Below, piece after piece: positions 1 to 64,000 of a stretch of 64,000 nucleotides of DNA. The translations under genes and the position numbers were made by a program. The notes below the pieces were generated by a model, which saw only the letters and a list, made by a program, of their open reading frames with translations, was not told where the DNA came from and made no database searches. Where the stretch lies: the NCBI GenBank assembly GCA_016187515.1, contig JACPJN010000007.1, positions 4,046 through 68,045 of the forward strand, read 5' to 3'. Origin of the DNA: Candidatus Uhrbacteria bacterium (GTDB lineage Bacteria; Patescibacteriota; Patescibacteriia; GWA2-47-26). Within the stretch, counting starts at the first letter, position 1, and each line of letters starts with the position of its first letter.

Positions 1-122
1 CCGACGGCTCTGCATGTTATCCTCCATTTTCCGCCGCAGATGTTTGCGGCGACCTGAATACCTTATCTAAAATTGTGAATTCCGGCAAGTTTGTGTATTG
101 GGCCGCTGCGCTTGTTGGAGCG

Positions 123-1271
123 TTAGTAGCGCACCCCATAATTTTCCGGCACAATCTCAATCCAGGTTACTCCCGCGTTGAATTCCACCTCGTGTCCTTG
201 CGCGTCATACCAGCGCATCCGCTCGCGCGCACTCGGTTTTTTCCACACTCCGACCGTAACGCGGCCATCCTGAAATACCAGTCCTTTGCCTTCCCCCAGC
301 GTGGTAAATTCTTTGCGCCCCACGGCATCCAGAATTTTCATTTTCTGAAACGCCACCGCGATATTTTTGGCAATAATCTCTTTCCCGTTCGCGCCGCGAT
401 GCGCGCCATCCCATTGTATCCGCTTGTAGTGATTCTCAAATTTGTCGTAAAGCCACTGCGCACCATAGGGCGCGGCGTAGCCGATTTGAATATCATTCAC
501 ATCTCCGCGCAAATCCGGCGGAGCGTCGGATTTAAACTTCCAAACCCCCACTGTATCTCCCCCTTGGCGAGGGGGAGAAAGAGGGGGTGGAAAATTTTGG
601 TACGCCTTCTCCAGCAACTCCGTATTCGTATACAAATGGTGCGGTCTTGGCCGGCCATCTTTTGCGTAAAAATACTGCGGCTGATACCATTGATCCAAGT
701 CCTGCACGCCATCAACACTCTCCACACGCAACATATTGTAAGCCGCCGGCGAAGATCCCACATGCGCGAAAAGCGTATTAAACTCCGCGGCCCAGTCCAG
801 AAAGTAAGGCCGCGCGCTGCGCACCGGGCCGATTTCGATCGTGGTTTCCGCGTTGTTCCGCGTCAGGGCCGCTGGCACAGCCTTGGAAATTTGAGCGGCC
901 CCTGCGGCCCTTTGTTCCGCGTTGTTCCGCGGAGCCATGGTATACGTGGGTAGTACAAAATACCCCAAAAACCTCGTAATATTCGCTTCGGTCACCGCTT
1001 CAAACACCAGCGCCGCCTCCGCAATCCCCGAGATCGGCTGGGCCTCGATCATGTTTTCCACCAGCACCCCGGCGACCGGCGGATTCTCCTGGCCTTGTTC
1101 CACCATCATCCCGTCAATTGCCCGGCGCACTTTTGGCGTCTCCGCTATCACCGCCTCCTTTGAAACCTCATCCTGCCACGGACGAATCACCCACATCAAA
1201 ACAAAAACAGCCGTGACGATGATCACCGCTATCCCAAGCTCCTTTTTCCGGTCTCTTTTTGTTTTTTTCAT
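123..1271 (-). CDS. DUF3048 (YerB-like) domain protein, N-terminal membrane anchor
   Basis: ORF 123..1358; probable start at MKKTKRDRKK preceded by GGAGG; N-terminal TM helix; motif PISGIAEAALVFEAVTEANITRFLGYF typical of DUF3048; carries an in-frame REP-like insertion (~540-600) and TRNNAE tandem-repeat insertion (841-930). Confidence 0.55.
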   Translation of the reverse strand: MKKTKRDRKKELGIAVIIVTAVFVLMWVIRPWQDEVSKEAVIAETPKVRRAIDGMMVEQGQENPPVAGVLVENMIEAQPISGIAEAALVFEAVTEANITRFLGYFVLPTYTMAPRNNAEQRAAGAAQISKAVPAALTRNNAETTIEIGPVRSARPYFLDWAAEFNTLFAHVGSSPAAYNMLRVESVDGVQDLDQWYQPQYFYAKDGRPRPHHLYTNTELLEKAYQNFPPPLSPPRQGGDTVGVWKFKSDAPPDLRGDVNDIQIGYAAPYGAQWLYDKFENHYKRIQWDGAHRGANGKEIIAKNIAVAFQKMKILDAVGRKEFTTLGEGKGLVFQDGRVTVGVWKKPSARERMRWYDAQGHEVEFNAGVTWIEIVPENYGVRY

Positions 1272-1492
1272 ATTCCTCCATTTCCATTTTTCCCCTCCAC
1301 TGGCGGAGGCGCCGATGCGCGGCGTTTCCGAATGAGGACCCTTGCGCAGCCCCGCCATTGTATTGTTTTCTTTTAAGATGCAACCGATTGGCGGGGCGAG
1401 CAGGAGCGCAGCGGGGATATTCGTGAATGAGAGAAAATGGTTACGCTGACGCGTGTCCGAAGAGGAAATGCCGCGTGGCGGTGCCGGAGCAA

Positions 1493-2185
1493 CTACTTCT
1501 TTTTCTCCTCTTTCTTCCCCTCTTCCTCTTCTTTCTTCGCTTTTTCCGCTTTCTTCTCATCCCCAACAGAGGTAATTTTCTCAATCACCTCTTTTTCCGA
1601 AGGCGCGGGAGCGGCCTCTTCTTCCACTCTGGGCGGCTGGGCCAGGACGACCTTCTCTTCCGCCCGGGTCAGTACCGTAATGCCGCTGGGAATCTTCAGG
1701 TCTTTAACGGCGATCGTATCCTCAAAAGTCCGCAGCGGCGCGATATCCACTTCAATCTCGTGCACCAAATCCTGCGGCAAACATTCCGCCTGGAGTTCTT
1801 GTAAATTCTTGACCAGCACCCCGCCAAGCTCTTTGATCGCCGCGGATTCGCCTTTGAACTTGAGCGGAATGGTCACCTTCAATTTTTCGGTCATGGAGAC
1901 CTGATAAAAATCCACGTGAATGGGCTTAAGATGGAGGTGATGCTTGGCCACCTCCTGAATCAACACCTTAACCGGCGCTTCATCTCCAACCTGAAGATCC
2001 ACCAAGGTGGACTCCCCGGCCTGCTTATACACTTTTTCAAACGCGCGGGCCTCAATCTGCACGTTTTGAGACGGCACATGATGCCCATAGAGCACGGCTG
2101 GGACAACCCCCGCGCGCCGAAGCGCCGGGGCTTTTTTCCCCGCCGTATCCCGCCTCTGCGCTTGTAAACTGATGGTTTGCTGCAT
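1493..2185 (-). CDS. rplY: 50S ribosomal protein L25/general stress protein Ctc
   Basis: 230 aa; N-terminus MQQTISLQAQRRDTAGKKAPALRRAGVVPAVLYG matches L25/Ctc; Lys/Glu-rich C-terminal tail. Confidence 0.85.
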   Translation of the reverse strand: MQQTISLQAQRRDTAGKKAPALRRAGVVPAVLYGHHVPSQNVQIEARAFEKVYKQAGESTLVDLQVGDEAPVKVLIQEVAKHHLHLKPIHVDFYQVSMTEKLKVTIPLKFKGESAAIKELGGVLVKNLQELQAECLPQDLVHEIEVDIAPLRTFEDTIAVKDLKIPSGITVLTRAEEKVVLAQPPRVEEEAAPAPSEKEVIEKITSVGDEKKAEKAKKEEEEGKKEEKKK

Positions 2186-2325
2186 ATTATAGATTTGAGA
2201 GCGCTTTGCAATTCAATACACGTGCACAAAAGAATACCATATCCCGCGTACCCTTGTCAACTCCACCGGTATAGTGTACGATCAAGGCGCTCTTTTAACC
2301 CGTACACTCAAAAAGGAGGAAAGGC

Positions 2326-2623
2326 CATGGGCGAACCCGAACATCCGCTGATTATCCTGCTATTTGGGGCATTCATTGTTCTTTTTTTCGCCGTGCTTAT
2401 CTCTCAAGCGCTCCGCGGATGTCCGCATGCGGACGAAGATGTCCAAGGGGACATTAGAGGCGATCACCAAAGGATGTCTGACCGCGCGATCCGCGACGCC
2501 GGCGCGCCCGGACCGGACCGCTTTACCGGCCGGATCTTCATCCGCCCGGAATTCAAGTACAGCGACCATGCTCCGGACACGGCCGATGATCTGGATTTGC
2601 GCCGGGACGGCGGCACGCTGTAG
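2326..2623 (+). CDS. small membrane protein (hypothetical)
   Basis: ATG at 2326 preceded by AAAGGAGGAAAGGCC; one TM helix (LIILLFGAFIVLFFAVLISQAL); GC-rich relative to flanks. Confidence 0.4.
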
Positions 2624-2686
2624 ACGCCACGCTGCACTTTGTGCTACACTAAACTTGTCCACAAGGACAGAAAGGAGAGAAATCCC

Positions 2687-2827
2687 ATGGGAGACGGCTG
2701 TTACCCAGACCACTTCATCGTCCTCGGCAAGCTCATCGACGGCGGAAGGTTCGGCGAAGACGGCGGACGCGTCTGCGGCGTGACCATCTGCATGGCCCTG
2801 GACAAGACCCACCTCTCGATCCACTAG
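2687..2827 (+). CDS. 46-aa Cys-containing small peptide (hypothetical)
   Basis: MGDGCYPDHFIVLGKLIDGGRFGEDGGRVCGVTICMALDKTHLSIH; preceded by conserved leader tgctacactaaacttgtccacaaggacagaaaggagagaaa shared with peptide gene at 3993. Confidence 0.35.
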   Translation: MGDGCYPDHFIVLGKLIDGGRFGEDGGRVCGVTICMALDKTHLSIH

Positions 2828-2919
2828 GAGTAGCGCGAGAGCGCGCGTCAATGCCCCGATCGCAGCAGCGGGGCTACTCCACGCACCTTCAACTCAACCG
2901 CACGAAAGGAGGAAACGCC

Positions 2920-2946
2920 ATGTGCTCGCTCACGTGCACCACGTAG
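2920..2946 (+). CDS. 8-aa peptide MCSLTCTT (possible mini-ORF)
   Basis: ATG 8 nt after strong SD AAAGGAGG; directly followed by GC-rich hairpin + T-run terminator; leader shares tccacgcac motif with 8840-8900 leader. Confidence 0.25.
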   Translation: MCSLTCTT

Positions 2947-2972
2947 CCACACGGCTACCCGCTCTTCCACGC

Positions 2973-3016
2973 ACCCCGGCAACGCATCTGCATCACGCGT
3001 CGCCGGGTTTTTTTAA
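2973..3016 (+). terminator. rho-independent terminator (copy 1 of duplicated module)
   Basis: ccccggcaacgc...gcgtcgccggg hairpin followed by ttttttt; the same ~55-nt module recurs at 4090-4147. Confidence 0.6.
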
Positions 3017-3019
3017 TCT

Positions 3020-3183
3020 AAGGGACTGTTGCCGAATATCATTTCTACTGCAATTTCCAGATTTCGGCTGCAGCTTTGCAAAAATTGTTCAACAGATACT
3101 CCGTATATGCTTCACAATTTTTGCTTTGCTTCGCTCAAAATCTGAAAATTTCGTTACGAAAGCATATTCGGCAACAGTCCCTT
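3020..3183. mobile_element. MITE-like element with 20-bp perfect terminal inverted repeats
   Basis: aagggactgttgccgaatat at 3020-3039 and its exact reverse complement at 3164-3183 flank an AT-rich 124-bp core; no ORF. Confidence 0.5.
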
Positions 3184-3202
3184 TCCGCAAAGCGATTTCC
3201 AA

Positions 3203-3640
3203 TCAAAATTTGTGTGTGTTTAAAAATTCGCCGGGCGTTATAATAAACACTGGCAATCGTAAATCGGCTAGCTTGATATTGCGAAGAAGATGTTTCTGAT
3301 CCAGAGTCAAAAGAATGGGGGTATCACTCAACAGCGCCCCCAATACAATTGGGATGTCTTTATCCGGGACGCAGGAACGCAGACGATACTCCAACACCAA
3401 AGGAATGTCGGCAAGGGATTGAATGCGGGGTTGAATTGCGGTCAAGTTATTATAATGCCGGGCAACTGCCTCGCTACCTAGCTTTTTCTCAATATTTCGC
3501 TCGGCTTCCGCAAGCGCATGGGCTACCGTGACGACGCGTATCTTTTCCCGCTTAGCCAATTCAATAACAAAGTGCGATCCACCACTGGGTGACCGCACTG
3601 CGGCAAAAAATATATTCGCATCCAAAAATACCGGCTCCAT
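3203..3640 (-). CDS. PIN-domain toxin (VapC-like)
   Basis: 145 aa; N-terminal FLDANIFFAA... with acidic residues typical of PIN nucleases. Confidence 0.65.
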   Translation of the reverse strand: MEPVFLDANIFFAAVRSPSGGSHFVIELAKREKIRVVTVAHALAEAERNIEKKLGSEAVARHYNNLTAIQPRIQSLADIPLVLEYRLRSCVPDKDIPIVLGALLSDTPILLTLDQKHLLRNIKLADLRLPVFIITPGEFLNTHKF

Positions 3641-3664
3641 AGCAAGAAATAGCCCGCCCCTTTA

Positions 3665-3871
3665 TTATACGGTGAGCAATTTTTCCAATCGCGCGCGCGT
3701 GGCACGATCAATCCGATCCATCTTGGCAAATTCGCGAATCCGCTTTTCAGAATATTCCTCAATTCCCCAGCGGAGCTCCGGAATGAAACGTAGCATCTCA
3801 TTATAAAGCGTTGCTCTCCTTTTCAGAATTTCATAACGGCTCTTTGGAAGCGTCACAGTTGAAGAAGACAT
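3665..3871 (-). CDS. putative antitoxin (VapB-like) upstream of PIN gene
   Basis: 68-aa ORF immediately upstream of and co-oriented with the PIN gene, the classic toxin-antitoxin arrangement. Confidence 0.45.
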   Translation of the reverse strand: MSSSTVTLPKSRYEILKRRATLYNEMLRFIPELRWGIEEYSEKRIREFAKMDRIDRATRARLEKLLTV

Positions 3872-3992
3872 AAAAATAGATAATCATTTTACTTATGTGG
3901 TTAAGTATACCAATCCCCTACCCCGCGTGTCAAACTTATCTATTGTGTGCTACACTAAACTTGTCCACAAGGACAGAAAGGAGAGAAAATTC

Positions 3993-4079
3993 CATGCGCA
4001 CGTTCTTTTTCGGACTGGCACTGGTGCTGACCATGCTCACGGCGCCCAACGTGGCCCACGCGTTCGTGATCATGTTCTA
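3993..4079 (+). CDS. 28-aa hydrophobic peptide (type I toxin-like/small membrane peptide)
   Basis: MRTFFFGLALVLTMLTAPNVAHAFVIMF; same leader as 2687 peptide; followed by terminator module copy 2. Confidence 0.35.
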
Positions 4080-4089
4080 GCCCCGCCGG

Positions 4090-4147
4090 CTACGCTCTTC
4101 CACGCACCCCGGCAACGCATCTGCATCACGCGTCGCCGGGTTTTTTT
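4090..4147 (+). terminator. rho-independent terminator (copy 2 of duplicated module)
   Basis: gctcttccacgcaccccggcaacgcatctgcatcacgcgtcgccgggttttttt, identical to 2960-3016. Confidence 0.6.
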
Positions 4148-4168
4148 AATTTTTTCCTCCTCTCCACT

Positions 4169-4367
4169 AAAGTATAAGGATGTCTCGTGACGGCGACTCG
4201 CAGCAAAAATGTTGCGCAGGTCGAGCGGGCAAGGCGTCCCGACCGCGGTCGGGACGAGCGAGACCGAGCACAAGCAACGGCCGCCTCGCTGGGGCGGCCG
4301 ATTGCGGTTTTTGCGCGAGTCGCCGGCACGGGACAGCCGTCGCGCTACCCCCTCACCCTTATACTTT
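4169..4367. other. GC-rich nested-hairpin element (structured RNA or MITE-like)
   Basis: Outer IR aaagtataagg/ccttatacttt (4169-4179, 4357-4367); inner IR gacggcgactcgc/gcgagtcgccggc; perfect palindrome gtcccgaccgcggtcgggac 4236-4255; hairpin ggccgcctcgctggggcggcc. Confidence 0.4.
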
Positions 4368-5442
4368 GCACCACCCCCAGCATTAAAAAATTCGCAAGCA
4401 GCGCGGAACCCCCGAGCGACACAAACGGCAGCGGCAGCCCGACAATCGGCAGAACCCCAAGATTCATTCCCGCGTTAAGCAAAACCTGCACCCCTAAAAC
4501 CAAGAAAAACCCCGCCACGCAAAACATCGCGAAACCGTCAGTAATGGCGCGCAGCAGATTCGCGAGCCGCCACACGATTACCCCATAAGCCCCCAGTACC
4601 AGAAGCACGCCGAAAAGTCCAAGCTGTTCGGCCAGCACCGCGAAGATAAAATCGGTCTGCGCTTCGGGCAAAAACCGCAGCTGCGATTGCGAACCCTGGC
4701 CAAGGCCCCGGCCGGCAATCCCGCCGGCGCCCACGGCAATCACGGATTGGCGAATATTATAGCCATGCCCAAACGGATCCCGTTCGGGATCAAGAAAACT
4801 CAACACCCGCTCTTTTTGATAATCGCGCAAGAAAAATTGCCAGCTCAACAGCGCGGCAAAAACCACCGCGATAATTCCGCCCCACAGGTAGCGTCCGGGC
4901 ACTCTGGCAAAAAGCACCATCCCAAAAGTAATGGCTAAAAGCACAAGCGCCGAACCCAGATCCGGCTGGGCCAGGGTCAGCGCGGTATAAAGCCCGCCCA
5001 AAATGCCGACCCCCAGCATGACTTTCAGATCCACCAGATGCGCTTTGCGATCAAGATAATTCGCGACGACCATAATCAGAATGATTTTGGCGAGCTCCAC
5101 CGGCTGCGCGGTATAACCCAGGATGGAAAGCCAGCCGCGCGTTCCGCGCACGGTCACCCCAAACAGGATCACCCCGGTAAGCGCCGCGGCTCCGGCCACA
5201 TAGAGAAAACGCGTTAGCGAACGCCACACCCGAAAATCCACCAGGGTCAGTCCGAGGGCGGCCGCAAACCCGACCCCCGTAAACACCAATTGTTTTCTGA
5301 AATTGAAAAGCCGCCCGGGGTCTTGCGCCAGATCCACGCTCCAAATCGCTAAGAGCCCGAGGGCAACCAAAATCCCCACCGCTGAAAAAAGGATCCAATC
5401 AATACGCCGAAAAATACGCAAAATTTGCGGCATAAATTCCAA
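4345..5442 (-). CDS. ftsW: SEDS-family peptidoglycan glycosyltransferase FtsW/RodA
   Basis: 365 aa polytopic; motifs PDLGSALVL, LPFVSLGGSALLANF characteristic of FtsW/RodA/SpoVE. Confidence 0.85.
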   Translation of the reverse strand: MEFMPQILRIFRRIDWILFSAVGILVALGLLAIWSVDLAQDPGRLFNFRKQLVFTGVGFAAALGLTLVDFRVWRSLTRFLYVAGAAALTGVILFGVTVRGTRGWLSILGYTAQPVELAKIILIMVVANYLDRKAHLVDLKVMLGVGILGGLYTALTLAQPDLGSALVLLAITFGMVLFARVPGRYLWGGIIAVVFAALLSWQFFLRDYQKERVLSFLDPERDPFGHGYNIRQSVIAVGAGGIAGRGLGQGSQSQLRFLPEAQTDFIFAVLAEQLGLFGVLLVLGAYGVIVWRLANLLRAITDGFAMFCVAGFFLVLGVQVLLNAGMNLGVLPIVGLPLPFVSLGGSALLANFLMLGVVQSIRVRG

Positions 5443-5568
5443 ATCACAAGCACCAAATTACAAGGAAATCTCAAGCTCCAAATCACAAATCACAGTCGTT
5501 TGTAATTTGAAATTTGTGGTTTGGTATTTGTTTGTTTTTTGGGATTTGTAATTTGGCGCCTCTTAATC

Positions 5569-6414
5569 CTACGGCTTAAGATACACCTCCGGGTTCATCA
5601 AATCAATTATCGGCACCACTTCGATATTCGAAATCGCCCCGAGGCGATCAATCCACGTCAGCTCTAGTTTGCGCGTCTGGCCTGATCTAAACTCATCAAC
5701 CGTAACCCCTTGGGCCCCTTGCAGCCGCGAACCCTGGAAAAGCAGCACTAAAAAATCAGCCGCCACATACCCAAAGGCCGTCTTGTTAATCAGTGAAAAA
5801 GTCGCGCGCCCTACGCTCCCTTTTCCTTCCACTACCGCCGGTATGAATTTCGGATCTTGCACTTCAAAATCAAGCCGTTCCTGACGCCACTTGGCCACAT
5901 CCGGAATTTCTTTAGGGTTAATTCGCCGCCAAGAAAGATTTTCTATATTAAATACCAGCGTCCCCGCGCCGGCGGAACGAAGCGTGCGAATAAAGGGACG
6001 CTCTTCTTGAGGCAGCAGAAATCCGTTTTCCACGCGCTGAAGCTCGTCGCCGATTCCGATCGTGTAGGAGAACTCCGCCGACCACTCGGGATTGGGATTT
6101 TGTACGCGCGCCAGCACATCCGTAACCTCCCCGGAACGCAACAGCTCTATTCCGCCAAGCTGCAGATCAACCGGCCGATTGGCCAGACGCGCGGCTTCGC
6201 CGGGAATGGCGGTTTTTAAGAGCTCGAGGTCTTGCAGTTTGCGCTTGTTCGAAAACAAGAGCTCTTGACCAACCCCCCATCCGGAATAGACGATCAGCGC
6301 CCCGTCCAGCGCCAAAATTATACCCAGCGCGGCTTTGCGCAGTACGGCCCGATGCTTGACATACCAAATCGCGGTCCCCAGTTGTTTTTCAGATAGTTCC
6401 GAATCGCTAGGCAT
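5569..6414 (-). CDS. hypothetical membrane-anchored protein
   Basis: ORF 5569..6468; likely start MPSDSELSEKQ; one N-terminal TM helix; no recognisable domain. Confidence 0.4.
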   Translation of the reverse strand: MPSDSELSEKQLGTAIWYVKHRAVLRKAALGIILALDGALIVYSGWGVGQELLFSNKRKLQDLELLKTAIPGEAARLANRPVDLQLGGIELLRSGEVTDVLARVQNPNPEWSAEFSYTIGIGDELQRVENGFLLPQEERPFIRTLRSAGAGTLVFNIENLSWRRINPKEIPDVAKWRQERLDFEVQDPKFIPAVVEGKGSVGRATFSLINKTAFGYVAADFLVLLFQGSRLQGAQGVTVDEFRSGQTRKLELTWIDRLGAISNIEVVPIIDLMNPEVYLKP

Positions 6415-6529
6415 AGTCTTGTATTGTAGCACAAAATGTGATATACTGGTATCTAGTAATCGACCCATGGTGTTATTGAGTGGTTATGTTATTGGATGTT
6501 CAATACTTAATAACTTAATCACTTACTAA

Positions 6530-8704
<2,175 letters not shown>

Positions 8705-8705
8705 A

Positions 8706-8800
8706 ACGGAACACCCCCTCTCGCTCCCCCTCATTAAGGGGGAGAAATCGACAAACAATTTCCTCCCCTTTTCAAGGGGAGGTTGGGAGGGGTCAGGCGG
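8706..8800. repeat. REP-like palindromic elements after gyrB
   Basis: ccccctctcgctccccctcattaagggggag...cctccccttttcaaggggaggttgggaggggtc. Confidence 0.7.
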
Positions 8801-8897
8801 AAACAATTGAATGTCTTACCGCCGGGGCTTGCCCCCGGCTTTTTGCTATGCTACACTCCCCTTAGCCGCACCTTCCACGCACAAAGGAGAAATCGCC

Positions 8898-9221
8898 ATG
8901 CCGTACTGTCTGATTGGTAAGCTCGTTGTCTGGGGCGTGCTACCGCTCGCCTATCTTTTCTTCTCCATCTGGGCCTGCAGTGCGCTAACCCAGGCACTGC
9001 GCAAACCGCTGCTTGGCCACTACTACGGCCCGAACTTCTGGATCGAGAGCGCCTACAACGCGATCGACTACACCGGGCCGAACACCTTCATGGCCGGACT
9101 GAACACGGTCATCGTTTTTCTCCTGGCCCCGTTCCTCAACACGCTCGGCTTCCTTGAATTCGGCATCCGCTACGCCCTCAAGCGCTGGCGCAAGACCGCC
9201 ACCCCCGCCGCGCTCGCCTAG
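8898..9221 (+). CDS. small polytopic membrane protein (hypothetical)
   Basis: 107 aa from MPYCLIGKLVVWGV; SD AAAGGAGAAATCGCC; leader contains gctacact and tccacgcac motifs shared with 2.6-4.0 kb peptide genes; GC-rich terminator with T8 at 9300-9345. Confidence 0.4.
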   Translation: MPYCLIGKLVVWGVLPLAYLFFSIWACSALTQALRKPLLGHYYGPNFWIESAYNAIDYTGPNTFMAGLNTVIVFLLAPFLNTLGFLEFGIRYALKRWRKTATPAALA

Positions 9222-9407
9222 TCCGCGCCTTCCCATCATAGTTTACCCGCCTAACTTTACCCTCTGCCGAAGGAAAGTTTGGCGGGCTCCTTCCCGTGGC
9301 CCACGCCCGCGCGCGCCGCCACGGTGTTTTTTTTAATTTTTGTCTAAGTTCTAAGCCAGGATACGAACCAGCTACCCACCTTGGCAATCACCTCCTGACC
9401 ACCGGAT

Positions 9408-9433
9408 CTATTATAAGCGATCGCTTATAATAG
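9408..9433. promoter_or_regulatory. 26-bp perfect palindrome ctattataagcgatcgcttataatag
   Basis: Exact palindrome read directly; lies between convergent genes. Confidence 0.4.
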
Positions 9434-9479
9434 CTCCTGACTAACGTTGTCCACAAACCCAGTGGCGGACCGAAGAGAA

Positions 9480-9620
9480 ATCCCCCTCGCCCCGACTCGC
9501 TGTGAATTATGAGGGCGTCACGATTCGTAACCCCCTCTAACTCCCCCTTACCCTAAGGGGGAGAAAAATTTCATCCGTGATCCGTGGCTATCCTGTTCTC
9601 TATCCGCGGCTATCCGTAAC
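9480..9620. repeat. REP-like element with 3' extension gtgatccgtggctatcc...ctatccgcggctatcc
   Basis: aatccccctcgcccc...cgtaaccccctctaactcccccttaccctaagggggag followed by the extension; same composite at 21030-21212. Confidence 0.65.
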
Positions 9621-10088
9621 GTGCCTCAAGGCATAGAGCGCCACTCCGGCCGCCACCGAAACATTGAGTGATTCTTTTTTGCCGAGCATGGGGATATGGA
9701 CGATGGCGTCGGCACGTTCCAGTACTCCGCGCGAAACGCCGTTGACTTCATTGCCAACCACGATTGCCACAGGAAACCGTGGTTTAAATTTTTTTATTGA
9801 TTGAGATTTTTTTGTTTGTTCAAGCGCAACAACTTGCACTCCTTGTGCCTGCAATTCCTCCACCACCTTCCACGTCTGTCCCCTTTTCTCCCACGGCACG
9901 GTTTGCTCCGCCCCCAGCGCGACTTTGGCAATTTCTTTGCGCGGCGGGGTACCGGTATATCCGCATAAATATACTTTAGCCACACCAAACGCATCAGCGC
10001 TGCGAAACAGCGACCCCACATTGTGCAAACTGCGAATTCGGTCCGCCACCAGATAAACCGCACCCTTGTGCATAATGCCCCTTGACAT
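9600..10088 (-). CDS. SpoU/TrmH-family RNA 2'-O-methyltransferase
   Basis: ORF 9600..10127; motifs VVGNEVNGVSRGVLERADAIVHIPMLG...SLNVSVAAGVALY typical of SPOUT class; alternative start at 10127. Confidence 0.7.
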   Translation of the reverse strand: MSRGIMHKGAVYLVADRIRSLHNVGSLFRSADAFGVAKVYLCGYTGTPPRKEIAKVALGAEQTVPWEKRGQTWKVVEELQAQGVQVVALEQTKKSQSIKKFKPRFPVAIVVGNEVNGVSRGVLERADAIVHIPMLGKKESLNVSVAAGVALYALRHVTDSRG

Positions 10089-10150
10089 AAAATCTGCCTT
10101 ATTATACACTATTCCCACTGCCCGCAACAGGGCTTTTTTAAGACCAAATT

Positions 10151-10330
10151 ATGCGCCTGATAAACTATCTCAAAGAATCACAGCAGGAAATGAAAAAAGT
10201 GGTCTGGCCGTCTAAAAAAGAAACCACCAATTATACCTTGGCCGTGGTCTTCATCAGCTTGGGTATTGCCGTCTTCTTCGCGATCGTTGACTATTTTCTG
10301 AACATCGGACTGGAAAAAATAATTCGCTAG
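10151..10330 (+). CDS. secE: preprotein translocase subunit SecE
   Basis: 59-aa ORF (below ORF-track cutoff): MRLINYLKESQQEMKKVVWPSKKETTNYTLAVVFISLGIAVFFAIVDYFLNIGLEKIIR; single TM; directly upstream of nusG as in the conserved secE-nusG-rplK-rplA operon. Confidence 0.8.
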   Translation: MRLINYLKESQQEMKKVVWPSKKETTNYTLAVVFISLGIAVFFAIVDYFLNIGLEKIIR

Positions 10331-10335
10331 TTCAT

Positions 10336-10881
10336 ATGCCCAAGCAGACACTCGACCTGGGACGGCGCTGGTACGCGATCCACACCTATTCCGGCTACGA
10401 GGAAAATGTCTCCACCAACTTAAAACAGCGCGTGGAGTCCATGGGGATCGAAGACAAAATCTTCAGCGTCTTGGTGCCCACCGAAAAGAAAATCAAAATT
10501 AAAAGCGGCCGCCGTAAAGTGGTGGAGGAAAAAATCTTCCCGGGATATGTGCTCGTGGAAATGATTGTCACTGACGATTCTTGGTATGTGGTGCGCAATA
10601 CTCCCAACGTCACCGGCTTTGTCGGTTCGGGCACCACGCCCACCCCGATTGCCGAGCTGGAGGTAAAAGCGCTGCTCAAGCGCACCCAAATTGAAGAGCC
10701 AACTTATACCATTGACGTCACCGTCGGCCAACCCGTGCAGATTACCGACGGCCCCTTCAAGGGATTTGAGGGCAAAGTTTCTCAAGTTGATGAGGCGCGC
10801 GGCAAAATCAAAGTCGTGGTCAGCATGTTCGGCCGCGAAACCCCGGTGGAATTGGACTTCCTGCAGATTAAAAAAATATAA
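10336..10881 (+). CDS. nusG: transcription termination/antitermination factor NusG
   Basis: 181 aa; NGN domain RWYAIHTYSGYEENV and C-terminal KOW (GPFKGFEGKVSQVD). Confidence 0.9.
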   Translation: MPKQTLDLGRRWYAIHTYSGYEENVSTNLKQRVESMGIEDKIFSVLVPTEKKIKIKSGRRKVVEEKIFPGYVLVEMIVTDDSWYVVRNTPNVTGFVGSGTTPTPIAELEVKALLKRTQIEEPTYTIDVTVGQPVQITDGPFKGFEGKVSQVDEARGKIKVVVSMFGRETPVELDFLQIKKI

Positions 10882-10887
10882 TACGCT

Positions 10888-11313
10888 ATGGCTAAGAAAA
10901 TCAAGACCATCATCAAACTCCAAATCCCGGCCGGCAAAGCCAATCCGGCCCCGCCGGTGGGTCCGGCGTTAGGCCAGCATGGCCTGAACATCGCGGAATT
11001 TTGCCAGAAATTCAATGCCGCGACTTCAAAAATGGGAGGCGATATAGTTCCGGTGGAAATTACCGTATTTGAAGATCGCACTTACACCTTCCGCACTAAA
11101 ACCCCTCCGGCTTCCGACCTGCTCAAGAAAGCCGCGGGCATTGAAAAGGGCTCCGGAAAACCGCTGACTGAAAAAATCGGCAAGGTCAGCCGGGCGCAAG
11201 TCCGGGAGATCGCGCTGCGCAAACTTCCGGATTTAAATACTAAGGACATTGAGAAAGCCATAAAAACCATCGCGGGTACAGCCAGACAAATGGGGCTGGA
11301 AGTTATCGGCTAA
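10888..11313 (+). CDS. rplK: 50S ribosomal protein L11
   Basis: 141 aa; [35 protein letters not shown] is canonical L11. Confidence 0.95.
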
Positions 11314-11339
11314 GCGGTCCTATTGGACCCAGACGACCT

Positions 11340-12020
11340 ATGACACATGGAACTAAATATCAAGCCGCCGCCAAACTCGTGGACCAAGATAAACTCTACA
11401 AACCGGAAGAGGCCTTGGAGCTCGTAAAAAAAACTTCCACGGCGAAATTTGACGCGGCGGTTGAAATCCACTGCCATCTGGGCATTGACGCGTCAAAAGG
11501 CACCGAGCAAGTCCGCAGTAACGTAAGTTTCCCGCACGGAACCGGCAAAACCAAAAAGGTCATCGCCTTTGTCGGCCCAACCTTGGAAAAGCAGGCCGAA
11601 GAGGCCGGCGCCGACATTGTCGGAAACGACCGCCTGATTGACGAGATCGCCGGCAGCGGCAAGATTGATTTTGACGTGGCGGTGGCCACTCCGGACATGA
11701 TGCCGCGCCTCGCCAAGATCGCCAAGATTCTTGGTCCCAAAGGACTAATGCCCAACCCCAAGTCCGAAACCGTCACTACGGACATTAAAAAAACCATTGC
11801 TGAATTAAAGCGCGGCAAAGTCAACTTCAAAAGCGATAATACCGGAAATGTGCACATCGCCATCGGCCGAGTTTCCTTTGAAACCGTAAAACTGCTGGAA
11901 AATTTTGAGAAATTCATGGACGCGCTGCGCCGCGCCAAACCCTCTTCTTCCAAAGGAATTTTTGTCCGCTCCTGCGCGGTCACCGCCACCATGGGCCCGG
12001 CGATCAAAGTGAGCATTTAA
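11340..12020 (+). CDS. rplA: 50S ribosomal protein L1
   Basis: 226 aa; typical L1 sequence and position after rplK. Confidence 0.95.
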   Translation: MTHGTKYQAAAKLVDQDKLYKPEEALELVKKTSTAKFDAAVEIHCHLGIDASKGTEQVRSNVSFPHGTGKTKKVIAFVGPTLEKQAEEAGADIVGNDRLIDEIAGSGKIDFDVAVATPDMMPRLAKIAKILGPKGLMPNPKSETVTTDIKKTIAELKRGKVNFKSDNTGNVHIAIGRVSFETVKLLENFEKFMDALRRAKPSSSKGIFVRSCAVTATMGPAIKVSI

Positions 12021-12022
12021 AT

Positions 12023-12592
12023 ATGATCTTAAGTGACCGCGACATCAAACGCGCCCTCGCTGAAGGCAGAATTAAGGTCGATCCCCTGCCTGATCTGGGA
12101 GTCCACCTTGGCCCTTGTTCGCTCGATTTCCAGCTTGGCACGACCTTGCGCGTTTTTGAATATACCAAGCACCCGGTGATTGATCCGCGTCAAAGGGAAA
12201 TGTTTGATAAACTCTCCCGCGAGCTGAATGTGCCGGAAGGAGAGAGTTTTATTATCCACCCGGGGGAACTAATCATTGCCTCTACTTTAGAATGGCTCGA
12301 ACTTTCCAATGACTTGGTCGGGCGCCTGGAAGGCCGCTCTTCACTCGGCCGCATCGGGGTGGTGGTCCATTCCACTGCCGCGCGCTTTGATCCGGGCTGG
12401 CGCGGCAGACCGGTACTGGAGCTTGGAAACCTCGGCCGCATTCCGGTCGCGCTTTTTCCCGGCATGCGCATTTGCTCATTTACGTTTGAGCAATTGTCTT
12501 CTCCTGCCGAGCAACTCTACCACACGCGCGCCACCTCAAAATATGCGAACCAAGAAGGGGCCAGTGCGTCTAAATTGGCAGACGAATTATGA
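12023..12592 (+). CDS. dcd: dCTP deaminase
   Basis: 189 aa; MILSDRDIKRALAEGRIKVDP... and SLGRIGVVVH motif; adjacent to dut. Confidence 0.8.
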   Translation: MILSDRDIKRALAEGRIKVDPLPDLGVHLGPCSLDFQLGTTLRVFEYTKHPVIDPRQREMFDKLSRELNVPEGESFIIHPGELIIASTLEWLELSNDLVGRLEGRSSLGRIGVVVHSTAARFDPGWRGRPVLELGNLGRIPVALFPGMRICSFTFEQLSSPAEQLYHTRATSKYANQEGASASKLADEL

Positions 12593-13017
12593 AGGTGCGC
12601 ATCCACAGAAAGGACTCCTCCGTACCCCTTCCGGAATACCAAACTCCCGGCTCGGTCGCGTTTGACCTTGCCGCCTCGGAAGATACCACGGTTCCCCCGC
12701 GTGAAATCCGGCTCATTCCTACGGGTCTGGTGATCTGCACCCCGCCGGGTCATATACTGCTGGTCGCCACCCGCTCATCCACACCAATGAAAAAGGGACT
12801 TATGCTTGCCAATGGCATTGGCATTATAGATCAAGATTTTTGCGGCCCGGATGACGAAATAAAATTGCAGCTTTTCAATTTTACCGACCAGCCCGTGGAA
12901 ATAAAAAAAGGCGACCGCCTCGCCCAGGGGCTTTTTCTCAAACTTGATCGTGTGGAATGGGAAGAAGTAAGCCAACTGGAGAATAAAACCCGAGGGGGAT
13001 TTGGCTCGACTGGGTGA
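12589..13017 (+). CDS. dut: dUTP diphosphatase
   Basis: 142 aa; dUTPase motifs (GSVAFDL, GIIDQDF, RGGFGSTG); 4-bp overlap with dcd. Confidence 0.9.
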   Translation: MKVRIHRKDSSVPLPEYQTPGSVAFDLAASEDTTVPPREIRLIPTGLVICTPPGHILLVATRSSTPMKKGLMLANGIGIIDQDFCGPDDEIKLQLFNFTDQPVEIKKGDRLAQGLFLKLDRVEWEEVSQLENKTRGGFGSTG

Positions 13018-13124
13018 CTGTAATTCAATTTCTCCCCCTTAAGATAAGGGGGAGCTAGAGGGGGTTATGACAATCTCAAAAGCGGCCATAGGGCCGCTTT
13101 TCTCTACTTGCCGCTTGCTCATTG

Positions 13125-13496
13125 CTACTTACTACTTTCCAATACTTCCTCATCCTCCGGCCGCCAGGCCGGATCAACAATTGCCAAAAATTTTAATTCG
13201 CGGTCCCCGGTATTTTCAATAGATTGTTTCCCGTTGGGAGGAATATAAATCGTGTCATCCGGCCCAACTTGTTCTGCTTCATCATCGATATGCATAATTC
13301 CCTCGCCCTCCAAAATATAATACACTTCGGAGGTCTTTAATCTATGCAATAGCGAGCGCTTATGGGGTTTCACTATCGCATGTACAATACTGTAACGCAA
13401 CGCAAGATCGGCTTTTGCCGGATGAATTGGTTCACGCAGAATAGTTTCATCTGCCGCCATAAATTCCTCCAAATCATGAAATTTCTTTATAAACAT
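13125..13496 (-). CDS. cupin-domain protein
   Basis: 123 aa; two-His cupin-like motifs, small beta-barrel size. Confidence 0.55.
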   Translation of the reverse strand: MFIKKFHDLEEFMAADETILREPIHPAKADLALRYSIVHAIVKPHKRSLLHRLKTSEVYYILEGEGIMHIDDEAEQVGPDDTIYIPPNGKQSIENTGDRELKFLAIVDPAWRPEDEEVLESSK

Positions 13497-13511
13497 AATC
13501 AGTTGTTAAAT

Positions 13512-13721
13512 TTACTTAACCACCGAATCCTGAACCCTAAAATACTGCTTAATGTACGCGACAAAGTCCTGACCACAATCAGCGCACAGATCAAAAGATA
13601 AGTTAAGGCCACTGCCGCGAACAGTCCCATCAACCCAGGGGGCATTTTTATTGATAGTATATACTCCGGGCGGCTTCTGCACTTCACATTTGTCACATTT
13701 ATTTATATTCATAACCGTCAT
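13512..13721 (-). CDS. small zinc-ribbon-like protein (hypothetical)
   Basis: 69 aa with CDKC...CADC pairs. Confidence 0.4.
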   Translation of the reverse strand: MTVMNINKCDKCEVQKPPGVYTINKNAPWVDGTVRGSGLNLSFDLCADCGQDFVAYIKQYFRVQDSVVK

Positions 13722-13851
13722 TCATTTTTTTAACTCCACTATTGTATCACCCCATGATTGATTGTCAAATATACAAATTAAATCGTATATAATGCCAAAT
13801 CCGTGGCAATCTGCGATCCGCGGCCATCTGTTACCCATCTGCGGGAATCTG

Positions 13852-14544
13852 TCATATCCTATAAACTACATCTTTTCTTTCCACCACAATTTCCCAGCCC
13901 TTCTTTTTCGCGGCTTGGTAAAGTCCGCGCGAGGGATTAAACGCGATCGCTCTTACCGCCAGCTTAAGCATGGAAATATCGCTTTCGCTATCCCCGACTG
14001 CCACCGAACCGCTAAGAGTCAAATTGTACTTTTTAACGACGTGTTTTACCAAAAACTCTTTATCAAAAACCGAATAAGTATAGCGCGCTTTACCGGTATA
14101 CCGCCTACGCGCGTCGGTTTCCAGCACCCAGCCATACGTTCTGTCAAACCGCAAAAACCGATTATACCAACGCACGATTTCAAACGGGGAGCCGGAAATT
14201 GCGACCAGAAAGTAATTTTTCTTGCGCAGTTTTTCAATCAAATCACGGGTAAAACGGTACACGTGCGATTTTTCCGCCGCAACCACGTCTCGAGATATGC
14301 GCCGCACATCCGCTTGCCGCTTGCCCTTAATGTGGCAAATAAATACTTTGACCAATTTCTCAAGATACGCGTCATAGGTGCCTTTGCGATTAAGCCAGGC
14401 GCGCAAATACGGCTCCACCTCGGCTCGCGCCCGCGCCGGAAAAATCCCCTCATTCACCAGATACGAAAACAGCCGCCGCGTCAAAGACGAGCGAAAAATC
14501 GTGCCATCAACATCAAAAACCGCGAGTTTTCTTTTGGTTGCCAT
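13852..14544 (-). CDS. HAD-superfamily hydrolase (subfamily IB-like)
   Basis: 230 aa; motif I VFDVDGTIF, later GDSESD. Confidence 0.7.
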   Translation of the reverse strand: MATKRKLAVFDVDGTIFRSSLTRRLFSYLVNEGIFPARARAEVEPYLRAWLNRKGTYDAYLEKLVKVFICHIKGKRQADVRRISRDVVAAEKSHVYRFTRDLIEKLRKKNYFLVAISGSPFEIVRWYNRFLRFDRTYGWVLETDARRRYTGKARYTYSVFDKEFLVKHVVKKYNLTLSGSVAVGDSESDISMLKLAVRAIAFNPSRGLYQAAKKKGWEIVVERKDVVYRI

Positions 14545-14574
14545 ATATTTTATTATACGCTATACTGTGAAACT

Positions 14575-15447
14575 ATGAAAGTATACCTAGACATCGTCCG
14601 TCACATTTTAGAGCATGGCGAAATGAAAGAAAACCGCACGGGCGTGCGGGCGCTTGCGATTGCCGGCGCGATGTTTGAACATGACCTGGCCTCGGGCTTC
14701 CCCCTGCTGACCACCAAAAAAATGCCGTTCAAAGTTGTGGCGACTGAACTGGAATTTTTTATTAAAGGCATTACGGACAAACAGTGGCTTAAAGACCGCA
14801 AATGCCACATCTGGGACGAATGGGCCAGCCCACGCCTCGCGGCATACGGACTCGACGAGGAATCCAAGCTGCGCATGCGCAACGAGCGCGATCTCGGACC
14901 AATTTACGGATTTCAGTGGCGTCATTTCGGAACGACATATCGTGGATATGAAGAGAATTATTCTGGCCAAGGCATCGATCAATTGAAAAATGTTGTTGAA
15001 AAATTAAAAAGCAATCCAAATGACCGTCGCATGATCGTTTCGGCGTGGAATCCCCTAGCACTTGGAGAGATGGGCCTACCGCCCTGCCATTATTCATTCC
15101 AAGTTACGGTGATCAATGGCCGGTTAAATCTGCTGTGGAACCAACGCTCGGTAGATACCATGCTGGGTTTGCCTTTCAACATTGCCAGTTATGCGTTGCT
15201 TTTGCATTTACTCGCCAAAGAGTCGGGGCTTAAAGAAGGAAAACTGGTGGGATTTCTCGGCGACGTCCACATTTATGAAAACCACGTCGAGGGCGCGCGC
15301 GAGCAAATTAGCCGCGATCCAAACACCTATCCCCTGCCCACCATCCAAACCGATCCCTGGACCGGCCTTTTCAACTGGGAAGCCCCGCATACACAACTTC
15401 TCGGCTACGAAAGTTATCCAAGAATTGAATTTGCGATTGCGGTGTAA
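14575..15447 (+). CDS. thyA: thymidylate synthase (ThyA)
   Basis: Start MKVYLDIVRHILEHGEMKENRTGV; conserved active-site region WNPLALGEMGLPPCHYSFQV; the tracked ORF 13762..15447 is an artefactual 5' extension antisense to the HAD gene. Confidence 0.9.
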   Translation: MKVYLDIVRHILEHGEMKENRTGVRALAIAGAMFEHDLASGFPLLTTKKMPFKVVATELEFFIKGITDKQWLKDRKCHIWDEWASPRLAAYGLDEESKLRMRNERDLGPIYGFQWRHFGTTYRGYEENYSGQGIDQLKNVVEKLKSNPNDRRMIVSAWNPLALGEMGLPPCHYSFQVTVINGRLNLLWNQRSVDTMLGLPFNIASYALLLHLLAKESGLKEGKLVGFLGDVHIYENHVEGAREQISRDPNTYPLPTIQTDPWTGLFNWEAPHTQLLGYESYPRIEFAIAV

Positions 15448-15450
15448 CCT

Positions 15451-16008
15451 ATGGCAGTATCTCTTATTGCGGCGGTTTCCAAAAATGGAGTGATTGGAGC
15501 GAAAAATGATCTACCTTGGTATTTGCCCGAGGACTTAAAGCATTTCAAAATGCTGACCACGGGAAAAACCGTGCTCATGGGCCGCAAAACCTTTGAGTCA
15601 ATTTTGAAGCGTCTTGGAAAACCCCTGCCGAATCGGAAAAATGTGGTGGTGACAAGGGATGTACATTACGCCCCCCCACCTCAATCCTCCCCCACCAGGG
15701 GGGAGGAAGCTCCCAAAAATTCCCCTCCCCTTGTGGGAGGGGCTAGGGGAGGGGGTGAGGGTGTATGCCTGCACCACTCGGTTGAAGAAGCGCTTGCGCA
15801 CCACCAAGACGAGGAGATAATGGTGGCCGGCGGCGGAGAAATCTTCAAGCAGACCATTGACCGCGCCGACCGGCTCTACATCACCGAGGTACACAAGGAA
15901 GTTCCCGGCGACGTGTATTTCCCCGCGATTGATCCGAACACTTGGAGCGAAACCGCGCGCGAAGACCACGAAGAGTTTTCGTTTGTAACCTACATTCGTA
16001 ATTCGTAG
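15451..16008 (+). CDS. folA: dihydrofolate reductase with in-frame REP-like insertion
   Basis: MAVSLIAAVSKNGVIGAKNDLPWYLPEDLKHFKMLTTGKTVLMGRKTFESI is canonical DHFR; ~30-aa insert PPPQSSPTRGEEAPKNSPPLVGGARGGGEGV encoded by the GGGGAG palindromic repeat at 15671-15765. Confidence 0.85.
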   Translation: MAVSLIAAVSKNGVIGAKNDLPWYLPEDLKHFKMLTTGKTVLMGRKTFESILKRLGKPLPNRKNVVVTRDVHYAPPPQSSPTRGEEAPKNSPPLVGGARGGGEGVCLHHSVEEALAHHQDEEIMVAGGGEIFKQTIDRADRLYITEVHKEVPGDVYFPAIDPNTWSETAREDHEEFSFVTYIRNS

Positions 16009-16040
16009 TATTCGCACAAGATTCGTAATTCGTACACACT
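15995..16040. repeat. TACGAAT element forming the tmk leader
   Basis: cattcgtaattcgtagtattcgcacaagattcgtaattcgtacacact then ATG. Confidence 0.65.
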
Positions 16041-16706
16041 ATGTTCATCGTAATTGAAGGAAGTGATGGCTCTGGCAAAGCCACCCAGCTTGAGCTGATT
16101 GCCAAACACCCTCAACTCCGGGGACAAACAATTACCACGATGGATTTTCCCCAGTACGGCCAAAAAAGCGCCGGCCTGGCCGAAGAATATTTGAATGGAA
16201 AATACGGCGGCGTGCGCGAGGTTTCGCCGTATATCGCCTCGCTCTTCTTTGCGGTGGATCGGTTTGACGCCAGTTTCAAAATTCGCGCGGCGGTAAGCGC
16301 GGGCAAGATCGTAATTTCCAACCGCTACACGCTCTCCAGCGCGGCCCATCAAGGCGCGAAAATAAAAAATTCTGACGAACGGCAAAAATTTTTCCACTGG
16401 CTTAACGAGCTGGAATATGATACGCTGAAGCTGCCCCGCCCGGACCTCACGATCTTTCTCCATGTTCCGGCCGAGATCGGCTATGAACTCATCCTAAAAA
16501 AGCAGCGCCGCGATTATCTGGGCGGGAAAGCGCGCGATATCCATGAGGCCGATCTTGAATACCTAAAAACCGTAGAACAAGCTTATCTCACCCTGTCGGA
16601 AAACGACCCGGCGATCCAGCGGATTGAGTGCGCGCCGGGCGGAATCCTTCTGCCTATCGAACAAATAAACGACTTAATTCTTCAAGAAATTCTCCGGCGA
16701 TTATGA
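16041..16706 (+). CDS. tmk: thymidylate kinase
   Basis: 221 aa; P-loop MFIVIEGSDGSGKATQ; start codon immediately follows a TACGAAT-repeat element with no SD. Confidence 0.9.
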   Translation: MFIVIEGSDGSGKATQLELIAKHPQLRGQTITTMDFPQYGQKSAGLAEEYLNGKYGGVREVSPYIASLFFAVDRFDASFKIRAAVSAGKIVISNRYTLSSAAHQGAKIKNSDERQKFFHWLNELEYDTLKLPRPDLTIFLHVPAEIGYELILKKQRRDYLGGKARDIHEADLEYLKTVEQAYLTLSENDPAIQRIECAPGGILLPIEQINDLILQEILRRL

Positions 16707-17395
16707 TATCCTTAGGCGAACTCATTAAAAAAGTGCTCCTGATTTATTCCGCCCATTTTCGGACTTTTCTGGGAATTCTAATCGCCACCCTTCTCTGGAA
16801 TATCGCGATTAACACCATTCCGGTAAGTATCTCAACCACCTTGCGTTTTGCCATCCCGACTTTTAGCGTCTCCTTCCTGATCGCGGCGTTTACCGAGCTG
16901 GCCTTGATTAAAAGCTACGCGAATTTTATTGAGGAGAAACCGGTTGCGTTGCGCGAGATATTTGCGCAAGCATTCCGAAAACTGCCTTGGTTTATTCTGA
17001 TCCTCCTCATTTGGATGACAATTATGCTGGTGGGGATCACCTTCCTGATTTTTCCGGCGATTATTTTCGGGGTGTGGTTCATATTTGTCGGAACCGTACT
17101 GATGCTGGAGGATGCCCGCGGCTTTAAGGTCTTCAAAAGGAGTAAGACGCTAACGGCCGGATTTTTCTTTCCTCTGCTCTTGCGCGCCGGAGCGATTACG
17201 GTGGCCGCTTTCTTTGTCGCAAGCGCCGCCTCCCAAGGATTTGCCGGCATTTTGACGGCACTCCTGGGTCCGGCTAATCCGTATGGCCCGGTGTTTAGCG
17301 CAATTGTTCGGGCGGTCCTTACGGCCCTGGCGCTTCCCATCATCAGCGGAACTGTCGTTACGCTGTATTTTGAGATGAGGAAATTAAAGGGATAA
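16703..17395 (+). CDS. polytopic membrane protein (hypothetical)
   Basis: ORF 16628..17395; probable start MISLGELIKK at 16703 overlapping tmk stop; about six TM helices. Confidence 0.5.
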   Translation: MISLGELIKKVLLIYSAHFRTFLGILIATLLWNIAINTIPVSISTTLRFAIPTFSVSFLIAAFTELALIKSYANFIEEKPVALREIFAQAFRKLPWFILILLIWMTIMLVGITFLIFPAIIFGVWFIFVGTVLMLEDARGFKVFKRSKTLTAGFFFPLLLRAGAITVAAFFVASAASQGFAGILTALLGPANPYGPVFSAIVRAVLTALALPIISGTVVTLYFEMRKLKG

Positions 17396-17473
17396 CGCGA
17401 ATCCTTACGCCGCGAATCGCGCGAATTATTCGCGTCATTGGCGGGGCAAAGCCCATCCGCGCAATCCTCGCAT

Positions 17474-19012
17474 ATGAATTACGAAGCAATAATCGGATTG
17501 GAAATTCATGTCCAACTTAAAACCAAGAGCAAGCTTTTTTGCGGTTGTGATAATCGCGGAGAAGATGCTCCGCCCAATACCACCGTCTGTCCTGTCTGTA
17601 TGGGACACCCAGGGGTGCTACCGGTTTTGAACAAGCAAGCGCTGGAGTTTGGAATCATGGCCGGACTCGCGCTTAACTGTACCATTCCGGAAAAAGCGAA
17701 ATTTGACCGGAAAAACTATTTTTATCCGGATTTACCGAAGGGCTATCAGATCTCGCAGTTTGACGAACCGATTTGTGTAAATGGACTGGTATCCATTGCG
17801 GTGCCCACGGCACAGAAAGACGCGCGCAAAAACGCGGACATCCGCATCACCCGTATCCATATGGAAGAAGACGCGGCGAAAAGCACGCATGCGGACGGCA
17901 AGACCTACGTGGACTTCAACCGCGCCGGAACTCCGCTTATTGAGACCGTTACCGAGCCGGATTTCCGCTCCCCGCTCGAGGCCAAAACCTTTCTCCAGGA
18001 GTTGCGCCGCATTATGCGCTATCTCGGCGTCTCTGACGCGGACATGGAAAAAGGGCACCTGCGCTGCGATGCGAATATCTCGCTCCGCCCTACTAACCAA
18101 GCTCCCCCCCTTAATGTAAGGGGGGGCACGGGGGGGTTATACCCCAAAACCGAAGTAAAAAATATCAACTCCTTCCGCGCGGTTGAGCGCGCGCTTCAAT
18201 ACGAAATTCAGCGGCAAACCAAGCTTTGGGACGATGGCAAACCGCCTGCGATCACGACAACCCGCGGTTGGGATGATGTGCAAGGGATTACCGTTGAACA
18301 GCGCAGCAAAGAGGACTCTGCCGATTATCACTATTTCCCCGAGCCGGACTTGCCCCCCTTGCTTCTGCGCGAAGTGGTTGACCAAGTACGCGGCCGCATG
18401 CCGGAACTGCCGCGAGCGCGCCGGCTGCGTCTTGCGGAGGAATATGGGTTTTCCCCAGGCGAGACCATGATTTTAACGGAAGAGAAACCGCTGGCGGATT
18501 ATACCGAGCAGGTAATGACCGAGCTGCAAACCTGGATACGCGACCTGGAAGAAGACGGTACCGAGGAGGAGAAATGGGAACGCAACAAAAAGAAACTGAC
18601 CAAACTGTTTTCCGGCTGGTTTATCACTAAACTTTTCGGGCTAATGGAAAAACACGCCGTGGATATTCGCACCATAAAAATCACCCCGGAAAATTTTGCG
18701 GAACTGCTGACCATGATTCACGCCAATCGCGTAAACTCGACCGCGGCGCTGCAAATTCTGGAAGAAATGTTACTCACGGGCGGCGATCCCAGCCAGATCA
18801 TGGAGGAAAAAAAGCTTGAGCAGGTCTCCAATAACGAGGAAATCACGCCGATTGTGCAGGACGTAATCGCGGCTAATCCACAAGCCATCGCTGACTTCAA
18901 AGCTGGCAAAGCTAACGCCCTACAATTCCTGGTTGGCCAGGTCATGAAATCCTCTCGCGGCAAAGCCAACCCGGACCTCGCCCAAAAACTCCTAAAAAAA
19001 CTGCTCCGCTAA
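17474..19012 (+). CDS. gatB: aspartyl/glutamyl-tRNA amidotransferase subunit B, with in-frame REP-like insertion
   Basis: Start MNYEAIIGLEIHVQL; conserved GatB regions; insert NQAPPLNVRGGTGGL encoded by palindromic repeat at 18100-18145. Confidence 0.9.
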   Translation: MNYEAIIGLEIHVQLKTKSKLFCGCDNRGEDAPPNTTVCPVCMGHPGVLPVLNKQALEFGIMAGLALNCTIPEKAKFDRKNYFYPDLPKGYQISQFDEPICVNGLVSIAVPTAQKDARKNADIRITRIHMEEDAAKSTHADGKTYVDFNRAGTPLIETVTEPDFRSPLEAKTFLQELRRIMRYLGVSDADMEKGHLRCDANISLRPTNQAPPLNVRGGTGGLYPKTEVKNINSFRAVERALQYEIQRQTKLWDDGKPPAITTTRGWDDVQGITVEQRSKEDSADYHYFPEPDLPPLLLREVVDQVRGRMPELPRARRLRLAEEYGFSPGETMILTEEKPLADYTEQVMTELQTWIRDLEEDGTEEEKWERNKKKLTKLFSGWFITKLFGLMEKHAVDIRTIKITPENFAELLTMIHANRVNSTAALQILEEMLLTGGDPSQIMEEKKLEQVSNNEEITPIVQDVIAANPQAIADFKAGKANALQFLVGQVMKSSRGKANPDLAQKLLKKLLR

Positions 19013-19185
19013 ATCCCCCTCCCTTAGGGTAAGGGAGGGCGGGGTGGGTTACGAAAATTTTCCTCCCCTGCCCGCGATTTTCCCCCCTGTCCCGATTCTC
19101 GAGAATCGAGGATCCTCGGCCGCAGCCGGGACCCGAGGGGGGATTAAGGGGGGTGGGAGCAAAGGAGGGGTCACACTATCACATC
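19012..19185. repeat. cluster of GGGGAG-type palindromic REP-like elements
   Basis: ccccctcccttagggtaagggagggcggggtgggttacgaa and further G/C-run inverted repeats between gatB and miaA. Confidence 0.7.
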
Positions 19186-20111
19186 GAAAACTTTTTCACG
19201 AGGCGCGCGGCTTCTTTTTTGCTGCGCACCCACACAATCCGCTTATCCCTCCGAAACCACGTCATCTGCCGACGGGAAAAATCTTTAATCGCGTGCGATA
19301 ATGCATCTACCATTGTTGTCAAATTCTCACGATCGTGAGAATTTGACGGTCGCTTTTTTGATTGCAGTCGGCGTAAATAATGACTCATATACCGATATTC
19401 GAGGCCGAATGATTCAAGGCGTTTCCAGGAAATGCCTTGGCGGTGCAAGCGCATCGCTTCCCCCATAAGCCCCTGCTTCAAGCGCGCCTTTAGGCGAGCG
19501 TCAATGCGTTTGTTAAGCACATCTCGTGGCACGGCAAGCCCGATCATTAATACCTTATAAGACGGCGCGTGTTTTTCGCGCTGTTTTGAAAGCGGCACTC
19601 CTGTGGCCAGACAAATCTCAATTGCCCGCTCCAGACGCCGGCGATTGTTTTTATCAATGACACGATATGTGGCAGGGTCTAATTTTTTTAATTTCGCACT
19701 TAATTTCTTCGTGCTCAATCGCGCAAGTCGCGCCCGCAACTTAAAATCCGGTGGCGCATCCGGCAGAACATATCCGTCCACTACCGCCTGCACATAAAGT
19801 CCGGTCCCGCCCACGAGAATCGGCAATTTCCCGCGCCCCAAAATATCCTCAATCGCCCGATACGCCCGCTTTTGATACTGCGCCAAGGTAAAATTCGTCT
19901 TGGGGCTTACCACATCAATTAAATGATGCCGCACGGCCCTATGCCCTTTGCCATAAGCCCTAAGCTCCTTCCCCGTCCCAATATCCATCCCGCGATACAC
20001 CTGCCGGGAATCTGCTGATACAATCTCGCCATTAAAACGCCGCGCCAAATCAACCGCGAGTTTGGTTTTCCCCGACGAAGTCGGACCGACAATAACAATA
20101 ATTTTTTGCAT
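19179..20111 (-). CDS. miaA: tRNA dimethylallyltransferase
   Basis: Start MQKIIVIVGPTSSGKTKLAVDLA (P-loop), conserved MiaA body. Confidence 0.9.
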   Translation of the reverse strand: MQKIIVIVGPTSSGKTKLAVDLARRFNGEIVSADSRQVYRGMDIGTGKELRAYGKGHRAVRHHLIDVVSPKTNFTLAQYQKRAYRAIEDILGRGKLPILVGGTGLYVQAVVDGYVLPDAPPDFKLRARLARLSTKKLSAKLKKLDPATYRVIDKNNRRRLERAIEICLATGVPLSKQREKHAPSYKVLMIGLAVPRDVLNKRIDARLKARLKQGLMGEAMRLHRQGISWKRLESFGLEYRYMSHYLRRLQSKKRPSNSHDRENLTTMVDALSHAIKDFSRRQMTWFRRDKRIVWVRSKKEAARLVKKFSM

Positions 20112-20127
20112 ATACAACTCAATCACC

Positions 20128-20420
20128 CCTCTTAAGATAAGAGGGGGTAGGGGGAGTTATGAACTATGTACATCTCGTAACCCCCTCTAACTCCCCCTTA
20201 CCCTAAGGGGGAGAATTTGATTGATTGTACCACAAAAAAAGAAAGGGCGCCCCGAAGGGAACCCGTGGAACACACTGCTTGGGTGGAACACCCTCACCCT
20301 ACCCTCTCCCATCAAGGGAGAGGGATTGCCCTTTTGCTTCCTCTCCCCTTTGTGGGAGAGGATTGAGGTGAGGGGGGCCCTACCGCGTTTCCCAGCCAAA
20401 ACGGCGCTGGAGCGCGCGGA
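20128..20420. repeat. cluster of REP-like palindromic elements
   Basis: cccctcttaagataagagggggtagggggagttatgaa...cgtaaccccctctaactcccccttaccctaaggggga and more copies to ~20420; tracked ORFs 20187..20552 and 20221..20607 here are artefacts. Confidence 0.7.
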
Positions 20421-20952
20421 GACGAAGACATGCGGCAGTGAGCATGAGTACACCGGCAAGCATACACAGCCCCCATTGCCCGGGCCAGGCAAGAAATGCC
20501 ATGGTCCCGATGAGCACCACCGTGAACGTGGCGGAGCGCACCCGCGCGCCAAAGGTGTTAGGACGGGTGAACCTCGTGGCGATGAGGTAGATTACGAACG
20601 CCAGTGAAAGAGCGATAAACGGTTCCTCGTGCGTGCGGTGTGCGAACCAGTCGTAGCCGAGTCGCCCCAGAAGCACCGCCCCGACTCCGATGTTAAGCGC
20701 GATCACCACGAACCGATGGTACTTGTTGTTCCAGGCGTTGACGACCTGCGGATCGCCCATATAGTTCATGACGGCGCCCAAGATAAGGCGAAGTGCAGTC
20801 GCAACCATATAAAGAATAGCAGCCTCGACCCACTTCCTATTCCAGATCGACATCATAGCTGCCACGCCGCAAATGAAGGCGCAGGGCGCCGTAAGTTTGT
20901 AATTACCCTCGGCACGCACGCGCACAAAACTGAAGCTGACTGGGTTACTCAT
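20380..20952 (-). CDS. polytopic membrane protein (hypothetical), flanked by REP clusters
   Basis: Start MSNPVSFSF preceded by GGAGGTG; 5-6 TM helices; GC-richer than neighbours. Confidence 0.5.
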   Translation of the reverse strand: MSNPVSFSFVRVRAEGNYKLTAPCAFICGVAAMMSIWNRKWVEAAILYMVATALRLILGAVMNYMGDPQVVNAWNNKYHRFVVIALNIGVGAVLLGRLGYDWFAHRTHEEPFIALSLAFVIYLIATRFTRPNTFGARVRSATFTVVLIGTMAFLAWPGQWGLCMLAGVLMLTAACLRLRALQRRFGWETR

Positions 20953-21029
20953 GATGTACACCTCCACCCAAACCTTATCACAAATCCCCGTTTCCGTCAA
21001 GGGCCAGGGCGTGGTAGAATACAACAAAA

Positions 21030-21212
21030 CTCCCCTCTTAAGATAAGAGGGGTTGGGGGGAGTTATGAAGCGGTCGTAACCCCCTCCACTCCCACCCCCT
21101 CTTAATCTCCCCCTCCCGCCAGAGGCGAGGCTCGCCAGAGGCGGCGGGCAGGGGGAGAAAATTGGTTAATCTGTGATCCGTGGCTTATCCGTCATCTATC
21201 CGCGGCTATCAG
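21030..21212. repeat. REP-like element with 3' extension (gtgatccgtggcttatcc...ctatccgcggctatc)
   Basis: Same composite structure as 9480-9620. Confidence 0.65.
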
Positions 21213-21216
21213 TGTT

Positions 21217-22110
21217 ATGAAACACCACACCACCCACTCCACCTCGCGAACCTTGCGCACTGCCATTTTCATGAGTATCGCGGTCGTAATAATCGAAGTT
21301 GCCGGCGGCATTTACACCGGCTCGCTGGCTTTGCTTTCGGACGCCAGCCATGCTTTTTCTGACCTTTTAGCGCTTACCATTACCCTTTTCGCCCTGCGCA
21401 TTGCCGCGCGCCCGCCGACCGCCAAACATACCTTTGGCTATCACCGCGCGGAAGTAATCGGCGCCCTCTTAAATGGCTTGCTGCTTTTAGTCATGGCTTG
21501 GGGGATCGGCAGTGCGGCTTGGTCTCGTCTTGAGTCGCCACCCGACATTCAGGGCGAATTAGTGGCCCTGATCGGTTTTGTCGGCATTATTCCCAATATC
21601 TGGACAGTGGCGCGTTTGCGCAAATCTACAAACCTTAATGTAAAAAGCGCGGCCCTCCATGCCCTCGGTGATGCGGGCGCTTCGGTTGTAGTCGTGATCA
21701 GCGGAGTAATCATCGCGCTTACCGGGCTTACTCAATTTGATGCGGCAGCGAGTTTAATTGTCGTGGCCTTACTGACGATCGGCGCGATACGTCTTCTAAA
21801 GCAAGTATTAATTATCTTACTTGAGGGCACTCCCGAAAACATTGACCGAGAAAATATCTCAAAATTGGTCTGCGCGCTCCCGGGCGTGCGCTCCACCCAC
21901 GACGTGCACCTTTGGACCCTGTGCTCGGACGTGGTGTATTTCACCGGACACCTGGTCATTGATGGAAAACCGGATCTTAAAAAAGCCCAAGAAGTTGTCA
22001 CCGGCGCAACCCGCGCCTTGAACAAAAAAGGTGTTCACCATATAACACTCCAAATTGAGACGCCGGATCACTCGTGCGTGAAAGAAGAGGCCTGCGAAAT
22101 CGTGCACTAG
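21217..22110 (+). CDS. cation diffusion facilitator (CDF) family divalent-metal efflux transporter
   Basis: 297 aa; six TM helices; motif HAFSDLLALTITLFALRIAARPPTAKHTFGYHRAEVIGALLNG; C-terminal cytoplasmic domain. Confidence 0.85.
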   Translation: MKHHTTHSTSRTLRTAIFMSIAVVIIEVAGGIYTGSLALLSDASHAFSDLLALTITLFALRIAARPPTAKHTFGYHRAEVIGALLNGLLLLVMAWGIGSAAWSRLESPPDIQGELVALIGFVGIIPNIWTVARLRKSTNLNVKSAALHALGDAGASVVVVISGVIIALTGLTQFDAAASLIVVALLTIGAIRLLKQVLIILLEGTPENIDRENISKLVCALPGVRSTHDVHLWTLCSDVVYFTGHLVIDGKPDLKKAQEVVTGATRALNKKGVHHITLQIETPDHSCVKEEACEIVH

Positions 22111-22129
22111 ATTTATCCACTGGCCGGAC

Positions 22130-22157
22130 TTGACACCAAAAAGCCAGGGTGTATGAT
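22130..22157 (+). promoter_or_regulatory. sigma70-like promoter TTGACA-N16-TATGAT
   Basis: TTGACA at 22130-22135, TATGAT at 22152-22157, directly after CDF stop. Confidence 0.5.
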
Positions 22158-22163
22158 GAAAAT

Positions 22164-22395
22164 AGAGGACAGCGTGGAGAGGGGGTTTCTCAAGCGATAA
22201 CACAGCCGCGGGGAGAGCGCGTGTGTAAGCTCAAAGAAACCCAGGAATATCAGTTACTCCACCCCCTTTCCCTGTCCGACCACGGACAAAATCTGGTACT
22301 CATACGAGAGCGTCAGGCAGAGCAAACGCGTGCTACGCTATTGGGTTAAAAATATAGGACGAAAATCTCACGGCCGTGAGATTTTCGTCCTTTTT
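22164..22395 (+). ncRNA. candidate ~230-nt sRNA (unknown family)
   Basis: Bounded by the promoter above and a perfect 34-bp hairpin ggacgaaaatctcacggccgtgagattttcgtcc + TTTTT (22357-22395); long-range complementarity ggacagcgtggagaggggg / ccaccccctttccctgtcc; no convincing ORF. Confidence 0.3.
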
Positions 22396-22488
22396 GTTAA
22401 ACGTGAAAATTGCAAAAACCACTCAATCAAAAACTCAATTCTATTAAAAAACCCGCACCCGAAGGCGCGGAATGCAGGTTGGGTCTCC

Positions 22489-22689
22489 TCACTCCAACCC
22501 CTCCAACGAACGAATTATCTGACGCTCCATCTTTTGCCTGTCTACAAACGCTGCCATTACCGTGCGTTCGTACTCGTGCAGTTGTGCATCGCATCGCTTC
22601 AAGGCACGATGGAGTAACACCCACTGCCGTACGCATAGCACTGCAAGTACAGGAATGATCACGCACCAGAGGACAATGGCTTCGAGCAT
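22489..22689 (-). CDS. small membrane protein (hypothetical, 66 aa)
   Basis: SD AGGAGGTGAGTC before ATG; one TM helix; followed by hairpin+T6 terminator at ~22440-22470. Confidence 0.45.
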   Translation of the reverse strand: MLEAIVLWCVIIPVLAVLCVRQWVLLHRALKRCDAQLHEYERTVMAAFVDRQKMERQIIRSLEGLE

Positions 22690-22692
22690 GAC

Positions 22693-23010
22693 TCACCTCC
22701 TAAATCGTGAAAGGTACCACATTGAAAATCCGGGATCACGCCACTCGATCCAGCGGAGCATGCGATGAAGTACTACTCCCATCGCGACCATACCGAGTAA
22801 TGGCCCGAAACTTCGGAGTGCTCCGGTGTCCGCGTAGTCATAGAGGGAGGCAAAAAAGCCAAAACCCAGCAGGAGCACTTTCGGAACATGTCCTCCCCAC
22901 CGATTCATGAACCGATGCGCGGCTCGATCGCGAGCATATTTGTCCACTGCCCAGATAAACAAAATGATAAATAATGGAAACAGGATGAATGTATGCGTGA
23001 TATTGTCCAA
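22693..23010 (-). CDS. membrane protein (hypothetical, 105 aa, TTG start)
   Basis: ORF-track start is TTG; AGGAGG 6 nt upstream; two or three TM helices; co-oriented with downstream 66-aa gene. Confidence 0.45.
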   Translation of the reverse strand: MDNITHTFILFPLFIILFIWAVDKYARDRAAHRFMNRWGGHVPKVLLLGFGFFASLYDYADTGALRSFGPLLGMVAMGVVLHRMLRWIEWRDPGFSMWYLSRFRR

Positions 23011-23059
23011 GGAACACCTCCTACTCCCATCCTACCATAAACAAAAATAAGGGCAAGCG

Positions 23060-23170
23060 CCCTTTCAAATTCTCCCCCCTTAGGGTAAGGGGAGGTTGGG
23101 AGGGGTTACGAACCGTGCAAAGCTCATAACCCACCCTCGCCCTCCCTTATCTTAAGGGAGGGAATTCCAT
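23060..23170. repeat. REP-like palindromic element pair
   Basis: cccccccttagggtaaggggaggttgggaggggttacgaa...cccaccctcgccctcccttatcttaagggaggg. Confidence 0.7.
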
Positions 23171-23180
23171 TATATTGTTG

Positions 23181-25019
23181 CTACACCTTCTCTGCAATTT
23201 CCTTCCTCACCCTCTTCACAAATGCCGCAAGGGTCATCACGGGCTGACGCTGCTGTCCGCGGATGCGGACGGTGAGTTTCTGGAGTGATTTTTCTTTATC
23301 ACCAATAATCAGCATGTAAGGAATTTTTTGCTTCTCGGCTTTGCGGATCTTATAGCCCACCGTATCCGCGCCATCATCCACTTCCACGCGGATCCCCGCT
23401 TCCGCAAGCTGCTTACCCAGTTTTTGTGCTCCGACACGATGCGCTTCCCCGACGGTTCCGATATAGACCTGCACCGGCGAGAGCCAAACCGGAAACGCGC
23501 CGGCAAAGTGCTCAATCAAAATCCCTATGAAGCGCTCGAGCGAACCGTAAATCACACGGTGAATCGCAACCGGCGTTTTCCTGGAACCGTCTTGCGCGGT
23601 GTACTCCAGTTTAAATCGCCGCGGTTGCTGGAAATCAAGTTGAATAGTGCCCATCTGCCACTGCCGCCCGAGCGCGTCATTCATTAAAATATCTACCTTC
23701 GGCCCATAGAACGCGCCATCCCCTTCCTTTATGGTATAGGGCTTACCGCTCTCCTTTAGAATACGCGTCAGCTGCGCCTCGGCCTTGTTCCAGGTGGCAA
23801 TGTCACCCATAAAAATCTCCGGACGCGTTCCGAGTCGGAGTGAGTACTCCAGCTTGAAAATTGCGTAAAATCGTTTGACAATTTCCAGGATTCGCTCATA
23901 TTCTTGGGGAATTTGATCTTCCATCACAAAGCAATGCGCATCATCTTGGCGAAATTCACGCACCCGCAAAAGACCGTTCAGCGTCCCGGACAATTCAAAC
24001 CGATGCAGCATATCCGTATCCGACAGGCGTAGCGGCAATTCCCGATAGCTGCGTCCTTTTGATCCGAAGACCACCATGGCGTTTGGACAATTCATTGCTT
24101 TTATTCCATAGAGCTCACCCTCTACCTCCACTTCACCTTCCCCCTGATCCGCGACAAACATGTCCTGCCAATAATGCTCAAAATGGCCGGAAATCTCATA
24201 GAGTTCCTTTTTATTAAGCAGCGGTGATACAATTTCTTGGTATCCGTATTTTATATGTTCATGCCTCCAAAAATTTATAAGCTCGTTGTAGATGATCACC
24301 CCCTTAGGCAGCCAGTAAGGCATACCCGGGGCGGTGTGGTGAAACATGAATAATTCAAGTTCGGATCCCAATTTCTTATGGTCACGCTTGGCCACCTCTT
24401 CAAGAAAACGCAGATGCGCGGCAAGCGCCTCGGAATTTTCAAACGCCAGTCCGTAAATCCTTTGCAGCTGGGGATTTTTCTGATCACCGCGCCAGTACGC
24501 GCCGGAGATTTTATCAAGCTTAAAAGAATCCGCGCTAATCTCGGAGGTGTTTTCCACATGCCCGCCACGGCAAAGGTCAATGAATTTTCCGGTTTTGTAC
24601 AAAGTGACCGTAGTTGGCTTAGAGCTAAGGGCTAAGGGCTTAGAGTTCGCTGCTCTATGCTCTACGCCCTCTGCCCTTTGCAGTTCAGTAGTCCCGAATT
24701 TCTCAATATCTTCAATCAACTCTATTTTGAACGGCTGCTTCCGTTCTGCAAAAAATTTCTTTGCCTCTCCGGTCGACATCTCCATCCGTTCAAACGCCAG
24801 TTTTTCCTTTACCAGCGCCCGCATGCGTTTTTCCAACTTTCCCAAATCCTCCGGTGTCAGCGTCCGCGGCAGTAAAAAATCATAATAAAATCCATGTTCA
24901 ATCACCGGCCCAACTCCCAACTGGGCTTGGGGAAACATTTCTAAAACCGCACTTGCCAAAATATGGGCAAGCGAGTGACGGATATGCTCAAGTTTGTTCT
25001 TATCTTCTGACATAAACAT
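23181..25019 (-). CDS. thrS: threonyl-tRNA synthetase (no TGS domain), with in-frame simple-repeat insertion
   Basis: Start near MFMSEDKNKLEHIRHSLAHIL; class II motifs, anticodon-binding C-terminus; insert AEGVEHRAANSKPLALSSKP encoded by gcttagagctaagggctaagggcttagag repeats at 24615-24680. Confidence 0.9.
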   Translation of the reverse strand: MFMSEDKNKLEHIRHSLAHILASAVLEMFPQAQLGVGPVIEHGFYYDFLLPRTLTPEDLGKLEKRMRALVKEKLAFERMEMSTGEAKKFFAERKQPFKIELIEDIEKFGTTELQRAEGVEHRAANSKPLALSSKPTTVTLYKTGKFIDLCRGGHVENTSEISADSFKLDKISGAYWRGDQKNPQLQRIYGLAFENSEALAAHLRFLEEVAKRDHKKLGSELELFMFHHTAPGMPYWLPKGVIIYNELINFWRHEHIKYGYQEIVSPLLNKKELYEISGHFEHYWQDMFVADQGEGEVEVEGELYGIKAMNCPNAMVVFGSKGRSYRELPLRLSDTDMLHRFELSGTLNGLLRVREFRQDDAHCFVMEDQIPQEYERILEIVKRFYAIFKLEYSLRLGTRPEIFMGDIATWNKAEAQLTRILKESGKPYTIKEGDGAFYGPKVDILMNDALGRQWQMGTIQLDFQQPRRFKLEYTAQDGSRKTPVAIHRVIYGSLERFIGILIEHFAGAFPVWLSPVQVYIGTVGEAHRVGAQKLGKQLAEAGIRVEVDDGADTVGYKIRKAEKQKIPYMLIIGDKEKSLQKLTVRIRGQQRQPVMTLAAFVKRVRKEIAEKV

Positions 25020-25178
25020 TCTCTTCCTCCTGCGATAAACGCACCCGGCGGTGTGGTAAGGCAATTTTGGGAGCGTCTGCAGTCCTCTCTGCAATTTTAC
25101 CTATGCTCCGTAAATTGCAGAGGGACGGAAGAGGACCCTTGTATTGCCGATCCACACTGCCGGGCGCGTTTTGAGCTC

Positions 25179-26354
25179 CTATTTCTTCACCACCATTTTT
25201 ATCCGATCTGGTATCGTCGGAATCCGCTTTTGCCAAGAAGGAAAAAGCCGCACCGCCACCGCCTCGACCGCGTCAAAACTTTCGAGATATCGCGCGGCTT
25301 CCTCCGGAAGCATTCCGGCCACTTTGACCGGCTCCAAAACCGGACTCCCCGCGGAAAGACGCGCCTGGCCATCCGCGTAGACCTGCAACTGCACCGCTCC
25401 GGTTTTGGCATTCACGCTTTTAATCCGAATGACCAGGGTATCTTTATTAAAACTGATGAGCTCCCGGTCAGAGGGAACATTCGCCAAGACCTTCTCGAGC
25501 GCCAATTTTTCCAGCGCTTCCTTATCGTAAGCGAGCAACTTAACTTTCACTTTGCCAACTACTCCAAGGGTCTGACGCGCTTCGCCCTTTTCCCCGTCAA
25601 AAGTGACTTCCAAAATTTCGCTGTCCGCCGTAACCTCGCCGGCTTGCGCCTCTGGCGCCTTTGAAAATTCTTCTTTGGCGCGGGCAATGGCTTTTTCCAC
25701 CACGGCGTTGCGCGCGCGCTCCAGGTCGTCGGCGACGACCACGCGCACTTTTTGAGCGCCGCCCATCATCGCGGCCTTACTTTCCCCGTAAATCAACAGC
25801 TGCTTTGCCGCGTTCAGTCCGGGAATGGTAAAGCTTCCGGGTGCGATGTCTCCGGAAGGGCCCGTCTGATCCGCGGCCACCGCGACCGCCGTGCTCCCTT
25901 TGGCCGGAACCAGCACGCGTTCTTGAGTACGAAACAAAACTCCGGCGGAGGAAAGAAATCGCGTGGTGGCCACCAAGGGTTGGGGGGCGCTCGTGGTATT
26001 TATAACGGTGATTGTCCCCTCGGACCGGCCTTGCTTTTCCGTAGTTCCGCTGGCTTCAAACTGCAATTCCTCCTCCATGATTTTTTCCTCATAGACCCCG
26101 GCAACCGCCGAAGAATAATCCAGTCCGTCATTTTCCGCCGCCGCTGGCCTCGCAGTGGCCAAAAATTCCGCGCTCCGCAGTTCGTCCTTGGGCGTGATAA
26201 TAATCGTGGCCTTGGCCACCGAGAAAAACACAATAATTCCCACCAAAAGCACCGTCAGCACCACAAAGGAGATCGCAATGCGGCGATAGATCATGGAAAG
26301 CGAGGGGAGGGCTGACTGTCTATGCTTAGTCATATAAATCGCTAATAACATCAT
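25179..26354 (-). CDS. hypothetical membrane-anchored protein
   Basis: 391 aa; single N-terminal TM (ISFVVLTVLLVGIIVFF); no recognisable domain. Confidence 0.45.
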   Translation of the reverse strand: MMLLAIYMTKHRQSALPSLSMIYRRIAISFVVLTVLLVGIIVFFSVAKATIIITPKDELRSAEFLATARPAAAENDGLDYSSAVAGVYEEKIMEEELQFEASGTTEKQGRSEGTITVINTTSAPQPLVATTRFLSSAGVLFRTQERVLVPAKGSTAVAVAADQTGPSGDIAPGSFTIPGLNAAKQLLIYGESKAAMMGGAQKVRVVVADDLERARNAVVEKAIARAKEEFSKAPEAQAGEVTADSEILEVTFDGEKGEARQTLGVVGKVKVKLLAYDKEALEKLALEKVLANVPSDRELISFNKDTLVIRIKSVNAKTGAVQLQVYADGQARLSAGSPVLEPVKVAGMLPEEAARYLESFDAVEAVAVRLFPSWQKRIPTIPDRIKMVVKK

Positions 26355-26401
26355 TATAACACACTTGAAGCTGCCGCGTACTTTTCGCTATCCACAAGCG
26401 T

Positions 26402-27421
26402 CTATACCGCGGGTTGCGCGCGGCCCGCTGCGGATTTACCGGCTCTACCCTTGGCCACCAGCGCCGTTTTGGTCGGTTCGGCAATTTCATAACCCTGGCT
26501 GAATATTTCCGCTTCCAAACGGGTAATTTTTCCGGCCAATTGCTGAAAGGCGTTTAACAGCATACGCCTCTTCTTGTGCAGCGCCGTAATCCGGATAGCA
26601 TGCTCCTGCTCTGTTTCACCGCGCCTACGCGGCGAATCTGTGTCAATATCCTTGATCGCGTACAAAAGATCGGCGCGTTCTTTCTTGGCCTTCCAAAGCT
26701 GCTCTTCCGGGCTCACCCTCGCTTTCTCCATCTTAACCACCTCGTTTGCTTCCGGCCGCACAAAATCAATCAGCCGCCGCGACGCCTCGGCAATACGCTG
26801 GTAGCAGGAAATTTGCAGGTTCCTTTCCAGTGCCGACAAAATATCGGCCGGACGCACTTTCCTGACGGGTTGATCCAGCGCGCGCTCGGACTCAAATACA
26901 CGGCGCGCTAAGGCAAAATCATTACTGTTAAAACCGCCGCCTTCCACCACTCTGCTTAGCAGATCCAGAACTTTAATTTGCGACTGCCGCAATTCAATGG
27001 CCTGCGGAATTTGCTCTTTATCACGCTCAACCTGTTTTTCCAGGACTTTGAGGTTTGCATTCCAGACCTCCACACTGCTTCCAAACCGTTCCAGCGCGCT
27101 TGGTAAATTTCGGCCATCCGCAAAATAAGCGTATTCCAATGCTTCCAGTTTGTTGATGAGAACCGCGGCCTGGTCGTCTCCGCCGCGCTCAAGCGTTGCT
27201 AACTCCCTTTCCAATAAGACAAACTCCGCCTCCGGCGAAATGTATTCAATTTGCTCCGGGACTGATTCCTGCCTTTCGGGGCTAACCGGTCTTACCGAAT
27301 CTCCCAAGCGTCTCGTAAAACGACCGGAAGACACTTCTCCTCCGGAGGATTGTCGGGATCTGCTTTCCCCCTGCGAAACCGGGGCCGACTCATAACTTCG
27401 TCGTGAGTTTTCTCTGGACAT
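26402..27421 (-). CDS. hypothetical coiled-coil protein
   Basis: 339 aa; TTGACA-N17-TATCAT promoter immediately upstream (27428-27457 on minus strand); heptad-rich. Confidence 0.45.
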   Translation of the reverse strand: MSRENSRRSYESAPVSQGESRSRQSSGGEVSSGRFTRRLGDSVRPVSPERQESVPEQIEYISPEAEFVLLERELATLERGGDDQAAVLINKLEALEYAYFADGRNLPSALERFGSSVEVWNANLKVLEKQVERDKEQIPQAIELRQSQIKVLDLLSRVVEGGGFNSNDFALARRVFESERALDQPVRKVRPADILSALERNLQISCYQRIAEASRRLIDFVRPEANEVVKMEKARVSPEEQLWKAKKERADLLYAIKDIDTDSPRRRGETEQEHAIRITALHKKRRMLLNAFQQLAGKITRLEAEIFSQGYEIAEPTKTALVAKGRAGKSAAGRAQPAV

Positions 27422-27518
27422 ACCTTTATATGATACCTACCCGGATCCCGATTGTCAAAAACTTGACAAACTTGAAAATATGTGTTAAACAGTAAGTACG
27501 GGAAAGGAAAGCGCTAAA

Positions 27519-27980
27519 ATGATCCAAACAATGGCCCCCATACCGAAGATCTGGCGGGCCATGATGGTCCGCCCGCAAGCGCCGAAAGGAGGACCCCAAC
27601 CCGGGGTCTTGCAAGTTCTTCTTTACCATACGGACGATTCACCCGGTCTGCTTCCAAAACCACCGGAGGGAGTGCGTGTGAAACTGAATTTTGCGGATGG
27701 TCTGGGAAGCGAAGTATGGCAGGAGCAGCGGCGCCGGCTTGTACATGGTACAATCTTGACGCTCGTTCTGAAAACATGGCGCGAGCTTTCCCTGGGAGGA
27801 GAACTACTGACCAGCTGCGCAAAGCCAGAGATTCTCCAAGTGCTCGCGGGTTTTTCGCTCCTGGTTCCGAACTTGCCTGAGCTGCGGTTCACTCGTGAAC
27901 CGCATCCGGAAAGCATTGTGTTTCTGCCGGAGGCACAGACCTCACTGGGGGTACAACCTCCAAAGGAGAAACCTCCATGA
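27519..27980 (+). CDS. hypothetical protein (153 aa)
   Basis: Convergent with 28047..29189 gene with a shared hairpin+T-run between them; alternative minus-strand ORFs overlap, so the call is tentative. Confidence 0.3.
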   Translation: MIQTMAPIPKIWRAMMVRPQAPKGGPQPGVLQVLLYHTDDSPGLLPKPPEGVRVKLNFADGLGSEVWQEQRRRLVHGTILTLVLKTWRELSLGGELLTSCAKPEILQVLAGFSLLVPNLPELRFTREPHPESIVFLPEAQTSLGVQPPKEKPP

Positions 27981-28046
27981 CCTGGACACGCGCTCGCCGC
28001 TCTACTCAAAAGCGGAGGCCTGCCTCGCAGACCCCCGCTTGTTTTT

Positions 28047-29189
28047 TTATTCCGGAGCTTGTGCGATTCTCTCCATATCTTCCGCGTGCCTCCGGCGTTC
28101 GCTTTCGTCAGCTTCTGCCTTCAACCACTCTTCTTTAAGTTGTGTTTTTCTCCCTTCCAGCGCTTCCAGCGCTTCACCCAAAGGCGCGAGTTGGCGCAAA
28201 TCAGCCAGCTGATCATCCTTCCCGATCTTCTCGATTTGTTCCTTGATATTGTCAATTTCTAGATCTACTCTAGCCAGCTCTACGTCAATCCTGCGCACTT
28301 GCTTCGCCGCCTGTTCAACCAATTGGCGCAATCCGATGGCGCGTATTTTTCGCTCGGGTACGGATCGTGATTCTAGACCCATAGTTGGAGAAATTAAATT
28401 CTTATTTGGATCTTCTGAAGCAGGGGGGCTCTTTTGAGTATCCTCCCAAGGCAATCGCTCCCGCGTCGCGTCTATTCGTTTCGGACTGATGAGCGCTGCC
28501 GGTCCAGCGACCTCTTCCGGGGCTTCCTGTACTGGTTGCTCTGCGGTTCTAGGAGCATTAAATTTACCCTGTCGCGCCTCCACCAGCGCACGCGCAACTC
28601 CCAGTGGCTGTTCAGTTATAAAACGCTTCTCCCACTTTTCCAGTGGTGGAGAGCCGCGCGGGGTTTGGGCGGACGCTTGTTTCTCGGCAGCAGGCGCGTT
28701 GGGCTGACCGCGGAGCGCCCGCTCAAGCGCCGGATGACCGGCCATAAATTTCTGTTCCCACGGCTGAAGCTGTAACTCGGTAGGAGCGGAAGGATCAATC
28801 TGCCCGGCCTCCGGCGCCCTCACCCCATATTCTTCCGCGACATATCTAATCGCGTCAACCGGAGTTTTAAGTTGCCCGGCCTGCGCTTCCAATTGGGCCA
28901 AAAGTTCTGCGGCGCGCTGGCGCGCCGCGTTAACACGCGCCGGATCCCCGGAAGGGGTCGCGCGGCCTAACTCCGCAAGAATCGCGCCGGTATAAACCGC
29001 GGTATCACGTAATTTCTGATCCACCCGCCCGCGCGCCTGTCCGCGTTGAATCACCGCGCGCTGATCTGCGGTCAAATCCGGCCGCGGCGGACCGCCTTCT
29101 TTGCCTTCAGCGCCTTCTACCGGAAAAAGCACCTCTGGTCCGGGCGCTTTTGGCCTATTCTCGCTTATATTTTGTGCCCTGTCTGCCAT
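28047..29189 (-). CDS. hypothetical coiled-coil protein
   Basis: 380 aa; Ala/Glu/Gln-rich heptads, no known domain. Confidence 0.45.
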   Translation of the reverse strand: MADRAQNISENRPKAPGPEVLFPVEGAEGKEGGPPRPDLTADQRAVIQRGQARGRVDQKLRDTAVYTGAILAELGRATPSGDPARVNAARQRAAELLAQLEAQAGQLKTPVDAIRYVAEEYGVRAPEAGQIDPSAPTELQLQPWEQKFMAGHPALERALRGQPNAPAAEKQASAQTPRGSPPLEKWEKRFITEQPLGVARALVEARQGKFNAPRTAEQPVQEAPEEVAGPAALISPKRIDATRERLPWEDTQKSPPASEDPNKNLISPTMGLESRSVPERKIRAIGLRQLVEQAAKQVRRIDVELARVDLEIDNIKEQIEKIGKDDQLADLRQLAPLGEALEALEGRKTQLKEEWLKAEADESERRRHAEDMERIAQAPE

Positions 29190-29195
29190 ATAATT

Positions 29196-32100
29196 TTAGT
29201 TTATCACGACTTGACCTTGTCCCACAATATCCTCAATTGACCGGATCAAGCGCTCTTCCGGATCAATCTGAAAACCCGTCTGAATCGTGCGCTTTACGCC
29301 GTTTTGGCTAAGCACAATGTAGACCGGGGTTGATCCTCGGGTGGACGCAAAAAACGTGCGCAGGGTCTCGAGCGTCGCGCGGTCGTGGTTTTGGAGATGG
29401 ATGAGGAGACGTTTTGATGAGGTATTAGGTACTTGGGTACTTGGGTACCTGGGGTCTTTCATAGTGTTCTTGTCTACTAATACCCTAGGATCCTGAGATC
29501 CTAATTGCCCAGCGCTCTCCGCTGTCAGCACCATCGCCCGCTCGCACACCACCCGTTTCTCCTCGCCGCCTCCGCGTCCCCACACGCATAAAAGCGCCCC
29601 GTCAGACCAGATACCCGGGTTTTCTTTGTACGTTTTCGGAAACGCGACCACCTCGCAGGAACCGGTCAAATCCTGCAGCCGTCCGACGGCCATGCGTTCT
29701 CCGTTTTTGGTGGTACGCGTTTTACATTCCGTAAGCGCTCCGGCCACGCAAAGCGGCGCTCGGTCCGGCACCTCCAGCAGCGCGGAGATCGGCGTCACTT
29801 TGCCGTCCAGCGCCTGTTTAAACTCCTCCAGCGGATGCGCGGTAACGTAAAGTCCAAGCAATTCTTTTTCCCATCGCAACTTTTCTTCACGAGCGGCCGG
29901 CGGAGCGTCTTTGATGCTCAACCGATTCACCTCCGGCAAGCCGGTAAAAAGCGTGCTCTGCTTTGACGGCTCCGCAGTCGCACCACGATGAAACGCCAGC
30001 ATGGCTTCCATATTTTCAAGCATCACCCCGCGATCGCCAAAGCAATCCATCGCGCCGGATTTGATTAAACTCTCCAGCGATTTTTTATTGAGATTCTTAT
30101 GCTGGACGCGCTTAAGAAAATCCTCCAGGTTCTCATAGGCGCCGCCTTGTTCCCGCTCCTCGATCACCGCCTCCACCACGTCCGATCCCAAATTTTTAAT
30201 CGCCAAAAGCCCAAAACGGATGGTCTGATCATCCACATAGGTAAAATCCTTATGACTCTCATTTACATCCGGCGGGAGCACTTTGATTCCCGCTTCTCGC
30301 GCGCCCATGATCACTTCCGCCAGTTTATCCGTATTTCCCGCCTCCGCGGTCAAAATCGCGGTAATAAATTCCGCCGGCCAGTGCGCTTTCATGTACGCGG
30401 TCTGATAAGCCACCATGCCATAGGAAGCGGCATGGGAATTATGCACAATAATATCGTTGGCCACAAAATTATGGGTTTCCGGAACAGTAAGATCATACGT
30501 CATTGCTTCACCCCTAGAAATAATACTTACTACTTCATCCCAATACACATCCGAGTGCGCAAACTCCGTGAGCACTTCCGAATGAAGCGCTTCGGCTATT
30601 ACCGCAACCGTTTCTCGTAAATATCCTTTTTTGGCATCATCATTACATAAAAGACGCTCCGCAATGTTATGAGTTCGCGCAAATCCTTTCAAACTCATCT
30701 CCGTTTTGATAATTTCCGATTTAATAATCGGCAACACTCCCGCTGGAATAATGTCCTTACTTCCGCGCGCGCTCCAAGCCGAGATCGCTCCATTCAACAC
30801 TGGGTGGTGCGCCACAATCTCTGAAAGCGTGGCGCGCTTTTCTCCAATAAGATATTGTCCTACGGTTTGTTCGAATATCTTAATGTTCGTATGTCGTGAT
30901 ACATGAATTGTCCATCCGGTTTTGACCGTATCGCGATACTTAAAATGCTTTTCGTGCACCGTACTAATCATTCCCAGCCGCAACAAAAGATGTTGCATGT
31001 CATAAGCAAGCAATCGCGAACTGGTCGCATAGTACAATTGCCCTTCACCCTCATCGCTATGCACGCAACCGTCCCCTTGCCACATTTTTCCCAAAAGTAC
31101 ACAAAGCTGCTCGCGATTGAGTAAAAATACGAATGTCGGGAACACTTTGCTCGTAGCCTTGCAATCGAGCAATTCCCATTCCTGTGCAAACGAACGCAAC
31201 CCGTTCGGTTGCTTTTGGTTTTGCTTTCCGACATACACGGATACCGCCGACCTTGATCTGTCGATCGTAATGCGCGCATTGCTAAATTGTTTCGCATGCG
31301 ATATAAAATCGGCAATCTCCTCTTCCGCTTTGGAATAATAGTATATTCCGTACGGATGGCAGAAATTTCCCTCAGCCAAAAGATATCCTAACGCCGCGAG
31401 TTTATAATCATCAATTGGATAAGCGCGTTTAGGCAGTGGCGCGTGACGTGCGGTTGCAATACGGTCGCCGTGCTTTAACTCTGCGAGTGTAGCCCAGCTC
31501 CCAAATTTTCTGAAAGGGTGATTTGCCGTTGCTTTTATGCGTAGACCGCGACGGGTAATGACTTCAAATATCGGCTTTACACCGTTTTGTTGTACGGCTC
31601 CTATTGGTCGCTTGTCCAAGGTAAGATCATCCTCAAGGGATAGAAGAGTAATCTTGGAATTGCTTGATCTATACAATTCCTCTACCGTCCTTCGAACGCC
31701 TGACACCGCGTCGTAAATAATAGTGTCTCCCGTAATACATTTGTTAAAACCATACGCCGCAAACGGTTCAATCAATGCCCAGATTTCCTCGGCGCGCGCT
31801 CGCACCAGCCCTTTTTTAACGCAGCCGCTTAAAAATTTCTCGCGCTGGGCCACCATTTCGCGCGGAATTTTTTTACCCATGGCTTTGCGTAATTTATCGG
31901 CTTCTTCCCAAGTATAACCCGCTAGTTCAATGGCGATCATGAGCACGTCGTCCTGATAAACTAAAATACCATAAGTACGCTCCAAAATATTCTGCAGTTG
32001 CGGCACCAAATACTGAATCAGCCGCGGATTATGCTTGCGCTTAATATATTCCGGAATGGACTCCATCGGACCCGGGCGAAAAAGCGCGACCATCGCCATG

Positions 32101-33995
32101 ATGTCGTGAATACTTGAGGGTTTGAGTTCTTTCAAATAGCGGGTCATGCCTGAACCGGACAGCTGAAATACGCCCATGGTATCCCCGCGCGAGAGCATTT
32201 CAAAAGTTTTCTTGTCTTCTGGCGGGAGCTTATCAATATCCACGGACACGCCTTTAGTTTTCTTCACGATCTGTACCGCATCGCCCAAGATGGAAAGATT
32301 GCGGATTCCCAACATATCCATCTTAACTAAGCCCGCGGCCTCCACCGCGTGCATGTCATACTGGGTAATAATATGATCGCCCTGGGCTTCTTTTTGAAGC
32401 GGCGTAAAATCCGTAAGTTTGGTGGGCGCAATGACCATGCCGGCCGCGTGTACCGAAGCGTGGCGCGCGCAACCTTCCACTTTACGCGCCAAATTCAGCA
32501 CGCGTTTCGTATTGGCATCCTCATGGTACATCTTCCCCAGCTCGGGATTTTCCTCCAACGCCCGGTCCACGGTCATGTGAAATCCTTGCGCCCCGGGCGG
32601 GATCATTTTGGAAAGTTTGTCGCCAAAGGAATATGGAAAACCCAGTACGCGCGTGACATCGCGCACGGCCGCACGCGGCAACATGGTCCCAAATGTACAG
32701 ATTTGCGCGACTTTATCGCGCCCGTATTTTTCTCGCACGTATTCAATCACCTCATCGCGGCGATTATCCGCAAAATCCACATCAATATCCGGCGGACTCG
32801 GACGCGACACGGTTAAAAATCGTTCAAATGGCAAACGCAAATCCAGAGGATTGACCGTAGTAATATCAATGAGATAAGACACGAGCGATCCCGCGGCCGA
32901 ACCGCGCGTGGTCACCACAATTCCTTGCGCGCGCGCCCATTTCACATAGTCCGACACAATTAAAAAATAAGTAGAAAAACCGGTTTTTTTGATTACCTCA
33001 AGTTCATACTCAATACGCTGAAGGACAGTCCTTTGGTCGAGTAAAGGACTGTCCTTCTTCAATCCAAACCTCTCCTGCGCCGCTTTCCACACTAACTCTT
33101 CCAAATACTCATGATGCGTCCTTCTCTCTGGTACCGGAAACTGCGGAAACGCCCATTGGTTAAGCGTAAGCTCCAGATTGCAGCGCTCGGCCACCTTTAG
33201 CGTATTTATGATAACTTCCGGATGGTCTTTCCACTGCGCCGCCACTTCCTCTGGAGATTTAAACGAGTGATCCACGCCCGTCATGTTTAACCGGCCTTTG
33301 TCCGTGACAAATTTACCTGTTTGCACGCACACCAGTACATCTTGCGCCTCGCCATCGTCGGCATGCAAATAGTGGCTGTCTACCGTGGCCACCGGCACAA
33401 TACCGAGCTCTTCGCATAATTTAAACATGCCGCGATTGACGGTTTCTTGTTCTGGAATCTCGGGGTGTTTCTGCACCTCGGCGAAAAAATTCTCTTTGCC
33501 AAAAATCTCTTGAAACTCTTGAGCAACGCGTTTTGCTTCATCGAATTGTCCGCGCGCGATCAGCCGCGGAATCTCACCGCGCAAACAACCGGAGAGCGCA
33601 ATAAGCCCTTTGCCATACGCGCGCAGGGCGGCTTTATCAATGCGCGGTTTATAATAATAACCTTCCAGATGCGCGAGCGTGGTCAGCAACATTAAATTCC
33701 GATAGCCCTCCTCATTGCGCGCGAGCAAGGTTAAGTGGTGGTAATCCTTGTCCACGCCCGCGCGCTTTTCTTCTTTTTCTCCGAGTGCCATGTAGGCCTC
33801 CATGCCAACAATCGGCTTGATTTCCTGCCTTCTACATTCTTGATAAAATTCCAACGCGCCATACATCACGCCGTGATCGGTTAAGGCAAGCGCCGGACAC
33901 CCAAACTCTTTCGCCCGCGCCACCAACTCCGGAATTTTCGGAAGACCATCAAGTAAGCTGTAATGGGAGTGGGTATGCAAGTGGACGAAGGGCAT
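29196..33995 (-). CDS. dnaE: DNA polymerase III alpha subunit containing an intein
   Basis: 1599 aa; N-terminal PHP domain MPFVHLHTHSHYSLLDG; polymerase core; the conserved FNK-SHAA motif is interrupted by an intervening sequence. Confidence 0.9.
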   Translation of the reverse strand: MPFVHLHTHSHYSLLDGLPKIPELVARAKEFGCPALALTDHGVMYGALEFYQECRRQEIKPIVGMEAYMALGEKEEKRAGVDKDYHHLTLLARNEEGYRNLMLLTTLAHLEGYYYKPRIDKAALRAYGKGLIALSGCLRGEIPRLIARGQFDEAKRVAQEFQEIFGKENFFAEVQKHPEIPEQETVNRGMFKLCEELGIVPVATVDSHYLHADDGEAQDVLVCVQTGKFVTDKGRLNMTGVDHSFKSPEEVAAQWKDHPEVIINTLKVAERCNLELTLNQWAFPQFPVPERRTHHEYLEELVWKAAQERFGLKKDSPLLDQRTVLQRIEYELEVIKKTGFSTYFLIVSDYVKWARAQGIVVTTRGSAAGSLVSYLIDITTVNPLDLRLPFERFLTVSRPSPPDIDVDFADNRRDEVIEYVREKYGRDKVAQICTFGTMLPRAAVRDVTRVLGFPYSFGDKLSKMIPPGAQGFHMTVDRALEENPELGKMYHEDANTKRVLNLARKVEGCARHASVHAAGMVIAPTKLTDFTPLQKEAQGDHIITQYDMHAVEAAGLVKMDMLGIRNLSILGDAVQIVKKTKGVSVDIDKLPPEDKKTFEMLSRGDTMGVFQLSGSGMTRYLKELKPSSIHDIMAMVALFRPGPMESIPEYIKRKHNPRLIQYLVPQLQNILERTYGILVYQDDVLMIAIELAGYTWEEADKLRKAMGKKIPREMVAQREKFLSGCVKKGLVRARAEEIWALIEPFAAYGFNKCITGDTIIYDAVSGVRRTVEELYRSSNSKITLLSLEDDLTLDKRPIGAVQQNGVKPIFEVITRRGLRIKATANHPFRKFGSWATLAELKHGDRIATARHAPLPKRAYPIDDYKLAALGYLLAEGNFCHPYGIYYYSKAEEEIADFISHAKQFSNARITIDRSRSAVSVYVGKQNQKQPNGLRSFAQEWELLDCKATSKVFPTFVFLLNREQLCVLLGKMWQGDGCVHSDEGEGQLYYATSSRLLAYDMQHLLLRLGMISTVHEKHFKYRDTVKTGWTIHVSRHTNIKIFEQTVGQYLIGEKRATLSEIVAHHPVLNGAISAWSARGSKDIIPAGVLPIIKSEIIKTEMSLKGFARTHNIAERLLCNDDAKKGYLRETVAVIAEALHSEVLTEFAHSDVYWDEVVSIISRGEAMTYDLTVPETHNFVANDIIVHNSHAASYGMVAYQTAYMKAHWPAEFITAILTAEAGNTDKLAEVIMGAREAGIKVLPPDVNESHKDFTYVDDQTIRFGLLAIKNLGSDVVEAVIEEREQGGAYENLEDFLKRVQHKNLNKKSLESLIKSGAMDCFGDRGVMLENMEAMLAFHRGATAEPSKQSTLFTGLPEVNRLSIKDAPPAAREEKLRWEKELLGLYVTAHPLEEFKQALDGKVTPISALLEVPDRAPLCVAGALTECKTRTTKNGERMAVGRLQDLTGSCEVVAFPKTYKENPGIWSDGALLCVWGRGGGEEKRVVCERAMVLTAESAGQLGSQDPRVLVDKNTMKDPRYPSTQVPNTSSKRLLIHLQNHDRATLETLRTFFASTRGSTPVYIVLSQNGVKRTIQTGFQIDPEERLIRSIEDIVGQGQVVIN
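30439..31739 (-). mobile_element. DnaE intein (~434 aa) with LAGLIDADG homing-endonuclease domain
   Basis: Begins CITGDTII right after extein AYGFNK and ends DIIVHN followed by +1 Ser (SHAASYG); LAGLIDADG-like blocks LAALGYLLAEGNF and LLAYDMQHLLLRLGM; coordinates +-1 nt. Confidence 0.8.
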
Positions 33996-34007
33996 AGTAA
34001 ATTTCTA

Positions 34008-34135
34008 ATTGCTTTAATTATTCTAATTGACCTAAACAATACCCAAGACCCAATAAACAAATTTGGGATTTTCGAGCTTAGGATTTGTTTAGAATAATTA
34101 GGTCAATTAGGTGAATTAGAAATTCTCAACAACCC
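34008..34135. repeat. left ~125-bp AT-rich flanking repeat (internally palindromic)
   Basis: ctaattattctaattgacctaaacaa...ttaggtcaattaggtgaattag; direct repeat of 34803-34935. Confidence 0.6.
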
Positions 34136-34153
34136 CATCCTACCACACCCCCC

Positions 34154-34195
34154 TTGACAGGGCAACCGCTGCAATGCTATAGTCTTCTTAGGAGG
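34154..34195 (+). promoter_or_regulatory. promoter TTGACA-N18-TATAGT plus SD AGGAGG
   Basis: TTGACA 34154-34159, TATAGT 34178-34183, AGGAGG 34190-34195, 8 nt before ATG. Confidence 0.55.
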
Positions 34196-34203
34196 TTGCC
34201 ACC

Positions 34204-34311
34204 ATGTCGAGCAACGTCGTATACTGGCGCACTGCCAGCTTCTGGAAAGTCTACGGGTTTCTGCTCGCCTTCACCGCGCTTCTGATATATGCCCTTGCGT
34301 ACTTCGTGTGA
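34204..34311 (+). CDS. 35-aa hydrophobic peptide (type I toxin-like small membrane protein)
   Basis: MSSNVVYWRTASFWKVYGFLLAFTALLIYALAYFV; below ORF-track cutoff; strong promoter and SD; terminator aaaaaccatctctcgccgaggtggttttttga at ~34395-34430. Confidence 0.5.
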   Translation: MSSNVVYWRTASFWKVYGFLLAFTALLIYALAYFV

Positions 34312-34448
34312 TTTTTCGAAGCATGAGTAGTTCCGCTCCTTCCCGTCCCGCCCTCTTGGCGAACCGCGCAAGCACTTGCCTCGCGCCGTCCGCCCCATTC
34401 AAAAAACCATCTCTCGCCGAGGTGGTTTTTTGATTTATGTCCAGATTA

Positions 34449-34802
34449 TTATTCCTCTCCTTCGTCTTCTTGTTGTTCGGCTGCTTCTTCCTTCATCTTC
34501 TCGTGCTTTTTCCGCCGAGGAGACGCTCGGCGTTCGCTTCGCCGATCCATCAGATACGAACCGACATATTTTACTCCCTCGGCAATGCCGGAAAAAATGC
34601 TTAACGACCGCTCCAATTTTTCCTTTAAACTTTCAAATATGCCTAAGGCCTTATTTATCTTCTCCCGTACATCCTCGGTCATCCCGCGCGCCTCGCGCAT
34701 GATGGCGATAAAATAATACAACAACCAGCAGACAAAAATCGTAAACCACAGTACGCAAAAAGCCAGAACGAGATAGAGAATGTCCTTTGCATCAGCGACC
34801 AT
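34449..34802 (-). CDS. small membrane-anchored coiled-coil protein with charged tail
   Basis: Probable start MVADAKDILYLVLAFCVLWFTIFVCWLLYYFIAIM (TM) then coiled coil and RRASPRRKKHEKMKEEAAEQQEDEGEE tail; convergent with the 35-aa peptide gene. Confidence 0.45.
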   Translation of the reverse strand: MVADAKDILYLVLAFCVLWFTIFVCWLLYYFIAIMREARGMTEDVREKINKALGIFESLKEKLERSLSIFSGIAEGVKYVGSYLMDRRSERRASPRRKKHEKMKEEAAEQQEDEGEE

Positions 34803-34935
34803 AAACAAATTTCTAATTATTCTAATTATTCTAATTGATCTAAACAAATCCTAATGCCTTAATTTCCAATTTTATAATTTGGGATTTGGGACTTATTTAG
34901 GTCAATTAGGTGAATTAGGTGAATTCTCAATTTGG
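34803..34935. repeat. right ~130-bp AT-rich flanking repeat
   Basis: ctaattattctaattattctaattgatctaaacaa...ttaggtcaattaggtgaattaggtgaattctc. Confidence 0.6.
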
Positions 34936-34936
34936 G

Positions 34937-37447
34937 TTAATCTCGCACCTTAGCATCAAACCTCTCTTTTAGCATGCGAGACAATTTTATGTGCACCTTC
35001 TCCGCTTCTTGCGCCGTCAGCGTTCGCTCGGCCGAGGCATACTGGATATGAAACGCCAGACTACGGTGTCCCTCCGGCACGCCCTTGCCTGCATACTGAT
35101 CAAACAGTTCCACGCCGGCAATGAGCGGATCAAGTTTGGCAATCGCGCCATGAATCACGGCGTACTCTTTTTCTTTGCTCACTACAAAGGCAATGTCACG
35201 CTTGACCGGCGGATACGCCGGAGGCGGCTCATACGCTCGGCCTTGACCAATCAGCGGATAGACCACGCGCATTTCCCACTCTAAAAACGCAACCCGCTGC
35301 TCTATGCCATAAGCCCTAAGCAATTGTGGATGAAGTTCACCCACTACCCCCAGTATATCACGCCCGGATTTTACGAGCAATACGCGAGAGGGGTGGTAAT
35401 GCTTGACCCACGGCGCCTTAATTGACCCGACTTTTTCATATCCAAAATTTGGCAAGGCCAAAACTTCCGCCAAATGTTCGGCCACGCCTTTTGCCGCGTA
35501 AAAATGCGCACCCTCGCGTTCTTCGCGCCCGGCACTCAACACAATGAGCTTTTGTCGTTCGTCGGGTAATTCTCCCGCACGAGGATGATATTCGCTCGAC
35601 AATTCAAACAATTTCAACTCATCCCGCGTTTTTTCATTTTCCGCCACAGCTTTGAGGAGCGAAATTCCCAGCCACGGCCGCATGTGCGCCATCTCGGAGG
35701 TCAAAGGATTGGCAAGCGCCAGCGCGTCGCGGTCCGGATCAAACCCGGCGCGCGCAACACTATCGCGAGCAACAAATGAATAGGTGTAAAGTTCGGTAAA
35801 TCCTGCGCCGCGCAACGCCTCCTTCACTTCGTGTTCGTGCGTAAATTGCACACTTTGTATCTCGAAAGGAAGATCGCCTTGTGGAAGCACACCGGGAATC
35901 CTGTGATATCCATACATCCGCGCGACTTCCTCGGCAATATCCGCAACCCCGTCCGCTTCAACCTCGCGCCAATACGGAAATTTTACGCCCCACTTTTTTG
36001 CGCCTCCCGATACGGAAAACCCAAGCGCGGTTAAATATTTTTTCATTTGCGGCGCCGGAATTTCCACGCCGATTTTCTTCGCCACCTCCACAGGCGCGAC
36101 TTTCACCGTTTTTCCTCCCCTTAAGGTAAGGGGAGGCGAGGAGGGGTTATGCCGATCCACCATCCCCACCACCTTCCCTCCGGCAATCTCGGCGGTCAAC
36201 TCCATCAATCGCGCCGCCGCAAACTCCGGCAACGGCACAGGCAATCCTTTATTAAACCGCACAGAACTCGCCGAGGTAAGCCCAATCTGATGCTCGCCGC
36301 GGCGAATCGTGAGCGCATCAAAATTCGCAATCTCGTACACGATCCGCGTTGTCCCCGCGCGCACCCCGGTTTCTTCTCCGCCCATGATGCCGGCAATCGC
36401 CACTGGCCGCTGGGCATCAGCAATCACTAGAATATTTTCATCAAGTTCGTAGGTATTCCCATCTAATGCTAAAACCTTTTCCCCTTTCTTCCCCATCCGC
36501 ACCACTATTTTTTTCCGTGTCCCATCCGTTTTATTTCCGTGTCTTTCTGTGTTATGAAGACGCTCAGCATCAAAAGCATGACACGGCTGCCCATACTCTA
36601 GTAGTACATAATTCGTGATATCCACGATATTATTTATCGGCCGCACCCCAGAGGCCATAAGCCGCCGCTGTATCCACCACGGCGACGGCCCCACCTTCAC
36701 GCCTTCCATCACCACCGCCATGTACCGCGGACACAACTTTGGCACTTCAACTTTAACGTCCAACCAATCTCCTCCCCTTAGGTTAAGGGGAGGTCGGGAG
36801 GGGTTATGACCAATTTTCAATTTTACATTTTCAATTTTACATTTTACATTGAATATCGCCCCCACCTCGCGCGCCAACCCAACTATGCCCATAGCGTCCG
36901 GACGATTGGTTGTTATTTCCACCTCAAGTACCACATCATCTAATCCAAGTGCTCTAGCCACTGGCACACCCACGCGCGCGCCCGTGGCAGTCAAATCTAA
37001 AATCTCCCGCTCTTTGTGTGGAAACATTTCATATAGCCCAATCTCATTGGCCGCGCAAATCATGCCTTCACTTTTGACGCCACGAATTTCTGTCGGTGTT
37101 AATTCCATTGGTTCACCTTCTCCATGCCAGCGCACTTTTGCTCCCGGCAGAGCTACCGCCACCAACATTCCTTCTTTAATATTCGTTCCCCCACACACAA
37201 TAGTTCGTGGTCGTTCGTCTTTATTGTTCGTGGTCGTTCGTGCTATACGCAGCTTATCGGCATTTGGATGCGGCTCTATTTCCACAATCTTCCCGACTAC
37301 AATCGCCGGATCCAGTCCTACCACCATTGGCCGCATTCGCTCCACGGAAAACGCATGAAGCGACAAGCGCTCCGCCACTTCCTCTGGGCGGGCTTTAAGT
37401 CCTGGCAAAAACTCACGCAGCCAATTATAGGAAACCAATAGGTTCAT
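34937..37447 (-). CDS. pheT: phenylalanyl-tRNA synthetase beta subunit, with multiple in-frame repeat insertions
   Basis: 836 aa; tRNA-binding N-domain, B3/4, B5, FDX-ACB; inserts from REP elements (PPLNLRGG at ~36110-36150; SSPPLTLRGG at ~36770-36808) and tandem repeats (36815-36850, 37195-37250). Confidence 0.9.
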   Translation of the reverse strand: MNLLVSYNWLREFLPGLKARPEEVAERLSLHAFSVERMRPMVVGLDPAIVVGKIVEIEPHPNADKLRIARTTTNNKDERPRTIVCGGTNIKEGMLVAVALPGAKVRWHGEGEPMELTPTEIRGVKSEGMICAANEIGLYEMFPHKEREILDLTATGARVGVPVARALGLDDVVLEVEITTNRPDAMGIVGLAREVGAIFNVKCKIENVKLKIGHNPSRPPLNLRGGDWLDVKVEVPKLCPRYMAVVMEGVKVGPSPWWIQRRLMASGVRPINNIVDITNYVLLEYGQPCHAFDAERLHNTERHGNKTDGTRKKIVVRMGKKGEKVLALDGNTYELDENILVIADAQRPVAIAGIMGGEETGVRAGTTRIVYEIANFDALTIRRGEHQIGLTSASSVRFNKGLPVPLPEFAAARLMELTAEIAGGKVVGMVDRHNPSSPPLTLRGGKTVKVAPVEVAKKIGVEIPAPQMKKYLTALGFSVSGGAKKWGVKFPYWREVEADGVADIAEEVARMYGYHRIPGVLPQGDLPFEIQSVQFTHEHEVKEALRGAGFTELYTYSFVARDSVARAGFDPDRDALALANPLTSEMAHMRPWLGISLLKAVAENEKTRDELKLFELSSEYHPRAGELPDERQKLIVLSAGREEREGAHFYAAKGVAEHLAEVLALPNFGYEKVGSIKAPWVKHYHPSRVLLVKSGRDILGVVGELHPQLLRAYGIEQRVAFLEWEMRVVYPLIGQGRAYEPPPAYPPVKRDIAFVVSKEKEYAVIHGAIAKLDPLIAGVELFDQYAGKGVPEGHRSLAFHIQYASAERTLTAQEAEKVHIKLSRMLKERFDAKVRD

Positions 37448-37451
37448 AATT

Positions 37452-37811
37452 TCATCTTTCCTTATCTTTCACATAAATACCTTCATTATCCGTACCAGCT
37501 AAGATTGGTCCTACTAATTTCCATCCTTGTTGCTCCAAATCCCCTTTTCTTTTTTTCTCAATCACATCGCGCCGTATATCTACCAGCTTTTCATCATAAA
37601 AAAGAACTCTCCCAGAACTACTTAACACGATACTCTTTTTATCTATTAAAGATTCTGGTACACCTTTATTATATCCTCTTTCCCAATCAAAAAAATCAAC
37701 TTCAACGTTGACTACCGTCCAACCTCTTTGCTGTATTTCGTTTCTTTTTTGTGTTTCAATTGCAATTCGTGCTAAAGCTTCGCTTCTTGGTCCCAAATCG
37801 GCAGATGACAT
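37452..37811 (-). CDS. hypothetical 119-aa protein wedged between pheS and pheT
   Basis: Tightly packed with pheS stop and pheT start; no recognisable domain. Confidence 0.45.
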   Translation of the reverse strand: MSSADLGPRSEALARIAIETQKRNEIQQRGWTVVNVEVDFFDWERGYNKGVPESLIDKKSIVLSSSGRVLFYDEKLVDIRRDVIEKKRKGDLEQQGWKLVGPILAGTDNEGIYVKDKER

Positions 37812-37812
37812 A

Positions 37813-38952
37813 CTAAAATTGTTCCAAAAAATTTAAGTCATTATTATACAACACCCTGATATCATCAATGCGCAAACCCTGCTTCATCATGTAGCTCCGC
37901 TCCACTCCAAACCCAAACGCAAATCCACTCCACACTTTTGGATCAAGTCCGCCTGCTTTTAAAACATTGGGGTGTACCATGCCGGCGCCAGCAAGCTCAA
38001 GCCAGCCGGACTTACAAAGTCTGCACTTCTCCCCTCCCCTTAAGGTAAGGGGAGGTTGGGAGGGGTTATGAACATAACCAGTGCCATGACACACGCCACA
38101 TGATACATCTACTTCAAACGACGGTTCGGTAAATCGAAAGTGAAACGGCCGCAAACGAATTCTACGCTCCGGCCCAAAAAAGACGCGCGCGAAATATTCA
38201 AGCGTTCCCTTCAAATGCGTCACTGCGACATTCCGATCAATGAGGAGTCCTTCAAACTGATGAAACATCGGCACATGCGACACATCTGATTGCCTACGAT
38301 AACACTTAGCCAGGTTGATCATCCGAATCGGCGGCTTGCGTCGTTCCATCTCGCGCACTTGGCCATTGGAAGTATGCGGTGTAAGCACCATTTTTCCAAA
38401 CTTTGGATGCTCAATGTAATTTCCGCGTTGTTCCGCGATATGCTCTAGCGAGACGTTCCGCGTGGTTCCGCGACCTACAAAATAGGTCTCCCACTCATCC
38501 CGCGCTGGATGTCCCTTCGGCATGTTCAACGCCTCAAACGCATAATAATCCCAATCTACCTCCGGATACCGCATCCGATAAAATCCCAACTGCGCGAAAA
38601 TCCGGGTAATCTCCTCAATCGCCTGGGTCGTAATATGCAAATGCCCCAGCGGCGGCCGCGTCCCCGGAAGCGTCACATCCAGTTTCTCTTGCTCCGCCAG
38701 CTTGCCCAGCGCCACACCTTCCAACTCTTTTACGTGTTGTTGTAGTGCTGTCATGATGTACTGCTTTAGTGTATTCAACTCCTGTCCCGCTTTTTTCCGC
38801 TCCTCGCCTTTCATTTCCGCAAGTTCGGAAAATAATCCGGTCATGGTTCCTTTTCTTCCCAAAAATTCAATACGCACAGCCTCAAGCCCGGCCGCGTCAC
38901 GCGCCGCCTCAATCTTCTTTTTCACGATGTTCTCAATTTCCTTAAGGTCCAT
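37813..38952 (-). CDS. pheS: phenylalanyl-tRNA synthetase alpha subunit, with in-frame REP-like and tandem-repeat insertions
   Basis: 379 aa; class II catalytic core; insert HNPSQPPLTLRGGEKCRLC from REP at 38030-38072; gttccgcg tandem repeats at 38400-38470. Confidence 0.9.
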   Translation of the reverse strand: MDLKEIENIVKKKIEAARDAAGLEAVRIEFLGRKGTMTGLFSELAEMKGEERKKAGQELNTLKQYIMTALQQHVKELEGVALGKLAEQEKLDVTLPGTRPPLGHLHITTQAIEEITRIFAQLGFYRMRYPEVDWDYYAFEALNMPKGHPARDEWETYFVGRGTTRNVSLEHIAEQRGNYIEHPKFGKMVLTPHTSNGQVREMERRKPPIRMINLAKCYRRQSDVSHVPMFHQFEGLLIDRNVAVTHLKGTLEYFARVFFGPERRIRLRPFHFRFTEPSFEVDVSCGVCHGTGYVHNPSQPPLTLRGGEKCRLCKSGWLELAGAGMVHPNVLKAGGLDPKVWSGFAFGFGVERSYMMKQGLRIDDIRVLYNNDLNFLEQF

Positions 38953-38964
38953 ACAACAACTTTT

Positions 38965-39005
38965 TCTCCCCCTTAGGCTAAGGGGGAGTTAGAGGGGGTT
39001 ACGAA
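38965..39005. repeat. REP-like palindromic element
   Basis: ctcccccttaggctaagggggagttagagggggttacgaa. Confidence 0.7.
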
Positions 39006-39116
39006 ACTAAATTATACCCTCCCCCACATTCCCTCCATCATACACGATTACACTTGACAAAACAACTCCGCCATGCGACAATACACATACCTGTCAGAAA
39101 ACCACGGAGGAACGCC

Positions 39117-39647
39117 ATGTCTATCCGCACCGTTCTTTTTTCCATAATGCTCGCGCTAGGATGTGGTACAATTTCCCATCCGCAGACCCCCCATCCGCAG
39201 ACCGGAGTCTACCACGCCACCCTGGGCTCGAACGCTGACCATCCCATCTGCGAAGCAGCCCTGCGCCAGTTTGTCGTGCCAGGCGAGGTGACCTTTGTCC
39301 ATTTCTGGGCAAGCTGGTGTACGGCGTGCGCTGTCGTATCCGAACACATACAACAGCGATTCGCAGATCAGATTAGGATTGTATATCTCGACCTTGGGGA
39401 TCCGCGCAATGCCAGCGAGGATATCATGCAACTATGCGGCCATAAAGGACTTCCAATTGATATCGTTTACAGCCGTACTGGCCGGATGATCCTCAACGCC
39501 TCACCCTACAAGATCGTGCGCAACCGCTCAATTGTCCAATCCTACGATCCCCAACAACCGGAGGGGATTATAGAATATATCACTTTCCTCGATGCCGTAG
39601 TGACGAAGCTCCTGAAGCTACCGCCATCTCCCCATCGGCTCAAGTGA
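39117..39647 (+). CDS. thioredoxin-fold lipoprotein (TlpA/ResA-like thiol-disulfide oxidoreductase), cassette A
   Basis: SD GGAGG; MSIRTVLFSIMLALGC lipobox signal peptide; WCTAC active site (FVHFWASWCTACAV); GC-rich. Confidence 0.7.
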   Translation: MSIRTVLFSIMLALGCGTISHPQTPHPQTGVYHATLGSNADHPICEAALRQFVVPGEVTFVHFWASWCTACAVVSEHIQQRFADQIRIVYLDLGDPRNASEDIMQLCGHKGLPIDIVYSRTGRMILNASPYKIVRNRSIVQSYDPQQPEGIIEYITFLDAVVTKLLKLPPSPHRLK

Positions 39648-39797
39648 CCAACTCGCGCGGACTCTCACCGGTTCGCACCTTTTTTTCTATGGGACTATTG
39701 CCGGGACTGTTGCCGAATGTGCTCTCGTAGCGAAAAGCGCGCCCGCCCCTTCGACATCCAACTCCGGCTATGCTTCCTCTGGCGGCCATTTTCTCCC

Positions 39798-39843
39798 GCC
39801 CCGCCCGCGCGCTTCCTGCGCCGGCCGGGGTTTCTTTTTTATT
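39798..39843 (+). terminator. cassette terminator module (copy A)
   Basis: ccccgcccgcgcgcttcctgcgccggccggggtttctttttt; near-identical copies at 40893-40938 and 41744-41788, each followed by att(a/g)acgcaccaccat. Confidence 0.65.
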
Positions 39844-39995
39844 AACGCACCACCATCTCGATCGCAGCCAGAATTGATTCCCGTTTTTTAAAGTCGCCTC
39901 GCTTGACGTATTTCAATGCTCCGTACAATTCTTCTAAATTTTTCTGGAGACCACTGATTTTCCTGGAAACCGCCGTCGACAACTACTGTCCATTC

Positions 39996-40031
39996 TGTCC
40001 CAAAATCTCACGGCCGTGAGATTTTGGGACA
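39996..40031. repeat. 36-bp perfect palindrome TGTCCCAAAATCTCACGGCCGTGAGATTTTGGGACA (copy 1)
   Basis: Exact inverted repeat followed by aatttttgttttg; identical copies at 40991, 41807, 42915, 46695. Confidence 0.85.
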
Positions 40032-40089
40032 ATTTTTGTTTTGCGATCCTCGTCAAGTGGATAACCCCCCCTTTTTTTCTACACCCCCC

Positions 40090-40118
40090 TTGACAATCAA
40101 ACAAAATCATGCTATTAT
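40090..40118 (+). promoter_or_regulatory. cassette B promoter TTGACA-N17-TATTAT
   Basis: TTGACA 40090-40095, TATTAT 40113-40118; embedded in a ~110-bp module (39996-40125) almost identical to 40991-41125. Confidence 0.65.
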
Positions 40119-40194
40119 AGCAGGATGCCTTTTGGCGTCCTGTGTGGCATTTCGCCGCGCGGCATGAACTTTCCATCAGCAAAAAGAGGACATC

Positions 40195-40851
40195 ATGCTC
40201 GTTCATTGGTTGTTCAAGGACGTCTTCATGATGGTGGCAATCGGTTTCATCGCGGTGGTCGCGCTCACCATCATCCTACATGCGGTGATGCGACCCATCC
40301 TGCGGAAGCTCACACTTGGCGACTACGAGAAATTCCTCCACAAGCCGAGCAACTATGTGGTGCAGGAGTATCCCTCTGCGTCCCACGGTGGCGGCGCGCT
40401 CAACAGGGCTGCAGTGAGACGACATGCCGAACGTTGGGCTAAGCTCGGCAACGAATGGGGACTCGCCATGGTGGCCTGCGTGGCGATCATCGCTGCAGTG
40501 ATGATCTTCGGCATCCACACGGCGAGCCAGAATTCCAATCCCCTGGAGGTGATCACGCCATACCTCAACTGGATTGGTGTGTGGTTCTTCCTTGCCATCG
40601 CCTGCCTGGTGCCGCACAAGATCTGTCTGACCATCGCGCGGTGGTACGAAAACGGCGCCGAGAACGGGAGGTTGCCGCCCCTGCCCGGCGCCCCCGAGAA
40701 CTCGCTGGCTCGGATCTCAATATCGGTCAAGAACGATCCCGATCCTCTCCCCTATGCGATCAAGGACATCAACCAGTTCGTCGCGATGGTGGTGGAGGGA
40801 CCACAATTCTCGTGGTGGCGGTACCAGCTTCGTCGGATGTTTTGTCGGTAG
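40195..40851 (+). CDS. membrane protein (hypothetical, ~3 TM), cassette B
   Basis: 218 aa; SD AAAGAGG; TM helices; no known domain. Confidence 0.5.
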   Translation: MLVHWLFKDVFMMVAIGFIAVVALTIILHAVMRPILRKLTLGDYEKFLHKPSNYVVQEYPSASHGGGALNRAAVRRHAERWAKLGNEWGLAMVACVAIIAAVMIFGIHTASQNSNPLEVITPYLNWIGVWFFLAIACLVPHKICLTIARWYENGAENGRLPPLPGAPENSLARISISVKNDPDPLPYAIKDINQFVAMVVEGPQFSWWRYQLRRMFCR

Positions 40852-40892
40852 TGGACCGTACCTACATGTGTCCCACCGGCGAAACTCTCTGT

Positions 40893-40938
40893 TCCGCCCC
40901 GCCCGCGCGCTTCCTGCGCCGGCCGGGGCTTCTTTTTT
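40893..40938 (+). terminator. cassette terminator module (copy B)
   Basis: ccgccccgcccgcgcgcttcctgcgccggccggggcttctttttt. Confidence 0.65.
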
Positions 40939-40990
40939 ATGTGCAGGTTGTGTGTATATGAGCTTTTCCCATTTGCCACCCGTTTGCCAC

Positions 40991-41026
40991 CCGCATCCGA
41001 TTGTCCCAAAATCTCACGGCCGTGAG
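40991..41026. repeat. 36-bp perfect palindrome (copy 2)
   Basis: Identical to copy 1. Confidence 0.85.
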
Positions 41027-41092
41027 ATTTTGGGACAATTTTTGTTTTGCGATCCTCGTCAAGTGGATAACTCCCCCCTTTCTACATCCCTC

Positions 41093-41121
41093 TTGACAAT
41101 CAAGCGATTATATGCCATTAT
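41093..41121 (+). promoter_or_regulatory. cassette C promoter TTGACA-N17-CATTAT
   Basis: TTGACA 41093-41098; -10 41116-41121. Confidence 0.6.
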
Positions 41122-41162
41122 TAAACTAGGCAACCCCGCCTGAAAGTGAAAGTGAGGATACC

Positions 41163-41723
41163 ATGCAGCGAACCTTTGTTCTTTTCGTCTTTCTTGGCGC
41201 CGCCTGCGGCGGCAAGGCAGGCCCGACGCGTCCCGAGCTCGGCAGTACCGAATGCTATGCTGCCCAAGCGCTCCCTCAAATCCGGGGCGATCGGCCTCTG
41301 CACTGCGCGTTCCAGGATCAGCTGCCTGCCGAGGTGTCTCACCTCGTCGCGATGGCACGCCTGAGGATTGAGTGCGATCCGGAAAAAGTGATGGCCGCGG
41401 TGTCGTTTAACCACCACTTGCCGGAAGAAGAACCGAAATTCATTGAGGTGGCATGCAATGATGACTACCCAACCGAGCTCGTCTGCGGATGGACTACCAA
41501 CTTCCGCATCACCGCCCACGACTTCGGCGAAGGAACAACTCGGGTAATCATCCGAAGCGACTGCCCTTTGCCCGAATACGGAGGCGTCCGCTGCAGCGAT
41601 CAGATTCCCCCGCATGCAATATTCACCTCAACAGAAAGACATTGCGAGACGGGTGACGCGCTGCTTATCAATCCGGTCAGCTCCAACCAGGAAATTACGG
41701 TCTGGGCCGACCCGATCGACTGA
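41163..41723 (+). CDS. Cys-rich secreted/lipoprotein-like protein (hypothetical), cassette C
   Basis: 186 aa; signal peptide MQRTFVLFVFLGAAC; at least 9 Cys; SD GAGGA. Confidence 0.5.
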   Translation: MQRTFVLFVFLGAACGGKAGPTRPELGSTECYAAQALPQIRGDRPLHCAFQDQLPAEVSHLVAMARLRIECDPEKVMAAVSFNHHLPEEEPKFIEVACNDDYPTELVCGWTTNFRITAHDFGEGTTRVIIRSDCPLPEYGGVRCSDQIPPHAIFTSTERHCETGDALLINPVSSNQEITVWADPID

Positions 41724-41743
41724 TCGCTCCACCAACCCGTTCC

Positions 41744-41788
41744 CCCCCCGCCCGCGCGCGCCCACGCGCCGGCCGGGGTTTCTTTTTT
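41744..41788 (+). terminator. cassette terminator module (copy C)
   Basis: cccccccgcccgcgcgcgcccacgcgccggccggggtttctttttt. Confidence 0.65.
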
Positions 41789-41806
41789 ATTGACGCACCA
41801 CCATTC

Positions 41807-41842
41807 TGTCCCAAAATCTCACGGCCGTGAGATTTTGGGACA
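41807..41842. repeat. 36-bp perfect palindrome (copy 3)
   Basis: Identical sequence; between convergent cassette C and PaaX-like gene. Confidence 0.85.
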
Positions 41843-41941
41843 ACCTTTGTTTCTAGATCCTTTTCGAGATCCTCTTTCTTCCGCCCCTTTTTGTACCATC
41901 TAGTGCTCGATAATACTCAACCAACGCTTGATACTTTGGTA

Positions 41942-42649
41942 CTATTTTGACTTTCTCCTTTTCTGCTTCACTTTAAAATATGCACGCGGTGATAAATCAT
42001 AAATCTCACCATCTTCCTTCTGTCGCTGCATCTGCCGCCAAACCCGTATTACGCGCGGGCTGCATTTTTTACAGTCGGCTTCAATCAGCGCGTAATATCG
42101 GTGCAAGCCAAGGTACTTTAATAAGCCGTGTAGCGCTGGTTCGGGATTGTACTTTGTAACCCACACGGAAAACTGCCACATTTGAAATCCGCTTGCTTTA
42201 AGAAGTTTCCGTAAGTGATCGCGATGCTTTCGCAACCGTTCTGGAATATCAAAAATTACCACCCGCCAGGCGCGATCCCACTTTTGTTTGCGCTGATCTT
42301 CCATGTGCTGTATAAATCGTATCCGCAGTATTTCGTACTTACCCTTGGCAGTCAAACGATACAACTGCTCCTCTCCTTCTTGCACTAACTCGATGTAATG
42401 TTCCTGCTTTAAATAGTGGATACGCCGCATCAGCCGCCTATATTCTCGTTTTCTGCGCGCGCGTTCACGTTCTATATAGGCCACTGGTCCAAAGCCGCCT
42501 AAACTCCAGCGTACATGCGATGGCACGTGGATACCTCCCCCCTTTAGATTTGTAGCCTGAAGTTCGAGCAATGCGATTTGTAACTCTTGCAGTTGTAATC
42601 GAGTACTCATAGATATGAGACCGCTGAACAATTGATTATTCGTGTTCAT
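41942..42649 (-). CDS. PaaX-family transcriptional regulator (winged HTH + PaaX_C-like domain)
   Basis: 235 aa; YRLTAKGKYEIL resembles PaaX wHTH FYSLTxKG; WDRAWRVVIFDIPERLRKHRDHLRKLLKASGFQMWQFSVWV matches PaaX_C WDGxW...LxxxGFGxLxxGVW; family match is inference from motif recall, no search run. Confidence 0.55.
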   Translation of the reverse strand: MNTNNQLFSGLISMSTRLQLQELQIALLELQATNLKGGGIHVPSHVRWSLGGFGPVAYIERERARRKREYRRLMRRIHYLKQEHYIELVQEGEEQLYRLTAKGKYEILRIRFIQHMEDQRKQKWDRAWRVVIFDIPERLRKHRDHLRKLLKASGFQMWQFSVWVTKYNPEPALHGLLKYLGLHRYYALIEADCKKCSPRVIRVWRQMQRQKEDGEIYDLSPRAYFKVKQKRRKSK

Positions 42650-42914
42650 TCGTAAGGCCGCCTGGCCAGGGCAGCGCAGGAAACCGGCGATTCCGGCGGC
42701 CGTCTATTCGCCTGCCCCGCACCAAGCCGCAGTCGGCGCCTCTTTAATACCCTAGGGATAGCCGCAGGCGGCATCCGTGGCTCGCCCAGCCATTCACCAC
42801 TGCCTTTCTTCGGGCTTTGGTGCTGGGGTGGATATTCGTGTGAACCTGCGCAGGTGTTAGTTCTTCAACATTCTCAGATATGCGCTTCAAAGGGACATTC
42901 AGCATCCGGCTTTT

Positions 42915-42950
42915 TGTCCCAAAATCTCACGGCCGTGAGATTTTGGGACA
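42915..42950. repeat. 36-bp perfect palindrome (copy 4)
   Basis: Identical; upstream (gene sense) of PaaX-like gene, beyond a ~260-nt GC-rich leader. Confidence 0.85.
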
Positions 42951-43044
42951 AAAGCGCACGGTTACGTTTTTGTAATTTTATGTACAATTTTTTTCGAAAT
43001 CACTCCGCGAAATCACTCCGGAGATTTCAATTCTACGATGCATA

Positions 43045-44211
43045 TCACCGCAGTGCATTCTTGACTACTTCCACAATTCTCCCCCCATACCTCCCCACAT
43101 CGCGGACGCTGACCGCGGCCACCAGCAGAATCAGCAAGACAAAACCCGCGGCGTGCACCCAGCCCTCAACGCGCCGGGCCACCGGCCGGCCGCGCAACTT
43201 TTCAATCAAAATAAACAGGATGCGTCCGCCATCCAGCGCCGGAAACGGGAGCACATTTAGAATTGCCAGGTTAATCGAAAGGATGGCCATAAACTGAAGC
43301 AGATTTACTAATCCTTGCCGCGCCGCCTGTCCGGTTAACACCGCGATGCCAACCGGACCGGTAAGATCCGCGCCAACCGGCCTACCTAAAACCGCGTCCC
43401 GGATCAGTTCCGCGAAAGCTACCACAATCGTTTTTGAAAGCACCGCAGTAATTTCCACCGCTTTAGGGACCGCGAGCCACAGCGGATAGCGGACGGTTCC
43501 CACATCCGCAATCATCACGCCGATTCCCGGAGCTTTGGTTTTTTCTAAAATAATCGGCGTAACTTCTGCCTGTCGTAGCTGACCTTGGGCCTGAAATTCA
43601 ACGCGAATGGGTTGGCTTAAAAACTCGGCCGCCACATTTTTAACCGCCTCCGCTTTCTCAAGCGGCTGGCCATTTAGCGAAATAATCCGCGCGCCAGGGG
43701 CAATTCCGGCGCGCTCTGCCGGGCCACCGGGCAGCACTCCCATTACCTCCACATGCCGATCTTGTATCCGCGCGTGCGCGGAAATGTCATCTTCAATTAC
43801 TTGCGGAAAACCAAGGGCAAATCCTCCCGAAATCAAGACGACCGCGAGTAACGCATTCATGAGCACTCCGGCGGCAATAATCCAGACCCGTCGGTAAGCC
43901 GGCAGTCCGGCAAAACTATCCCCGGACTCGATTTCTTCTCCGGATTCGCCTTTGATTCTCACAAATCCGCCAAACGGAAGCGCGTTGATGGAGTAAACAG
44001 TCCCTCCCTCGCGCGCCTTAAAATCTTTCGGATTGCCCCAGACGATCTTACGACGCCCGTTCACCCGCTGAATGCCTACTACCCGCGGGGGAAATCCAAA
44101 TCCAAATTCATCTACCCGCAAACCCGCGCGCTTGGCGGTAATAAAATGCCCGAACTCGTGGACAAAAACTAAAACGGAGAGGACGAGGAGGAAAATGAGG
44201 AGAGTGAGCAT
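43045..44211 (-). CDS. rseP: RIP metalloprotease RseP (site-2 protease, M50 family)
   Basis: HEFGHFITAK HExxH in first TM, PDZ domain, LDGG motif; probable start MLTLLIFLLV. Confidence 0.85.
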   Translation of the reverse strand: MLTLLIFLLVLSVLVFVHEFGHFITAKRAGLRVDEFGFGFPPRVVGIQRVNGRRKIVWGNPKDFKAREGGTVYSINALPFGGFVRIKGESGEEIESGDSFAGLPAYRRVWIIAAGVLMNALLAVVLISGGFALGFPQVIEDDISAHARIQDRHVEVMGVLPGGPAERAGIAPGARIISLNGQPLEKAEAVKNVAAEFLSQPIRVEFQAQGQLRQAEVTPIILEKTKAPGIGVMIADVGTVRYPLWLAVPKAVEITAVLSKTIVVAFAELIRDAVLGRPVGADLTGPVGIAVLTGQAARQGLVNLLQFMAILSINLAILNVLPFPALDGGRILFILIEKLRGRPVARRVEGWVHAAGFVLLILLVAAVSVRDVGRYGGRIVEVVKNALR

Positions 44212-44328
44212 AGAATATAGTTGTGGGTGTAGTTGTCGCAGCCCGTACCGTCTACGGTGTAGTCCTACGGCCAATTGACAACACCTTATGACGAAACCGA
44301 TACGAGCAGCGAAACCGCCACCGTATAA

Positions 44329-45153
44329 CTACAGCCTTGCGGCTTTAAGATTAATGGACATTCCGAGCCATTTTTCCGCCAGTTCCTGAAATTTCGGCGT
44401 TTTTTTGCTGACATAGAATTCGTGTTTCGGAGCACTCATAACTCCCCTAACCCCTCTTACCTTAAGAGGGGAATCCGATTGATCGTTCCTCCCCTTAAGG
44501 TAAGGGGAGGCAGGAGGGGTTATGAACTGTTGAACTTCACGCGCCACCGTCTCCGCCGAATCCACGAGCTGCACACGATTGCCCACAATATCAGCAATCA
44601 CGCCTTTAAGCCAGGGGTAATGCGTACACCCTAAAATAAGCGTATCAACCTGCGCGCGCTGAAACGGCGCAAGATACTGCTCCGCCACTTCATAGGTCGT
44701 CGGATGCACCAAGCGCCCAGCTTCAACCAGCGGAACGAACAAGGGACATTCCCGGGCATTAATGCCGCGGCACCATTTTTGATACGCGCCGCTTTGCACA
44801 GTGGTCCGCGTGCCAATTACTCCAATCCGGCCATTATGTGTCCGGCGCAGCGCTTCGCGCACGGCCGGAGTAATCACTTCAAAAATCGGCACGCTGGGAA
44901 ATTCCTTGCGCAACGCTAATCCCGACACCGCGGAGGCCGTATTGCAGCCCACCACAATCATTTGCGCTTTTTTCTTTAGTAAAAACTTCGCGTTTTGCAG
45001 CGCGTAGCCCGCCACGGTCTCCGGCGGCTTATTGCCGTACGGCGTTCGCGCCGTATCGCCAAAATAAATAATTTTCTCGCGGGGTAGCGCCGCCATTACG
45101 GCTTTCGCCACGGTCAATCCGCCGAGTCCTGAATCGAAAATTCCGATTGTCAT
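44329..45153 (-). CDS. murI: glutamate racemase with in-frame REP-like insertions
   Basis: IGIFDSGLGGLTVAKAV, GCNTAS, GCTHYP motifs; inserts DSPLKVRG(VRG) encoded by REP copies at 44440-44528. Confidence 0.85.
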   Translation of the reverse strand: MTIGIFDSGLGGLTVAKAVMAALPREKIIYFGDTARTPYGNKPPETVAGYALQNAKFLLKKKAQMIVVGCNTASAVSGLALRKEFPSVPIFEVITPAVREALRRTHNGRIGVIGTRTTVQSGAYQKWCRGINARECPLFVPLVEAGRLVHPTTYEVAEQYLAPFQRAQVDTLILGCTHYPWLKGVIADIVGNRVQLVDSAETVAREVQQFITPPASPYLKGRNDQSDSPLKVRGVRGVMSAPKHEFYVSKKTPKFQELAEKWLGMSINLKAARL

Positions 45154-45950
45154 AGAACCCCAAGCCAAGAGCGAATAAATTGTTTTGTCTGCTTTGGACC
45201 GGAAACCGCAATGCACTTAACTCCAGTACGGCGCACGGCAAAGTCGTTGCCACCGGGAAATAACGCATCGCCGATAAATAACATCTGCCGTTTTGGAACA
45301 TGTAAATGTTTTTCAATCTGTCGTATCCCATAGGCCTTATCAATACCCTTTTTGGTCACATCAATGGAGGTATAACCCGCAGCACGAACTTCCAAGTTCG
45401 GTAAACGACGCTGCAGAGCGCGCGCGAGTTTCATTTTAATCTTTTTATTCCCTGCCAGCCACTGCTTTTTAAGTTCTACCCCGCGCTGACCTAAGGACGC
45501 GACAATTTCCTGTCCCAAAGCGGAAAAAGTCACTTGCGTGCCGCGATCTTCAATCACCGAGCCATAAACCTTCTTGGGATGCACATAACCAACTTCTCTG
45601 AATGCCTCTTGGAAAGCTTTGCGGATCGCCTGTTTTTCTCTTTTGGTAAGTTTCAATTCATACACCTTTTTCCATCCAGACGCGTAACGATAAAAAGCCG
45701 TGGCCGTGGTGGGAAACAGAAAAAGATTTCCCAGCAACTTTGTTGGCGCGCGCAAATGACCGATAAATTGACTTTTAAAAACGTCGTATTTGCCGCCGCC
45801 GATAACCGCCACTATTTTCTTTTTTAATAGTGCCTTAAGCAGTCCCGACATCTCTTTATCCATTGGGGATTTGGTCTCGGTAAGCGTCCCGTCCAAGTCA
45901 AACACAATAAGCGTTTGCTTGATTAGATCGGCATCTTGGCGGGCTTGCAT
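45150..45950 (-). CDS. HAD-superfamily hydrolase (IIB-like)
   Basis: Motif I LIVFDLDGTLTE, motif IV FIGDALFPGGND. Confidence 0.65.
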   Translation of the reverse strand: MQARQDADLIKQTLIVFDLDGTLTETKSPMDKEMSGLLKALLKKKIVAVIGGGKYDVFKSQFIGHLRAPTKLLGNLFLFPTTATAFYRYASGWKKVYELKLTKREKQAIRKAFQEAFREVGYVHPKKVYGSVIEDRGTQVTFSALGQEIVASLGQRGVELKKQWLAGNKKIKMKLARALQRRLPNLEVRAAGYTSIDVTKKGIDKAYGIRQIEKHLHVPKRQMLFIGDALFPGGNDFAVRRTGVKCIAVSGPKQTKQFIRSWLGVL

Positions 45951-46031
45951 ATAATAGTTTCCCATTATATACTATCTACATCAATTCGCCAATTCCATAA
46001 TTCATGCCTCATAATTCATAATTCACTCAAT

Positions 46032-46589
46032 ATGCCTACCTACCTTTGGATAATTCTCGCCGTCGCCGCCGTCCTAGTTCTTTGGGTCATTGCCATCTAT
46101 AATGGCCTGATAACTCGCCGAAACCGCGTGCAAGAGTCCTGGTCTGATATTGATGTTCAGCTAAAACGCCGCTATGATCTTATCCCCAACCTCATGGAAT
46201 CCGTCAAGGGATATATGCAACATGAGCGGGGCACGCTTGAAAAAGTTACTGCGGCGCGTACCGCGGCAATGGGCGCGAAAACCATGGCCGAACATGCCAA
46301 ATCAGAAAACATGCTGACCGAAGCATTAAAATCCATTTTTGCCGTAGCGGAAAATTATCCGGATCTCAAGGCCTCGCAAAACTTCCTCCAGCTCCAAGAT
46401 GAACTTTCCGACACGGAGAACAAAATCCAAGCCGCCCGACGGTTCTATAACGGGAATGTCATGAACTTTAACACGCGCATCCAAAGTGTGCCCGCCAATC
46501 TCGTGGCCGGCATGTTCAGCTTCAAAACGCGAGAATTTTTTGAACTTTCCGAACCCGCCGCGCGCGAGGCGGTAAAAGTGCATTTTTGA
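46032..46589 (+). CDS. lemA: LemA family protein
   Basis: N-terminal TM then LemA signature region NRVQESWSDIDVQLKRRYDLIPNL...; terminator ccccgcccccacaaaggcgggtttttgttttt at 46630-46660. Confidence 0.8.
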   Translation: MPTYLWIILAVAAVLVLWVIAIYNGLITRRNRVQESWSDIDVQLKRRYDLIPNLMESVKGYMQHERGTLEKVTAARTAAMGAKTMAEHAKSENMLTEALKSIFAVAENYPDLKASQNFLQLQDELSDTENKIQAARRFYNGNVMNFNTRIQSVPANLVAGMFSFKTREFFELSEPAAREAVKVHF

Positions 46590-46694
46590 TTCGCGAATGA
46601 TTACAAATTACTCACGAATGTATACGAATCCCCGCCCCCACAAAGGCGGGTTTTTGTTTTTCTGGAAACTACTGTCTGAAACGACCGCCTCTCC

Positions 46695-46730
46695 TGTCCC
46701 AAAATCTCACGGCCGTGAGATTTTGGGACA
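46695..46730. repeat. 36-bp perfect palindrome (copy 5), with extended imperfect arms 46683-46740
   Basis: Between convergent lemA and 46914..47525 gene. Confidence 0.85.
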
Positions 46731-46913
46731 TAGGCGGTTCGCGCACCTACCCATTACTAAACGTCCCGCATTGGGCGCGATCGAGCCAAATACGGGACGA
46801 CTTGTGTATACCGGTGCATACCGGAAAGGCAGCGGTTAGGATAAAAAACAAGCCCGGGCGGAAGAAAACGAATCTTCCACTCGGGCCGAGGAACAGGAAC
46901 AGGGGCCGACTGA

Positions 46914-47525
46914 CTACTGCGCCGCGGCGACCGGCGCGGTCAGGTCGCGATGCTGGACGTGATACAGGCGCCAGAGCGTAAGGATCGTGAGCACTCCTTC
47001 GACGACGACAACCACTCCCCACACCGTCCTACCCAGCATCAAAATACCAAAGAGCGTAACCGCCCCCACTCCGAAGATCGCAATCGCCCACCCGTACGGT
47101 ACACCCAACAACGCATCTGCGGAGGGGGCGAGGACGAGGGCGAAGACGAAGGCGACAACAACGAAGACGTAGATGGCGGTACCGATGGCACCGACGGTGT
47201 CGACGGCGGCGATGGTGGCGGTGGTGGTGGCGGTGGTTTCGAGGGCGAGGGCGATGGTGGCGGCGAAGATGGCGACGATGGTGGTGGCGGTGGTGGCGAA
47301 GATGGCTGCGGCGGCGCGGAAGGCGACAACGACGACGGCGAAGGCGGTGGCGATGATGGCGGAGGCGGCGGTGGCCTCCTCCTGACTCGCATTTGCCAGA
47401 AGAGCGATGTGGTACGCTCCTGCCGCTACCAGGAGCCCGCTGATTGTGAAAAGAACGATTTTCTTCATCGTTATACCCTGCTTTCTTTTGTTTTGGGTTT
47501 GGGAACGATAATCCTTATATACCAC
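46914..47525 (-). CDS. low-complexity Ala/Thr/Val-rich polytopic membrane protein (hypothetical)
   Basis: Signal/TM MKKIVLFTISGLLVAAGAY; body encoded by (GGY/GCC)n simple-sequence DNA 47160-47400; TTGACA-N17-TATATA promoter just upstream (47516-47544, minus strand); other frames also open so frame choice rests on promoter and N-terminal signal. Confidence 0.4.
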   Translation of the reverse strand: MVYKDYRSQTQNKRKQGITMKKIVLFTISGLLVAAGAYHIALLANASQEEATAASAIIATAFAVVVVAFRAAAAIFATTATTIVAIFAATIALALETTATTTATIAAVDTVGAIGTAIYVFVVVAFVFALVLAPSADALLGVPYGWAIAIFGVGAVTLFGILMLGRTVWGVVVVVEGVLTILTLWRLYHVQHRDLTAPVAAAQ

Positions 47526-47564
47526 ACTTTCGACATATTGTCAAGTTTGGGGTACAATATGATG

Positions 47565-47642
47565 TGTACGAATTACGAATCATCGTACGAATACAACGAA
47601 TTCGTAATATTCGTGCAACATTCGTTGATTCGTACACAAATA
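47565..47642. repeat. TACGAAT palindromic element forming the htpX leader
   Basis: tgtacgaattacgaat...cattcgttgattcgtacacaaat then ATG; terminal inverted repeats TGTACGAAT/ATTCGTACA. Confidence 0.7.
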
Positions 47643-48532
47643 TGTACTCCCAAATCACCTCCAATAAACGCAAAACCTGGCTGCTCATCATAATTTTCCT
47701 CGCCGTGGTGCTGGGGATTGGGTATTTGTATGACTATCTTTACGGCTATGGATCGGGTGGGCTGATTTTTGCCGCAGTGATTGCACTGGTTATGGCGCTT
47801 ACCGGCTACTACTCTGGCGATAAGCTGGCGCTTGCCGTCTCCGGCGCAAAGCCCGTAACCCGCGAACAAAACGCTTATCTTTGGCGCCTGGTAGAAAATC
47901 TTTGCATTTCTCAAGGTCTGCCTATGCCGCGGCTACACATTATTCAAGATAGCGCCATCAACGCGTTTGCCACTGGCCGGGATCCCAAACATGCTTCGGT
48001 AGCGGTAACCACCGGCGCGCTTGAAAAACTGGAAAACGAAGAACTGGAAGGCGTGCTCGCTCACGAACTTTCACACGTAAAAAATTATGACATCCGGGTC
48101 ATGACGATTGTGATTGTGCTGGTTGGCATTGTGGCGCTGGTTTCCGACTGGATGCTGCGCATGCATGTGTTTGGTTTAGGCGGACATCGTGGCGGCCGTG
48201 ATCGCGGCGTACACCCGCTCTTTCTGGTGGTCGGCATCATTCTTATGGTACTTGCTCCGCTGATCGCCCAGCTTATCAAACTCGCGGTCTCGCGCCGCCG
48301 CGAATATCTGGCCGATGCTTCCGGCGCGCTGATGACGCGCTATCCGGAAGGGCTGGCGCGCGCACTTCAAAAAATCGGCGCGCAAAAACAGCCAATGCTT
48401 CGCGCCAATGAAGCCACCGCGCACCTTTATATTGCCAACCCTTTTGGAAGCACACGCAAATGGCTTACCCAGGCCTTCTCGACCCACCCGCCAATTGAAG
48501 AACGCGTAAAAATTTTAAGACAAATGGCTTGA
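47643..48532 (+). CDS. htpX: M48-family zinc metalloprotease HtpX
   Basis: Start MYSQITSNKRKTWLL; HELSHV HExxH; TMs; ATG directly after TACGAAT palindromic element. Confidence 0.85.
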
Positions 48533-48533
48533 T

Positions 48534-49487
48534 ATGGCCGACGTAAGTAAGACCAAGGGTGCTCCGGGTGAGCCGGGAAAAAATGTAAAAAAAATCGGCG
48601 AAATTAAAATTACGGTTCCCCACCCCCCGGCCGGACTATCCCCACAAACGTCCAGTCCTGGTACAATGGAAAGCGGCCCCCCACCCCCAGAACCGCCCGC
48701 GCCCCAAAAACCCCCAGGCCAGCCCGGCCAAGGCGCTCGGCCGCCAGTACAGCCAGTTCAGCCCCTACCGCCGCCTCAAGGTCCCCGAGAAGGCCAAGGG
48801 CCTCCGGATAGCCAAGAGCAATCCGGTCCTGGTTCAACGCGTTCCCCAGGACCCCAACCCGGCCCAGCCCCGCAAGACCAACTCGAAATGCTGGCCGAAC
48901 TGGCGAGGCAAGAAGACGCCCAAAAAGAGAAATTGGGACAGCAAATCCAGAAGGACGAAAGCGCTGCCGGGCGCGCCCATCTTATCGAGCTCATTGCCCA
49001 GACCATTGTTAATGGTTTGGAATTCATTGATCGCCTGCTGAAACTGCTGGGGAATATCGCCAAACCCATCCCGGTCCTGGGTTGGATTATACAGATCCTT
49101 GTCTGGATCGCGCGCGGTATCGTAATTTTACTGAAGTTCATTCCCAACGGGGTGGCGAAGGGGGAACGCAAAGATGAAGATCGCCTGCGCAAACGCGCCT
49201 TAAAGTTGAGAAAAGAAGCGGGAATTAAATCTCCGCCCCCTCCGGATAATCCGCACGGGACCACCGAGATTCCCGCCGCAGGATTAATCGAGGAGGACGT
49301 GCGTTTCCCGGTGCTCAACCTGGTTCGTCCGGCCCCGGCTCCCCAACCCATCACCTTGCTGCCCGGACTTTTGAAAATAAACCCGCCGCTTTCCGGAATT
49401 TTAAAAATATTCATTATCGCCGGAGGGGCCGCGCTGCTGCTTATAAGTTTAGGCGGGCTGGTTACTTTCATGCAATCTCAATCCTAA
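48534..49487 (+). CDS. Pro-rich membrane protein (hypothetical)
   Basis: 317 aa; ~130-aa Pro/Gln/Gly-rich N-terminus, then TM helices. Confidence 0.45.
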   Translation: MADVSKTKGAPGEPGKNVKKIGEIKITVPHPPAGLSPQTSSPGTMESGPPPPEPPAPQKPPGQPGQGARPPVQPVQPLPPPQGPREGQGPPDSQEQSGPGSTRSPGPQPGPAPQDQLEMLAELARQEDAQKEKLGQQIQKDESAAGRAHLIELIAQTIVNGLEFIDRLLKLLGNIAKPIPVLGWIIQILVWIARGIVILLKFIPNGVAKGERKDEDRLRKRALKLRKEAGIKSPPPPDNPHGTTEIPAAGLIEEDVRFPVLNLVRPAPAPQPITLLPGLLKINPPLSGILKIFIIAGGAALLLISLGGLVTFMQSQS

Positions 49488-49499
49488 CCTCCAAACTGT

Positions 49500-50723
49500 A
49501 TGAGTCAACGTCTTAAACGCATCCTCGCGATTGCCGGATTCGTGGTGATCATCCTGTTAATCGGATTTCTGCTTTGGCGGGTGTTTTATCGCCCAATTTT
49601 TACGCCTGCCCCGCCCGGCGCTGCCCCGCTGGTCTTGCCGGAGGATAGCAAAGGATTGCCGACCGCGCCTCCGGCCCGCCCGCGCGCTCCGCTTGCTCCC
49701 GGCGTCCCGGGTACTCAAGAGGCGCCATCCCGGATTGCCGCCGGCGGAGTAACCGCGGTACAAACTCTAGCGGATACCGCGGTGCTAGCCCCCGCGCTGG
49801 CCCCGCAAGGAGAAGCCATTCAATACTACAATCGCGAAGATGGTAAATTCTATCGCGTTTCCGTAGACGGCCGCATAGAGGCCATTTCCGACAAGGTCTT
49901 TTTTAACGTCTCCAAAGTAATCTGGGCGCCCGACCGGAAAAAATCCATTTTGGAATATCCGGATGGCGCGAACATTCTTTACGATTTTGAAACCAAACGC
50001 CAAGTCACCTTGCCGCCGCATTGGGAATCCTTCAGTTTTTCAACCTCTTCGGATCAAATCGCGTTTCTATCTTTAGGCCTGGATCGCGATCACCGCTGGC
50101 TCGGGATCTCTTCCGCCGACGGCTCGCAAAGTAAGCCAATTGAACCCTTGGGCGACAACGCTGCCAAAGTTCAGGTAGAATGGTCGCCCAACAATCAGAT
50201 GATCGCGCTTTCCTCAACCGGACTGACCGCCGCGATCGGTGAGCAGGAAATTCTGCCCATTGGTCTGCATGGCGAGAATTTCCATTCCCTCTTGGTCAAT
50301 GGGATTGGATTCCGCGCGCGCTGGTCGCCCGACGGCGAGCGGATTCTTTATAGCGTCAGTTCCTTCCAAAATGATTGGAAGCCCGAGCTCTGGATTGTCC
50401 GCGGCGCCCCGAGTCAGATCGGCGCCGGGAAAATTCCGGTTGGCTTAAATACCTGGGCGGACAAATGCGCCTTTGGAGGCGCTCAAACCGTTTACTGCGC
50501 GGTTCCAAAAAACCTGCCGCGCGGGGCGGGGTTGTATCCTTTGGCCGCGGAAAACGCGCCGGATGAGCTTTGGAAAATCAATCTTGTAAGCGGCGCTCGC
50601 GAAAAAATCGCGATTCCCACCCAAGATATTACCATGCAATCCCTGGTTGTAACCGGGCAAGAAAACGCGCTTTACTTTACCGACCAGGTCTCCGGCCGAC
50701 TGTACAAAATTGATTTAAAGTAA
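49500..50723 (+). CDS. membrane-anchored beta-propeller (TolB/PD40-like) protein
   Basis: N-terminal TM; repeated WSPD/WAPD blades (VEWSPNNQM, ARWSPDGER, VIWAPDRKK). Confidence 0.55.
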   Translation: MSQRLKRILAIAGFVVIILLIGFLLWRVFYRPIFTPAPPGAAPLVLPEDSKGLPTAPPARPRAPLAPGVPGTQEAPSRIAAGGVTAVQTLADTAVLAPALAPQGEAIQYYNREDGKFYRVSVDGRIEAISDKVFFNVSKVIWAPDRKKSILEYPDGANILYDFETKRQVTLPPHWESFSFSTSSDQIAFLSLGLDRDHRWLGISSADGSQSKPIEPLGDNAAKVQVEWSPNNQMIALSSTGLTAAIGEQEILPIGLHGENFHSLLVNGIGFRARWSPDGERILYSVSSFQNDWKPELWIVRGAPSQIGAGKIPVGLNTWADKCAFGGAQTVYCAVPKNLPRGAGLYPLAAENAPDELWKINLVSGAREKIAIPTQDITMQSLVVTGQENALYFTDQVSGRLYKIDLK

Positions 50724-50812
50724 ATCAAGTAAAGCAGGTAAATCAGGTAAATCAAGCTGGCAAAAACTTGATTTACTTGTCTCGCTTGTCTCGCTCAATT
50801 TATTCAATCGCC

Positions 50813-51481
50813 ATGCGTACCACCCCCTACATCCTGATCGTACTTTTGGCGCTTTTGGCTGCCGCGTTTGTCGGATTTTTGGCCTACTATTCTTATCGCC
50901 CATTTACACCCGAAGCGCCGCCAGCCCCGTTGGCCGCGGAACAAATTACAGCCACCGCCGCGCCTGCCAAACCTTTTATCGCCGGCACTGATCCGGTCTA
51001 CGGCGATCAATCCGCGGAAATCACGATTGTGGAGTTTGGAGATTTTATGTGTCCGGCTTGCGCCGAGGTAAACGCTACGCTCTACGCTGTACTGAACGAA
51101 TTTAAAGGAAAGGTTCGGCTGGTTTGGAAAGATCTGCCCAATACGTCCCGCCATTTTCTTGCCCTAGATGCGGCCAAAGCCGCTCGCTGCGCGCAAGAGC
51201 AAGGCGCGTTTTGGCCATATCACGATTTGCTCCTGGCCCGCCAGAGCGAACTAAATGCCGAACTGCTCCCGAGGATCGCCCAGCAATTGCAGCTTAAGGT
51301 GGGGGACTTTTCCGCCTGCCTGGCCTCGGACCGATCGGTTGGTCTTATTGAGCGCTCCAAAAACGAGGCGCTTCTGCTCCAAGTTGACGCCACGCCATAC
51401 TTTTTTATCGGCGAGCGACGGATTTCAGGAGCAGTAAGCCCGGAAACCCTTCGACAAATCCTGGATGCAAATCTCAAATAG
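50813..51481 (+). CDS. DsbA/BdbD-like thiol:disulfide oxidoreductase, membrane-anchored
   Basis: N-terminal TM; CPAC active site (FGDFMCPACAEV); thioredoxin fold length. Confidence 0.7.
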   Translation: MRTTPYILIVLLALLAAAFVGFLAYYSYRPFTPEAPPAPLAAEQITATAAPAKPFIAGTDPVYGDQSAEITIVEFGDFMCPACAEVNATLYAVLNEFKGKVRLVWKDLPNTSRHFLALDAAKAARCAQEQGAFWPYHDLLLARQSELNAELLPRIAQQLQLKVGDFSACLASDRSVGLIERSKNEALLLQVDATPYFFIGERRISGAVSPETLRQILDANLK

Positions 51482-51482
51482 T

Positions 51483-52790
51483 ATGAGGCGTCTAATCGTC
51501 TTCTCAATTTTTAATCTCCTGCTAATGGTACCGGCAACAGTACACGCAGTGGGCTCGTGCGCCACATTGCAAAATGCGCTCATTGAACAATGGAGAGCAG
51601 TATGTGCCGTCGGTCTTTATGAGGGCAGCACGCTTAATTCAAATTTCTGCGACAACATTACCGATCCTGATCGCCATCTCAATATGTGTCGCAGAGATGA
51701 TGTAAATAGACGGTGTGTGGCGCGCGATTCAGCTATTGTAAGCTTGTGTAATTATGGTCGTAGCCAAGGAATCTGTGCAGGCCTTTGCGCTCAAGATATA
51801 ACTATTCCAGAAACAGTCCCCCCGCCCGGACCCACCGAACCGGAGTTGGCCGCCGAAGGAGTCATCCTCCCGCGCCTGCAGATTGATATTCCCACCCTGC
51901 AACCGTTTACTCGTCCGCGCACCTATCAAGAAGGCGAACAAGTATTTCTAGACATTGGTTTTATTGGCCAATATATTGTCGGGCTTTACCAATATCTGGT
52001 GGGCATTGTCGGGATTTTAGCCGGAGTCATCTATACCTGGGCCGGATTCCGCTGGCTGACCTCCGGCGGCGATCCGGAAAAAATCGGCGATGCCAAGAAA
52101 AAAATCGCCGGAGCCACCATGGGACTCGTGCTGGTACTCGGCTCCTATCTCGTGCTTTATCTGGTAAACCCCGCATTAACGGTCTTTGAACCGCTGCGAA
52201 TTGAGTATGTAAAACGGATTCCACTGGAGACCCCGGAAGAATCGGACAACTCCTTTGATGCCGCGGCCGCGACGTTATGCCCAGGCGCCAATGAGTTCCA
52301 ACCCGTACCGCGCACCGCGACTAACCTCGGATTGCGAACCGGGAAAGATCTGCTTATACCGGAGGCCGGACAAAAACTGCTGGAGGCCGCGCGCATTGCG
52401 GATGAGCGCGGCTATGGCCTGTGGGTCTGCTCGGCTGGGCGCACTCTTCAACAACAACAAGCACTTTGGGATAGCGCCTTACGGCAGCACGGCAGTGAAG
52501 AGGTGGCTCGCCGATATGTGGCGCAACCGCGCTGCGGCGCGCCGCATTTAACCGGCCGTACCGTGGATATAACCTTATGGACCAAAGATCTTGCCCAACC
52601 AGTAACCGGCGACGGCTGCACTAGAAGAAATGTCAGCGCCGCAAATGCCGCGCAAACCACGGCACAGCAGCGCGTACTTCAAGAAATAATGTTTACCGCC
52701 GGATGGCGCCGCTACTGTGGCGAATGGTGGCACTTTGAGTTTGGCACTCCCCGTGCGCAGCGTGCCGGAAGCAGCCCCTGCGCAAATTAA
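51483..52790 (+). CDS. fusion: Cys-rich secreted N-domain + two-TM pilin-like segment + C-terminal peptidase M15 (VanY-like D,D-carboxypeptidase) domain
   Basis: Signal peptide MRRLIVFSIFNLLLMVPATVHA; two TM helices YIVGLYQYLVGIVGILAGVIY...ATMGLVLVLGSYLVLYLV around a charged loop (VirB2/TrbC-like topology, inference); LAS/M15 motifs H-x6-D (PHLTGRTVDI) and EWWHFE. Confidence 0.55.
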   Translation: MRRLIVFSIFNLLLMVPATVHAVGSCATLQNALIEQWRAVCAVGLYEGSTLNSNFCDNITDPDRHLNMCRRDDVNRRCVARDSAIVSLCNYGRSQGICAGLCAQDITIPETVPPPGPTEPELAAEGVILPRLQIDIPTLQPFTRPRTYQEGEQVFLDIGFIGQYIVGLYQYLVGIVGILAGVIYTWAGFRWLTSGGDPEKIGDAKKKIAGATMGLVLVLGSYLVLYLVNPALTVFEPLRIEYVKRIPLETPEESDNSFDAAAATLCPGANEFQPVPRTATNLGLRTGKDLLIPEAGQKLLEAARIADERGYGLWVCSAGRTLQQQQALWDSALRQHGSEEVARRYVAQPRCGAPHLTGRTVDITLWTKDLAQPVTGDGCTRRNVSAANAAQTTAQQRVLQEIMFTAGWRRYCGEWWHFEFGTPRAQRAGSSPCAN

Positions 52791-52961
52791 AAAACCCCGG
52801 CGCGGAGGTCATGGACCGTTTTGGTCGCTCCGGCCAGGGGTACTGCTGGTTCACGCGCACTTACCGCGCGCGTTTTCTTCGGCTTGCTCGAAGGCAAGCC
52901 GGCGCAACCTATCCGCGAAGATCCGCGTACACGTTGCGTTATGGTGAGCTAGCGAGGTCCG

Positions 52962-53249
52962 CTAGCTGAAGAGGGACGGCCTTCCCGCGGGCCGCGCCAG
53001 GGCCGGGTACCGGCCGCTGCGCAGCGCCGAGCCGAGCCACGGACGCCCGGTGGCGCGCCGGTAGGCCTCGCCGGCCTCCAAGCCGCCCCGCGTGAGGCGC
53101 TCGTAGATCCCCACCTCACTGCCCGTCATGCCGGAGCAGACGGCCTTGTCGCGATGCACGACCGTTCCGTCCGGCAACTGGAGCTGATTGGCCGGCTCCA
53201 GCCGCAGGTGGCAGCCGGGGCAGCCCTCCTCGCCATTTCCCCTGATCAT
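52962..53249 (-). CDS. small Cys-containing protein in ~70 % GC island (hypothetical)
   Basis: Start MIRGNGEEGCPGCHL after purine-rich SD AAGGAAGAGGAAAGGAAAG; local GC far above window average. Confidence 0.35.
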   Translation of the reverse strand: MIRGNGEEGCPGCHLRLEPANQLQLPDGTVVHRDKAVCSGMTGSEVGIYERLTRGGLEAGEAYRRATGRPWLGSALRSGRYPALARPAGRPSLFS

Positions 53250-53556
53250 GGTCTTTCCTTTCCTCTTCCTTTGTTTGACTGCTTTCCCCCTTCTCACGCG
53301 GCAAGCGCAGTCCGGGCTTTTCCGCGTGTTTTTTGCGCGCCTTTTTTTGAATTAGCCAAAGCCCTCCTTTGGTTTTGCTGCGGCGCGAGCGTGAAATTGA
53401 CTCTCCCGAATACTGAAGTTAACAGGGATGGCAGCCCTGCACCCCTAAAGTATTCAATCAATTTCCGTGCTCACGATCTCCCGCGCCAAGCGTGAAAAAG
53501 CGCGAATACGGAAAAGTTGAACCTATTCTACAATAGACGATTAAAATTGTCAATAC

Positions 53557-55953
53557 TTACTCCAAATGCGCCTTTCCTTCTTTTTGCATAATCTCGGCCC
53601 GTAATTGTGGATAACTGCGCAACTCCGGATCCTGGGCAAGCAACTCCTGTGCGGCCGCTTTGGCCGCTTTGGCAATCTCGACATCCGCAAAAGAGGCAAT
53701 TTTGAACTCCGGGAACCCGGACTGGGCGGTTCCGCTATAGATTTCCCCTGGGCCGCGCAGTGCTAAGTCGCGCTCGGCCAGCTCAAAACCGTTGTCACAC
53801 TCTAAAAACGCCTTAAGGCGTGCCGGACCCCTCCTCACCTCCCCTTCTCCTCCCGAGGCGGATCCGCCTTGGGCGGAAAAAGGGGAGGAAATTTCCCCCC
53901 CTGCCCGAGGGGGGGTTCGGGGGGGTGGGAGATCATCCACCATCAGCAAACAATACGATTGCGCCTCTCCGCGCCCGACTCTACCCCTAAATTGATGCAG
54001 TTGTGCCAAACCAAAATTCTGTACCCCTTCGATCACCATGACGGTAGCATTCGGAACATCAATGCCCACCTCAATCACGGGAGTGGCCACCAGGATATCA
54101 ATCCTGCTCATTTTGTCATTCTGAGCCGGAGGCGAAGAATCCCGTCCACCACGAGAATCACGGGATCCCTCGCTTGCGCTCGGGATGACAGAAGCGAATT
54201 CCTCCATCACTTTCTCGCGTTCTTTGCTCTTCATCCGGCCATGCAAAAGTCCTACGTGCAAATCTGGGAATATGTCATTTTTCAAATGCTCAAACACTTC
54301 GGTGGCGGCTTTGACTCCTAGGGTGTCGGAGGGATCAATAATCGGACAAGTCCAAAATACCTGATGGCCGGCGGCAACTTGCCCGCGCACAAAGTCATGA
54401 GCTTGTTCGCGGGACCAGACCGCATCCTCACCCTGCCCCCCTCCCCTAACCCCTCCCACCAAGGGAGGGGGATTTGTTTTTACTCCCTCTCCCCTTGTGG
54501 GAGAGGGCGGGGGTGAGGGGTGGTCCGCCACCAAAATCGTCTCAATCCTCTGCCTCCCTTTCGGCATTTCTTTGAGCACCGAGATATCCAAATCGCCATA
54601 AAACACGAGCGCTAAACTGCGCGGAATTGGCGTGGCGGTCAGCGTGAGCAAATGCGGCATCAGACCGTCGCCGCGTTTTTCTTTAAGCGCCGCGCGCTGG
54701 GAAACCCCAAACCGATGCTGTTCATCCACAACCGCGAGCACCAGATTTTTAAACTTCACGCCGCCCTGGATTAGCGCGTGGGTGCCAACGATTACATCCG
54801 CCTCGATCAGTTGCTTCTTTCTTTTCTCCTCTCCGATGCGCAAAGCAATCGTAATTCCCTGCGGTTCCAGAAATTTTGAAAATGTCTTAAAATGTTGGCG
54901 CGCCAAAATCTCGGTCGGCGCCATAATCGCCACTTGCCCCCTCGACGCTAGACCCTCGACGCTAGACCCTAAAACGGCATTGAGCGCCGCAATCGCCACC
55001 ACCACGGTTTTCCCCGATCCCACCTCTCCTTCCAGGAGACGATTCATAGGGTGAACGAATTGAACTGAACTACCGTTGTTTAGTTGTTGAGTTGTTCGGT
55101 TGTTCAGTTCTTTGCGGCCACTCATATCGCAAAGAATCTCCCACGCGGCCTTGCGCTGATCATCAGTCAACTGGAACGGAAGTCCTTCCACGAACTTTTT
55201 AGTCACCGCTTCGTGAAATTCTACCTCGGGCGCCGAAATTTTTTTCAGCTCGCGCTTGAGGGACACCGCGAATAATTGCAAACGCAGTAATTCATCAAAC
55301 TTCAGCCGCCGGCGGGCCTCCTCCAGCTTGGCTTCATCCGGCGGGAAATGTATCGCGGTAAGCGCCTGCGGAAGGTGGGTCAACCCATAGCGATCCTTAA
55401 TCGCAACCGGAAGCGGATCCGGCACGCTTCGCGCAAGCGGAAGCGCCTGACGCACTAAAAACCGGATCTGCTTTTGCGATAACTTTTCAGTGGAGGGATA
55501 GACCGGCACCAGCCGCGCCGCATGCGTCGCGGGGCGTTTACTCACCTTCTCATACATCGGCGAGGAAAGATAAAGTCCGCTCCCTTCATCTTTCGCGTAC
55601 CCGACGAGATAAACTTCATCGCCGGATTTAAACATTTTCGCGACCCACGGCTGATTAAACCAAACCACGCGTACCGACCCGGTCCCGTCCCCCACCACGG
55701 CCTGGGTAAGCAGCTTGCGTTTCCACTTGCTTCGCGCGCTTTCAATCAGCTCCACTCTCCCGCGCACCACCACCCGCTCCCCGGGACGCACCGCTTTTAT
55801 TTCCGTCAGGCGAGAAAGATCGTCCCAGCGCGAGGGAAAATAAAAAAGAAGGTCCTGGGCGGTAAGGACCCCAAGGTGACGTAACTGGGAGGCAACTTTC
55901 GCGCCAATATGGGACAGTTCCGTGACAGGACTTGATAATATAGCCCGGATCAT
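53557..55953 (-). CDS. recG: ATP-dependent DNA helicase RecG with multiple in-frame repeat insertions
   Basis: 798 aa; wedge/OB N-domain, helicase motifs (GSGKT, DEQHRFG, TATPIPR), C-terminal domain; inserts from REP elements at 53828-53932 and 54428-54522, a second hairpin element at 54100-54190, and tandem repeats at 55060-55110. Confidence 0.9.
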   Translation of the reverse strand: MIRAILSSPVTELSHIGAKVASQLRHLGVLTAQDLLFYFPSRWDDLSRLTEIKAVRPGERVVVRGRVELIESARSKWKRKLLTQAVVGDGTGSVRVVWFNQPWVAKMFKSGDEVYLVGYAKDEGSGLYLSSPMYEKVSKRPATHAARLVPVYPSTEKLSQKQIRFLVRQALPLARSVPDPLPVAIKDRYGLTHLPQALTAIHFPPDEAKLEEARRRLKFDELLRLQLFAVSLKRELKKISAPEVEFHEAVTKKFVEGLPFQLTDDQRKAAWEILCDMSGRKELNNRTTQQLNNGSSVQFVHPMNRLLEGEVGSGKTVVVAIAALNAVLGSSVEGLASRGQVAIMAPTEILARQHFKTFSKFLEPQGITIALRIGEEKRKKQLIEADVIVGTHALIQGGVKFKNLVLAVVDEQHRFGVSQRAALKEKRGDGLMPHLLTLTATPIPRSLALVFYGDLDISVLKEMPKGRQRIETILVADHPSPPPSPTRGEGVKTNPPPLVGGVRGGGQGEDAVWSREQAHDFVRGQVAAGHQVFWTCPIIDPSDTLGVKAATEVFEHLKNDIFPDLHVGLLHGRMKSKEREKVMEEFASVIPSASEGSRDSRGGRDSSPPAQNDKMSRIDILVATPVIEVGIDVPNATVMVIEGVQNFGLAQLHQFRGRVGRGEAQSYCLLMVDDLPPPRTPPRAGGEISSPFSAQGGSASGGEGEVRRGPARLKAFLECDNGFELAERDLALRGPGEIYSGTAQSGFPEFKIASFADVEIAKAAKAAAQELLAQDPELRSYPQLRAEIMQKEGKAHLE

Positions 55954-55985
55954 GTAGAATAACTTCTAATGGTGTTCCAAACTTT

Positions 55986-56057
55986 GCCCCTGTAGTTCAA
56001 TGGATCGAATGCAAGATTGCGGATCTTGTGATCCAGGTTCGATTCCTGGCGGGGGCA
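55986..56057 (+). tRNA. tRNA-Arg (anticodon GCG), no encoded CCA
   Basis: 7-bp acceptor gcccctg/cgggggc with one U.G pair; anticodon stem caaga/tcttg, loop ttGCGga; T-arm ccagg-ttcgatt-cctgg; acceptor extended by tgttccaaacttt / agagtttggaaca. Confidence 0.6.
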
Positions 56058-56258
56058 GAGTTTGGAACAGCATGTCCCGATCGCGATCGGGATGATCTAG
56101 GTTCTGCGCCAAAGGCGCATCCGCCTCAGGCGGAGATTCCTGGCGGGGGCAGAGTTTGGAACGGCATGTCCCGATCGCGATCGGGATGATCTAGGTTCTG
56201 CGCCAAAGGCGCATCCGCCTCAGGCGGAGATTCCTGGCGGGGGCAGAGTTTGGAACAG
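56058..56258 (+). repeat. tandem 94-bp direct repeats (2 units + partial) each ending in the last 17 nt of the tRNA
   Basis: gattcctggcgggggca at 56041, 56135, 56229 (period 94); unit contains palindrome cccgatcgcgatcggg and two short hairpins. Confidence 0.8.
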
Positions 56259-56259
56259 A

Positions 56260-56751
56260 TTAGATTCTTAACATCCGGGCCAGCCAGTCGGAGATCGGCT
56301 CTTCGGTTTTGGAAGTATCCTCGCGGACCAGTCCGCGCAAAATCGCGCGGATACTATCGGGGTTAATCTCGCCAAGCGGGATTGGCAAACGCGGCCGCAA
56401 TCCTCCAAATTCAAAATAAAGCGTTTTTACCGCGGGCGGGGCATCCACCACCCAAAAATGATCTATATCTTTCCAGGGATAAAAACGCTCTCCCAGAGCA
56501 ATGCCGCGCTGCGCGATAATAAACCGATAGGCCCGCGGAGGCCGTAAACTGTGGGTCGCGAAAATAATGCCAAACATTATAACAATGAACGCGAAGAGAA
56601 AATTGCGGCTGCTCACGGCATAAATCAGCAAAAGTATCCCCACCGCTGCCGCCGCGATCGCCCAAGCCAATCCGCGGGCATGCTGATGATATTCCCGGAT
56701 TTCCCAGGAAAGTAACTCCGGCCCGTAATTACCCGTATTTGCTGTGGTCAT
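56260..56751 (-). CDS. membrane protein with PH-like C-terminal domain (hypothetical)
   Basis: 163 aa; two TM helices then soluble domain. Confidence 0.4.
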   Translation of the reverse strand: MTTANTGNYGPELLSWEIREYHQHARGLAWAIAAAAVGILLLIYAVSSRNFLFAFIVIMFGIIFATHSLRPPRAYRFIIAQRGIALGERFYPWKDIDHFWVVDAPPAVKTLYFEFGGLRPRLPIPLGEINPDSIRAILRGLVREDTSKTEEPISDWLARMLRI

Positions 56752-56776
56752 AGGCAGTATTTTAAGTATACCACAT

Positions 56777-57535
56777 CTACACCTCCAGGATAGCGCCCAA
56801 AACCCAGAGTACCGCCACGCCTAAACCAAACGCGAGCATGTGCGATAAAATATGCCCCCGCCGCAGTTCTTTGTGTATTTCCGGGAGCAGATCAACGGTC
56901 GCGATATAGATAAAGCCGCCACCGGCAAGCGCGATAAGCGGTACTTCGACGCTCTCGGCTACCCCGGCGATAAAATAAACCAGCACTCCTCCGGCAATCG
57001 CGGCCAGCGCGGAAAACAGATTCCAACGAATCGCCTGTGCCCTGGTCATGCCCATCTGCTGCAACACGCCAAAATCGCCAACCTCCTGGGGAATTTCGTG
57101 AAGCAATACCGCGATCGCGGTAACCAACCCCAACGGCAGTGAAATCAAGAGTGCCGCGGCAATCGCGATCCCGTCTAAAAAATTATGCACCGTGTCGCCA
57201 ATAATCACCATGCTGCGGCGCGTTTTGTGAACGTCACAAATGCCTTCATGACAATGCGAGATCAACAGCAACTGCTCAATTACATAAAAAATCAGCAATC
57301 CAGTAAACACATAAAGCAGTACGCGGCCGGGCTCCACCCCCTCTAAATGTTCAAAGGCCTCCGGCAACAGATCAAAAAACGCCGCCGAAAGCATGGCCCC
57401 GGCCGCGAAAGAAACCAAATGCATCAGCCGTTCTTGGTTGCGCGCCAGGCGGCCGACAATGAAAAGCGCGGCCAGAACCCCGAGTACTCCTCCGATAATG
57501 GTGAGCCCGATAATTAATAGTAAAGTCATAAACAA
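56777..57535 (-). CDS. ZIP-family zinc/iron permease (ZupT-like)
   Basis: 252 aa, ~8 TM; signature HNFLDGIAIAAA and LHEIPQEVGDFGVL. Confidence 0.8.
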   Translation of the reverse strand: MFMTLLLIIGLTIIGGVLGVLAALFIVGRLARNQERLMHLVSFAAGAMLSAAFFDLLPEAFEHLEGVEPGRVLLYVFTGLLIFYVIEQLLLISHCHEGICDVHKTRRSMVIIGDTVHNFLDGIAIAAALLISLPLGLVTAIAVLLHEIPQEVGDFGVLQQMGMTRAQAIRWNLFSALAAIAGGVLVYFIAGVAESVEVPLIALAGGGFIYIATVDLLPEIHKELRRGHILSHMLAFGLGVAVLWVLGAILEV

Positions 57536-57584
57536 TAGCCATTACATTTTTACCTGTCAATAATATCAAAAAGACACCCGGGAG

Positions 57585-58700
57585 TCAAACTCGCTTTCGC
57601 GCGAATCTCTCTCCGTACACGGCCAGAAAGGTGGCGATCGGAAAAGCGAGAGCGATCGCGGTGCTGCCGGCCAGCGTCCTAACAATTTCAACCGCGATAA
57701 TTTCACTATTTATCACTTGTCCATACGTCATCGCGACTTCTTCATTAAGTTTGAAAAGGAGCAAGAGGGGTAGTGATGCTCCCGCATAAGTAAGAAATAG
57801 AGTATTAACGATTGCCCCCAGATGGCTGTTGCCCACCTTAAATGCCATCTTAAATACTGGCCTGGAAGATAGCTCGGGATTGGCCTCCCTAATTTGCGCA
57901 ACGGTTTCGATCTGGCTGACTACCGCGTCATCAAGCACGCCGAGGGTGCCAATCAGCATCCCCGCTAAAAGCAAGCCCTGAAAATTAATCGCGCCCTTTC
58001 CAAGCGACATCAGATAAAGCGATTCCTCGGTCAATCCCGTCAGACGAGTTAGGTAGGTAAATAGTACCGAGATGCCCAGCGCTAAAAGCAGCGCGCCGGC
58101 AATGCTGACCGTCGCGAGATGGGCCCGGCTATTCCATCCTTCCGTTATGTAGATAGACAATACTACAACAGCCAGCGCTCCTAAAACGCTAACCAGTACC
58201 GGATTAGTTCCGTTTAGAATGCGCGGTATAATAAACCCCAGGATTACCGTAAAAGTCATGGCCAAACTCAAAAGCGCCCGCAAACCTTTGCGCCGGCCAA
58301 CCGCGATGATACTCAAAATAAAAAATCCGGCCAATAAATAAAGGTACGGCCGTCGGACATAATCAGTCACGGTAAATATCTCTTTGCCATCCGGTACTTT
58401 GTCATAATAGACAATCACCCGATCGCCTTTTTTATAAACTCCGGCATCAATAATATCGAGCTCGGAAATTCCCTGCGACAGCGCCTCGCGGCCTTTCCAA
58501 ACTCCGGTCAGACCGCGCAGGCGTAAATCCTGCTGGGTGACTTTTGATCCATCTTCACGAGTAAACGCGCGCTCGCGGATAATCTCGATGACCCGCGCTT
58601 CAAAAGTTTCACTAACGATAAGTGACGGCGGCGCATCCTGCGCTTTGGCAATGAGCGGCAACAGTAGTACGATAATACATAGCAGTCGAGATAATCTCAT
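57585..58700 (-). CDS. YibE/F-family membrane protein
   Basis: N-terminal signal/anchor, periplasmic-like domain, then ~6 TM; assignment from overall architecture and sequence recall. Confidence 0.55.
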   Translation of the reverse strand: MRLSRLLCIIVLLLPLIAKAQDAPPSLIVSETFEARVIEIIRERAFTREDGSKVTQQDLRLRGLTGVWKGREALSQGISELDIIDAGVYKKGDRVIVYYDKVPDGKEIFTVTDYVRRPYLYLLAGFFILSIIAVGRRKGLRALLSLAMTFTVILGFIIPRILNGTNPVLVSVLGALAVVVLSIYITEGWNSRAHLATVSIAGALLLALGISVLFTYLTRLTGLTEESLYLMSLGKGAINFQGLLLAGMLIGTLGVLDDAVVSQIETVAQIREANPELSSRPVFKMAFKVGNSHLGAIVNTLFLTYAGASLPLLLLFKLNEEVAMTYGQVINSEIIAVEIVRTLAGSTAIALAFPIATFLAVYGERFARKRV

Positions 58701-58875
58701 ATAATTAAGCCAGTATATCATATTTCCAAACCATAAACCACCCTTGCGGGGTGGCTTGTTTTACTTCAGTAGATGGCGGGCCGTACGGGATTTGCCTTGC
58801 ACTACGCAGAGTGCATGGCACCCTGTACCCTATGTGGTGCAGGGTGAACCCTCATTCCGTGACCCCGCCCAAAGC

Positions 58876-58921
58876 GGGCCGTAGGGGATTTGAACCCCTG
58901 GTCTTCTCCGTGACAGGGAGA
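58876..58921 (-). pseudogene. tRNA-Asp(GUC)-like 3' fragment (anticodon arm + T arm + acceptor 3' strand); 5' half absent
   Basis: minus strand tctcc-ctGTCac-ggaga, variable agacc, T-arm agggg-ttcaaat-cccct, acggcccg; a second copy of the 3' end (caaatcccgtacggcccgcca) at 58783-58803; region closes with hairpin+T terminator ~58745-58765. Confidence 0.45.
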
Positions 58922-58932
58922 CGTGTTAGATA

Positions 58933-59277
58933 TTATTTCACAGCAGCGACAATCTTCGCAAATACGGCCGGGTGCTCAATGGCGAGTGTGGAAAGCACTT
59001 TGCGGTCAAGAGTAATGCCTTTCTTGTGCAGCGCGGAGATCAGCGTGGAGTACTTCATGCCTTCTTCGCGCGCGGCGGCATTGAGCCGAATATTCCAAAG
59101 CGCCCGGAATTCCCGCTTTTTGCGGCGGCGATCAACATAGGCGTGCGCGCCGGCCTTCAAAACCGCCGGCTTCATGAGCGTTATCTTGGACTTGCGTCCC
59201 CACTTGTACCCCTTGGTCGCGGCTAAAAATTTCTTCCTTCGTTTGATTCGATGTGTTCCTCGTTTGACTCGTGGCAT
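58933..59277 (-). CDS. rplT: 50S ribosomal protein L20
   Basis: MPRVKRGTHRIKRRKKFLAATKGYKWGRKS canonical L20. Confidence 0.95.
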   Translation of the reverse strand: MPRVKRGTHRIKRRKKFLAATKGYKWGRKSKITLMKPAVLKAGAHAYVDRRRKKREFRALWNIRLNAAAREEGMKYSTLISALHKKGITLDRKVLSTLAIEHPAVFAKIVAAVK

Positions 59278-59362
59278 ATTGATCGGTGAATCAAGTGAAT
59301 CAAGCAAGACAAGCAAGTCAAGCTGCTTGATTTACCTGATTTACTTGCTTTACTTGATTTAC

Positions 59363-59560
59363 TTATTTAGCGTATGGCAGCAACTTCTTCACGTTGGGCG
59401 CGTGATGCTCGGAAAGCGATACATCCCGCCGCTTTTCGCGCGTTACTTTCCCCGGCTCGCGCGCGTTAAAATGATCCTGCCCGCCTTTGCGAATTAGAAC
59501 TTTTCCGGTTCTGGTAATTTTGAACCGCTTGGAAAGCGACTTTGGGGTCTTGAGTTTCAT
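59363..59560 (-). CDS. rpmI: 50S ribosomal protein L35
   Basis: 65 aa MKLKTPKSLSKRFKITRTGKVLIRK. Confidence 0.9.
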   Translation of the reverse strand: MKLKTPKSLSKRFKITRTGKVLIRKGGQDHFNAREPGKVTREKRRDVSLSEHHAPNVKKLLPYAK

Positions 59561-59567
59561 ACATTTT

Positions 59568-59659
59568 GTGTACGAATTACGAATCTTGAACGAATATTAC
59601 GAATGTTGTAAATTCAAATTCGTAGTATTCGCAACGCCATTCGTTGATTCGTACACAGA
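59568..59659. repeat. TACGAAT palindromic element between infC and rpmI
   Basis: tgtgtacgaattacgaatcttgaacgaatattacgaat...attcgtagtattcgcaacgccattcgttgattcgtacaca; 11-bp perfect TIR; shares 20-mer cattcgttgattcgtacaca with the htpX copy. Confidence 0.7.
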
Positions 59660-60196
59660 TTATTTCTTCGCAATGACCATGGACAATACTCCGCCTTGTT
59701 TTTGAAATGGCTGGTCAATTCTGATCTCCGTAAATAAGGCCACAAAGTCCTGAAGAATTTTACGCGCCAGCTCCACATGCTGACGTTCGCGGCCGCGCAA
59801 AATAATTTCTATCCGTACGCGATTCCCTTCGTCCATAAACCGCTGCGCCATCTCTCTGCGCACCCCCAGATCATGGTCACCGATTCGCAGCGACAACCGC
59901 ACCCCCTTCACCTCCACTTCTTTGGCATGCGCTTTTTGCTTGCGCATCTCTTTAGTTTTTTGATATTTATATCTTCCGTAATCAGTAATTTTCGCAATCG
60001 GGGGTTGCGCATTGGGATTGATAAGCACAAGATCTAGCCCTTGCTCGCGCGCGAGCGTAAGCGCGGCCGCAGTATCCATAACATCAAGGTGTTCGCCTTG
60101 ATCGTTGATAACCCGAACCTGCGGGGCAGTAATGCCGGTGTTAAACCGGATTAACGGCCCTTGGGGTTTTTGCGGTCTTCTTCGAGAAATTCGCAT
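59660..60196 (-). CDS. infC: translation initiation factor IF-3
   Basis: IF3 N and C domains (VRVINDQGEHLDVMD..., KEVEVKGVRLSLRIGDHDL); true start may be non-AUG. Confidence 0.85.
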   Translation of the reverse strand: MRISRRRPQKPQGPLIRFNTGITAPQVRVINDQGEHLDVMDTAAALTLAREQGLDLVLINPNAQPPIAKITDYGRYKYQKTKEMRKQKAHAKEVEVKGVRLSLRIGDHDLGVRREMAQRFMDEGNRVRIEIILRGRERQHVELARKILQDFVALFTEIRIDQPFQKQGGVLSMVIAKK

Positions 60197-60229
60197 TGGG
60201 GAAGAGTTATTGAGTTATTGGTTATTAAG

Positions 60230-60628
60230 TTATTGGGTGGTTGAATCCTTGCGCCGCTCCAACAGATAGTGGATATACCCGTTCAACACTTTTCTCGCCG
60301 CGAGGTATTGTGCAATCAGTTGCTCACATGCTTCCAGTGGCGCCTGATGCAAATCACGGGCGGCGATAATGTGGTTGCGTGTCTCTTCAAGCGAACCTCG
60401 CGCCTGTCTGCAAAACTGAATATTCTCCTGATAATGGAACCTCCCAAATCCCTCCGCGATATTTGCGGGTGTTGAGGAACTACACCGTCTAAGCTGAGGC
60501 ACACGATTATACTTCTCATCAGCAGGCAATAATTTCACAAACTCATACACCTCAAGCATGATCTGATGAGTCAATCGCCATGCTTCTAGCTGGGTAAAAT
60601 CTACAATCTTCTCTTGCATGTATCTCAA
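60230..60628 (-). CDS. four-helix-bundle protein (23S rRNA intervening-sequence protein family)
   Basis: 132 aa; hallmark NIAEGFGR motif and length of that family; family match is inference from motif recall, no search run; immediately downstream of ssrA. Confidence 0.6.
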   Translation of the reverse strand: MRYMQEKIVDFTQLEAWRLTHQIMLEVYEFVKLLPADEKYNRVPQLRRCSSSTPANIAEGFGRFHYQENIQFCRQARGSLEETRNHIIAARDLHQAPLEACEQLIAQYLAARKVLNGYIHYLLERRKDSTTQ

Positions 60629-60668
60629 CCTAATAACTCAATAACTTAATAACTCGGTACTCTCAATT

Positions 60669-61106
60669 GGTGGAGGTGGAGGGAGTTGAACCCTCGTCTA
60701 GTAAATCCTTCGCATTCAACACTACAAGCTTAGCTTTCTTTGGATTTTTGGAACGCGCCTGAAAGAAAGCAAACAGCGCGCTCCTAGTCTTTGCCAATCT
60801 CAAGCATGTCGGGTAAGACCTCCGTCATGCTCCATCCTCTAATTACAGGAGTGCCCCGCTAGAGGAATCGCGGGACTCCTGACACACTGCTTAAAAAGCG
60901 GCGTGTGCAAAGGCCGGAGCTCTGAAAGTGCTGAAAGCATTTGTCAGAGTATTCCAACCCATAGATACGTTCTTGGCATGTATCAATTTCCCTGACCGTT
61001 TTATCCCGACCTAAGTCGGGATCCCGACTTTACGTCGGGACGAGTGGACAGAGTTGCTCGGCTTGCGTCAAAGTGCGTTGAACTCCTATCGATGCCCGTC
61101 ACCCCC
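60669..61106 (-). ncRNA. ssrA: tmRNA (SsrA)
   Basis: minus strand 5' GGGGGUGACGGG... and 3' ...GAGGGUUCAACUCCCUCCACCUCCACCA: tRNA-like acceptor with G3.U70, T-arm GGGUUCAACUCCC, encoded CCA; 5' end preceded by a perfect hairpin; smpB adjacent; tag-peptide frame not assigned. Confidence 0.7.
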
Positions 61107-61249
61107 AAATCTATGCGGCTTTTAGCCGCATAGATTTGGGGGTGCAAAGTTATTTAGTTATTGAGTTATTACAATCGATCAAACCAACGTAATAACTCAA
61201 TAACCAATAACCTAATAACTCTCACCTCATAACCCAATAACTCAATAAC

Positions 61250-61696
61250 CTAATAACTCCTTCTCAATTTCTCCCGAATTTCGCGATCCACGGCGCGTTT
61301 TTTAATCACCTCGCGTTTCTCGTATTTTTTGCGTCCGCGGGCCAGCCCGAGCTCGACTTTCAAACGGCGTCCCTTAGTATACAGGGAAACCGGTATTAGT
61401 GTCAAGCCCTGGCTATGAATCTTCCCCATGAGCTCCTTAATCTCGCGGCCGTGCAGCAGCAATTTACGACTGGCCGTCGGATCATAATCTTTTAAAGATC
61501 CGGCCTTTTTGTAGGCCCCAATATGGGCATTCAAGAGCCAGACCTCCTCGCCTTTGAGTGTGGCATAGGCGCCTTTAAGCGATACATTGCCGGCACGCAC
61601 CGATTTTACCTCCTGACCGGTAAGCACAATCCCCGCCTCGTAGGTTTTAAGGATGTCGTAATCAAATTTGGCACGCGGATTTTTGGCAAGGGTCAT
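61250..61696 (-). CDS. smpB: SsrA-binding protein SmpB
   Basis: 148 aa; canonical SmpB body and basic C-terminal tail. Confidence 0.9.
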   Translation of the reverse strand: MTLAKNPRAKFDYDILKTYEAGIVLTGQEVKSVRAGNVSLKGAYATLKGEEVWLLNAHIGAYKKAGSLKDYDPTASRKLLLHGREIKELMGKIHSQGLTLIPVSLYTKGRRLKVELGLARGRKKYEKREVIKKRAVDREIREKLRRSY

Positions 61697-63099
61697 AGCG
61701 TCCGGGTGCCGACAAAGCTTTGCCCGTGCGGAATTATTTTCTCGCTTCCTAAAATTACTATCTTGCTCCTTTTTTTAAGTCCGGATTTTTTTGCCTGCGC
61801 GAGAAGCAATTTCAAAAGCGCGTCCATGGTTTTTACCCGCGGCACGAGAAACGGCCGGACGCCCCAGGAAAGATTTAATTGATGCACAACACGCCAATCG
61901 GGTGAGCCCACGATAAGCGGCACTTCGGTACGATAGCGCGACAGTAAACGTCCGGTATGCCCCGTAAGCGAGCCGGCCAGGATTGCTTTGGCCTCTTCAG
62001 TACGCGCGCGCACAGCCGCAAGCAGCGCTACTTCTTCTTCGCGCGGCCCATGAGTAATCTCGCCTCCGATTGAGAGATCATCAAACCTTGATGCTTCGGT
62101 TTTTTTAATAATATGTGCCATGGTCGCGACCGCTTCCACCGGAAATTGCCCGCTGGCGCTTTCTCCGGAAAGCATGGTCGCGTCGGTGTGATCAATTACG
62201 GCATTGGCCACATCCGAGGCCTCGGCCCGGCTTGGCCGGGGGCTTCGTTCCATGGAGGCCAGCATCTCGGTGGCCACAATTACGGGCACAGCCATCCGCC
62301 GGCATTTTTCAATCAGCTCTTTTTGAATAATCGGCACTTCTTCAGGACTGGTGGCGAGTGCCAGATCGCCTCGCGCGATCATAATGCCGTCGGCCTCACG
62401 CAGAATTTCGTCAAAATTCTGCACGGCTTCGCGGGTTTCGATTTTTACAATAATATGGAGCTCTGGTTTTTTTAAAAGTCGTCTAAGCGCAACTACATCC
62501 GCAGGGCGTTTTACAAACGAAAGCGCCACAAAATCAATATCTTGACCGCGCGCCCAAGCCGCGTCGTTTTTGTCTTTACTGGTCAGCGACGGCAAAGGTA
62601 GCGACACGCCGGCAATCGCAATCCCCTTGTGCGATTTTAGCTCGCCCCCCAAAGTCACTTTCGCATGAATATCGCGGTCACGCACTTCCTCAACCACACA
62701 CTCAATCGTCCCGTCCGCGATCAAAAGATGCGCTCCTTTTTTCGCGTACTTGTGGAAATTCGGCACGGCAATGGGTATTTTAGTTATTGGGTTATGAGTT
62801 ATTGAGTTATTAGATTGTGTGGTAAAGACCAATTTTTGTCCAATTACTAATTTCAAATTACTAATTACCAATTCCCCGATCCTTGCCTTCGGTCCTTGCA
62901 AATCAATCAGAATCGCGACCGGCTCTCCTGTTTTTTTAGCCGCCGTGCGAATTGTACGAATTGCACGACCGTGCCACGCGTAAGTGCCGTGCGACATATT
63001 TAATCGGCACACGTTCATTCCGGCACGGATCATTTTTTGAAGTGTGGCTGGCGTCTCGGAGGATGGACCGATGGTGCAAATTATCTTAGTACGCTTCAT
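61693..63099 (-). CDS. pyk: pyruvate kinase with in-frame repeat insertion
   Basis: 468 aa; MKRTKIICTIGPSSETPATLQKMIRAGMNVCRLNMSHGT, catalytic MIARGDL; insert ISNLKLVIGQKLVFTTQSNNSITHNPITKI encoded by ttattgagttatt-type repeat DNA at 62775-62880. Confidence 0.9.
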   Translation of the reverse strand: MKRTKIICTIGPSSETPATLQKMIRAGMNVCRLNMSHGTYAWHGRAIRTIRTAAKKTGEPVAILIDLQGPKARIGELVISNLKLVIGQKLVFTTQSNNSITHNPITKIPIAVPNFHKYAKKGAHLLIADGTIECVVEEVRDRDIHAKVTLGGELKSHKGIAIAGVSLPLPSLTSKDKNDAAWARGQDIDFVALSFVKRPADVVALRRLLKKPELHIIVKIETREAVQNFDEILREADGIMIARGDLALATSPEEVPIIQKELIEKCRRMAVPVIVATEMLASMERSPRPSRAEASDVANAVIDHTDATMLSGESASGQFPVEAVATMAHIIKKTEASRFDDLSIGGEITHGPREEEVALLAAVRARTEEAKAILAGSLTGHTGRLLSRYRTEVPLIVGSPDWRVVHQLNLSWGVRPFLVPRVKTMDALLKLLLAQAKKSGLKKRSKIVILGSEKIIPHGQSFVGTRTL

Positions 63100-63191
63100 A
63101 GCGAGAGTTATTAGGTTATTGAGTTATTAGGTTATTAGTTTGTGAGTCACGATAACTTAATGACTTAATAACTTAATCACTTAATAACCCA

Positions 63192-64000
63192 TTACTGCTT
63201 TAACTCCTCCAACTCCACCTTCACCTCCCGTTCTTTTCCTTGACTCAATATTTTAAGCGTCACGGTATCGCCCGGCTGGTGTTTTTGAATCTGTCCGGCC
63301 AGCGGACGGTCTTCGGTAATCTTGACGCGATCAATCTCCAAAATTATATCATTCTCGCGCAGACCAGCTTTATCCGCTGGCGAGGCCGGAGCAATGGCCA
63401 GATTCGTCCGCTCCGCACCCCGCACAATCAGCGCCCCATAATCAACCGGCAGTTGATTTTCTTGTTTAAGCTCCGGGGTAATAATCACATACCGCACTCC
63501 GAGCCACGGCCGCACAATCCGCCCGATCTTGATCACGCTCTCAATCACCGGCTTGGCTTGATTTACCGGAATGGCAAAACCCAAATTCTGGCCGGCTTGC
63601 GAGACCGCGGTATTAATGCCAATCACCTCCCCTTTCATGTTGACTAAAGGCCCGCCGGAATTTCCCGGATTAATCGCCGCGTCCGTCTGAATCGCCTCTT
63701 CAATTACCTCCGAGCCAATCCCAGGTCCGCCGGCGGTAACTCGCCGCTTAATACCCGACACTACCCCGCGGGTAATGGTGTTGGAAAATTCGGAAAGCGC
63801 GTTGCCAATCGCGATCACGGATTCGCCAATCTGTAAATTATCAGAGTTTCCGAATTTCACCGTGGGTAATCCCTGGGCCTCTATTTTAATAAGCGCCAAA
63901 TCAATAAACGGATCCCGCGCCATTACTTTAGCATCATACCGCTTTCCTTCCGAGGTGACCACGGTATAAGTGGCCGCCTCGTCAAACACCACATGTTTAT
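63192..64000 (-). CDS. HtrA/DegP-family serine protease (partial; N-terminus beyond window)
   Basis: Trypsin-like active site GNSGGPLVN, followed by PDZ domain. Confidence 0.8.
   Translation of the reverse strand, partial: KHVVFDEAATYTVVTSEGKRYDAKVMARDPFIDLALIKIEAQGLPTVKFGNSDNLQIGESVIAIGNALSEFSNTITRGVVSGIKRRVTAGGPGIGSEVIEEAIQTDAAINPGNSGGPLVNMKGEVIGINTAVSQAGQNLGFAIPVNQAKPVIESVIKIGRIVRPWLGVRYVIITPELKQENQLPVDYGALIVRGAERTNLAIAPASPADKAGLRENDIILEIDRVKITEDRPLAGQIQKHQPGDTVTLKILSQGKEREVKVELEELKQ

Follow-up and report, generated by a model that had tools for sequence, protein, structure and literature searches.

TACGAAT palindromes next to start codons in Uhrbacteria-type CPR bacteria: probable dispersed hairpin cassettes

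Results and Discussion

The Locus and Its TACGAAT Copies

We analyzed a 64,000-nucleotide stretch of the genome of a Candidatus Uhrbacteria bacterium, a member of the candidate phyla radiation (CPR) (assembly GCA_016187515.1, contig JACPJN010000007.1, positions 4,046 to 68,045), hereafter the window. TACGAAT-based copies adjoin the genes for DHFR (folA) and Tmk, LemA, an M48 peptidase (HtpX), and IF3, L35, and L20, and the gene names in the original prediction (tmk, lemA, htpX, rpmI) match these neighbors. The heptamer occurs 20 times against 7.07 ± 2.38 expected, a count reached in 0 of 100 shuffles, and 15 of the 20 occurrences fall into four clusters (Table 1). Two full elements carry exact terminal inverted repeats, TGTGTACGAAT...ATTCGTACACA, at 47563/47638 and 59567/59657; the single terminus of the arm ahead of tmk (16028-16038) is also exact. 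This enrichment and these termini bear out the earlier description of palindromic elements with terminal inverted repeats, and the exact 20-mer said to be common to two copies, cattcgttgattcgtacaca, is present in both full ones.

Other parts of that description stood only partly. The elements had been placed 2 to 4 nt before the ATG, which is correct for tmk (2 nt, ATG at 16041) and htpX (3 nt) but not for rpmI, where the distance is 6 nt (ATG at 59560, minus strand) and the other end lies 2 nt after the infC stop codon (59662-59660). The tmk copy does have an exact end that adjoins the ATG, but it consists of the 3' arm only and is unfolded; its first two units coincide with the last codons of folA and its TAG stop (16006-16008). 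Next to lemA, a CGAAT array is present, but its unit order is unlike that of a true arm, and the array is only loosely related to the family. The repeats also create spurious ORFs, for example at 47564-48532 and 15990-16463.

Table 1. Repeat elements and promoter-like sequences in the window
Feature	Position	Strand	Remarks
Full TACGAAT element	47563-47638	+	5' leader of htpX; 3 nt to ATG 47642; 4 TACGAAT-type units, then 4 ATTCGTA-type units
Full TACGAAT element	59567-59657	-	Occupies whole infC-rpmI spacer
3'-arm-only TACGAAT copy	15994-16038	+	5 ATTCG units, terminus ...ATTCGTACACA
Degenerate CGAAT array	46589-46629	+	Immediately 3' of lemA stop, ahead of terminator-like hairpin 46631-46650
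Unit cluster	15994-16032		5 units, every one in ATTCG orientation
Unit clusters	47569-47632 and 59573-59651		Each 4 CGAAT units, then 4 ATTCG units
Sigma-70-like promoter TCGACA-17-TACAAT	47530-47558	+	10/12 matches; ends 4 nt upstream of htpX element
Promoter-like TTGTCC-16-AATAAT	59686-59659	-	-10 hexamer overlaps infC stop, 1 nt before element
AATAAC sister element, ORF-bearing	60197-60667	-	Inverted arrays round four-helix-bundle ORF, upstream of infC
AATAAC sister palindrome	6469-6544	.	Whole divergent spacer, gene 5569-6468 (-) vs gyrB
AATAAC sister hairpin	63100-63191	-	Spans upstream gene's stop to pyk ATG (63099)
AAGTAAATC / GATTCACTTG sister hairpin	59286-59368	-	rpmI-rplT spacer; second copy 50726-50788
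AATTAGA sister hairpin	34000-34124	-	Ends 7 nt before dnaE ATG (33995)

The window also holds sister families built from other units (Table 1). The AATAAC element upstream of infC consists of an arm of three GTTATT units (about 60629-60655), an ORF (60230-60628), and an arm of four AATAAC units (60204-60236), with the infC ATG (60196) 7 nt past the latter. Its ORF belongs to TIGR02436/PF05635, the 23S rRNA IVS protein family.

Architecture and Predicted Folding

An arm comprises four ATTCG(T/C)A-type units in a row and has a fixed terminus (TGTGTAC.../...GTACACA), and full elements have four units followed by four inverted ones (++++----) around a variable loop of 0-30 nt. They are mostly 75-92 bp long, with a whole range of 74-121 bp. 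Unit sequences are near-invariant across copies, and the spacers between units vary: spacings are 7-9 and 11-13 bp, and that of the inner pair is variable. The two full window copies have strong predicted folding (-35 to -41 kcal/mol, z -6 to -9), with interrupted stems of 30-40 bp. The htpX element gives a predicted RNA hairpin of -35.1 kcal/mol (z -5.95), and the infC-rpmI element gives -36.5 kcal/mol in the sense and -41.2 kcal/mol in the antisense direction. For the arm-only tmk copy, no hairpin is predicted (-2.4 kcal/mol, z +2.3).

Covariation was uninformative because the stem pairs are almost invariant, with a compensatory change in only 1 of 20. Selection for a sense-strand RNA hairpin found no support from G.U asymmetry: the sense RNA was more stable in 9 elements and the antisense RNA in 15 (p = 0.16). 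The L124 element has four A.C mismatches in the sense RNA. An Rfam search gave no match at the elements at gathering thresholds, and its E-value mode returned only sub-threshold microRNA-precursor hairpin noise (≤25 bits vs cut-offs of 60-195).

Census and Position Relative to Genes

A metagenome scan found at least 120 TACGAAT stretches. These loci, numbered here with the prefix L, include elements in relatives. Among the matches listed, there are 29 distinct full elements, all of the ++++---- form. Within this same set of 29 from the matches listed, 24 have one end ≤13 nt from the ATG of a long ORF: 18 fill a junction of the form stop-(1-7 nt)-element-(2-13 nt)-ATG, a further 6 meet the ATG side only, and none is placed convergently or divergently. 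The association with start codons that had been noticed in the window is therefore strong and general. Elements start 0-7 nt past either a stop codon or a -10-like box. The arm-only copies noted at gene starts (window tmk, L125, L056, L015, L040, L078, L088) all read ATTCGTA toward the ATG. No rRNA was found in the window, and every copy is located in an mRNA leader or an intercistronic spacer. Overall, copies occur almost only in co-directional, transcribed spacers between a stop codon or -10-like box and an ATG; short co-directional spacers make up about 0.7% of the window's intergenic bases.

The downstream genes are mostly housekeeping genes (rplK, rplT, rpmI, rplC, rplV, recA, groEL, atpD, ssb, topA, smc, ftsZ) and probably highly expressed. 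The set also includes dut, htpX, tmk, and pilins, and at L108 the RNase III gene of a relative is itself preceded by an element. A scan of viral contigs gave five partial one-arm matches and no full element. Neither a scan of genome contigs for the exact 19-mer TGTGTACGAATTACGAATC (0 matches) nor an InfC protein-based scan (no confirmed relative) yielded a GTDB representative, so the comparison was made without one and taxonomy was taken from what NCBI names the GyrB homologues. Searches of the literature for CPR, SD, and intergenic palindromes did not turn up an account of such elements, and searching by sequence motif returned primers and unrelated matches only.

Promoters and Shine-Dalgarno Sequences

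An SD core precedes 13% of 38 window genes vs 10% of random positions, so the lack of an SD is not specific to the elements. The original prediction was right that element-bearing genes have none, but this holds for nearly every gene in the window. The idea that the elements replace the SD is not supported: most SD-less genes have no element, and relatives have orthologues without one. Tested as SD-less leaders or enhancers, the elements likewise showed no specific association with SD-less genes.

The proposal that the elements deliver a promoter fared no better. A promoter scan found none within elements and instead found promoter-like -35/-10 pairs directly upstream, outside them. At htpX, the sigma-70-like promoter ends just short of the element, which places the predicted transcription start within the element's first bases. 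A -10-like box (≥5/6) lies 0-7 nt upstream of 12 of 24 oriented elements, and the enrichment is clear for intercistronic elements (9/18 vs 15/145 control stops, Fisher p = 1.5e-4). The elements most probably neither replace the SD nor bring a promoter.

Gain, Loss, and Conservation Among Relatives

Comparison of orthologous intergenic regions, which had been put forward as a check for insertion polymorphism, revealed empty sites, filled sites, and sites with unrelated hairpins. The nusG-rplK junction is empty in the window (TATAAT-ACGCT-ATG, a 6-nt spacer) and filled in L006, L098, and L124. Likewise, dcd and dut overlap by ATGA in the window and are separated by an element in L029. The rpmI-rplT spacer has a TACGAAT element in L082 and unrelated hairpins in the window and L059, and the infC-rpmI spacer of L082 has an unrelated hairpin. 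Every infC-rpmI-rplT spacer examined (window, L059, L082) has a long hairpin, of differing sequence families. Copies have thus been gained and lost at orthologous sites, as expected of the dispersed, mobile palindromic units first suggested.

No target-site duplication accompanies these events. The longest common substring of the flanks averages 3.04 vs 2.94 ± 0.14 for shuffled pairings (p = 0.30), and no TA dinucleotide duplication was seen at boundaries in the listed flanks. An AATATG repeat flanking the htpX copy was considered as such a duplication and rejected, as it is the sole case of ≥5 nt among 28 and controls expect about 1.3.

Where copies are retained, they are well conserved. The infC-rpmI copy in L059 is identical to the window element at 80 of 92 positions, and L125 keeps the arm between folA and tmk (42 of 45 aligned positions). 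Identity between orthologous copies is 87-93%, compared with 37-49% at fourfold-degenerate sites of the flanking genes, a contrast that suggests constraint, gene conversion, or re-insertion and not neutral junk. Element identity was 0.82 within loci vs 0.79 between loci, a difference over four pairs that is too weak to indicate concerted evolution.

Forms That Carry an ORF

The sole ORF found between TACGAAT arms encodes a GxxExxY protein (PDDEXK_3, PF13366/TIGR04256) of the PD-(D/E)XK nuclease superfamily. Its residues E36, D75, E85, and K87 do not vary among homologues with 41-88% identity. The arrangement arm-GxxExxY-arm-ATG(topA) occurs in L031, L134/L135, L139, and L140, and L136/L137 and L138 retain only the 3' arm. 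The accession numbers of the GxxExxY protein MBI2552010.1 and the window's GyrB (MBI2552228.1) are 218 apart, and the ORF-bearing copy upstream of topA very probably belongs to the window's own genome. The arms of this copy were most similar to ORF-less copies from the same genome, at rank 1 of 73 in three of four tests, two of them tied, which is suggestive only. The ORF-bearing copies are mostly found at a single orthologous locus, dprA-topA, so the GxxExxY gene might have nested in an old element as a passenger instead of encoding its mobilizing enzyme.

Proposed Mechanism

Based on these results, we consider it probable that TACGAAT elements form a family of REPIN/IVS-like, imperfect-palindrome hairpin cassettes, dispersed in Uhrbacteria-type CPR bacteria and co-transcribed as part of 5'UTRs or intercistronic spacers. 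Most copies are ORF-less miniatures, and a longer form has the GxxExxY gene between the same arms. The element may be transcribed as part of the mRNA, and its interrupted stem would then lie at a cistron's 5' end or in the gap between two cistrons. If the analogy to 23S rRNA IVSs and to the Correia elements of Neisseria holds, RNase III could cut the long stem, which would clip the insert from the transcript and leave the downstream cistron with no more than a very short leader. This outcome would render exactly these positions tolerable in an organism that lacks SD sequences and is partly leaderless. The conserved units may be recognition sites for the element's own machinery, for which the GxxExxY nuclease is a candidate.

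Several observations count against this account: the tmk copy, which lacks the 5' arm and hairpin, is still conserved in L125; the stems exhibit no covariation and no sense-strand stability bias, with A.C mismatches in the sense RNA of L124; and orthologous copies are far more alike than fourfold-degenerate sites of the genes around them.

More tentatively, the same logic may extend to "mRNA intervening sequences," a broader proposal that we hold to be possible rather than likely. IVS-like cassette families (TACGAAT, AATAAC, AAGTAAATC, AATTAGA, and others) would insert at transcription starts and stop-start junctions, and RNase III clipping would regenerate near-leaderless mRNAs. The GxxExxY (TIGR04256) and four-helix-bundle/S23p (TIGR02436) proteins would then be cognate mobility or maintenance factors.

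Alternative Explanations

The strongest alternative is that the host has exapted the stems as mRNA punctuation or stabilizers, keeping them for mRNA protection or for processing at cistron boundaries into near-leaderless mRNAs, with any selfish origin secondary. The persistence of hairpins of different families throughout infC-rpmI-rplT fits this idea, as do the far greater conservation of orthologous copies than of synonymous sites and the mostly housekeeping, probably highly expressed genes downstream. The -10-like boxes directly upstream would also put the stem at the very 5' end of the mRNA. Nevertheless, nusG-rplK with its 6-nt spacer and the dcd-dut overlap work hairpin-free in the window, a hairpin-less half copy is conserved at tmk, and neither covariation nor a sense-strand pairing bias was observed. 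We therefore regard host exaptation as conceivable but rather unlikely.

The 3' arm (an ATTCGTA array ending in ...ACACA) might instead be a dedicated leader for SD-independent initiation, such as a landing site for S1 or the ribosome. Its placement 2-13 nt before the ATG in 24 of the 29 full copies among the matches listed, the uniform orientation of arm-only copies at gene starts, the conservation of the tmk arm in L125, and the absence of an SD are all consistent with such a role. However, the SD is absent window-wide and most genes are element-free, and relatives' orthologues lack the element or have unrelated sequence in its place. In full copies, the arm would be sequestered in a predicted stem of -35 to -41 kcal/mol, and in the ORF-bearing forms the opposite arm (TACGAAT sense) is equally close to the internal ORF's ATG. 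An initiation leader is thus improbable.

It is quite improbable that the heptamers are operator arrays, bound on DNA by a regulator over the transcription start in the manner of CIRCE/HrcA or LexA boxes. Near-invariant units with variable spacers, a classic operator position just downstream of -10-like boxes, and the presence of heat-shock (htpX, groEL) and DNA-metabolism genes (recA, ssb, topA, tmk, dut) would suit this reading. The full gene set is heterogeneous, though, with ribosomal proteins, atpD, pilins, and ftsZ; element presence is not conserved at orthologous genes, and many copies lie inside operons. Unit spacing (7-9, 11-13 bp) and inner-pair spacing vary, unlike in dimer operators, and this variable inner-pair spacing ruled out a LexA/Cheo-box-like operator (CGAAC-N4-GTTCG vs CGAAT...ATTCG). 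A dedicated site for a regulator or for S1, as originally raised, is unlikely because such positions are shared by several unit families unrelated to one another and because the same junction carries different families in relatives.

Finally, an outward-facing portable promoter driving the downstream gene is highly improbable: a roughly 40-bp arm a few nt from the ATG does match the footprint of a leaderless-mRNA promoter, L056 has an arm-only copy after a terminator-like hairpin and ahead of rpmI, and TAATAT and TAGTAT hexamers occur in inner unit pairs, but the scan places promoter-like sites upstream of elements and none inside, TCGTAC occupies positions -12 to -7 from the ATG (htpX copy), and a promoter in a palindrome would drive antisense transcription of the upstream gene as well.

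Implications

If real, the address of these elements is unusually strict, repeated at dozens of independent loci across related uncultivated bacteria. As short spacers make up less than 1% of intergenic DNA, the hairpins must either be directed to gene starts on insertion or be maintained at them by selection. The elements also link ORF-less hairpin repeats to two orphan families, the GxxExxY PD-(D/E)XK proteins and the 23S-rRNA-IVS four-helix bundles. Because the genes of both are nested between inverted arrays, their function is testable through binding or cleavage of the arms. For CPR gene expression, the window presents a setting in which the SD is not enriched, some genes are apparently leaderless, and most examined spacers have structured repeats. 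Should the elements prove to be mRNA intervening sequences, GxxExxY and TIGR02436, both widespread orphans, would gain a biological context, and operons would have a hairpin-based punctuation comparable to tRNA punctuation in mitochondria. Note that these repeats break short-read assemblies, and the Logan contigs with these genes are only 2-8 kb.

Comparison with Known Systems

Classical MITEs share with the TACGAAT family the terminal inverted repeats TGTGTACGAAT...ATTCGTACACA, a length of 74-121 bp, non-coding content, and multiple copies (29 distinct full ones among the matches listed), but TACGAAT copies have no target-site duplication around them. A parent IS with the same repeats and a DDE transposase was not found in about 0.65 Mb of related DNA. 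Cyanobacterial STRR are reportedly intergenic tandem heptanucleotide units that sometimes form hairpins, as Mazel et al. in 1990 and Elhai et al. in 2008 are said to have described. They resemble our elements as heptamer-unit intergenic repeats and differ in being long perfect tandem arrays with no defined termini or inverted architecture, whereas TACGAAT elements are tied to start codons.

Enterobacterial ERIC exposes an RNase E site, and according to De Gregorio et al. in 2005 it reportedly lies near ORFs with a TA duplication. Correia and ERIC sequences, about 100-150 bp long and co-transcribed, have long terminal inverted repeats, form RNA hairpins, and often adjoin stop or start codons, as TACGAAT elements do or are predicted to do. 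In Correia elements, the terminal inverted repeats are the sites of RNase III cleavage (PMC10969869). In contrast to these TA-duplicating families, the TACGAAT family has no target-site duplication, a far more extreme junction bias, and an ORF-bearing form; the promoters or IHF sites of some Correia copies were not found in it.

IVSs are stem-loops that RNase III excises without religation and are regarded as selfish (PMC4990558; PMC11270868). Like them, TACGAAT elements are predicted long stem-loops at transcribed non-coding positions, sporadic among relatives, with a loop that is empty or holds a small ORF, which in the AATAAC sister is of the TIGR02436/PF05635 family. Unlike rRNA IVSs, which lie in 23S helices 25/45 or in 16S, our copies occupy mRNA leaders and intercistronic spacers, are dispersed in multiple copies with unit-array stems, and have GxxExxY rather than S23p as cargo; excision here is putative.

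REPIN-RAYT systems combine REP doublets with a single-copy transposase gene flanked by repeats (PMC3116915; PMC3337134; bioRxiv 10.1101/2022.05.22.493013). The parallels include a long hairpin (70-110 nt) made by inverted half-units with a variable spacer, remnant singlets, one protein gene that is flanked by repeats and accompanied by dozens of ORF-less copies, mostly vertical inheritance, genome-specific repeat variants, and the lack of target-site duplication. The differences are that a TACGAAT half is four direct heptamers rather than a short self-palindromic REP (20-40 nt), that a single arm is unfolded, that the termini are TGTGTAC rather than a GTAG/CGTC tag, and that the flanked gene is GxxExxY rather than a Y1 (IS200/IS605-like) RAYT. 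REPINs are also generally extragenic, whereas TACGAAT copies lie between a stop codon or -10 box and an ATG, in a CPR host. The TACGAAT family seems to represent a previously undescribed form of an established element type.

Distribution and structure of the TACGAAT elements

The window contains the TACGAAT heptamer 20 times, where 7.07 ± 2.38 would be expected (none of 100 shuffles reached 20), and 15 of these occurrences are grouped in four clusters (see the table). Pfam matches bore out the gene names originally assigned (DHFR, Tmk, LemA, M48 peptidase, IF3, L35, and L20). The original prediction described palindromes with terminal inverted repeats near ATG codons; this holds for the htpX and rpmI copies, both with the exact termini TGTGTACGAAT...ATTCGTACACA, but the tmk copy is a single arm, and the supposed partial copy by lemA is present only as a degenerate array of another unit order. 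The arm end lies 2 nt (tmk), 3 nt (htpX), or 6 nt (rpmI) from the ATG. The infC stop codon is 2 nt upstream of the rpmI copy, and that of folA (TAG, 16006-16008) falls inside the tmk arm. As RNA, long interrupted stems are predicted for the htpX copy (-35.1 kcal/mol, z -5.95) and the sense strand of the rpmI copy (-36.5 kcal/mol, z -7.03; antisense -41.2 kcal/mol, z -9.23), while no fold is predicted for the tmk arm (-2.4 kcal/mol, z +2.3).

Repeat elements in the window, by family.
Family or copy	Positions	Description
TACGAAT, htpX copy	47563-47638	full imperfect palindrome; four CGAAT-sense units, then four ATTCG-sense units
TACGAAT, rpmI copy	59567-59657	full imperfect palindrome; four CGAAT-sense units, then four ATTCG-sense units
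TACGAAT, tmk copy	15994-16038	ATTCG-sense arm only
TACGAAT, lemA-proximal cluster	46589-46629	degenerate array 3' of lemA; unit order different
AATAAC (GTTATT.../...AATAAC)	6469-6544	entire divergent spacer before gyrB
AATAAC	63100-63191	spacer before pyk
AATAAC	61107-61210	part of smpB-tmRNA spacer
AATAAC	60197-60236 with 60629-60667	flanks of four-helix-bundle ORF before infC
AAGTAAATC/GATTCACTTG units	59286-59368	just upstream of rplT start codon
AAGTAAATC/GATTCACTTG units	50726-50788	just upstream of gene after 50723
AATTAGA/TCTAATT units	34000-34124	just upstream of dnaE start codon
CCAAAT/ATTTGG units	5434-5529	just upstream of gene 4345-5442
TGTCCCAAAATCTCACGGCCGTGAGATTTTGGGACA core	39996-40031, 41000-41039, 41807-41842, 42912-42953, 46695-46730	five perfect palindromes, 36-42 nt
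TGTCCCAAAATCTCACGGCCGTGAGATTTTGGGACA-type	22345-22402	degenerate palindrome
CTCCCCCTTAAG(G/A)TAAGGGGGAG	8705-8810, 13018-13124, 19013-19178, 20127-20379, 21028-21216, 23011-23180, 38953-39053, 44446-44514	G+C-rich hairpins

The GyrB of the window is 100% identical to NCBI MBI2552228.1 (“Candidatus Uhrbacteria bacterium”), encoded on a 318-kb contig, with Uhrbacteria, Parcubacteria, and Patescibacteria as its next-closest relatives, and further features in keeping with a CPR genome are a T4SS-pilin/M15 peptidase gene and a DnaE that carries an intein. The window sequence is also present on short Logan contigs from SRR12113xxx runs. Two scans of genome contigs for relatives or elements gave no match in either. 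A metagenome scan with the pattern ATTCGTN{1,2}ATTCGTACACA matched more than 120 stretches (metagenome loci are numbered with L below), with Hainich groundwater small-size fractions among the sources (0.1 and 0.2 um in contig names). Among the matches listed, an arm profile recovered 126 matches to the arm; distinct full elements numbered 29, with lengths of 74-121 bp. When these are aligned, units and termini are nearly invariant, the spacers between units vary, and the loop measures 0-30 nt. Within an element, the arms mostly belong to differing subtypes, and the gene-facing arm may be of either subtype (about 13 vs 10, read by eye).

Several variants accompany the full elements. Eight loci (L010, L039, L047, L051, L053, L074, L081, and L122), on unrelated metagenome contigs, carry a direct-repeat variant of about 30 nt, ATTCGTATATTCGTACACATTCGTAATTCGTA, with ACACA in mid-repeat, which the lemA-proximal array resembles. 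In L011 and L025, some full elements have no adjoining ORF and are flanked by a repeated module, GCACCGAGCGGCAGCGAGGCGCGA / AAAGCGCTGAACGATAGTGAGGCGCG; two such units stand 317 bp apart in L025. A related yet distinct palindrome family, TATACGAATGTACGAAT...ATTCGTACATTCGTATA, reaches high local density in L022 and L072, with 5 copies in 5.4 kb of L022.

Position between genes, gain, and loss

The address of the elements is strict: they lie at the 5' edges of cistrons. Among the matches listed, 24 of the 29 distinct full elements have a long ORF whose ATG is 2-13 nt from one end; in 18 of the 29, both neighboring genes run the same way and the order is stop-(1-7 nt)-element-(2-13 nt)-ATG, and no element among the 29 has a convergent or divergent gene pair around it. 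Of the roughly 9,980 intergenic bases in the window, just 70 (0.7%) belong to co-directional spacers of up to 25 nt, so this bias toward junctions is not random placement. Arm-only copies noted at gene starts all have the orientation ATTCGTA->ATG (tmk, L125, L056, L015, L040, L078, and L088). The downstream genes, several of them assigned from N-terminal sequence only, are mostly housekeeping: rplK, rpmI, rplT, rplC, rplV, recA, groEL, atpD, ssb, topA, smc, ftsZ, nusB, rnc, pth, tmk, and dut.

The family has been gained and lost between relatives. In line with mobile units, one of the options in the original prediction, dispersed palindromes differ at orthologous intergenic regions, with filled and empty forms at two of them. 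Between nusG and rplK, the window has TATAAT-ACGCT-ATG and no element, while L006, L098, and L124 (L11 83-85% identical) have one; dcd and dut overlap by ATGA in the window and are separated by an element in L029. Elsewhere, occupants differ: at rpmI-rplT, L082 has a TACGAAT element, the window a hairpin of the AAGTAAATC type, and L059 one of the TACAGAT type; at infC-rpmI, the window and L059 both have a TACGAAT element, and L082 has an unrelated hairpin. The L059 hairpin is a long TACAGAT/ATCCGTAGAT unit array (1616-1729), and that of L082 (4288-4414; CCCGTTAGAAGC...GCTTCTAAACGGG) ends exactly at the ATG. Target-site duplications were not detectable at TACGAAT elements.

Orthologous copies are far more alike (80/92 identical at infC-rpmI, 42/45 aligned positions at folA-tmk) than fourfold-degenerate sites of the flanking genes (37-49% identical), and copies at non-orthologous sites in other organisms lie just as near the family consensus. 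Candidate causes of this excess likeness are selection acting on the element sequence, gene conversion, and re-insertion.

Copies that carry ORFs, and sister families

The dispersed family, which shows no detectable target-site duplications, comprises both ORF-less and ORF-bearing unit-array palindromes. At L031, L134/L135, L139, and L140, the order is 5' arm, GxxExxY ORF (TIGR04256/PF13366), 3' arm, and the ATG of topA; L136/L137 and L138 retain the 3' arm alone. An ORF-less copy before pth in L140 shares the diverged arm features of the ORF-bearing copy there. In L134, the GxxExxY protein is NCBI MBI2552010.1, and because its accession lies 218 numbers from the window GyrB, the gene very probably comes from the window's own MAG; the arms of this copy match the window's own copies best (first of 73, with ties). 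Residues E36, D75, E85, and K87 (a PD-(D/E)XK signature) are invariant among homologues 41-88% identical. For more distant GxxExxY genes, as for other four-helix-bundle genes, the flanking arrays belong to other families (L026, L098, and L140b).

At least four further families in the window share the architecture and position of the TACGAAT elements (see the table). In the stretch from the tmRNA gene to infC, a pair of AATAAC arms surrounds an ORF of 132 aa that belongs to the four-helix-bundle/23S-rRNA-IVS-protein family (TIGR02436, PF05635); its 3' arm stops 7 nt short of the infC ATG. The TGTCCCAAAATCTCACGGCCGTGAGATTTTGGGACA palindromes are a REP-like family, separate from the unit-array elements. 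The CTCCCCCTTAAG(G/A)TAAGGGGGAG hairpins, often paired and found in many intergenic regions of the window, may be terminators or another repeat family.

Other features of the window deserve mention. DnaE (Pol III alpha, 1599 aa; 29196-33995, - strand) contains an intein with a LAGLIDADG homing-endonuclease domain at residues ~766-1186. The 211-nt spacer 58722-58932 is highly structured (-86 kcal/mol), and a partial tRNA match at 58883-58941 (- strand; 34.9 bits in Rfam, no ARAGORN call) may represent a tRNA that is atypical, split, or decayed. The 561-aa ThyA ORF (13762-15447, + strand), whose thymidylate synthase domain begins at residue 274, may have an N-terminal extension, be a fusion, or have a miscalled TTG start.

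Level of conservation and candidate functions

The predicted stem pairs are almost invariant, making covariation uninformative, and sense RNA is not more stable than antisense RNA overall (9 vs 15). In the nusG-rplK copy of L124 (~524-600), all four 5'-arm units read TACAAAT while the 3' arm is still ATTCGTA, a concerted G-to-A change that gives A.C mismatches in sense RNA and G.U in antisense RNA. Therefore, conservation lies at the level of the unit sequence, and protein recognition or descent from a conserved master copy fits better than selection on an RNA helix alone. Units of the ATTTGTA variant also occur in L064, L014, and L091. Host-exapted hairpins that stabilize or punctuate mRNA, a reading that overlaps in part with the mobile-element explanation, seem rather unlikely.

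The elements had also been proposed to form leaders without Shine-Dalgarno (SD) sequences. It is true that tmk, htpX, and rpmI have none, but SD cores at -18 to -4 are found in only 5 of 38 ATG-start genes in the window (13%, vs 10% at random positions), and SD-lessness is therefore window-wide and not specific to genes with elements. In 7 of the 38 (~18%, vs 5.9% at random), the distance from the end of a TANNNT motif to the ATG is 4-9 nt, including rplK (10888; TATAAT-5-ATG) and the - strand genes starting at 27421, 29189, and 56751. As judged from sequence, this suggests that some mRNAs are leaderless and initiate independently of SD. A dedicated translation leader would suit the proximity to ATG codons; with SD-lessness so general, it seems improbable. 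Operator arrays would suit recognition of the units by a protein, and we think them quite improbable for a family with this pattern of gain and loss.

A portable promoter is very improbable: the scan found none inside the elements, and the promoter-like pairs lie just upstream instead (TCGACA-17-TACAAT, whose end is 4 nt from the htpX copy, and TTGTCC-16-AATAAT, whose end is 1 nt from the rpmI copy). Taking all loci together, 12 of 24 oriented elements have a -10-like hexamer (≥5/6) with its end 0-7 nt upstream; this hexamer is a perfect TATAAT in 4 cases and often overlaps the preceding stop codon. Its frequency at intercistronic copies is 9/18, vs 15/145 at control stop codons (Fisher p = 1.5 × 10−4, all stops) and 22% at TAA-only controls. 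Many elements thus appear to begin approximately at the transcription start, between the -10 box and the ATG of a leaderless-type gene.

Proposed mechanism and comparison with known systems

Taken as a whole, we favor, with moderate confidence, a REPIN/IVS-like mobile hairpin element that is neither an SD surrogate nor a promoter. The elements would be transcribed together with the flanking cistrons and would then fold. RNase III, which is encoded in the relative L108, might cut the stem, a tentative step drawn by analogy with 23S IVSs (PMC4990558; PMC11270868) and Correia elements (PMC10969869). The downstream cistron would be left with a very short leader; in a host that is SD-less and partly leaderless, this would do no harm or be of use. 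GxxExxY is a candidate cognate protein of the TACGAAT arms, in an arrangement resembling in outline that of REPINs and RAYTs (PMC3116915, PMC3337134).

Rfam has no family for the element, with nothing at gathering score and only sub-threshold microRNA-hairpin noise in E-value mode, and we found no description in the searchable literature. The general kind, transcribed palindromic repeats, is already known. The features that appear to be new are the unit-array arms, the address from stop codon or -10 box to ATG, the cargo of GxxExxY and four-helix-bundle genes, and the occurrence in a CPR host.

Follow-up and report, generated by a model that had tools for sequence, protein, structure and literature searches.

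Perfect palindromes bracketing a mini-PaaX gene in Candidatus Uhrbacteria as putative target sites of its product

PaaX is the regulator of the phenylacetate catabolon in E. coli and Pseudomonas, and its PaaX_C domain binds phenylacetyl-CoA. In E. coli, PaaX binds TGATTC-N27-GAATCA, a pair of inverted hexamers with 27 bp between them, and acts as a repressor at the promoter of its own gene (PMC9493321). The palindromes described herein likewise contain two inverted hexamers, at a spacing of 24 bp compared with 27 bp in E. coli, but they differ from a PaaX operator in that the whole 36-50 bp, including the spacer, is a perfect palindrome, and in that sites are present on both sides of the gene and solo sites lie within coding sequence or where convergent genes meet. 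They also resemble the REP sequences of Enterobacteria and Pseudomonas, which are short, hairpin-forming intergenic repeats often found past stop codons or between convergent genes. RAYT genes are reportedly flanked by their own REPs, each with its own repeat family, and here too a gene present in single copy sits between repeats of its own type, with a distinct family for every paralogue. The protein, however, does not belong to the HUH/Y1 transposases, the GTAG/CTAC signature is absent, some copies are in coding DNA, the palindromes are perfect and have no loop, and the copy number is apparently in the tens rather than the hundreds. The Rickettsia palindromic elements, which are 100-150 bp long and are not known to have a cognate protein gene, provide a parallel for in-frame palindromic DNA that adds a surface peptide to conserved genes (MiaA and MnmA), although the elements considered here measure 30-36 bp and go together with one particular family of DNA-binding proteins. 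In CRISPR adaptation, Cas2 has Cas1 as its neighbor, along with an array in which spacers of 25-50 bp separate short repeats.

The DNA that we analyzed, referred to as the window, is a 64-kb stretch of a Candidatus Uhrbacteria (CPR) genome. An exact-match search of the window yielded five copies of the 36-bp palindrome TGTCCCAAAATCTCACGGCCGTGAGATTTTGGGACA (Table 1), a sequence with 0 occurrences in 100 dinucleotide-preserving shuffles. The initial annotation had also listed five exact copies, and this count holds, but the copy that it placed at 40991 lies at 41002, a shift of 11 bases. The variant that it reported at 22357-22390 does share the 24-bp core; the full 36-bp unit there runs from 22356 to 22391 and has self-complementary arms, with hexamers AGGACG/CGTCCT instead of TGTCCC/GGGACA and all four differences compensated. 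There are 7 related palindromes in the 64 kb, of which 5 are inside 6.7 kb, and the exact copies are separated by 1006, 805, 1108, and 3780 bp with genes in between. Copy 4 extends with its flanking TTT/AAA to a 42-bp palindrome (42912-42953), and the left flank of copy 5 (∼40 nt) is similar to that of copy 1. That some copies are situated between convergent genes was correctly noted before for copy 5, between LemA (+) and a membrane-protein ORF (-), and for the variant, between a cation-efflux gene (+) and a minus-strand ORF. The miaA relative, the bracketing of the regulator gene and the CPR-wide arrangement had been overlooked.

Table 1. Palindromes, genes, promoter matches and terminator-like hairpins of the locus, in window coordinates.
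Feature	Position	Strand	Remarks
30-bp perfect palindrome GTCAAATTCTCACGATCGTGAGAATTTGAC	19318..19347		related sequence, in frame within miaA
Variant copy	22356..22391		24-bp core AAAATCTCACGGCCGTGAGATTTT at 22362-22385; other outer hexamers
Terminator module 1	39796..39842	+	GC-rich hairpin and T-run; precedes copy 1; dG -20.6 kcal/mol
Palindrome copy 1	39996..40031		exact match; 58 nt 5' of ORF1 promoter -35 box
ORF1 promoter match	40090..40118	+	TTGACA-17-TATTAT; near-consensus, sigma-70-like
ORF1 (218 aa)	40195..40851	+	hydrophobic stretches; between copies 1 and 2
Terminator module 2	40894..40940	+	98% identical to module 1; after ORF1, before copy 2
Palindrome copy 2	41002..41037		exact match; 55 nt 5' of ORF2 promoter -35 box
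ORF2 promoter match	41093..41121	+	TTGACA-17-CATTAT; sigma-70-like
ORF2 (186 aa)	41163..41723	+	ORFan; lipoprotein-like N-terminus; between copies 2 and 3
Terminator module 3	41744..41790	+	70% identical; after ORF2, before copy 3
Palindrome copy 3	41807..41842		exact match; 3' flank of mini-PaaX gene
Mini-PaaX gene (222 aa)	41942..42610	-	winged helix and Cas2-like PaaX_M domain
Palindrome copy 4	42915..42950		exact match; 5' flank of mini-PaaX gene
Terminator-like hairpin	46631..46660	+	CCCGCCCCCACAAAGGCGGG and TTTTTGTTTT; after LemA, 35 nt before copy 5
Palindrome copy 5	46695..46730		exact match; solo, convergent genes on either side

The gene that is bracketed by copies 3 and 4, which are located 99 nt past its stop codon and 304 nt upstream of its start at 42610, respectively, encodes what we term a mini-PaaX. 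The protein is 100% identical to an Uhrbacteria protein at NCBI (P0001) and matches Pfam PaaX_M (PF20803; E=2e-19), while PaaX_C (PF08223), the ligand domain, gave no match, and the score against the NCBIfam PaaX equivalog TIGR02277 (35.5 bits) is far below the cut-off of 264.55. Like PaaX it combines a winged helix with a central Cas2-like dimerization domain, and a Foldseek search with its AF2 model (pLDDT 77.8) returned PaaX 8a39 as the best structural match (E=7e-4), followed by Cas2. The winged-helix profile resembles those of the MarR/PadR/AspA DNA binders. NCBI annotates the protein as Cas2 because its C-terminal domain exceeds the cut-off of the NCBIfam cas2 equivalog (34.8 versus 24.5) and superposes on S. 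pyogenes Cas2 (2.9 Å over 71 residues), but mini-PaaX is a fusion of this domain with a winged helix and the annotation is misleading. The locus does not fit a CRISPR-Cas adaptation module, as cas1 is absent from the neighboring genes and the repeats, 805-3780 bp apart with genes between them, do not form an array. The neighbors of the palindrome cluster encode an M50 protease, a racemase, a HAD hydrolase and LemA, and among them there are no paa genes, cas1, other cas genes or a recombinase.

The pairing of the gene with its palindromes is specific and is found well beyond the window. In all four of the close orthologue loci examined (L005, L001, L006/L009, and L008; 57-76% identity) a palindrome stands on each side of the gene, and in L005 the counterpart of copy 4 ends 10 nt ahead of the ATG. 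Elsewhere in CPR, 18 of 41 family genes (∼44%) have a nearby palindrome, defined as at least 28 bp (28-50 bp observed) within 250 nt of either gene end, and 7 have one on both sides, compared with 20 of the 393 other genes of the same loci, only 1 of them on both sides. Palindromes occur at 0.90 per kb near family genes versus 0.058 per kb elsewhere. In one genome (L052) two paralogues each have their own distinct flanking pair, and at another locus (L068) the two flanks are reverse complements of each other. In 14 of 15 loci, 0-64 nt separate the upstream palindrome from the start codon; in nine loci it is within 25 nt of the ATG, and in five of the 15 it overlaps a sigma-70-like promoter match (1.8 ± 1.1 in shuffles), with matches scoring 11 of 12 in L001 and L006. 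Such a unit, in which a gene lies between two palindromes, occurs across the ultra-small CPR bacteria, and we found no description of it in the literature searched.

The sites have a defined geometry, in which 6 variable complementary base pairs are followed by the 24-bp core and another 6 bp. Across the 23 distinct sites having this core, it is exactly the six outer positions on each side that vary, and they do so without losing complementarity. All four types of Watson-Crick pair are used, at each position 0-3 of the 23 sequences are unpaired, and covariation scores 0.429 (0.134 in shuffles), a value that none of 500 shuffles reached. Outside the 36 bp, pairing falls to background level. The center of the core, CACG-NN-CGTG with A/T tracts alongside, is the most conserved part. 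Most of the palindromes are perfect over 36-50 bp, and where the two palindromes flanking a gene differ from each other (L006, L050, L052, and L053) each is self-complementary. Such perfection and self-complementary divergence exceed what the half-sites of a dimer need and suggest a constraint from a hairpin or cruciform structure, or homogenization between the arms.

We propose, with moderate confidence, that the 36-bp palindromes are cognate target sites of the dimeric mini-PaaX encoded between copies 3 and 4, which would regulate its own gene. This reading is based on the bracketing in the window and in the four orthologue loci, the enrichment of palindromes at family genes across CPR, the separate palindrome pairs of the L052 paralogues, which indicate cognate specificity, the parallel of the 6+24+6 geometry and its covariation with the PaaX site, the matches to PaaX_M, the 8a39 fold and winged-helix DNA binders, the proximity of upstream palindromes to start codons, some overlapping promoter matches, and the presence of separate terminators before most copies in the window. 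An operator for a dimeric regulator linked to the PaaX-like protein had been among the possibilities named initially, and of those it is the best supported, given the bracketing in orthologues and the PaaX-like site. Whereas the gene-palindrome pairing, the geometry of the sites, the protein fold and the redundancy as terminators are shown, we infer that the protein binds the sites, in which direction it regulates and what the downstream and solo sites do. A mini-PaaX dimer would lie along ∼36 bp of DNA, with its two winged helices reading the lineage-specific outer hexamers (TGTCCC/GGGACA here) 24 bp apart, and its conserved Cas2-like dimer, serving as the dimerization module as in PaaX, positioned over the conserved center and its A/T tracts. 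The upstream site could mediate autoregulation by promoter occlusion, and the two sites together might allow looping or insulate the gene from neighboring transcription. Additional copies in this genome may be further binding sites that arose by duplication or spread, and those 5' of the two orphan-gene promoters and between convergent genes could silence or insulate these regions.

Several findings count against target sites of mini-PaaX. Copy 4 is far from the start codon and, unlike its counterparts in 5 of the 15 relatives, overlaps no good promoter match, and copies 1 and 2, about 55-75 nt 5' of the -35 boxes, are too distant for simple occlusion. Copy 5, the variant and several metagenomic solo copies are between convergent genes, a location that offers nothing to regulate, and other copies are in frame within MiaA, MnmA, and a Wzy-like gene. 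The core is out of step with the protein phylogeny, since proteins of ∼30% identity share the core of the window while orthologues of 57-65% identity carry others, and more than half of the distant family members have no nearby palindrome. The near-universal perfection with compensatory changes, together with the solo and in-frame copies, goes beyond a plain operator.

It is improbable, in our assessment, that the palindromes are protein-independent RNA or DNA hairpins, acting as bidirectional terminators, 3'-end mRNA stabilizers or insulators with only an incidental association with mini-PaaX, even though they form very stable stem-loops (dG -26.8 kcal/mol, z = -6.9) and the compensatory changes are compatible with a stem. 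Copies 1 and 2 are followed by ATTTTTGTTTT and copy 3 by a weak ACCTTTGTTT, in each case on the plus strand only, and a consensus scan scored these three as terminator-like on that strand; T-runs flank the variant on both sides, and many solo copies either follow closely on a stop codon or separate convergent genes. Copies 4 and 5, however, have no T-run on either strand, in line with the earlier remark, confirmed by inspection of the flanks, that some copies have a T-run on one side only and copy 4 has none in terminator orientation, and most downstream palindromes of relatives have none. A hairpin with an immediate U-tract characterizes copies 1 and 2, and weakly copy 3, and not the family. 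Moreover, an independent GC-rich hairpin with a T-run is located 17-150 nt upstream of four of the five exact copies, ∼150 nt before copy 1 and 17 nt before copy 3, so that a separate canonical terminator intervenes between these copies and the upstream gene; both genes adjoining copy 5 have a terminator-like hairpin of their own, and no promoter match or T-run adjoins this copy. Because of these separate terminators and the two copies lacking a T-run, the palindromes are not primary terminators but are redundant as such, and the same evidence supports the initial view that they are not ordinary drifting terminators. Their identity at dispersed sites and conserved center also set them apart from intrinsic terminators, for which one would expect the reverse of a would-be loop, CACG-NN-CGTG, that is the most conserved part. 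Nor would simple hairpins account for upstream copies that adjoin start codons or overlap promoter matches, for a 9-fold enrichment at one gene family with paralogue-specific pairs, or for G-T mismatches that are not in excess over A-C (8 versus 8).

A REP/RAYT-like selfish system, in which the palindromes are mobile hairpins that the Cas2-like/winged-helix protein nicks, copies or maintains, with new copies landing in intergenic DNA and, in frame, in the loops of coding genes, seems to us unlikely but deserves more weight than simple hairpins. The layout of a single-copy gene between cognate palindromes, with a separate family for each paralogue, is that of REP/RAYT, and the five identical 36-bp copies, the perfection kept by compensatory change, the mutually reverse-complementary flanks of L068, a domain above the NCBI cas2 cut-off and the solo copies far from any family gene are all consistent with it. 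So are the in-frame copies, found in MiaA of five lineages, in MnmA (L060) and in the Wzy-like gene; in miaA of the window, GTCAAATTCTCACGATCGTGAGAATTTGAC encodes ..PSNSHDRENL.. within a ∼12-aa insertion that most MiaA proteins do not have, and four related Uhrbacteria have different palindromes at the same codon position. This single fixed position, however, fits one ancient insertion better than ongoing transposition. In a comparison of orthologous intergenic regions, initially suggested as a test of mobility, the variant palindrome is absent from three relatives (L057, L083, and L084). None of the copies shows a visible target-site duplication. The suggestion of a REP/BIME-like mobile hairpin gains from the solo and in-frame copies and from this absence, and loses from the lack of duplications, from a copy number that looks modest, in that most 10-20 kb loci of relatives have just the two flanking copies, and from the lack of a RAYT-type transposase. 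The only domain matches of mini-PaaX are to PaaX_M, Cas2, and winged helix, with no HUH/Y1 or other known transposase domain, and the closest of its relatives to have been characterized acts as a repressor. The Cas2-type Asp is uninformative about catalysis, since it is conserved equally in relatives that have PaaX_C, and both the protein family and the core were absent from the viral contigs searched. Least probable of all, in our view, is that the palindromes are attC-like recombination sites bounding a gene-cassette array, in which orphan genes were captured next to the Cas2-like gene. Four identical palindromes do mark off three units (1006, 805, and 1108 bp), of which two contain unrelated orphan ORFs with shared promoter and terminator modules and the last contains the mini-PaaX gene, but the cluster lacks a recombinase, relatives normally have the gene and its two palindromes without an array, tandem duplication can account for the shared modules, and attC sites are imperfect and longer (57-141 bp).

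The palindromes were also compared with parS. Proteins with a ParB fold bind these sites, which are grouped around the replication origin, but the window shows no GC-skew switch anywhere along its length and mini-PaaX has a winged-helix/Cas2-like fold instead of that of ParB. As for the two orphan genes, ORF1 had no family match, and the sole match of ORF2 among 5.8 billion proteins was itself. Copies 1 and 2, which precede them, share a downstream module of 80 nt that is 98% identical.

We propose that the 36-bp palindromes are most likely target sites of mini-PaaX, a 222-aa protein with a winged helix and a Cas2-like PaaX_M domain, and that the two sites flanking the gene for this protein would autoregulate it. 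This reading is favored because gene and palindrome occur together, paralogues have palindrome pairs of their own, the geometry of the site is PaaX-like, and sites lie close to start codons and promoter matches. The palindrome family itself is a real and non-random feature. The 36-mer TGTCCCAAAATCTCACGGCCGTGAGATTTTGGGACA, with CACGGCCGTG and A/T tracts at its center, occurs five times exactly in the window, and no exact match was found in 100 shuffled sequences; the count and identity given in the initial annotation are thus correct, but the copy placed at 40991 lies at 41002. The 24-bp core occurs once more with outer hexamers (AGGACG/CGTCCT) that are unlike the main family yet complementary, and a seventh relative, overlooked initially, is a 30-bp perfect palindrome (GTCAAATTCTCACGATCGTGAGAATTTGAC) within miaA that has TCTCACG-NN-CGTGAGA in common with the main family. 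The predicted RNA fold of the 36-bp element is a 16-bp stem with a 4-nt loop (−26.8 kcal/mol). The exact 24-bp core had no match in the GTDB species-representative genomes, and neither the palindromes nor the 304-nt leader of mini-PaaX matched an Rfam family, whether at gathering score or with E relaxed to 1. A role as an origin or terminus site (parS/matS-like) was rejected as GC skew is negative across the whole window without a switch.

Coordinates and properties of the palindromes, genes and other repeats (L numbers are fetched loci of CPR relatives)
Feature	Locus	Coordinates	Description
Exact 36-bp palindromes (starts)	window	39996, 41002, 41807, 42915, 46695
Variant palindrome	window	22356-22391	24-bp core at 22362-22385
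miaA gene	window	19179-20126
miaA palindrome	window	19318-19347
miaA-position palindrome	L058	2296-2331
miaA-position palindrome	L083	3978-4009
miaA-position palindrome	L084	10814-10847
miaA-position palindrome	L057	10799-10832
mini-PaaX gene	window	41942-42610 (−)
Leader of mini-PaaX	window	42611-42914
ORF1	window	40195-40851 (+)	between copies 39996 and 41002
ORF2	window	41163-41723 (+)	between copies 41002 and 41807
Orthologue (76% identity, syntenic)	L005		TGTCCCAAAATCTCACGACCGTGAGATTTTGGGACA; upstream copy ends 10 nt before ATG, second copy 37 nt past stop codon
Orthologue (64%)	L001		..TAAAGTGCGATCGCACTTTATTGAC.. on both sides; upstream copy overlaps TTGACT-16-TATAAT promoter match
Orthologue (57%)	L006/L009		ATACCGAAATTGACACGATCGTGTCAATTTCGGTAT containing TTGACA-18-TATACT; second copy downstream, despite convergent next gene
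Orthologue (65%)	L008		two copies of 40-42 bp
58-nt terminator-like repeat	window	2960-3017, 4093-4150
~45-nt repeats (examples)	window	9525-9565, 20175-20215, 36768-36812, 38030-38074, 38963-39007
~45-nt repeats	L058	1400-1520
34-bp palindrome	window	9404-9437	GGATCTATTATAAGCGATCGCTTATAATAGCTCC
94-bp tandem repeat	window	56041-56258
tRNA gene	window	55986-56057
8-nt tandem repeat runs	window	6503-6550, 60206-63200	TAACTTAA and GTTATTGA types
tmRNA gene	window	60668-61106 (−)
45-bp palindrome	window	61100-61144

Copies 41807 and 42915 flank the mini-PaaX gene on either side. The four loci of close orthologues all have this palindrome-gene-palindrome arrangement, and the palindrome of each is specific to its lineage. 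Scanning the species-representative genomes recovered 47 family loci from across Patescibacteria. When palindromes of at least 28 bp lying no more than 250 nt from a gene were counted in the species-representative and orthologue loci, they were found near 18 of the 41 genes of the family (seven times on both sides) versus 20 of 393 other genes in those loci (on both sides in one), and their density is 0.90 per kb close to a family gene versus 0.058 per kb elsewhere. Two paralogues located 7 kb apart in one locus (L052) each have their own distinct flanking pair. The end of the upstream palindrome comes within 0–25 nt of the start codon in nine loci, and the palindrome overlaps a promoter-like match in five of 15 (1.8 ± 1.1 in shuffles). 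The palindrome-gene-palindrome unit is CPR-wide and appears undescribed, and a search of the accessible literature for PaaX together with Cas2 or CPR terms retrieved no paper. Short-read contigs of several independent assemblies end exactly at palindromes (L001–L004 at their starts, L005 at its end, and L061, L072, L074, and L078), and such sites are therefore likely to be under-represented in fragmented CPR metagenome-assembled genomes.

The mini-PaaX protein, which probably starts at 42610 (MSTRLQ...), matches Pfam PaaX_M ("PaaX protein central Cas2-like domain") with E = 2e-19, and its AlphaFold model (pLDDT 77.8) is most similar to E. coli PaaX (8a39) and then to Cas2 structures, with an N-terminal part resembling the winged helices of MarR, PadR, and AspA. 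It is 100% identical to a Candidatus Uhrbacteria protein named "CRISPR-associated endonuclease Cas2" by NCBI, scoring above the NCBI cas2 model cut-off and far under the PaaX equivalog cut-off, and it lacks the PaaX_C domain. The Cas2 name is a misnomer, and it could cause CRISPR components to be overcounted in CPR. No paa gene, cas1, or CRISPR array lies nearby, the neighbors being an M50 protease, a racemase, a HAD hydrolase, and LemA. The family comprises 6,769 clusters at 50% identity (E up to 0.001). In the proteins, the Cas2-like half is far more conserved than the winged-helix half. The Cas2 catalytic Asp was dropped as a sign of nuclease activity because it is just as invariant in longer relatives that have PaaX_C. 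Membership of a defense system was rejected, as PADLOC matches were limited to the Cas2 domain, and so was carriage by phages or plasmids, since IMG/VR contigs contain no relatives of the protein and no copy of the core.

The anatomy of the site was defined by a metagenome scan for the core AAAATCTCACGRYCGTGAGATTTT, which yielded 23 loci with highly diverse outer arms. In an alignment of 23 distinct sites, six positions on each side of the core vary freely yet stay complementary, with all four Watson-Crick pair types represented; 11–13 of the 23 sequences are altered on both sides at a given position and only 0–3 are unpaired, while pairing beyond 36 bp is at background level. The covariation score is 0.429, a value not reached in any of 500 shuffles (0.134). 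Hence the unit consists of 6 variable, 24 conserved, and 6 variable bp. Selection on the arms at the RNA level was rejected as G-U mismatches are not in excess of A-C mismatches (8 vs 8). For E. coli PaaX, which represses its own promoter, the published site is TGATTC-N27-GAATCA (PMC9493321). The geometry of the palindrome fits a dimer in which winged helices about three helical turns apart are spaced by the Cas2-like dimerization domain. Since the Cas2-like half is conserved like the center (most commonly CGATCG between A/T tracts in the wider family) and the winged-helix half is variable like the arms, the comparison suggests that the former domain may contact the center and the latter the arms.

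The link between the palindromes and the adjacent PaaX-like protein that was drawn in the initial annotation is thus borne out by the flanking pairs at family genes and the PaaX-like geometry, and we consider it likely that mini-PaaX binds the palindromes. The operator-type mechanism in full, a dimer on cognate sites that autoregulates its own gene, is a prediction that we favor with more reserve, and there is a credible chance that a unit with the appearance of a PaaX-type regulator and its operator is something more unusual. The palindromes are nearly always perfect across 36–50 bp, and the two copies that flank one gene may differ while each is self-complementary (L006/L009, L050, L052, and L053), as is also true of variant 22356 and the main family. 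As half-site selection by a dimer does not require full symmetry, this suggests the formation of a hairpin or cruciform, or the homogenization of one arm from the other. In miaA the window copy is part of a stretch of about 12 inserted aa, which PDB MiaA and most CPR MiaA proteins lack, and the same codon position in four related Uhrbacteria has differing CGATCG-centered palindromes (32–36 bp). Five diverged MiaA genes thus have different palindromes of 30–36 bp at one common codon position, the palindromic character being retained within a coding gene despite sequence divergence.

The additional sites of the unit behave in part like dispersed repeats, and a REP/RAYT-like selfish system, although unlikely, has several points in its favor. 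A gene flanked by its own repeats is the RAYT layout, and the perfect symmetry and the miaA palindromes are accompanied by solo copies that an HMM search places kilobases from any family gene. These lie past stop codons, between convergent genes, and within reading frames: L060 has one in MnmA, encoding FGKNLTIVRFLPK, L071 one in a Wzy-like gene, and L080 one in an ORF. Moreover, the core does not track the protein phylogeny, and a presence/absence comparison of orthologous intergenic regions, as proposed in the initial annotation, found no counterpart of the 22356 copy in L057, L083, and L084. However, mini-PaaX is not a transposase of any known kind, inspection by eye revealed no target-site duplication at any copy, and the copy number seems modest. 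A doubtful extension is that palindromes and gene form a self-propagating CPR-wide element without a known transposase. The Cas2-like domain would then be an active nuclease that recognizes the extruded 36-bp hairpin, inserts copies of it elsewhere, among other places in loops of housekeeping genes such as miaA and mnmA, and preserves its perfect symmetry; in function such an element would resemble REP/RAYT, with the CRISPR adaptation fold as its basis.

That the palindromes are terminator or stabilizer hairpins independent of any protein is improbable, as this would leave unexplained their enrichment at one gene family, the conserved center, and the missing T-runs. An independent terminator precedes four of the five exact copies by 17–150 nt, and no T-run accompanies copy 42915 or copy 46695 in either direction, so the palindromes are not primary terminators, in agreement with the doubt expressed initially. 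At copy 46695 the neighbors are LemA and a membrane-protein gene that converge on the palindrome, and each of these genes has a terminator-like hairpin of its own. Copies 39996 and 41002 belong to a repeated module in which a GC-rich terminator is followed by a spacer, the palindrome, a T-rich tract, and a near-consensus promoter (TTGACA-17-TATTAT or CATTAT). Downstream of each module is a small ORF (ORF1 and ORF2), the two being unrelated to each other and sharing near-consensus promoter matches and common terminator modules; neither matches a protein family, and ORF2 is an ORFan without homologues among 5.8 billion proteins. Capture of cassettes into this local array is a very remote prospect, with no recombinase and no such array in relatives. 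A conserved regulon was also rejected, as none of the fetched loci has a homologue of ORF1, ORF2, LemA, or the neighbors beside a palindrome. Elsewhere in the window, two exact copies of a 58-nt terminator-like segment lie 1133 bp apart, in a pattern matching the common terminator modules around the palindrome cassettes. The 304 nt between the upstream palindrome and the mini-PaaX start are GC-rich and not unusual in folding (z = 0.28); only 10 nt occupy this interval in the syntenic L005.

If mini-PaaX is the cognate regulator, a gene with its own long, lineage-specific flanking palindrome is a testable candidate protein-DNA pair, both partners of which can be read from sequence alone. The host organisms are mostly not culturable, and CPR/Patescibacteria have very few recognizable regulators and hardly any experimental genetics. 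A natural set of orthogonal protein/site pairs would also be provided. Three features are unusual: the palindromes are perfectly symmetric, they evolve by compensatory change, and five diverged lineages have kept one at a single codon position of miaA. These features prompt the question whether, in settings other than CRISPR, a protein of the Cas2 fold acts on hairpin or cruciform DNA, a matter relevant to how the CRISPR adaptation machinery arose.

An association of DnaA boxes with the palindromes was rejected. Perfect boxes (TTATCCACA) showed an apparent 21-fold excess near palindromes that an intergenic-only control reduced to 1.6-fold, and they are common in CPR intergenic DNA, being about 25 times denser there than in coding DNA (0.18–0.30 vs 0.007 per kb, all fetched CPR loci); one-mismatch boxes number 25 in the window versus 10.7 expected. 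The 34-bp intergenic palindrome at 9404 is a distinct CGATCG-centered sequence with TATAAT on each strand and a DnaA-box-like TTGTCCACA after it, and may serve another regulator as its site. Besides the palindromes, the window holds a more abundant repeat family of about 45-nt units, in which the hairpin CTCCCCTTAAGGTAAGGGGAG is followed by GGRGGGGTTAYGA; it has at least 10–15 intergenic copies in both orientations between 8757 and 44529, recurs in a related Uhrbacteria contig, and looks like a separate REP/MITE-type family. The 94-bp tandem repeat (2.3 copies, 99% identical) starts within the 3′ end of a tRNA gene and may be an integration scar. Finally, runs of 8-nt tandem repeats flank the tmRNA gene on each side, and a 45-bp palindrome abuts it.

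Follow-up and report, generated by a model that had tools for sequence, protein, structure and literature searches.

Genes, terminators and palindromes at the locus

The window, a 64-kb stretch of a Candidatus Uhrbacteria bacterium contig, contains five copies of a perfect 36-bp palindrome (P), TGTCCCAAAATCTCACGGCCGTGAGATTTTGGGACA, which reads TGTCCC-N24-GGGACA and of which none would be expected by chance. Four copies, at 39996..40031 (P1), 41002..41037 (P2), 41807..41842 (P3) and 42915..42950 (P4; no strand is assigned to palindromes), were as perfect as the initial annotation had stated and lie 0.8–1.1 kb apart with one gene per interval. P3 is located 3' of both gene 3 and the regulator gene; P4, the arms of which reach 21 nt, is 5' of the regulator gene. 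P also occurs outside this array, as a fifth perfect copy (P5, 46695..46730) between convergent lemA and a GC-rich membrane-protein gene, and as two variants. One variant, GGACGAAAATCTCACGGCCGTGAGATTTTCGTCC (22357..22390), retains the inner 24 nt of P with altered yet still complementary outer arms, and the other, GTCAAATTCTCACGATCGTGAGAATTTGAC (19318..19347), is a P-like perfect palindrome of 30 bp within a miaA-like coding region, a label taken from the translation rather than a family search. At 46757..46800 there is a second palindrome, belonging to a different specificity class, with 96% identity across 25 nt to each of the two sites around the regulator gene of a related locus (L014). 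This palindrome, P5 and a further one at 9404 are at gene 3' ends, between convergent genes. The genome is also rich in other dispersed repeats and duplicated terminators, e.g. an identical 58-nt pair at 2960 and 4093.

Gene 1 (39117..39647, plus strand) encodes a thioredoxin-like lipoprotein with the lipobox (LALGC) and WCTAC motif already annotated; its Thioredoxin/DsbE/StoA matches were weak and under curated cut-offs. It had been described as built from the same parts as genes 2 and 3, but it has neither P nor the shared promoter module. It is preceded by a promoter-like site, TTGACA-N17-GACAAT (39054..39082, plus strand), and followed by its own terminator-like hairpin and T-run (39657..39685, plus strand; hairpin 39657-39676). 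The GC-rich terminator module T1 (39796..39842, plus strand; -25.2 kcal/mol) is 150 nt downstream of the gene 1 stop codon, and a 46-codon ORF remnant (39842..39982, minus strand; translation ...KRESILAAIEMVVR, ending in ILAAIEMVVR before the stop) lies between T1 and P1. The motif att(a/g)acgcaccaccat, reported after all the terminators, is the 3' end of this remnant and follows T1 and T3 but not T2; after T3 the remnant is mostly deleted, with its last 16 nt left.

Gene 2 (40195..40851, plus strand) encodes a 218-aa protein with three hydrophobic segments, as annotated. Its P-flank and promoter (40032..40118, plus strand; -35 at 40090-40095, -10 at 40113-40118) include TTGACA-N17-TATTAT (40090-40118, 11/12 consensus match), the 5'UTR (40119..40194, plus strand) forms a conserved stem-loop (AGGATGCCTTTTGGCGTCCT), and the terminator T2 (40894..40940, plus strand) is 98% identical to T1. 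Gene 3 (41163..41723, plus strand) encodes a 186-aa lipoprotein with a lipobox and the nine cysteines noted before; it is an orphan, its sole database match being itself. It is driven by a copy of the P-flank and promoter module (41038..41121, plus strand; -35 at 41093-41098, -10 at 41116-41121), and the consensus promoter claimed for both genes held for gene 2, whereas gene 3 reads TTGACA-N17-CATTAT (41093-41121, 10/12). The near-identity of the two modules was confirmed at 98% for 39996-40075 versus 41002-41081, with 79% over the following 43 nt. That of the terminators was confirmed for T1 and T2 but not for T3 (41744..41790, plus strand), a diverged copy with 70% identity ungapped and ~91% gapped over 64 nt. 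T1, T2 and T3 each fold into a strong hairpin followed by a U-run.

GC3 is 0.78 in gene 2 and 0.67 in gene 3 versus a window mean of 0.575 (sd 0.081), so the reported GC-richness of the cargo applies to these two genes but not to gene 1, which is ordinary at 0.60. Of the six genes with the highest GC3 in the window, four, including the top three, encode small membrane or exported proteins and have a GC-rich terminator followed 16–150 nt on by a CG-centred palindrome (units 8898-9437, gene 2, gene 3 and 47471-46695).

Orthologs of gene 2 were found at L089 (81% identity) and at L090 (52%), where the protein runs directly into a lipobox and Cys-rich domain. The L089 ortholog has the same promoter (conserved from ~40076), 5'UTR and T2 but lacks P; judged by this comparison, all three parts are therefore native to gene 2. 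A different, genome-specific hairpin repeat brackets the L089 gene on both sides.

The regulator and the sites flanking its relatives

The regulator gene (41942..42610, minus strand; 222 aa) is bracketed by P3 and P4, as annotated. The ORF does reach 42649 as reported, but translation most likely starts at M14 (42610) because homologs and the 222-aa NCBI call, labelled CRISPR 'Cas2', begin there. Profile searches bore out the earlier assignment to the PaaX family for the middle, Cas2-like domain (PaaX_M, E 2e-19) but not for the rest, as PaaX_C and the PaaX N-terminal model were not detected and the PaaX equivalog score was 35.5 bits versus a cutoff of 264.6. The family profile matched Cas2 and the AspA winged helix, the latter weakly (E 0.002) over ~45 residues that take in the recognition helix and wing. 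In a structure model (pTM 0.49), the Cas2-like half had Cas2 structures as its best matches (E about 5e-3), the match to PaaX 8a39 was weak (E 0.085, rank 23), and the N-terminal half consisted mostly of long helices with no clear winged helix. Invariant motifs of the Cas2-like domain are FD(I/V)PE and Q.S.W, and a C-terminal CxxCS motif is limited to this subfamily. No CRISPR array was found. On sequence evidence, the protein consists of an N-terminal PadR/AspA-like winged helix and a PaaX-middle/Cas2-like domain, the Cas2 fold presumably mediating dimerisation. Short and transcription-factor-like, it does not qualify as a true PaaX, and the 'Cas2' label is mistaken as well. A GC-rich 304-nt leader between P4 and the start codon (42611..42914, minus strand) had no Rfam match and no unusual folding; relatives lack it, their site being 10–160 nt from the start codon.

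The regulator belongs to a large candidate-phyla (CPR) family. A repeat common to both flanks of the regulator gene was present at 48 of 72 evaluable related loci, nearly always containing ACGATCGT or CGGCCG. The flanking sites are lineage-specific dyads of 30–50 bp with a CGATCG-type centre; family-wide the centre (CGATCG/CGGCCG) is the most conserved part and the arms vary. In L005 (76% protein identity, again with rseP and murI as neighbours), both flanking sites are P with a single central change, and the gene is flanked on either side by a palindrome particular to the locus in L093 (81%), L091 (70%), L092 (67%), L008 (65%), L001 (64%) and L006 (57%). Arm identity climbs from 0.37 to 0.88 with protein identity, a comparison confounded by shared ancestry. 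The two flanking copies have even asymmetric positions in common (L005, L009, L014), which argues for concerted evolution or duplication, not for each copy having been selected for binding independently. The density of long CG-centred palindromes is 0.76 per kb beside the gene and 0.005 per kb over the other 414 kb of flank, an enrichment of about 150-fold, and most relatives show the two flanking sites only, within +/-6 kb. Median distances are 39 nt from the end of the upstream site to the ATG and 18 nt from the stop to the beginning of the downstream site. The site-gene-site arrangement is most likely ancestral, with P3 and P4 as the ancestral downstream and upstream sites.

The initial annotation had raised generic terminator or REP hairpins as an alternative, in which P would be a bidirectional intrinsic terminator or REP-like structure unrelated to the neighbouring protein and the modules ordinary terminators and promoters of paralogous small genes. 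P does fold into a 16-bp stem (-26.8 kcal/mol), P1 and P2 are each followed by ATTTTTGTTTTG, the variant at 22357 combines compensatory outer-arm changes with an A-run before and a T-run after it, and the abundance of dispersed repeats and duplicated terminators would fit. However, the T-run at P1 and P2 is part of the duplicated flank, that at P3 is weak, P4 and P5 have none on either strand, and family-wide only 1/22 downstream sites is followed by one, such sites being rarely terminator-like. In addition, a strong GC-rich terminator already stands 5' of P in each unit, the five copies are the same at all 36 positions without compensatory drift, the centre is itself palindromic, which an RNA loop does not need, and the association and co-variation with one protein family would be left unexplained. 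This reading is largely refuted and is given very little credence.

AspA, the centromere-binding protein of pNOB8, binds at a palindrome 5' of its own gene and spreads. P could similarly be a centromere-like or nucleoid-organising site, bound by an AspA-like protein over tens of kilobases to bridge or coat DNA, with secondary effects on transcription. The span of the AspA match, the family-wide occurrence of identical sites to either side of the gene, and the scatter of no fewer than five perfect copies plus two inner-core variants over 27 kb, several between convergent genes and serving no promoter, agree with such a role. The weakness of that match, the restriction of most relatives to two flanking sites, and the absence of a ParA- or ParB-like partner among the immediate neighbours make it improbable, if somewhat less so than a generic hairpin.

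Proposed regulation through the palindrome and its probable spread

The dyad-symmetric P is probably the cognate DNA site of the regulator (41942-42610, minus strand), in an ancestral site-gene-site arrangement to which the cassette-like appearance is secondary. The earlier proposal that the regulator uses the palindromes as operators is strongly supported by comparison, in that CPR orthologs and distant relatives are bracketed by co-varying palindromes of their own. The length of the site is also PaaX-like: the dyad bound by Escherichia coli PaaX, which represses its own promoter, is TGATTC-N27-GAATCA and spans 39 bp (PMC9493321), close to the 36 bp of P. Sites ~40 nt before the start and ~20 nt after the stop family-wide make autoregulation most likely. 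The upstream site may act by promoter occlusion or as a roadblock, and the two sites may be bridged into a loop of about 0.7–1.1 kb; alternatively, they may insulate the regulator gene from its neighbours. A standard operator model does not explain the second identical site just past the stop in most family members, the perfect palindromy of the whole 36 bp including the centre, or the centre being the most conserved part.

Within the genome P seems constrained: it is 36/36 identical between P1 and P3, whose neighbouring flank is 73% identical, and it is the sole sequence common to P4 and P5. The sharing of DNA beyond P is mosaic and ragged, and its extent varies from copy to copy: P1 has the right flank in common with P2, CCATTC and part of the right flank with P3, and a left flank with P5. 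Such a pattern would be expected if P had recently been copied within the genome to neighbouring units along with variable lengths of flank, by duplication or gene conversion around the long palindrome. P with about 28–90 nt of right flank, including the native gene 2 promoter, would have been copied 5' of gene 3, and the native gene 2 terminator to T1, T3 being an older copy; the outcome would be the chain P1-gene2-P2-gene3-P3-regulator-P4. The modular look is thus probably a by-product of these events and not of integron-like capture.

Cassette shuffling, as initially proposed, would instead make P a recombination or attachment site bounding mobile promoter-ORF-terminator-P cassettes, much like the 3'-terminal attC of integron cassettes, with the winged-helix/Cas2-like protein as site-recognition component or as a new recombinase or nickase at the CGATCG centre, and the chain as a cassette array. 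One gene per P interval, the high-GC3 small membrane or exported genes each with terminator and CG-centred palindrome, the orphan gene 3, the L089 ortholog between copies of a different, genome-specific repeat, and the L014-type palindrome adjoining P5 could all be read in this way. So could the asymmetries common to flanking copies, a conserved centre with variable arms as in recombinase core sites, and the invariant FD(I/V)PE and Q.S.W; FDIPE is presumably typical also of the non-catalytic PaaX middle domain. Against it, site-specific recombination would leave sharp, constant boundaries, not DNA of unequal length beyond P, and both promoter and terminator belong natively to gene 2. As the initial annotation had noted, no integrase or transposase was present, nor any other recombinase or Cas1, in 44 scanned ORFs. 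Around the relatives, palindromes occur almost only at the regulator in the 414 kb, so arrays are not typical; the rseP-murI neighbours are kept in L005; and no relatives of the family were found in the viral contig, phage and plasmid collections searched. Cassette shuffling is accordingly considered unlikely, though it is the least improbable of the three alternatives.

If P is instead the site of the regulator, genes 2 and 3, small GC-rich exported-protein genes bracketed by sites as the regulator gene is, are probably co-regulated with it. The P1 and P2 centres are ~110 nt 5' of their predicted starts, too distant for simple occlusion. The proposed thiol-redox regulon is at most suggested: VKOR, DoxX or Cys-rich lipoprotein genes adjoin the regulator gene in three close relatives and the subfamily carries CxxCS, but no such theme was found across the wider family. 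The new result is the comparative pattern, in which genes of a CPR family are bracketed by sites that co-vary with them; most likely, these genes would be controlled by their own products.

Palindrome P and the modules of the array

The perfect 36-bp palindrome P (TGTCCCAAAATCTCACGGCCGTGAGATTTTGGGACA) was confirmed at the four positions reported in the initial annotation, 39996 (P1), 41002 (P2), 41807 (P3) and 42915 (P4), and a fifth perfect copy (P5) was found at 46695, giving five copies in 64 kb, four of them inside 3 kb; the number expected by chance in the window is none. P is a dyad of the form TGTCCC-N24-GGGACA, and the repeats of the array lie 0.8–1.1 kb apart in the order P1, gene 2, P2, gene 3, P3, regulator, P4. 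P3 is identical to P1 at 36/36 positions while the neighbouring flank is merely 73% identical, and P4 and P5 have nothing in common outside the palindrome; P is therefore maintained as a unit, base for base. A variant at 22357–22390 has the inner 24 nt of P with outer arms that are altered yet complementary, and is preceded by an A-run and followed by a T-run; a 30-bp perfect palindrome with the same inner core (GTCAAATTCTCACGATCGTGAGAATTTGAC) lies at 19318–19347, close to the 3′ end of a miaA-like coding sequence (19179..20126, minus strand). Neither P nor its 24-nt core was matched in an exact search of genome and metagenome contig collections.

A hairpin could be folded from every copy of P. 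P was rejected as an intrinsic terminator, since a U-run follows the hairpin at P1 and P2 but is weak at P3 and missing from both strands at P4 and P5; across the regulator family, a T-run followed the downstream site in 1 of 22 loci. Rfam searches of the array region returned nothing except chance miRNA-like hairpin matches on P.

The shared modules proved to be real. The P1 and P2 modules agree at 98% of positions over P and 44 nt of right flank, and at 79% over the promoter stretch that follows. Genes 2 (HYW17_03120, 40195..40851, plus strand) and 3 (HYW17_03125, 41163..41723, plus strand) have the near-consensus promoters TTGACA-N17-TATTAT and TTGACA-N17-CATTAT, respectively. Among the GC-rich terminator modules, T1 and T2 share 98% identity and T3 is a copy that has diverged; all three form strong hairpins (−25 to −28 kcal/mol), each followed by a U-run (UUUCUUUUUUAU), and qualify as intrinsic terminators. 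A 22-nt stretch (CAAGTGGATAACCCCCCCTTTT) of the P-flank module (40054–40075 and 41060–41081) recurs with 91% identity at 42524–42545, inside the regulator coding sequence and antisense to codons KGGGIHVP.

The initial description of the locus was largely right as a whole, subject to four corrections. Gene 1 (39117..39647, plus strand), which had been counted among the genes built of common parts, does not follow this architecture: it is served by a separate promoter and a terminator hairpin of its own (39657–39676), and T1 lies 150 nt past its stop. The motif attRacgcaccaccat, said to stand behind the terminators, was found after T1 and T3 but not after T2, and represents the 3′ terminus of a minus-strand ORF remnant of 46 codons, largely deleted after T3. 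The cargo was described as GC-rich, which holds at third codon positions (GC3) for gene 2 (0.78) and gene 3 (0.67; mean 0.575, s.d. 0.081) but not for gene 1 (0.60). Finally, the regulator probably starts at M14, position 42610, which gives a 222-aa product encoded by 41942..42610 on the minus strand.

Genes 1–3 showed no mutual similarity by BLASTP and were rejected as diverged paralogues. An 81% identical orthologue of gene 2 in another genome (L089) has the same −35/−10 promoter, 5′UTR stem-loop and terminator without P, so promoter and terminator belong to gene 2 itself. T1 and the module before gene 3 are intragenomic copies that postdate the split of the gene 2 and L089 lineages, in keeping with their 95–98% identity as against the divergence of the orthologue. 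At L089, a different hairpin repeat family (GGATTCCCGC..GCGGGAATGACA) lies on both sides of the orthologue (1–26 and 919–979 of that locus), with stems that vary between copies while complementarity is kept (CCCGC/GCGGG versus CCCGG/CCGGG). At a further locus (L090), a 52% identical homologue of gene 2 continues directly into a lipobox and a Cys-rich domain, and the pairing of membrane protein and Cys-rich lipoprotein may for this reason be old, although no similarity to the L090 Cys-rich tail could be detected for gene 3, which is an orphan.

Small regulatory modules seem to be copied often in this genome, as a 58-nt terminator also occurs twice with 100% identity (2960–3017 and 4093–4150, 1133 nt apart). 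The two copies stand behind two tiny ORFs (MCSLTCTT and the 28-aa MRTFFFGLALVLTMLTAPNVAHAFVIMF, each followed by a stop). Between them lie a PIN-domain gene and, upstream of it, a small ORF resembling its antitoxin.

Several other elements were recorded in the window. At 22131–22400, a TTGACA-N17-TATGAT promoter just past a cation-diffusion-transporter-like gene (named from its translation) is followed by some 215 nt that look non-coding and extend to the P variant 22357–22390; the stretch may be a small RNA gene and had no match in Rfam. A short inverted-repeat element at 3021–3187 has the ends AAGGGACTGTTGCCGAATAT and ATATTCGGCAACAGTCCCTT; a single end copy lies at 39703–39735, between gene 1 and T1, and another at 4144–4173 of L001, a locus on a different Uhrbacteria contig. 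A dispersed repeat of about 45 nt (CCCCTTAAGGTAAGGGGAGG..GGGAGGGGTTA) has at least 10 copies in the window, for example at 38963–39007, 36768–36812, 38030–38074, 18101–18145, 44485–44529, 8706–8801 and 9525–9565, and several of them lie within coding sequences, giving PPLTLRGG-, PPLNVRGG- or SPLKVRG-like peptide insertions in pheT, pheS, gatB and murI. At 56041–56258, a 94-nt unit containing the palindrome TCCCGATCGCGATCGGGA is repeated 2.3 times (98% identical), starting within the 3′ end of a tRNA gene (55986–56057); it may be the footprint of an integrative element. The dnaE gene (29196–33995) contains an intein with a LAGLIDADG homing-endonuclease domain, and the intergenic sequence around the tmRNA gene (60200–63200) has many tandem and dispersed AT-rich octamers (TTATTGAG/AATAACTC).

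The regulator protein, its family and its gene neighbourhood

The regulator product is 100% identical to an NCBI protein annotated 'CRISPR-associated endonuclease Cas2', and had been called PaaX-like in the initial annotation. In the profile check, PaaX_M (PF20803) was matched with E 2e-19, its 69.9 bits lying well above the cutoff of 24 (Pfam), but the PaaX N-terminal Pfam family was not listed at E ≤ 1, PaaX_C (PF08223) was not found by Pfam, the protein ending about 40 residues past the Cas2-like domain, and the PaaX equivalog TIGR02277 reached 35.5 bits against a cutoff of 264.55 (NCBIfam), with a match spanning only profile positions 43–139. PF08223 is present in longer, more distant relatives (P0034, P0038–41). 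The cutoffs of the Cas2 models were exceeded, with 34.8 versus 24.5 (TIGR01573, NCBIfam) and, just over threshold, 27.2 versus 23.8 (PF09827, Pfam); the database name follows from TIGR01573 lying above its cutoff and the PaaX equivalog far below. No domain matches beyond PaaX_M/Cas2 and the winged helix were found in the regulator by Pfam, NCBIfam or profile searches.

When a profile of 23 relatives was compared with PDB chains, two kinds were matched, the recognition helix and wing of AspA (E 0.002) and Cas2. The AlphaFold model of the regulator (pLDDT 81, pTM 0.49) gave Cas2 structures as the best Foldseek matches of its C-terminal half, with weak E-values of about 5e-3 and target-normalized TM up to 0.67; the match to E. 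coli PaaX (8a39) was weaker still (E 0.085, rank 23). The N-terminal half was modelled as long helices, at a quality insufficient to confirm a winged helix. The Cas2-like part covers residues ~113–180 of 222 and is joined to the putative DNA-binding N-terminal half. The motifs FD(I/V)PE, Q.S.W and the wing motif LTxKG are invariant in 32 diverse members, and a CxxCS motif is restricted to the close, Uhrbacteria-type subfamily. The family numbers 5,357 clusters at 50% identity (E ≤ 1e-3), mostly of 175–200 aa, its members being labelled 'Cas2' or 'PaaX' in public records; no relatives were found in viral contigs, phages or plasmids.

The regulator is neither a true PaaX nor a Cas2. With PaaX it shares the middle Cas2-like domain behind a winged helix and the weak 8a39 match, but it lacks the PaaX_C ligand-binding domain and a match to the PaaX N-terminal model, and has the CxxCS motif where PaaX has a CoA-ligand domain. 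Its resemblance to Cas2 lies in the ferredoxin-like fold and in the hallmark motifs FDIPE and Q.S.W. Cas2, however, is a stand-alone protein of ~90–110 aa encoded beside cas1 and a CRISPR array, whereas the regulator has 222 aa and neither partner nearby, and the 36-bp repeats enclose genes rather than spacers. AspA, the PadR-like centromere-binding protein of Sulfolobus plasmid pNOB8, resembles the regulator in its recognition helix and wing (...YLKxxHYIExxxEGEExLYRLTxKGK). AspA binds a palindrome immediately upstream of its own gene. Unlike the regulator, it has no Cas2-like domain, is plasmid-borne and works with ParA and ParB partners; the regulator family is chromosomal, with no ParA/ParB partners among the neighbours.

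The window is ordinary chromosome, with dnaE, pheT, pheS, rseP, murI, a HAD hydrolase, lemA and an M48 peptidase gene near the locus and gyrB, ribosomal proteins, thyA, folA, recG and others further out. No integrase, transposase, recombinase or Cas1 was found among the 44 window ORFs scanned, no CRISPR array in the 64-kb window, and no paa genes among these ORFs or among 114 neighbours of relatives. The proposal that the regulator controls a thiol-redox regulon is no more than suggestive. The neighbours of close relatives include a DoxX-like gene with VKOR (L091), DoxX (L008) and a Cys-rich lipoprotein (L092), and together with the subfamily-specific CxxCS motif they fit the proposal at four loci, but the wider family lacks the theme; a thiol-redox neighbourhood for the whole family was rejected, the 114 neighbours being mostly housekeeping genes. 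In a distant subgroup (35–39% identity; L053, L059, L063, L077 and others), the gene is divergently paired with a small MerR/HTH_17-type gene, which accounts for 10 of the 114 neighbours, and alaS often follows.

Palindromes on both sides of the regulator gene

In every close relative retrieved (L005, L093, L091, L092, L008, L001, L006), the regulator gene is bracketed by a palindrome of its own. The L005 regulator is 76% identical and retains the rseP–murI neighbours; its sites are P with one central base changed, one ending 10 nt upstream of the ATG and the other beginning 43 nt downstream of the stop. The bracketing palindrome is GACCAAAATCTCACGATCGTGAGATTTTGATC in L093 (81% identical), TTTCTCACGGCCGTGAGAAA in L091 (70%) and ATTTACAATTACTCACGGCCGTGAGTAATTGTAAAT in L092 (67%), with still other sequences in L008, L001 and L006. 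In the window, the regulator start is separated from P4 by a GC-rich stretch of 304 nt (42611–42914), compared with just 10–160 nt in relatives. This leader had no promoter-like site, no Rfam match and ordinary folding (z = +0.28), and nothing significant was found on comparison with other sequences, only weak tblastx matches.

The layout was evaluated in 75 non-redundant loci, obtained mostly by a metagenome scan with the family profile, of which 72 were evaluable. A repeat common to the upstream and downstream flanks was present in 48 of the 72, nearly always with a ACGATCGT- or CGGCCG-type centre. Strict CG-centred long palindromes occurred at 0.76 per kb beside the gene and at 0.005 per kb in the other 414 kb, an enrichment of ~150-fold, and essentially only the two flanking copies were seen in relatives. 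The median distance is 39 nt from the end of the upstream site to the start of the gene, and 18 nt from the stop to the beginning of the downstream site. The identity of the site arms between loci climbs from 0.37 to 0.88 with protein identity, a test confounded by shared ancestry. TTGACA was rejected as a regular component of the site: it occurs in several imperfect sites, but just 2 of the 42 strict palindromes have it. No description of the site–gene–site layout was found in the searchable literature on PaaX, Cas2-like winged helices or candidate phyla (CPR).

E. coli PaaX binds TGATTC-N27-GAATCA, a 39-bp dyad, and represses its own promoter (PMC9493321). P is likewise a long dyad flanking the regulator's own gene; it differs from the PaaX operator in that all 36 bp are palindromic, the centre being CG-rich and conserved, and in that it lies on both sides of the gene. 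The best reading of P, judged from sequence, is that it would be the cognate site of the regulator, because a PaaX operator of similar length is known, the centre is palindromic, the copies are strictly identical, and site and gene are linked and co-vary across the family. A palindromic centre counts for an operator, as an RNA loop has no need of one, and the strict identity of the five P copies, without compensatory drift, likewise counts for a DNA site. The site–gene–site layout implies autoregulation, and its conservation, the co-variation and the PaaX-operator-like length lead us to infer that the regulator would bind a long dyad operator and repress or otherwise control its own gene. The upstream site might act through occlusion or as a roadblock when bound by the regulator, and the downstream site through bridging or insulation. 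The earlier proposal that the palindromes are operators of the adjacent regulator is well supported by the comparative data on bracketing, enrichment and co-variation, and the protein was rated a PaaX-type long-dyad regulator with a family-wide site–gene–site layout.

Mosaic flanks, GC3-rich units and a possible DNA-transaction system

The second proposal of the initial annotation was that P and the terminators bound one-gene cassettes that are shuffled. An array of short tandem one-gene units, each ending in a near-identical palindromic repeat, with cargo that is unrelated, partly orphan and atypical in composition, does resemble integron cassettes or CALINs (attC clusters without an integrase). 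The attC site is defined by extrahelical bases and R/L boxes and measures 57–141 nt. P, by contrast, is a perfect 36-nt palindrome without these features, attC being an imperfect one, and no IntI lies near the array. Cassettes are mostly promoterless and share a common Pc, whereas genes 2 and 3 each have a strong promoter and a terminator.

Cassette boundaries also lie exactly at the site, whereas homology between the units of the array passes P by variable lengths, from 3 to about 90 nt depending on the copy, and is mosaic. In T, copies 1 and 2 match and copy 3 differs; in the T–P linker, copies 1 and 3 are alike and copy 2 differs; in the right flank, copies 1 and 2 match and copy 3 is similar; and in the left flank, copies 1 and 5 are alike. 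Such ragged, variable edges would be expected if a long palindrome had been the focus of repeated duplication or gene conversion, and not after site-specific cassette insertion. With the promoter and terminator of gene 2 being native, as judged from L089, cassette shuffling is unsupported and is given a low probability. An analogy, and no more, is offered by the erp/UHB loci of Borrelia. There, recombination has spread a near-identical promoter/operator module that drives small lipoprotein genes unrelated to one another; these modules are plasmid-borne, and the organism, its proteins and its sequences have no relation to those of the array.

Two further units, 8898–9437 and 46695–47471, resemble genes 2 and 3. 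Each consists of a small membrane-protein gene (GC3 0.79 and 0.80), a GC-rich terminator ending in a T-run and then a CG-centred palindrome, at 9404–9437 (GGATCTATTATAAGCGATCGCTTATAATAGCTCC) in the first and at 46757–46800 plus P5 in the second. Over 25 nt, the 46757–46800 palindrome (ACGTCCCGCATTGGGCGCGATCGAGCCAAATACGGGACGA) matches both sites around another regulator lineage (L014/L019) with 96% identity; its presence would need either a second paralogue elsewhere in the genome or import with the neighbouring gene. A paralogue pair seems to be present in Ga0155387, where two regulators (L015 and L016) are 66% identical and have related sites.

These units bear on a broader form of the cassette reading, to which we give a low probability, namely that P-bounded one-gene units take part in DNA transactions. 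Small membrane or exported proteins are encoded by the top three genes of the window in GC3 and by four of the top six, and those GC3-rich genes are each followed by a GC-rich terminator and then a CG-centred palindrome within 16–150 nt (8898–9437; gene 2; gene 3; 47471–46695). A CG-centred palindrome lies at most 300 nt from the stop in all three highest-GC3 genes, a link that is post hoc and rests on these three; over all palindrome-adjacent genes the association is weak (Mann–Whitney p = 0.08). The membrane protein adjacent to P5 is weakly similar to the product of the gene preceding P in L093 (E 0.003), and the L014-type palindrome sits 27 nt from P5. The two flanking copies of a site are alike even at asymmetric bases, and across the family conservation of the site is highest at its centre. 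In this reading the winged-helix/Cas2-fold protein and its bracketing palindromes would form a previously unrecognized site-specific DNA-transaction system of candidate-phyla bacteria, which we consider improbable. The protein would recognize the variable arms and nick, pair or recombine at the conserved CGATCG/CGGCCG centre, and P-bounded units (the regulator gene and GC-rich exported-protein genes) would be captured, duplicated or exchanged without a classical integrase or transposase. The ragged edges around P and the native parts of gene 2 speak against it. REPIN–RAYT systems are similar in having a palindromic repeat on both sides of a gene presumed to recognize it, and extra copies elsewhere; the regulator, however, is not a Y1/HUH transposase, and the copy number of P seems low, at five in 64 kb. 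Were the site–gene–site unit a DNA-transaction system and not a regulator, it would found a new class of mobile or recombination elements and stand as a Cas2-fold analogue beside the REP–RAYT and integron–attC systems.

To our knowledge, very little is known of transcriptional regulation in candidate-phyla (Patescibacteria) bacteria. With P read as the operator of the regulator, an abundant family of small proteins (about 5,400 clusters) would now be tied to a recognizable cognate DNA element, a palindrome of 30–50 bp that has a CGATCG-type centre and brackets the gene, and a recurrent mis-annotation, that of false 'orphan Cas2' genes, can be corrected. The protein/site pair is ready for biochemistry in organisms that cannot be cultured, and sequence-based prediction of regulons could proceed by scanning every genome for the palindrome particular to it. 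For this Uhrbacteria genome, two small exported proteins are predicted to be under shared control with the regulator, and perhaps also a wider set of GC-rich membrane and lipoprotein genes.
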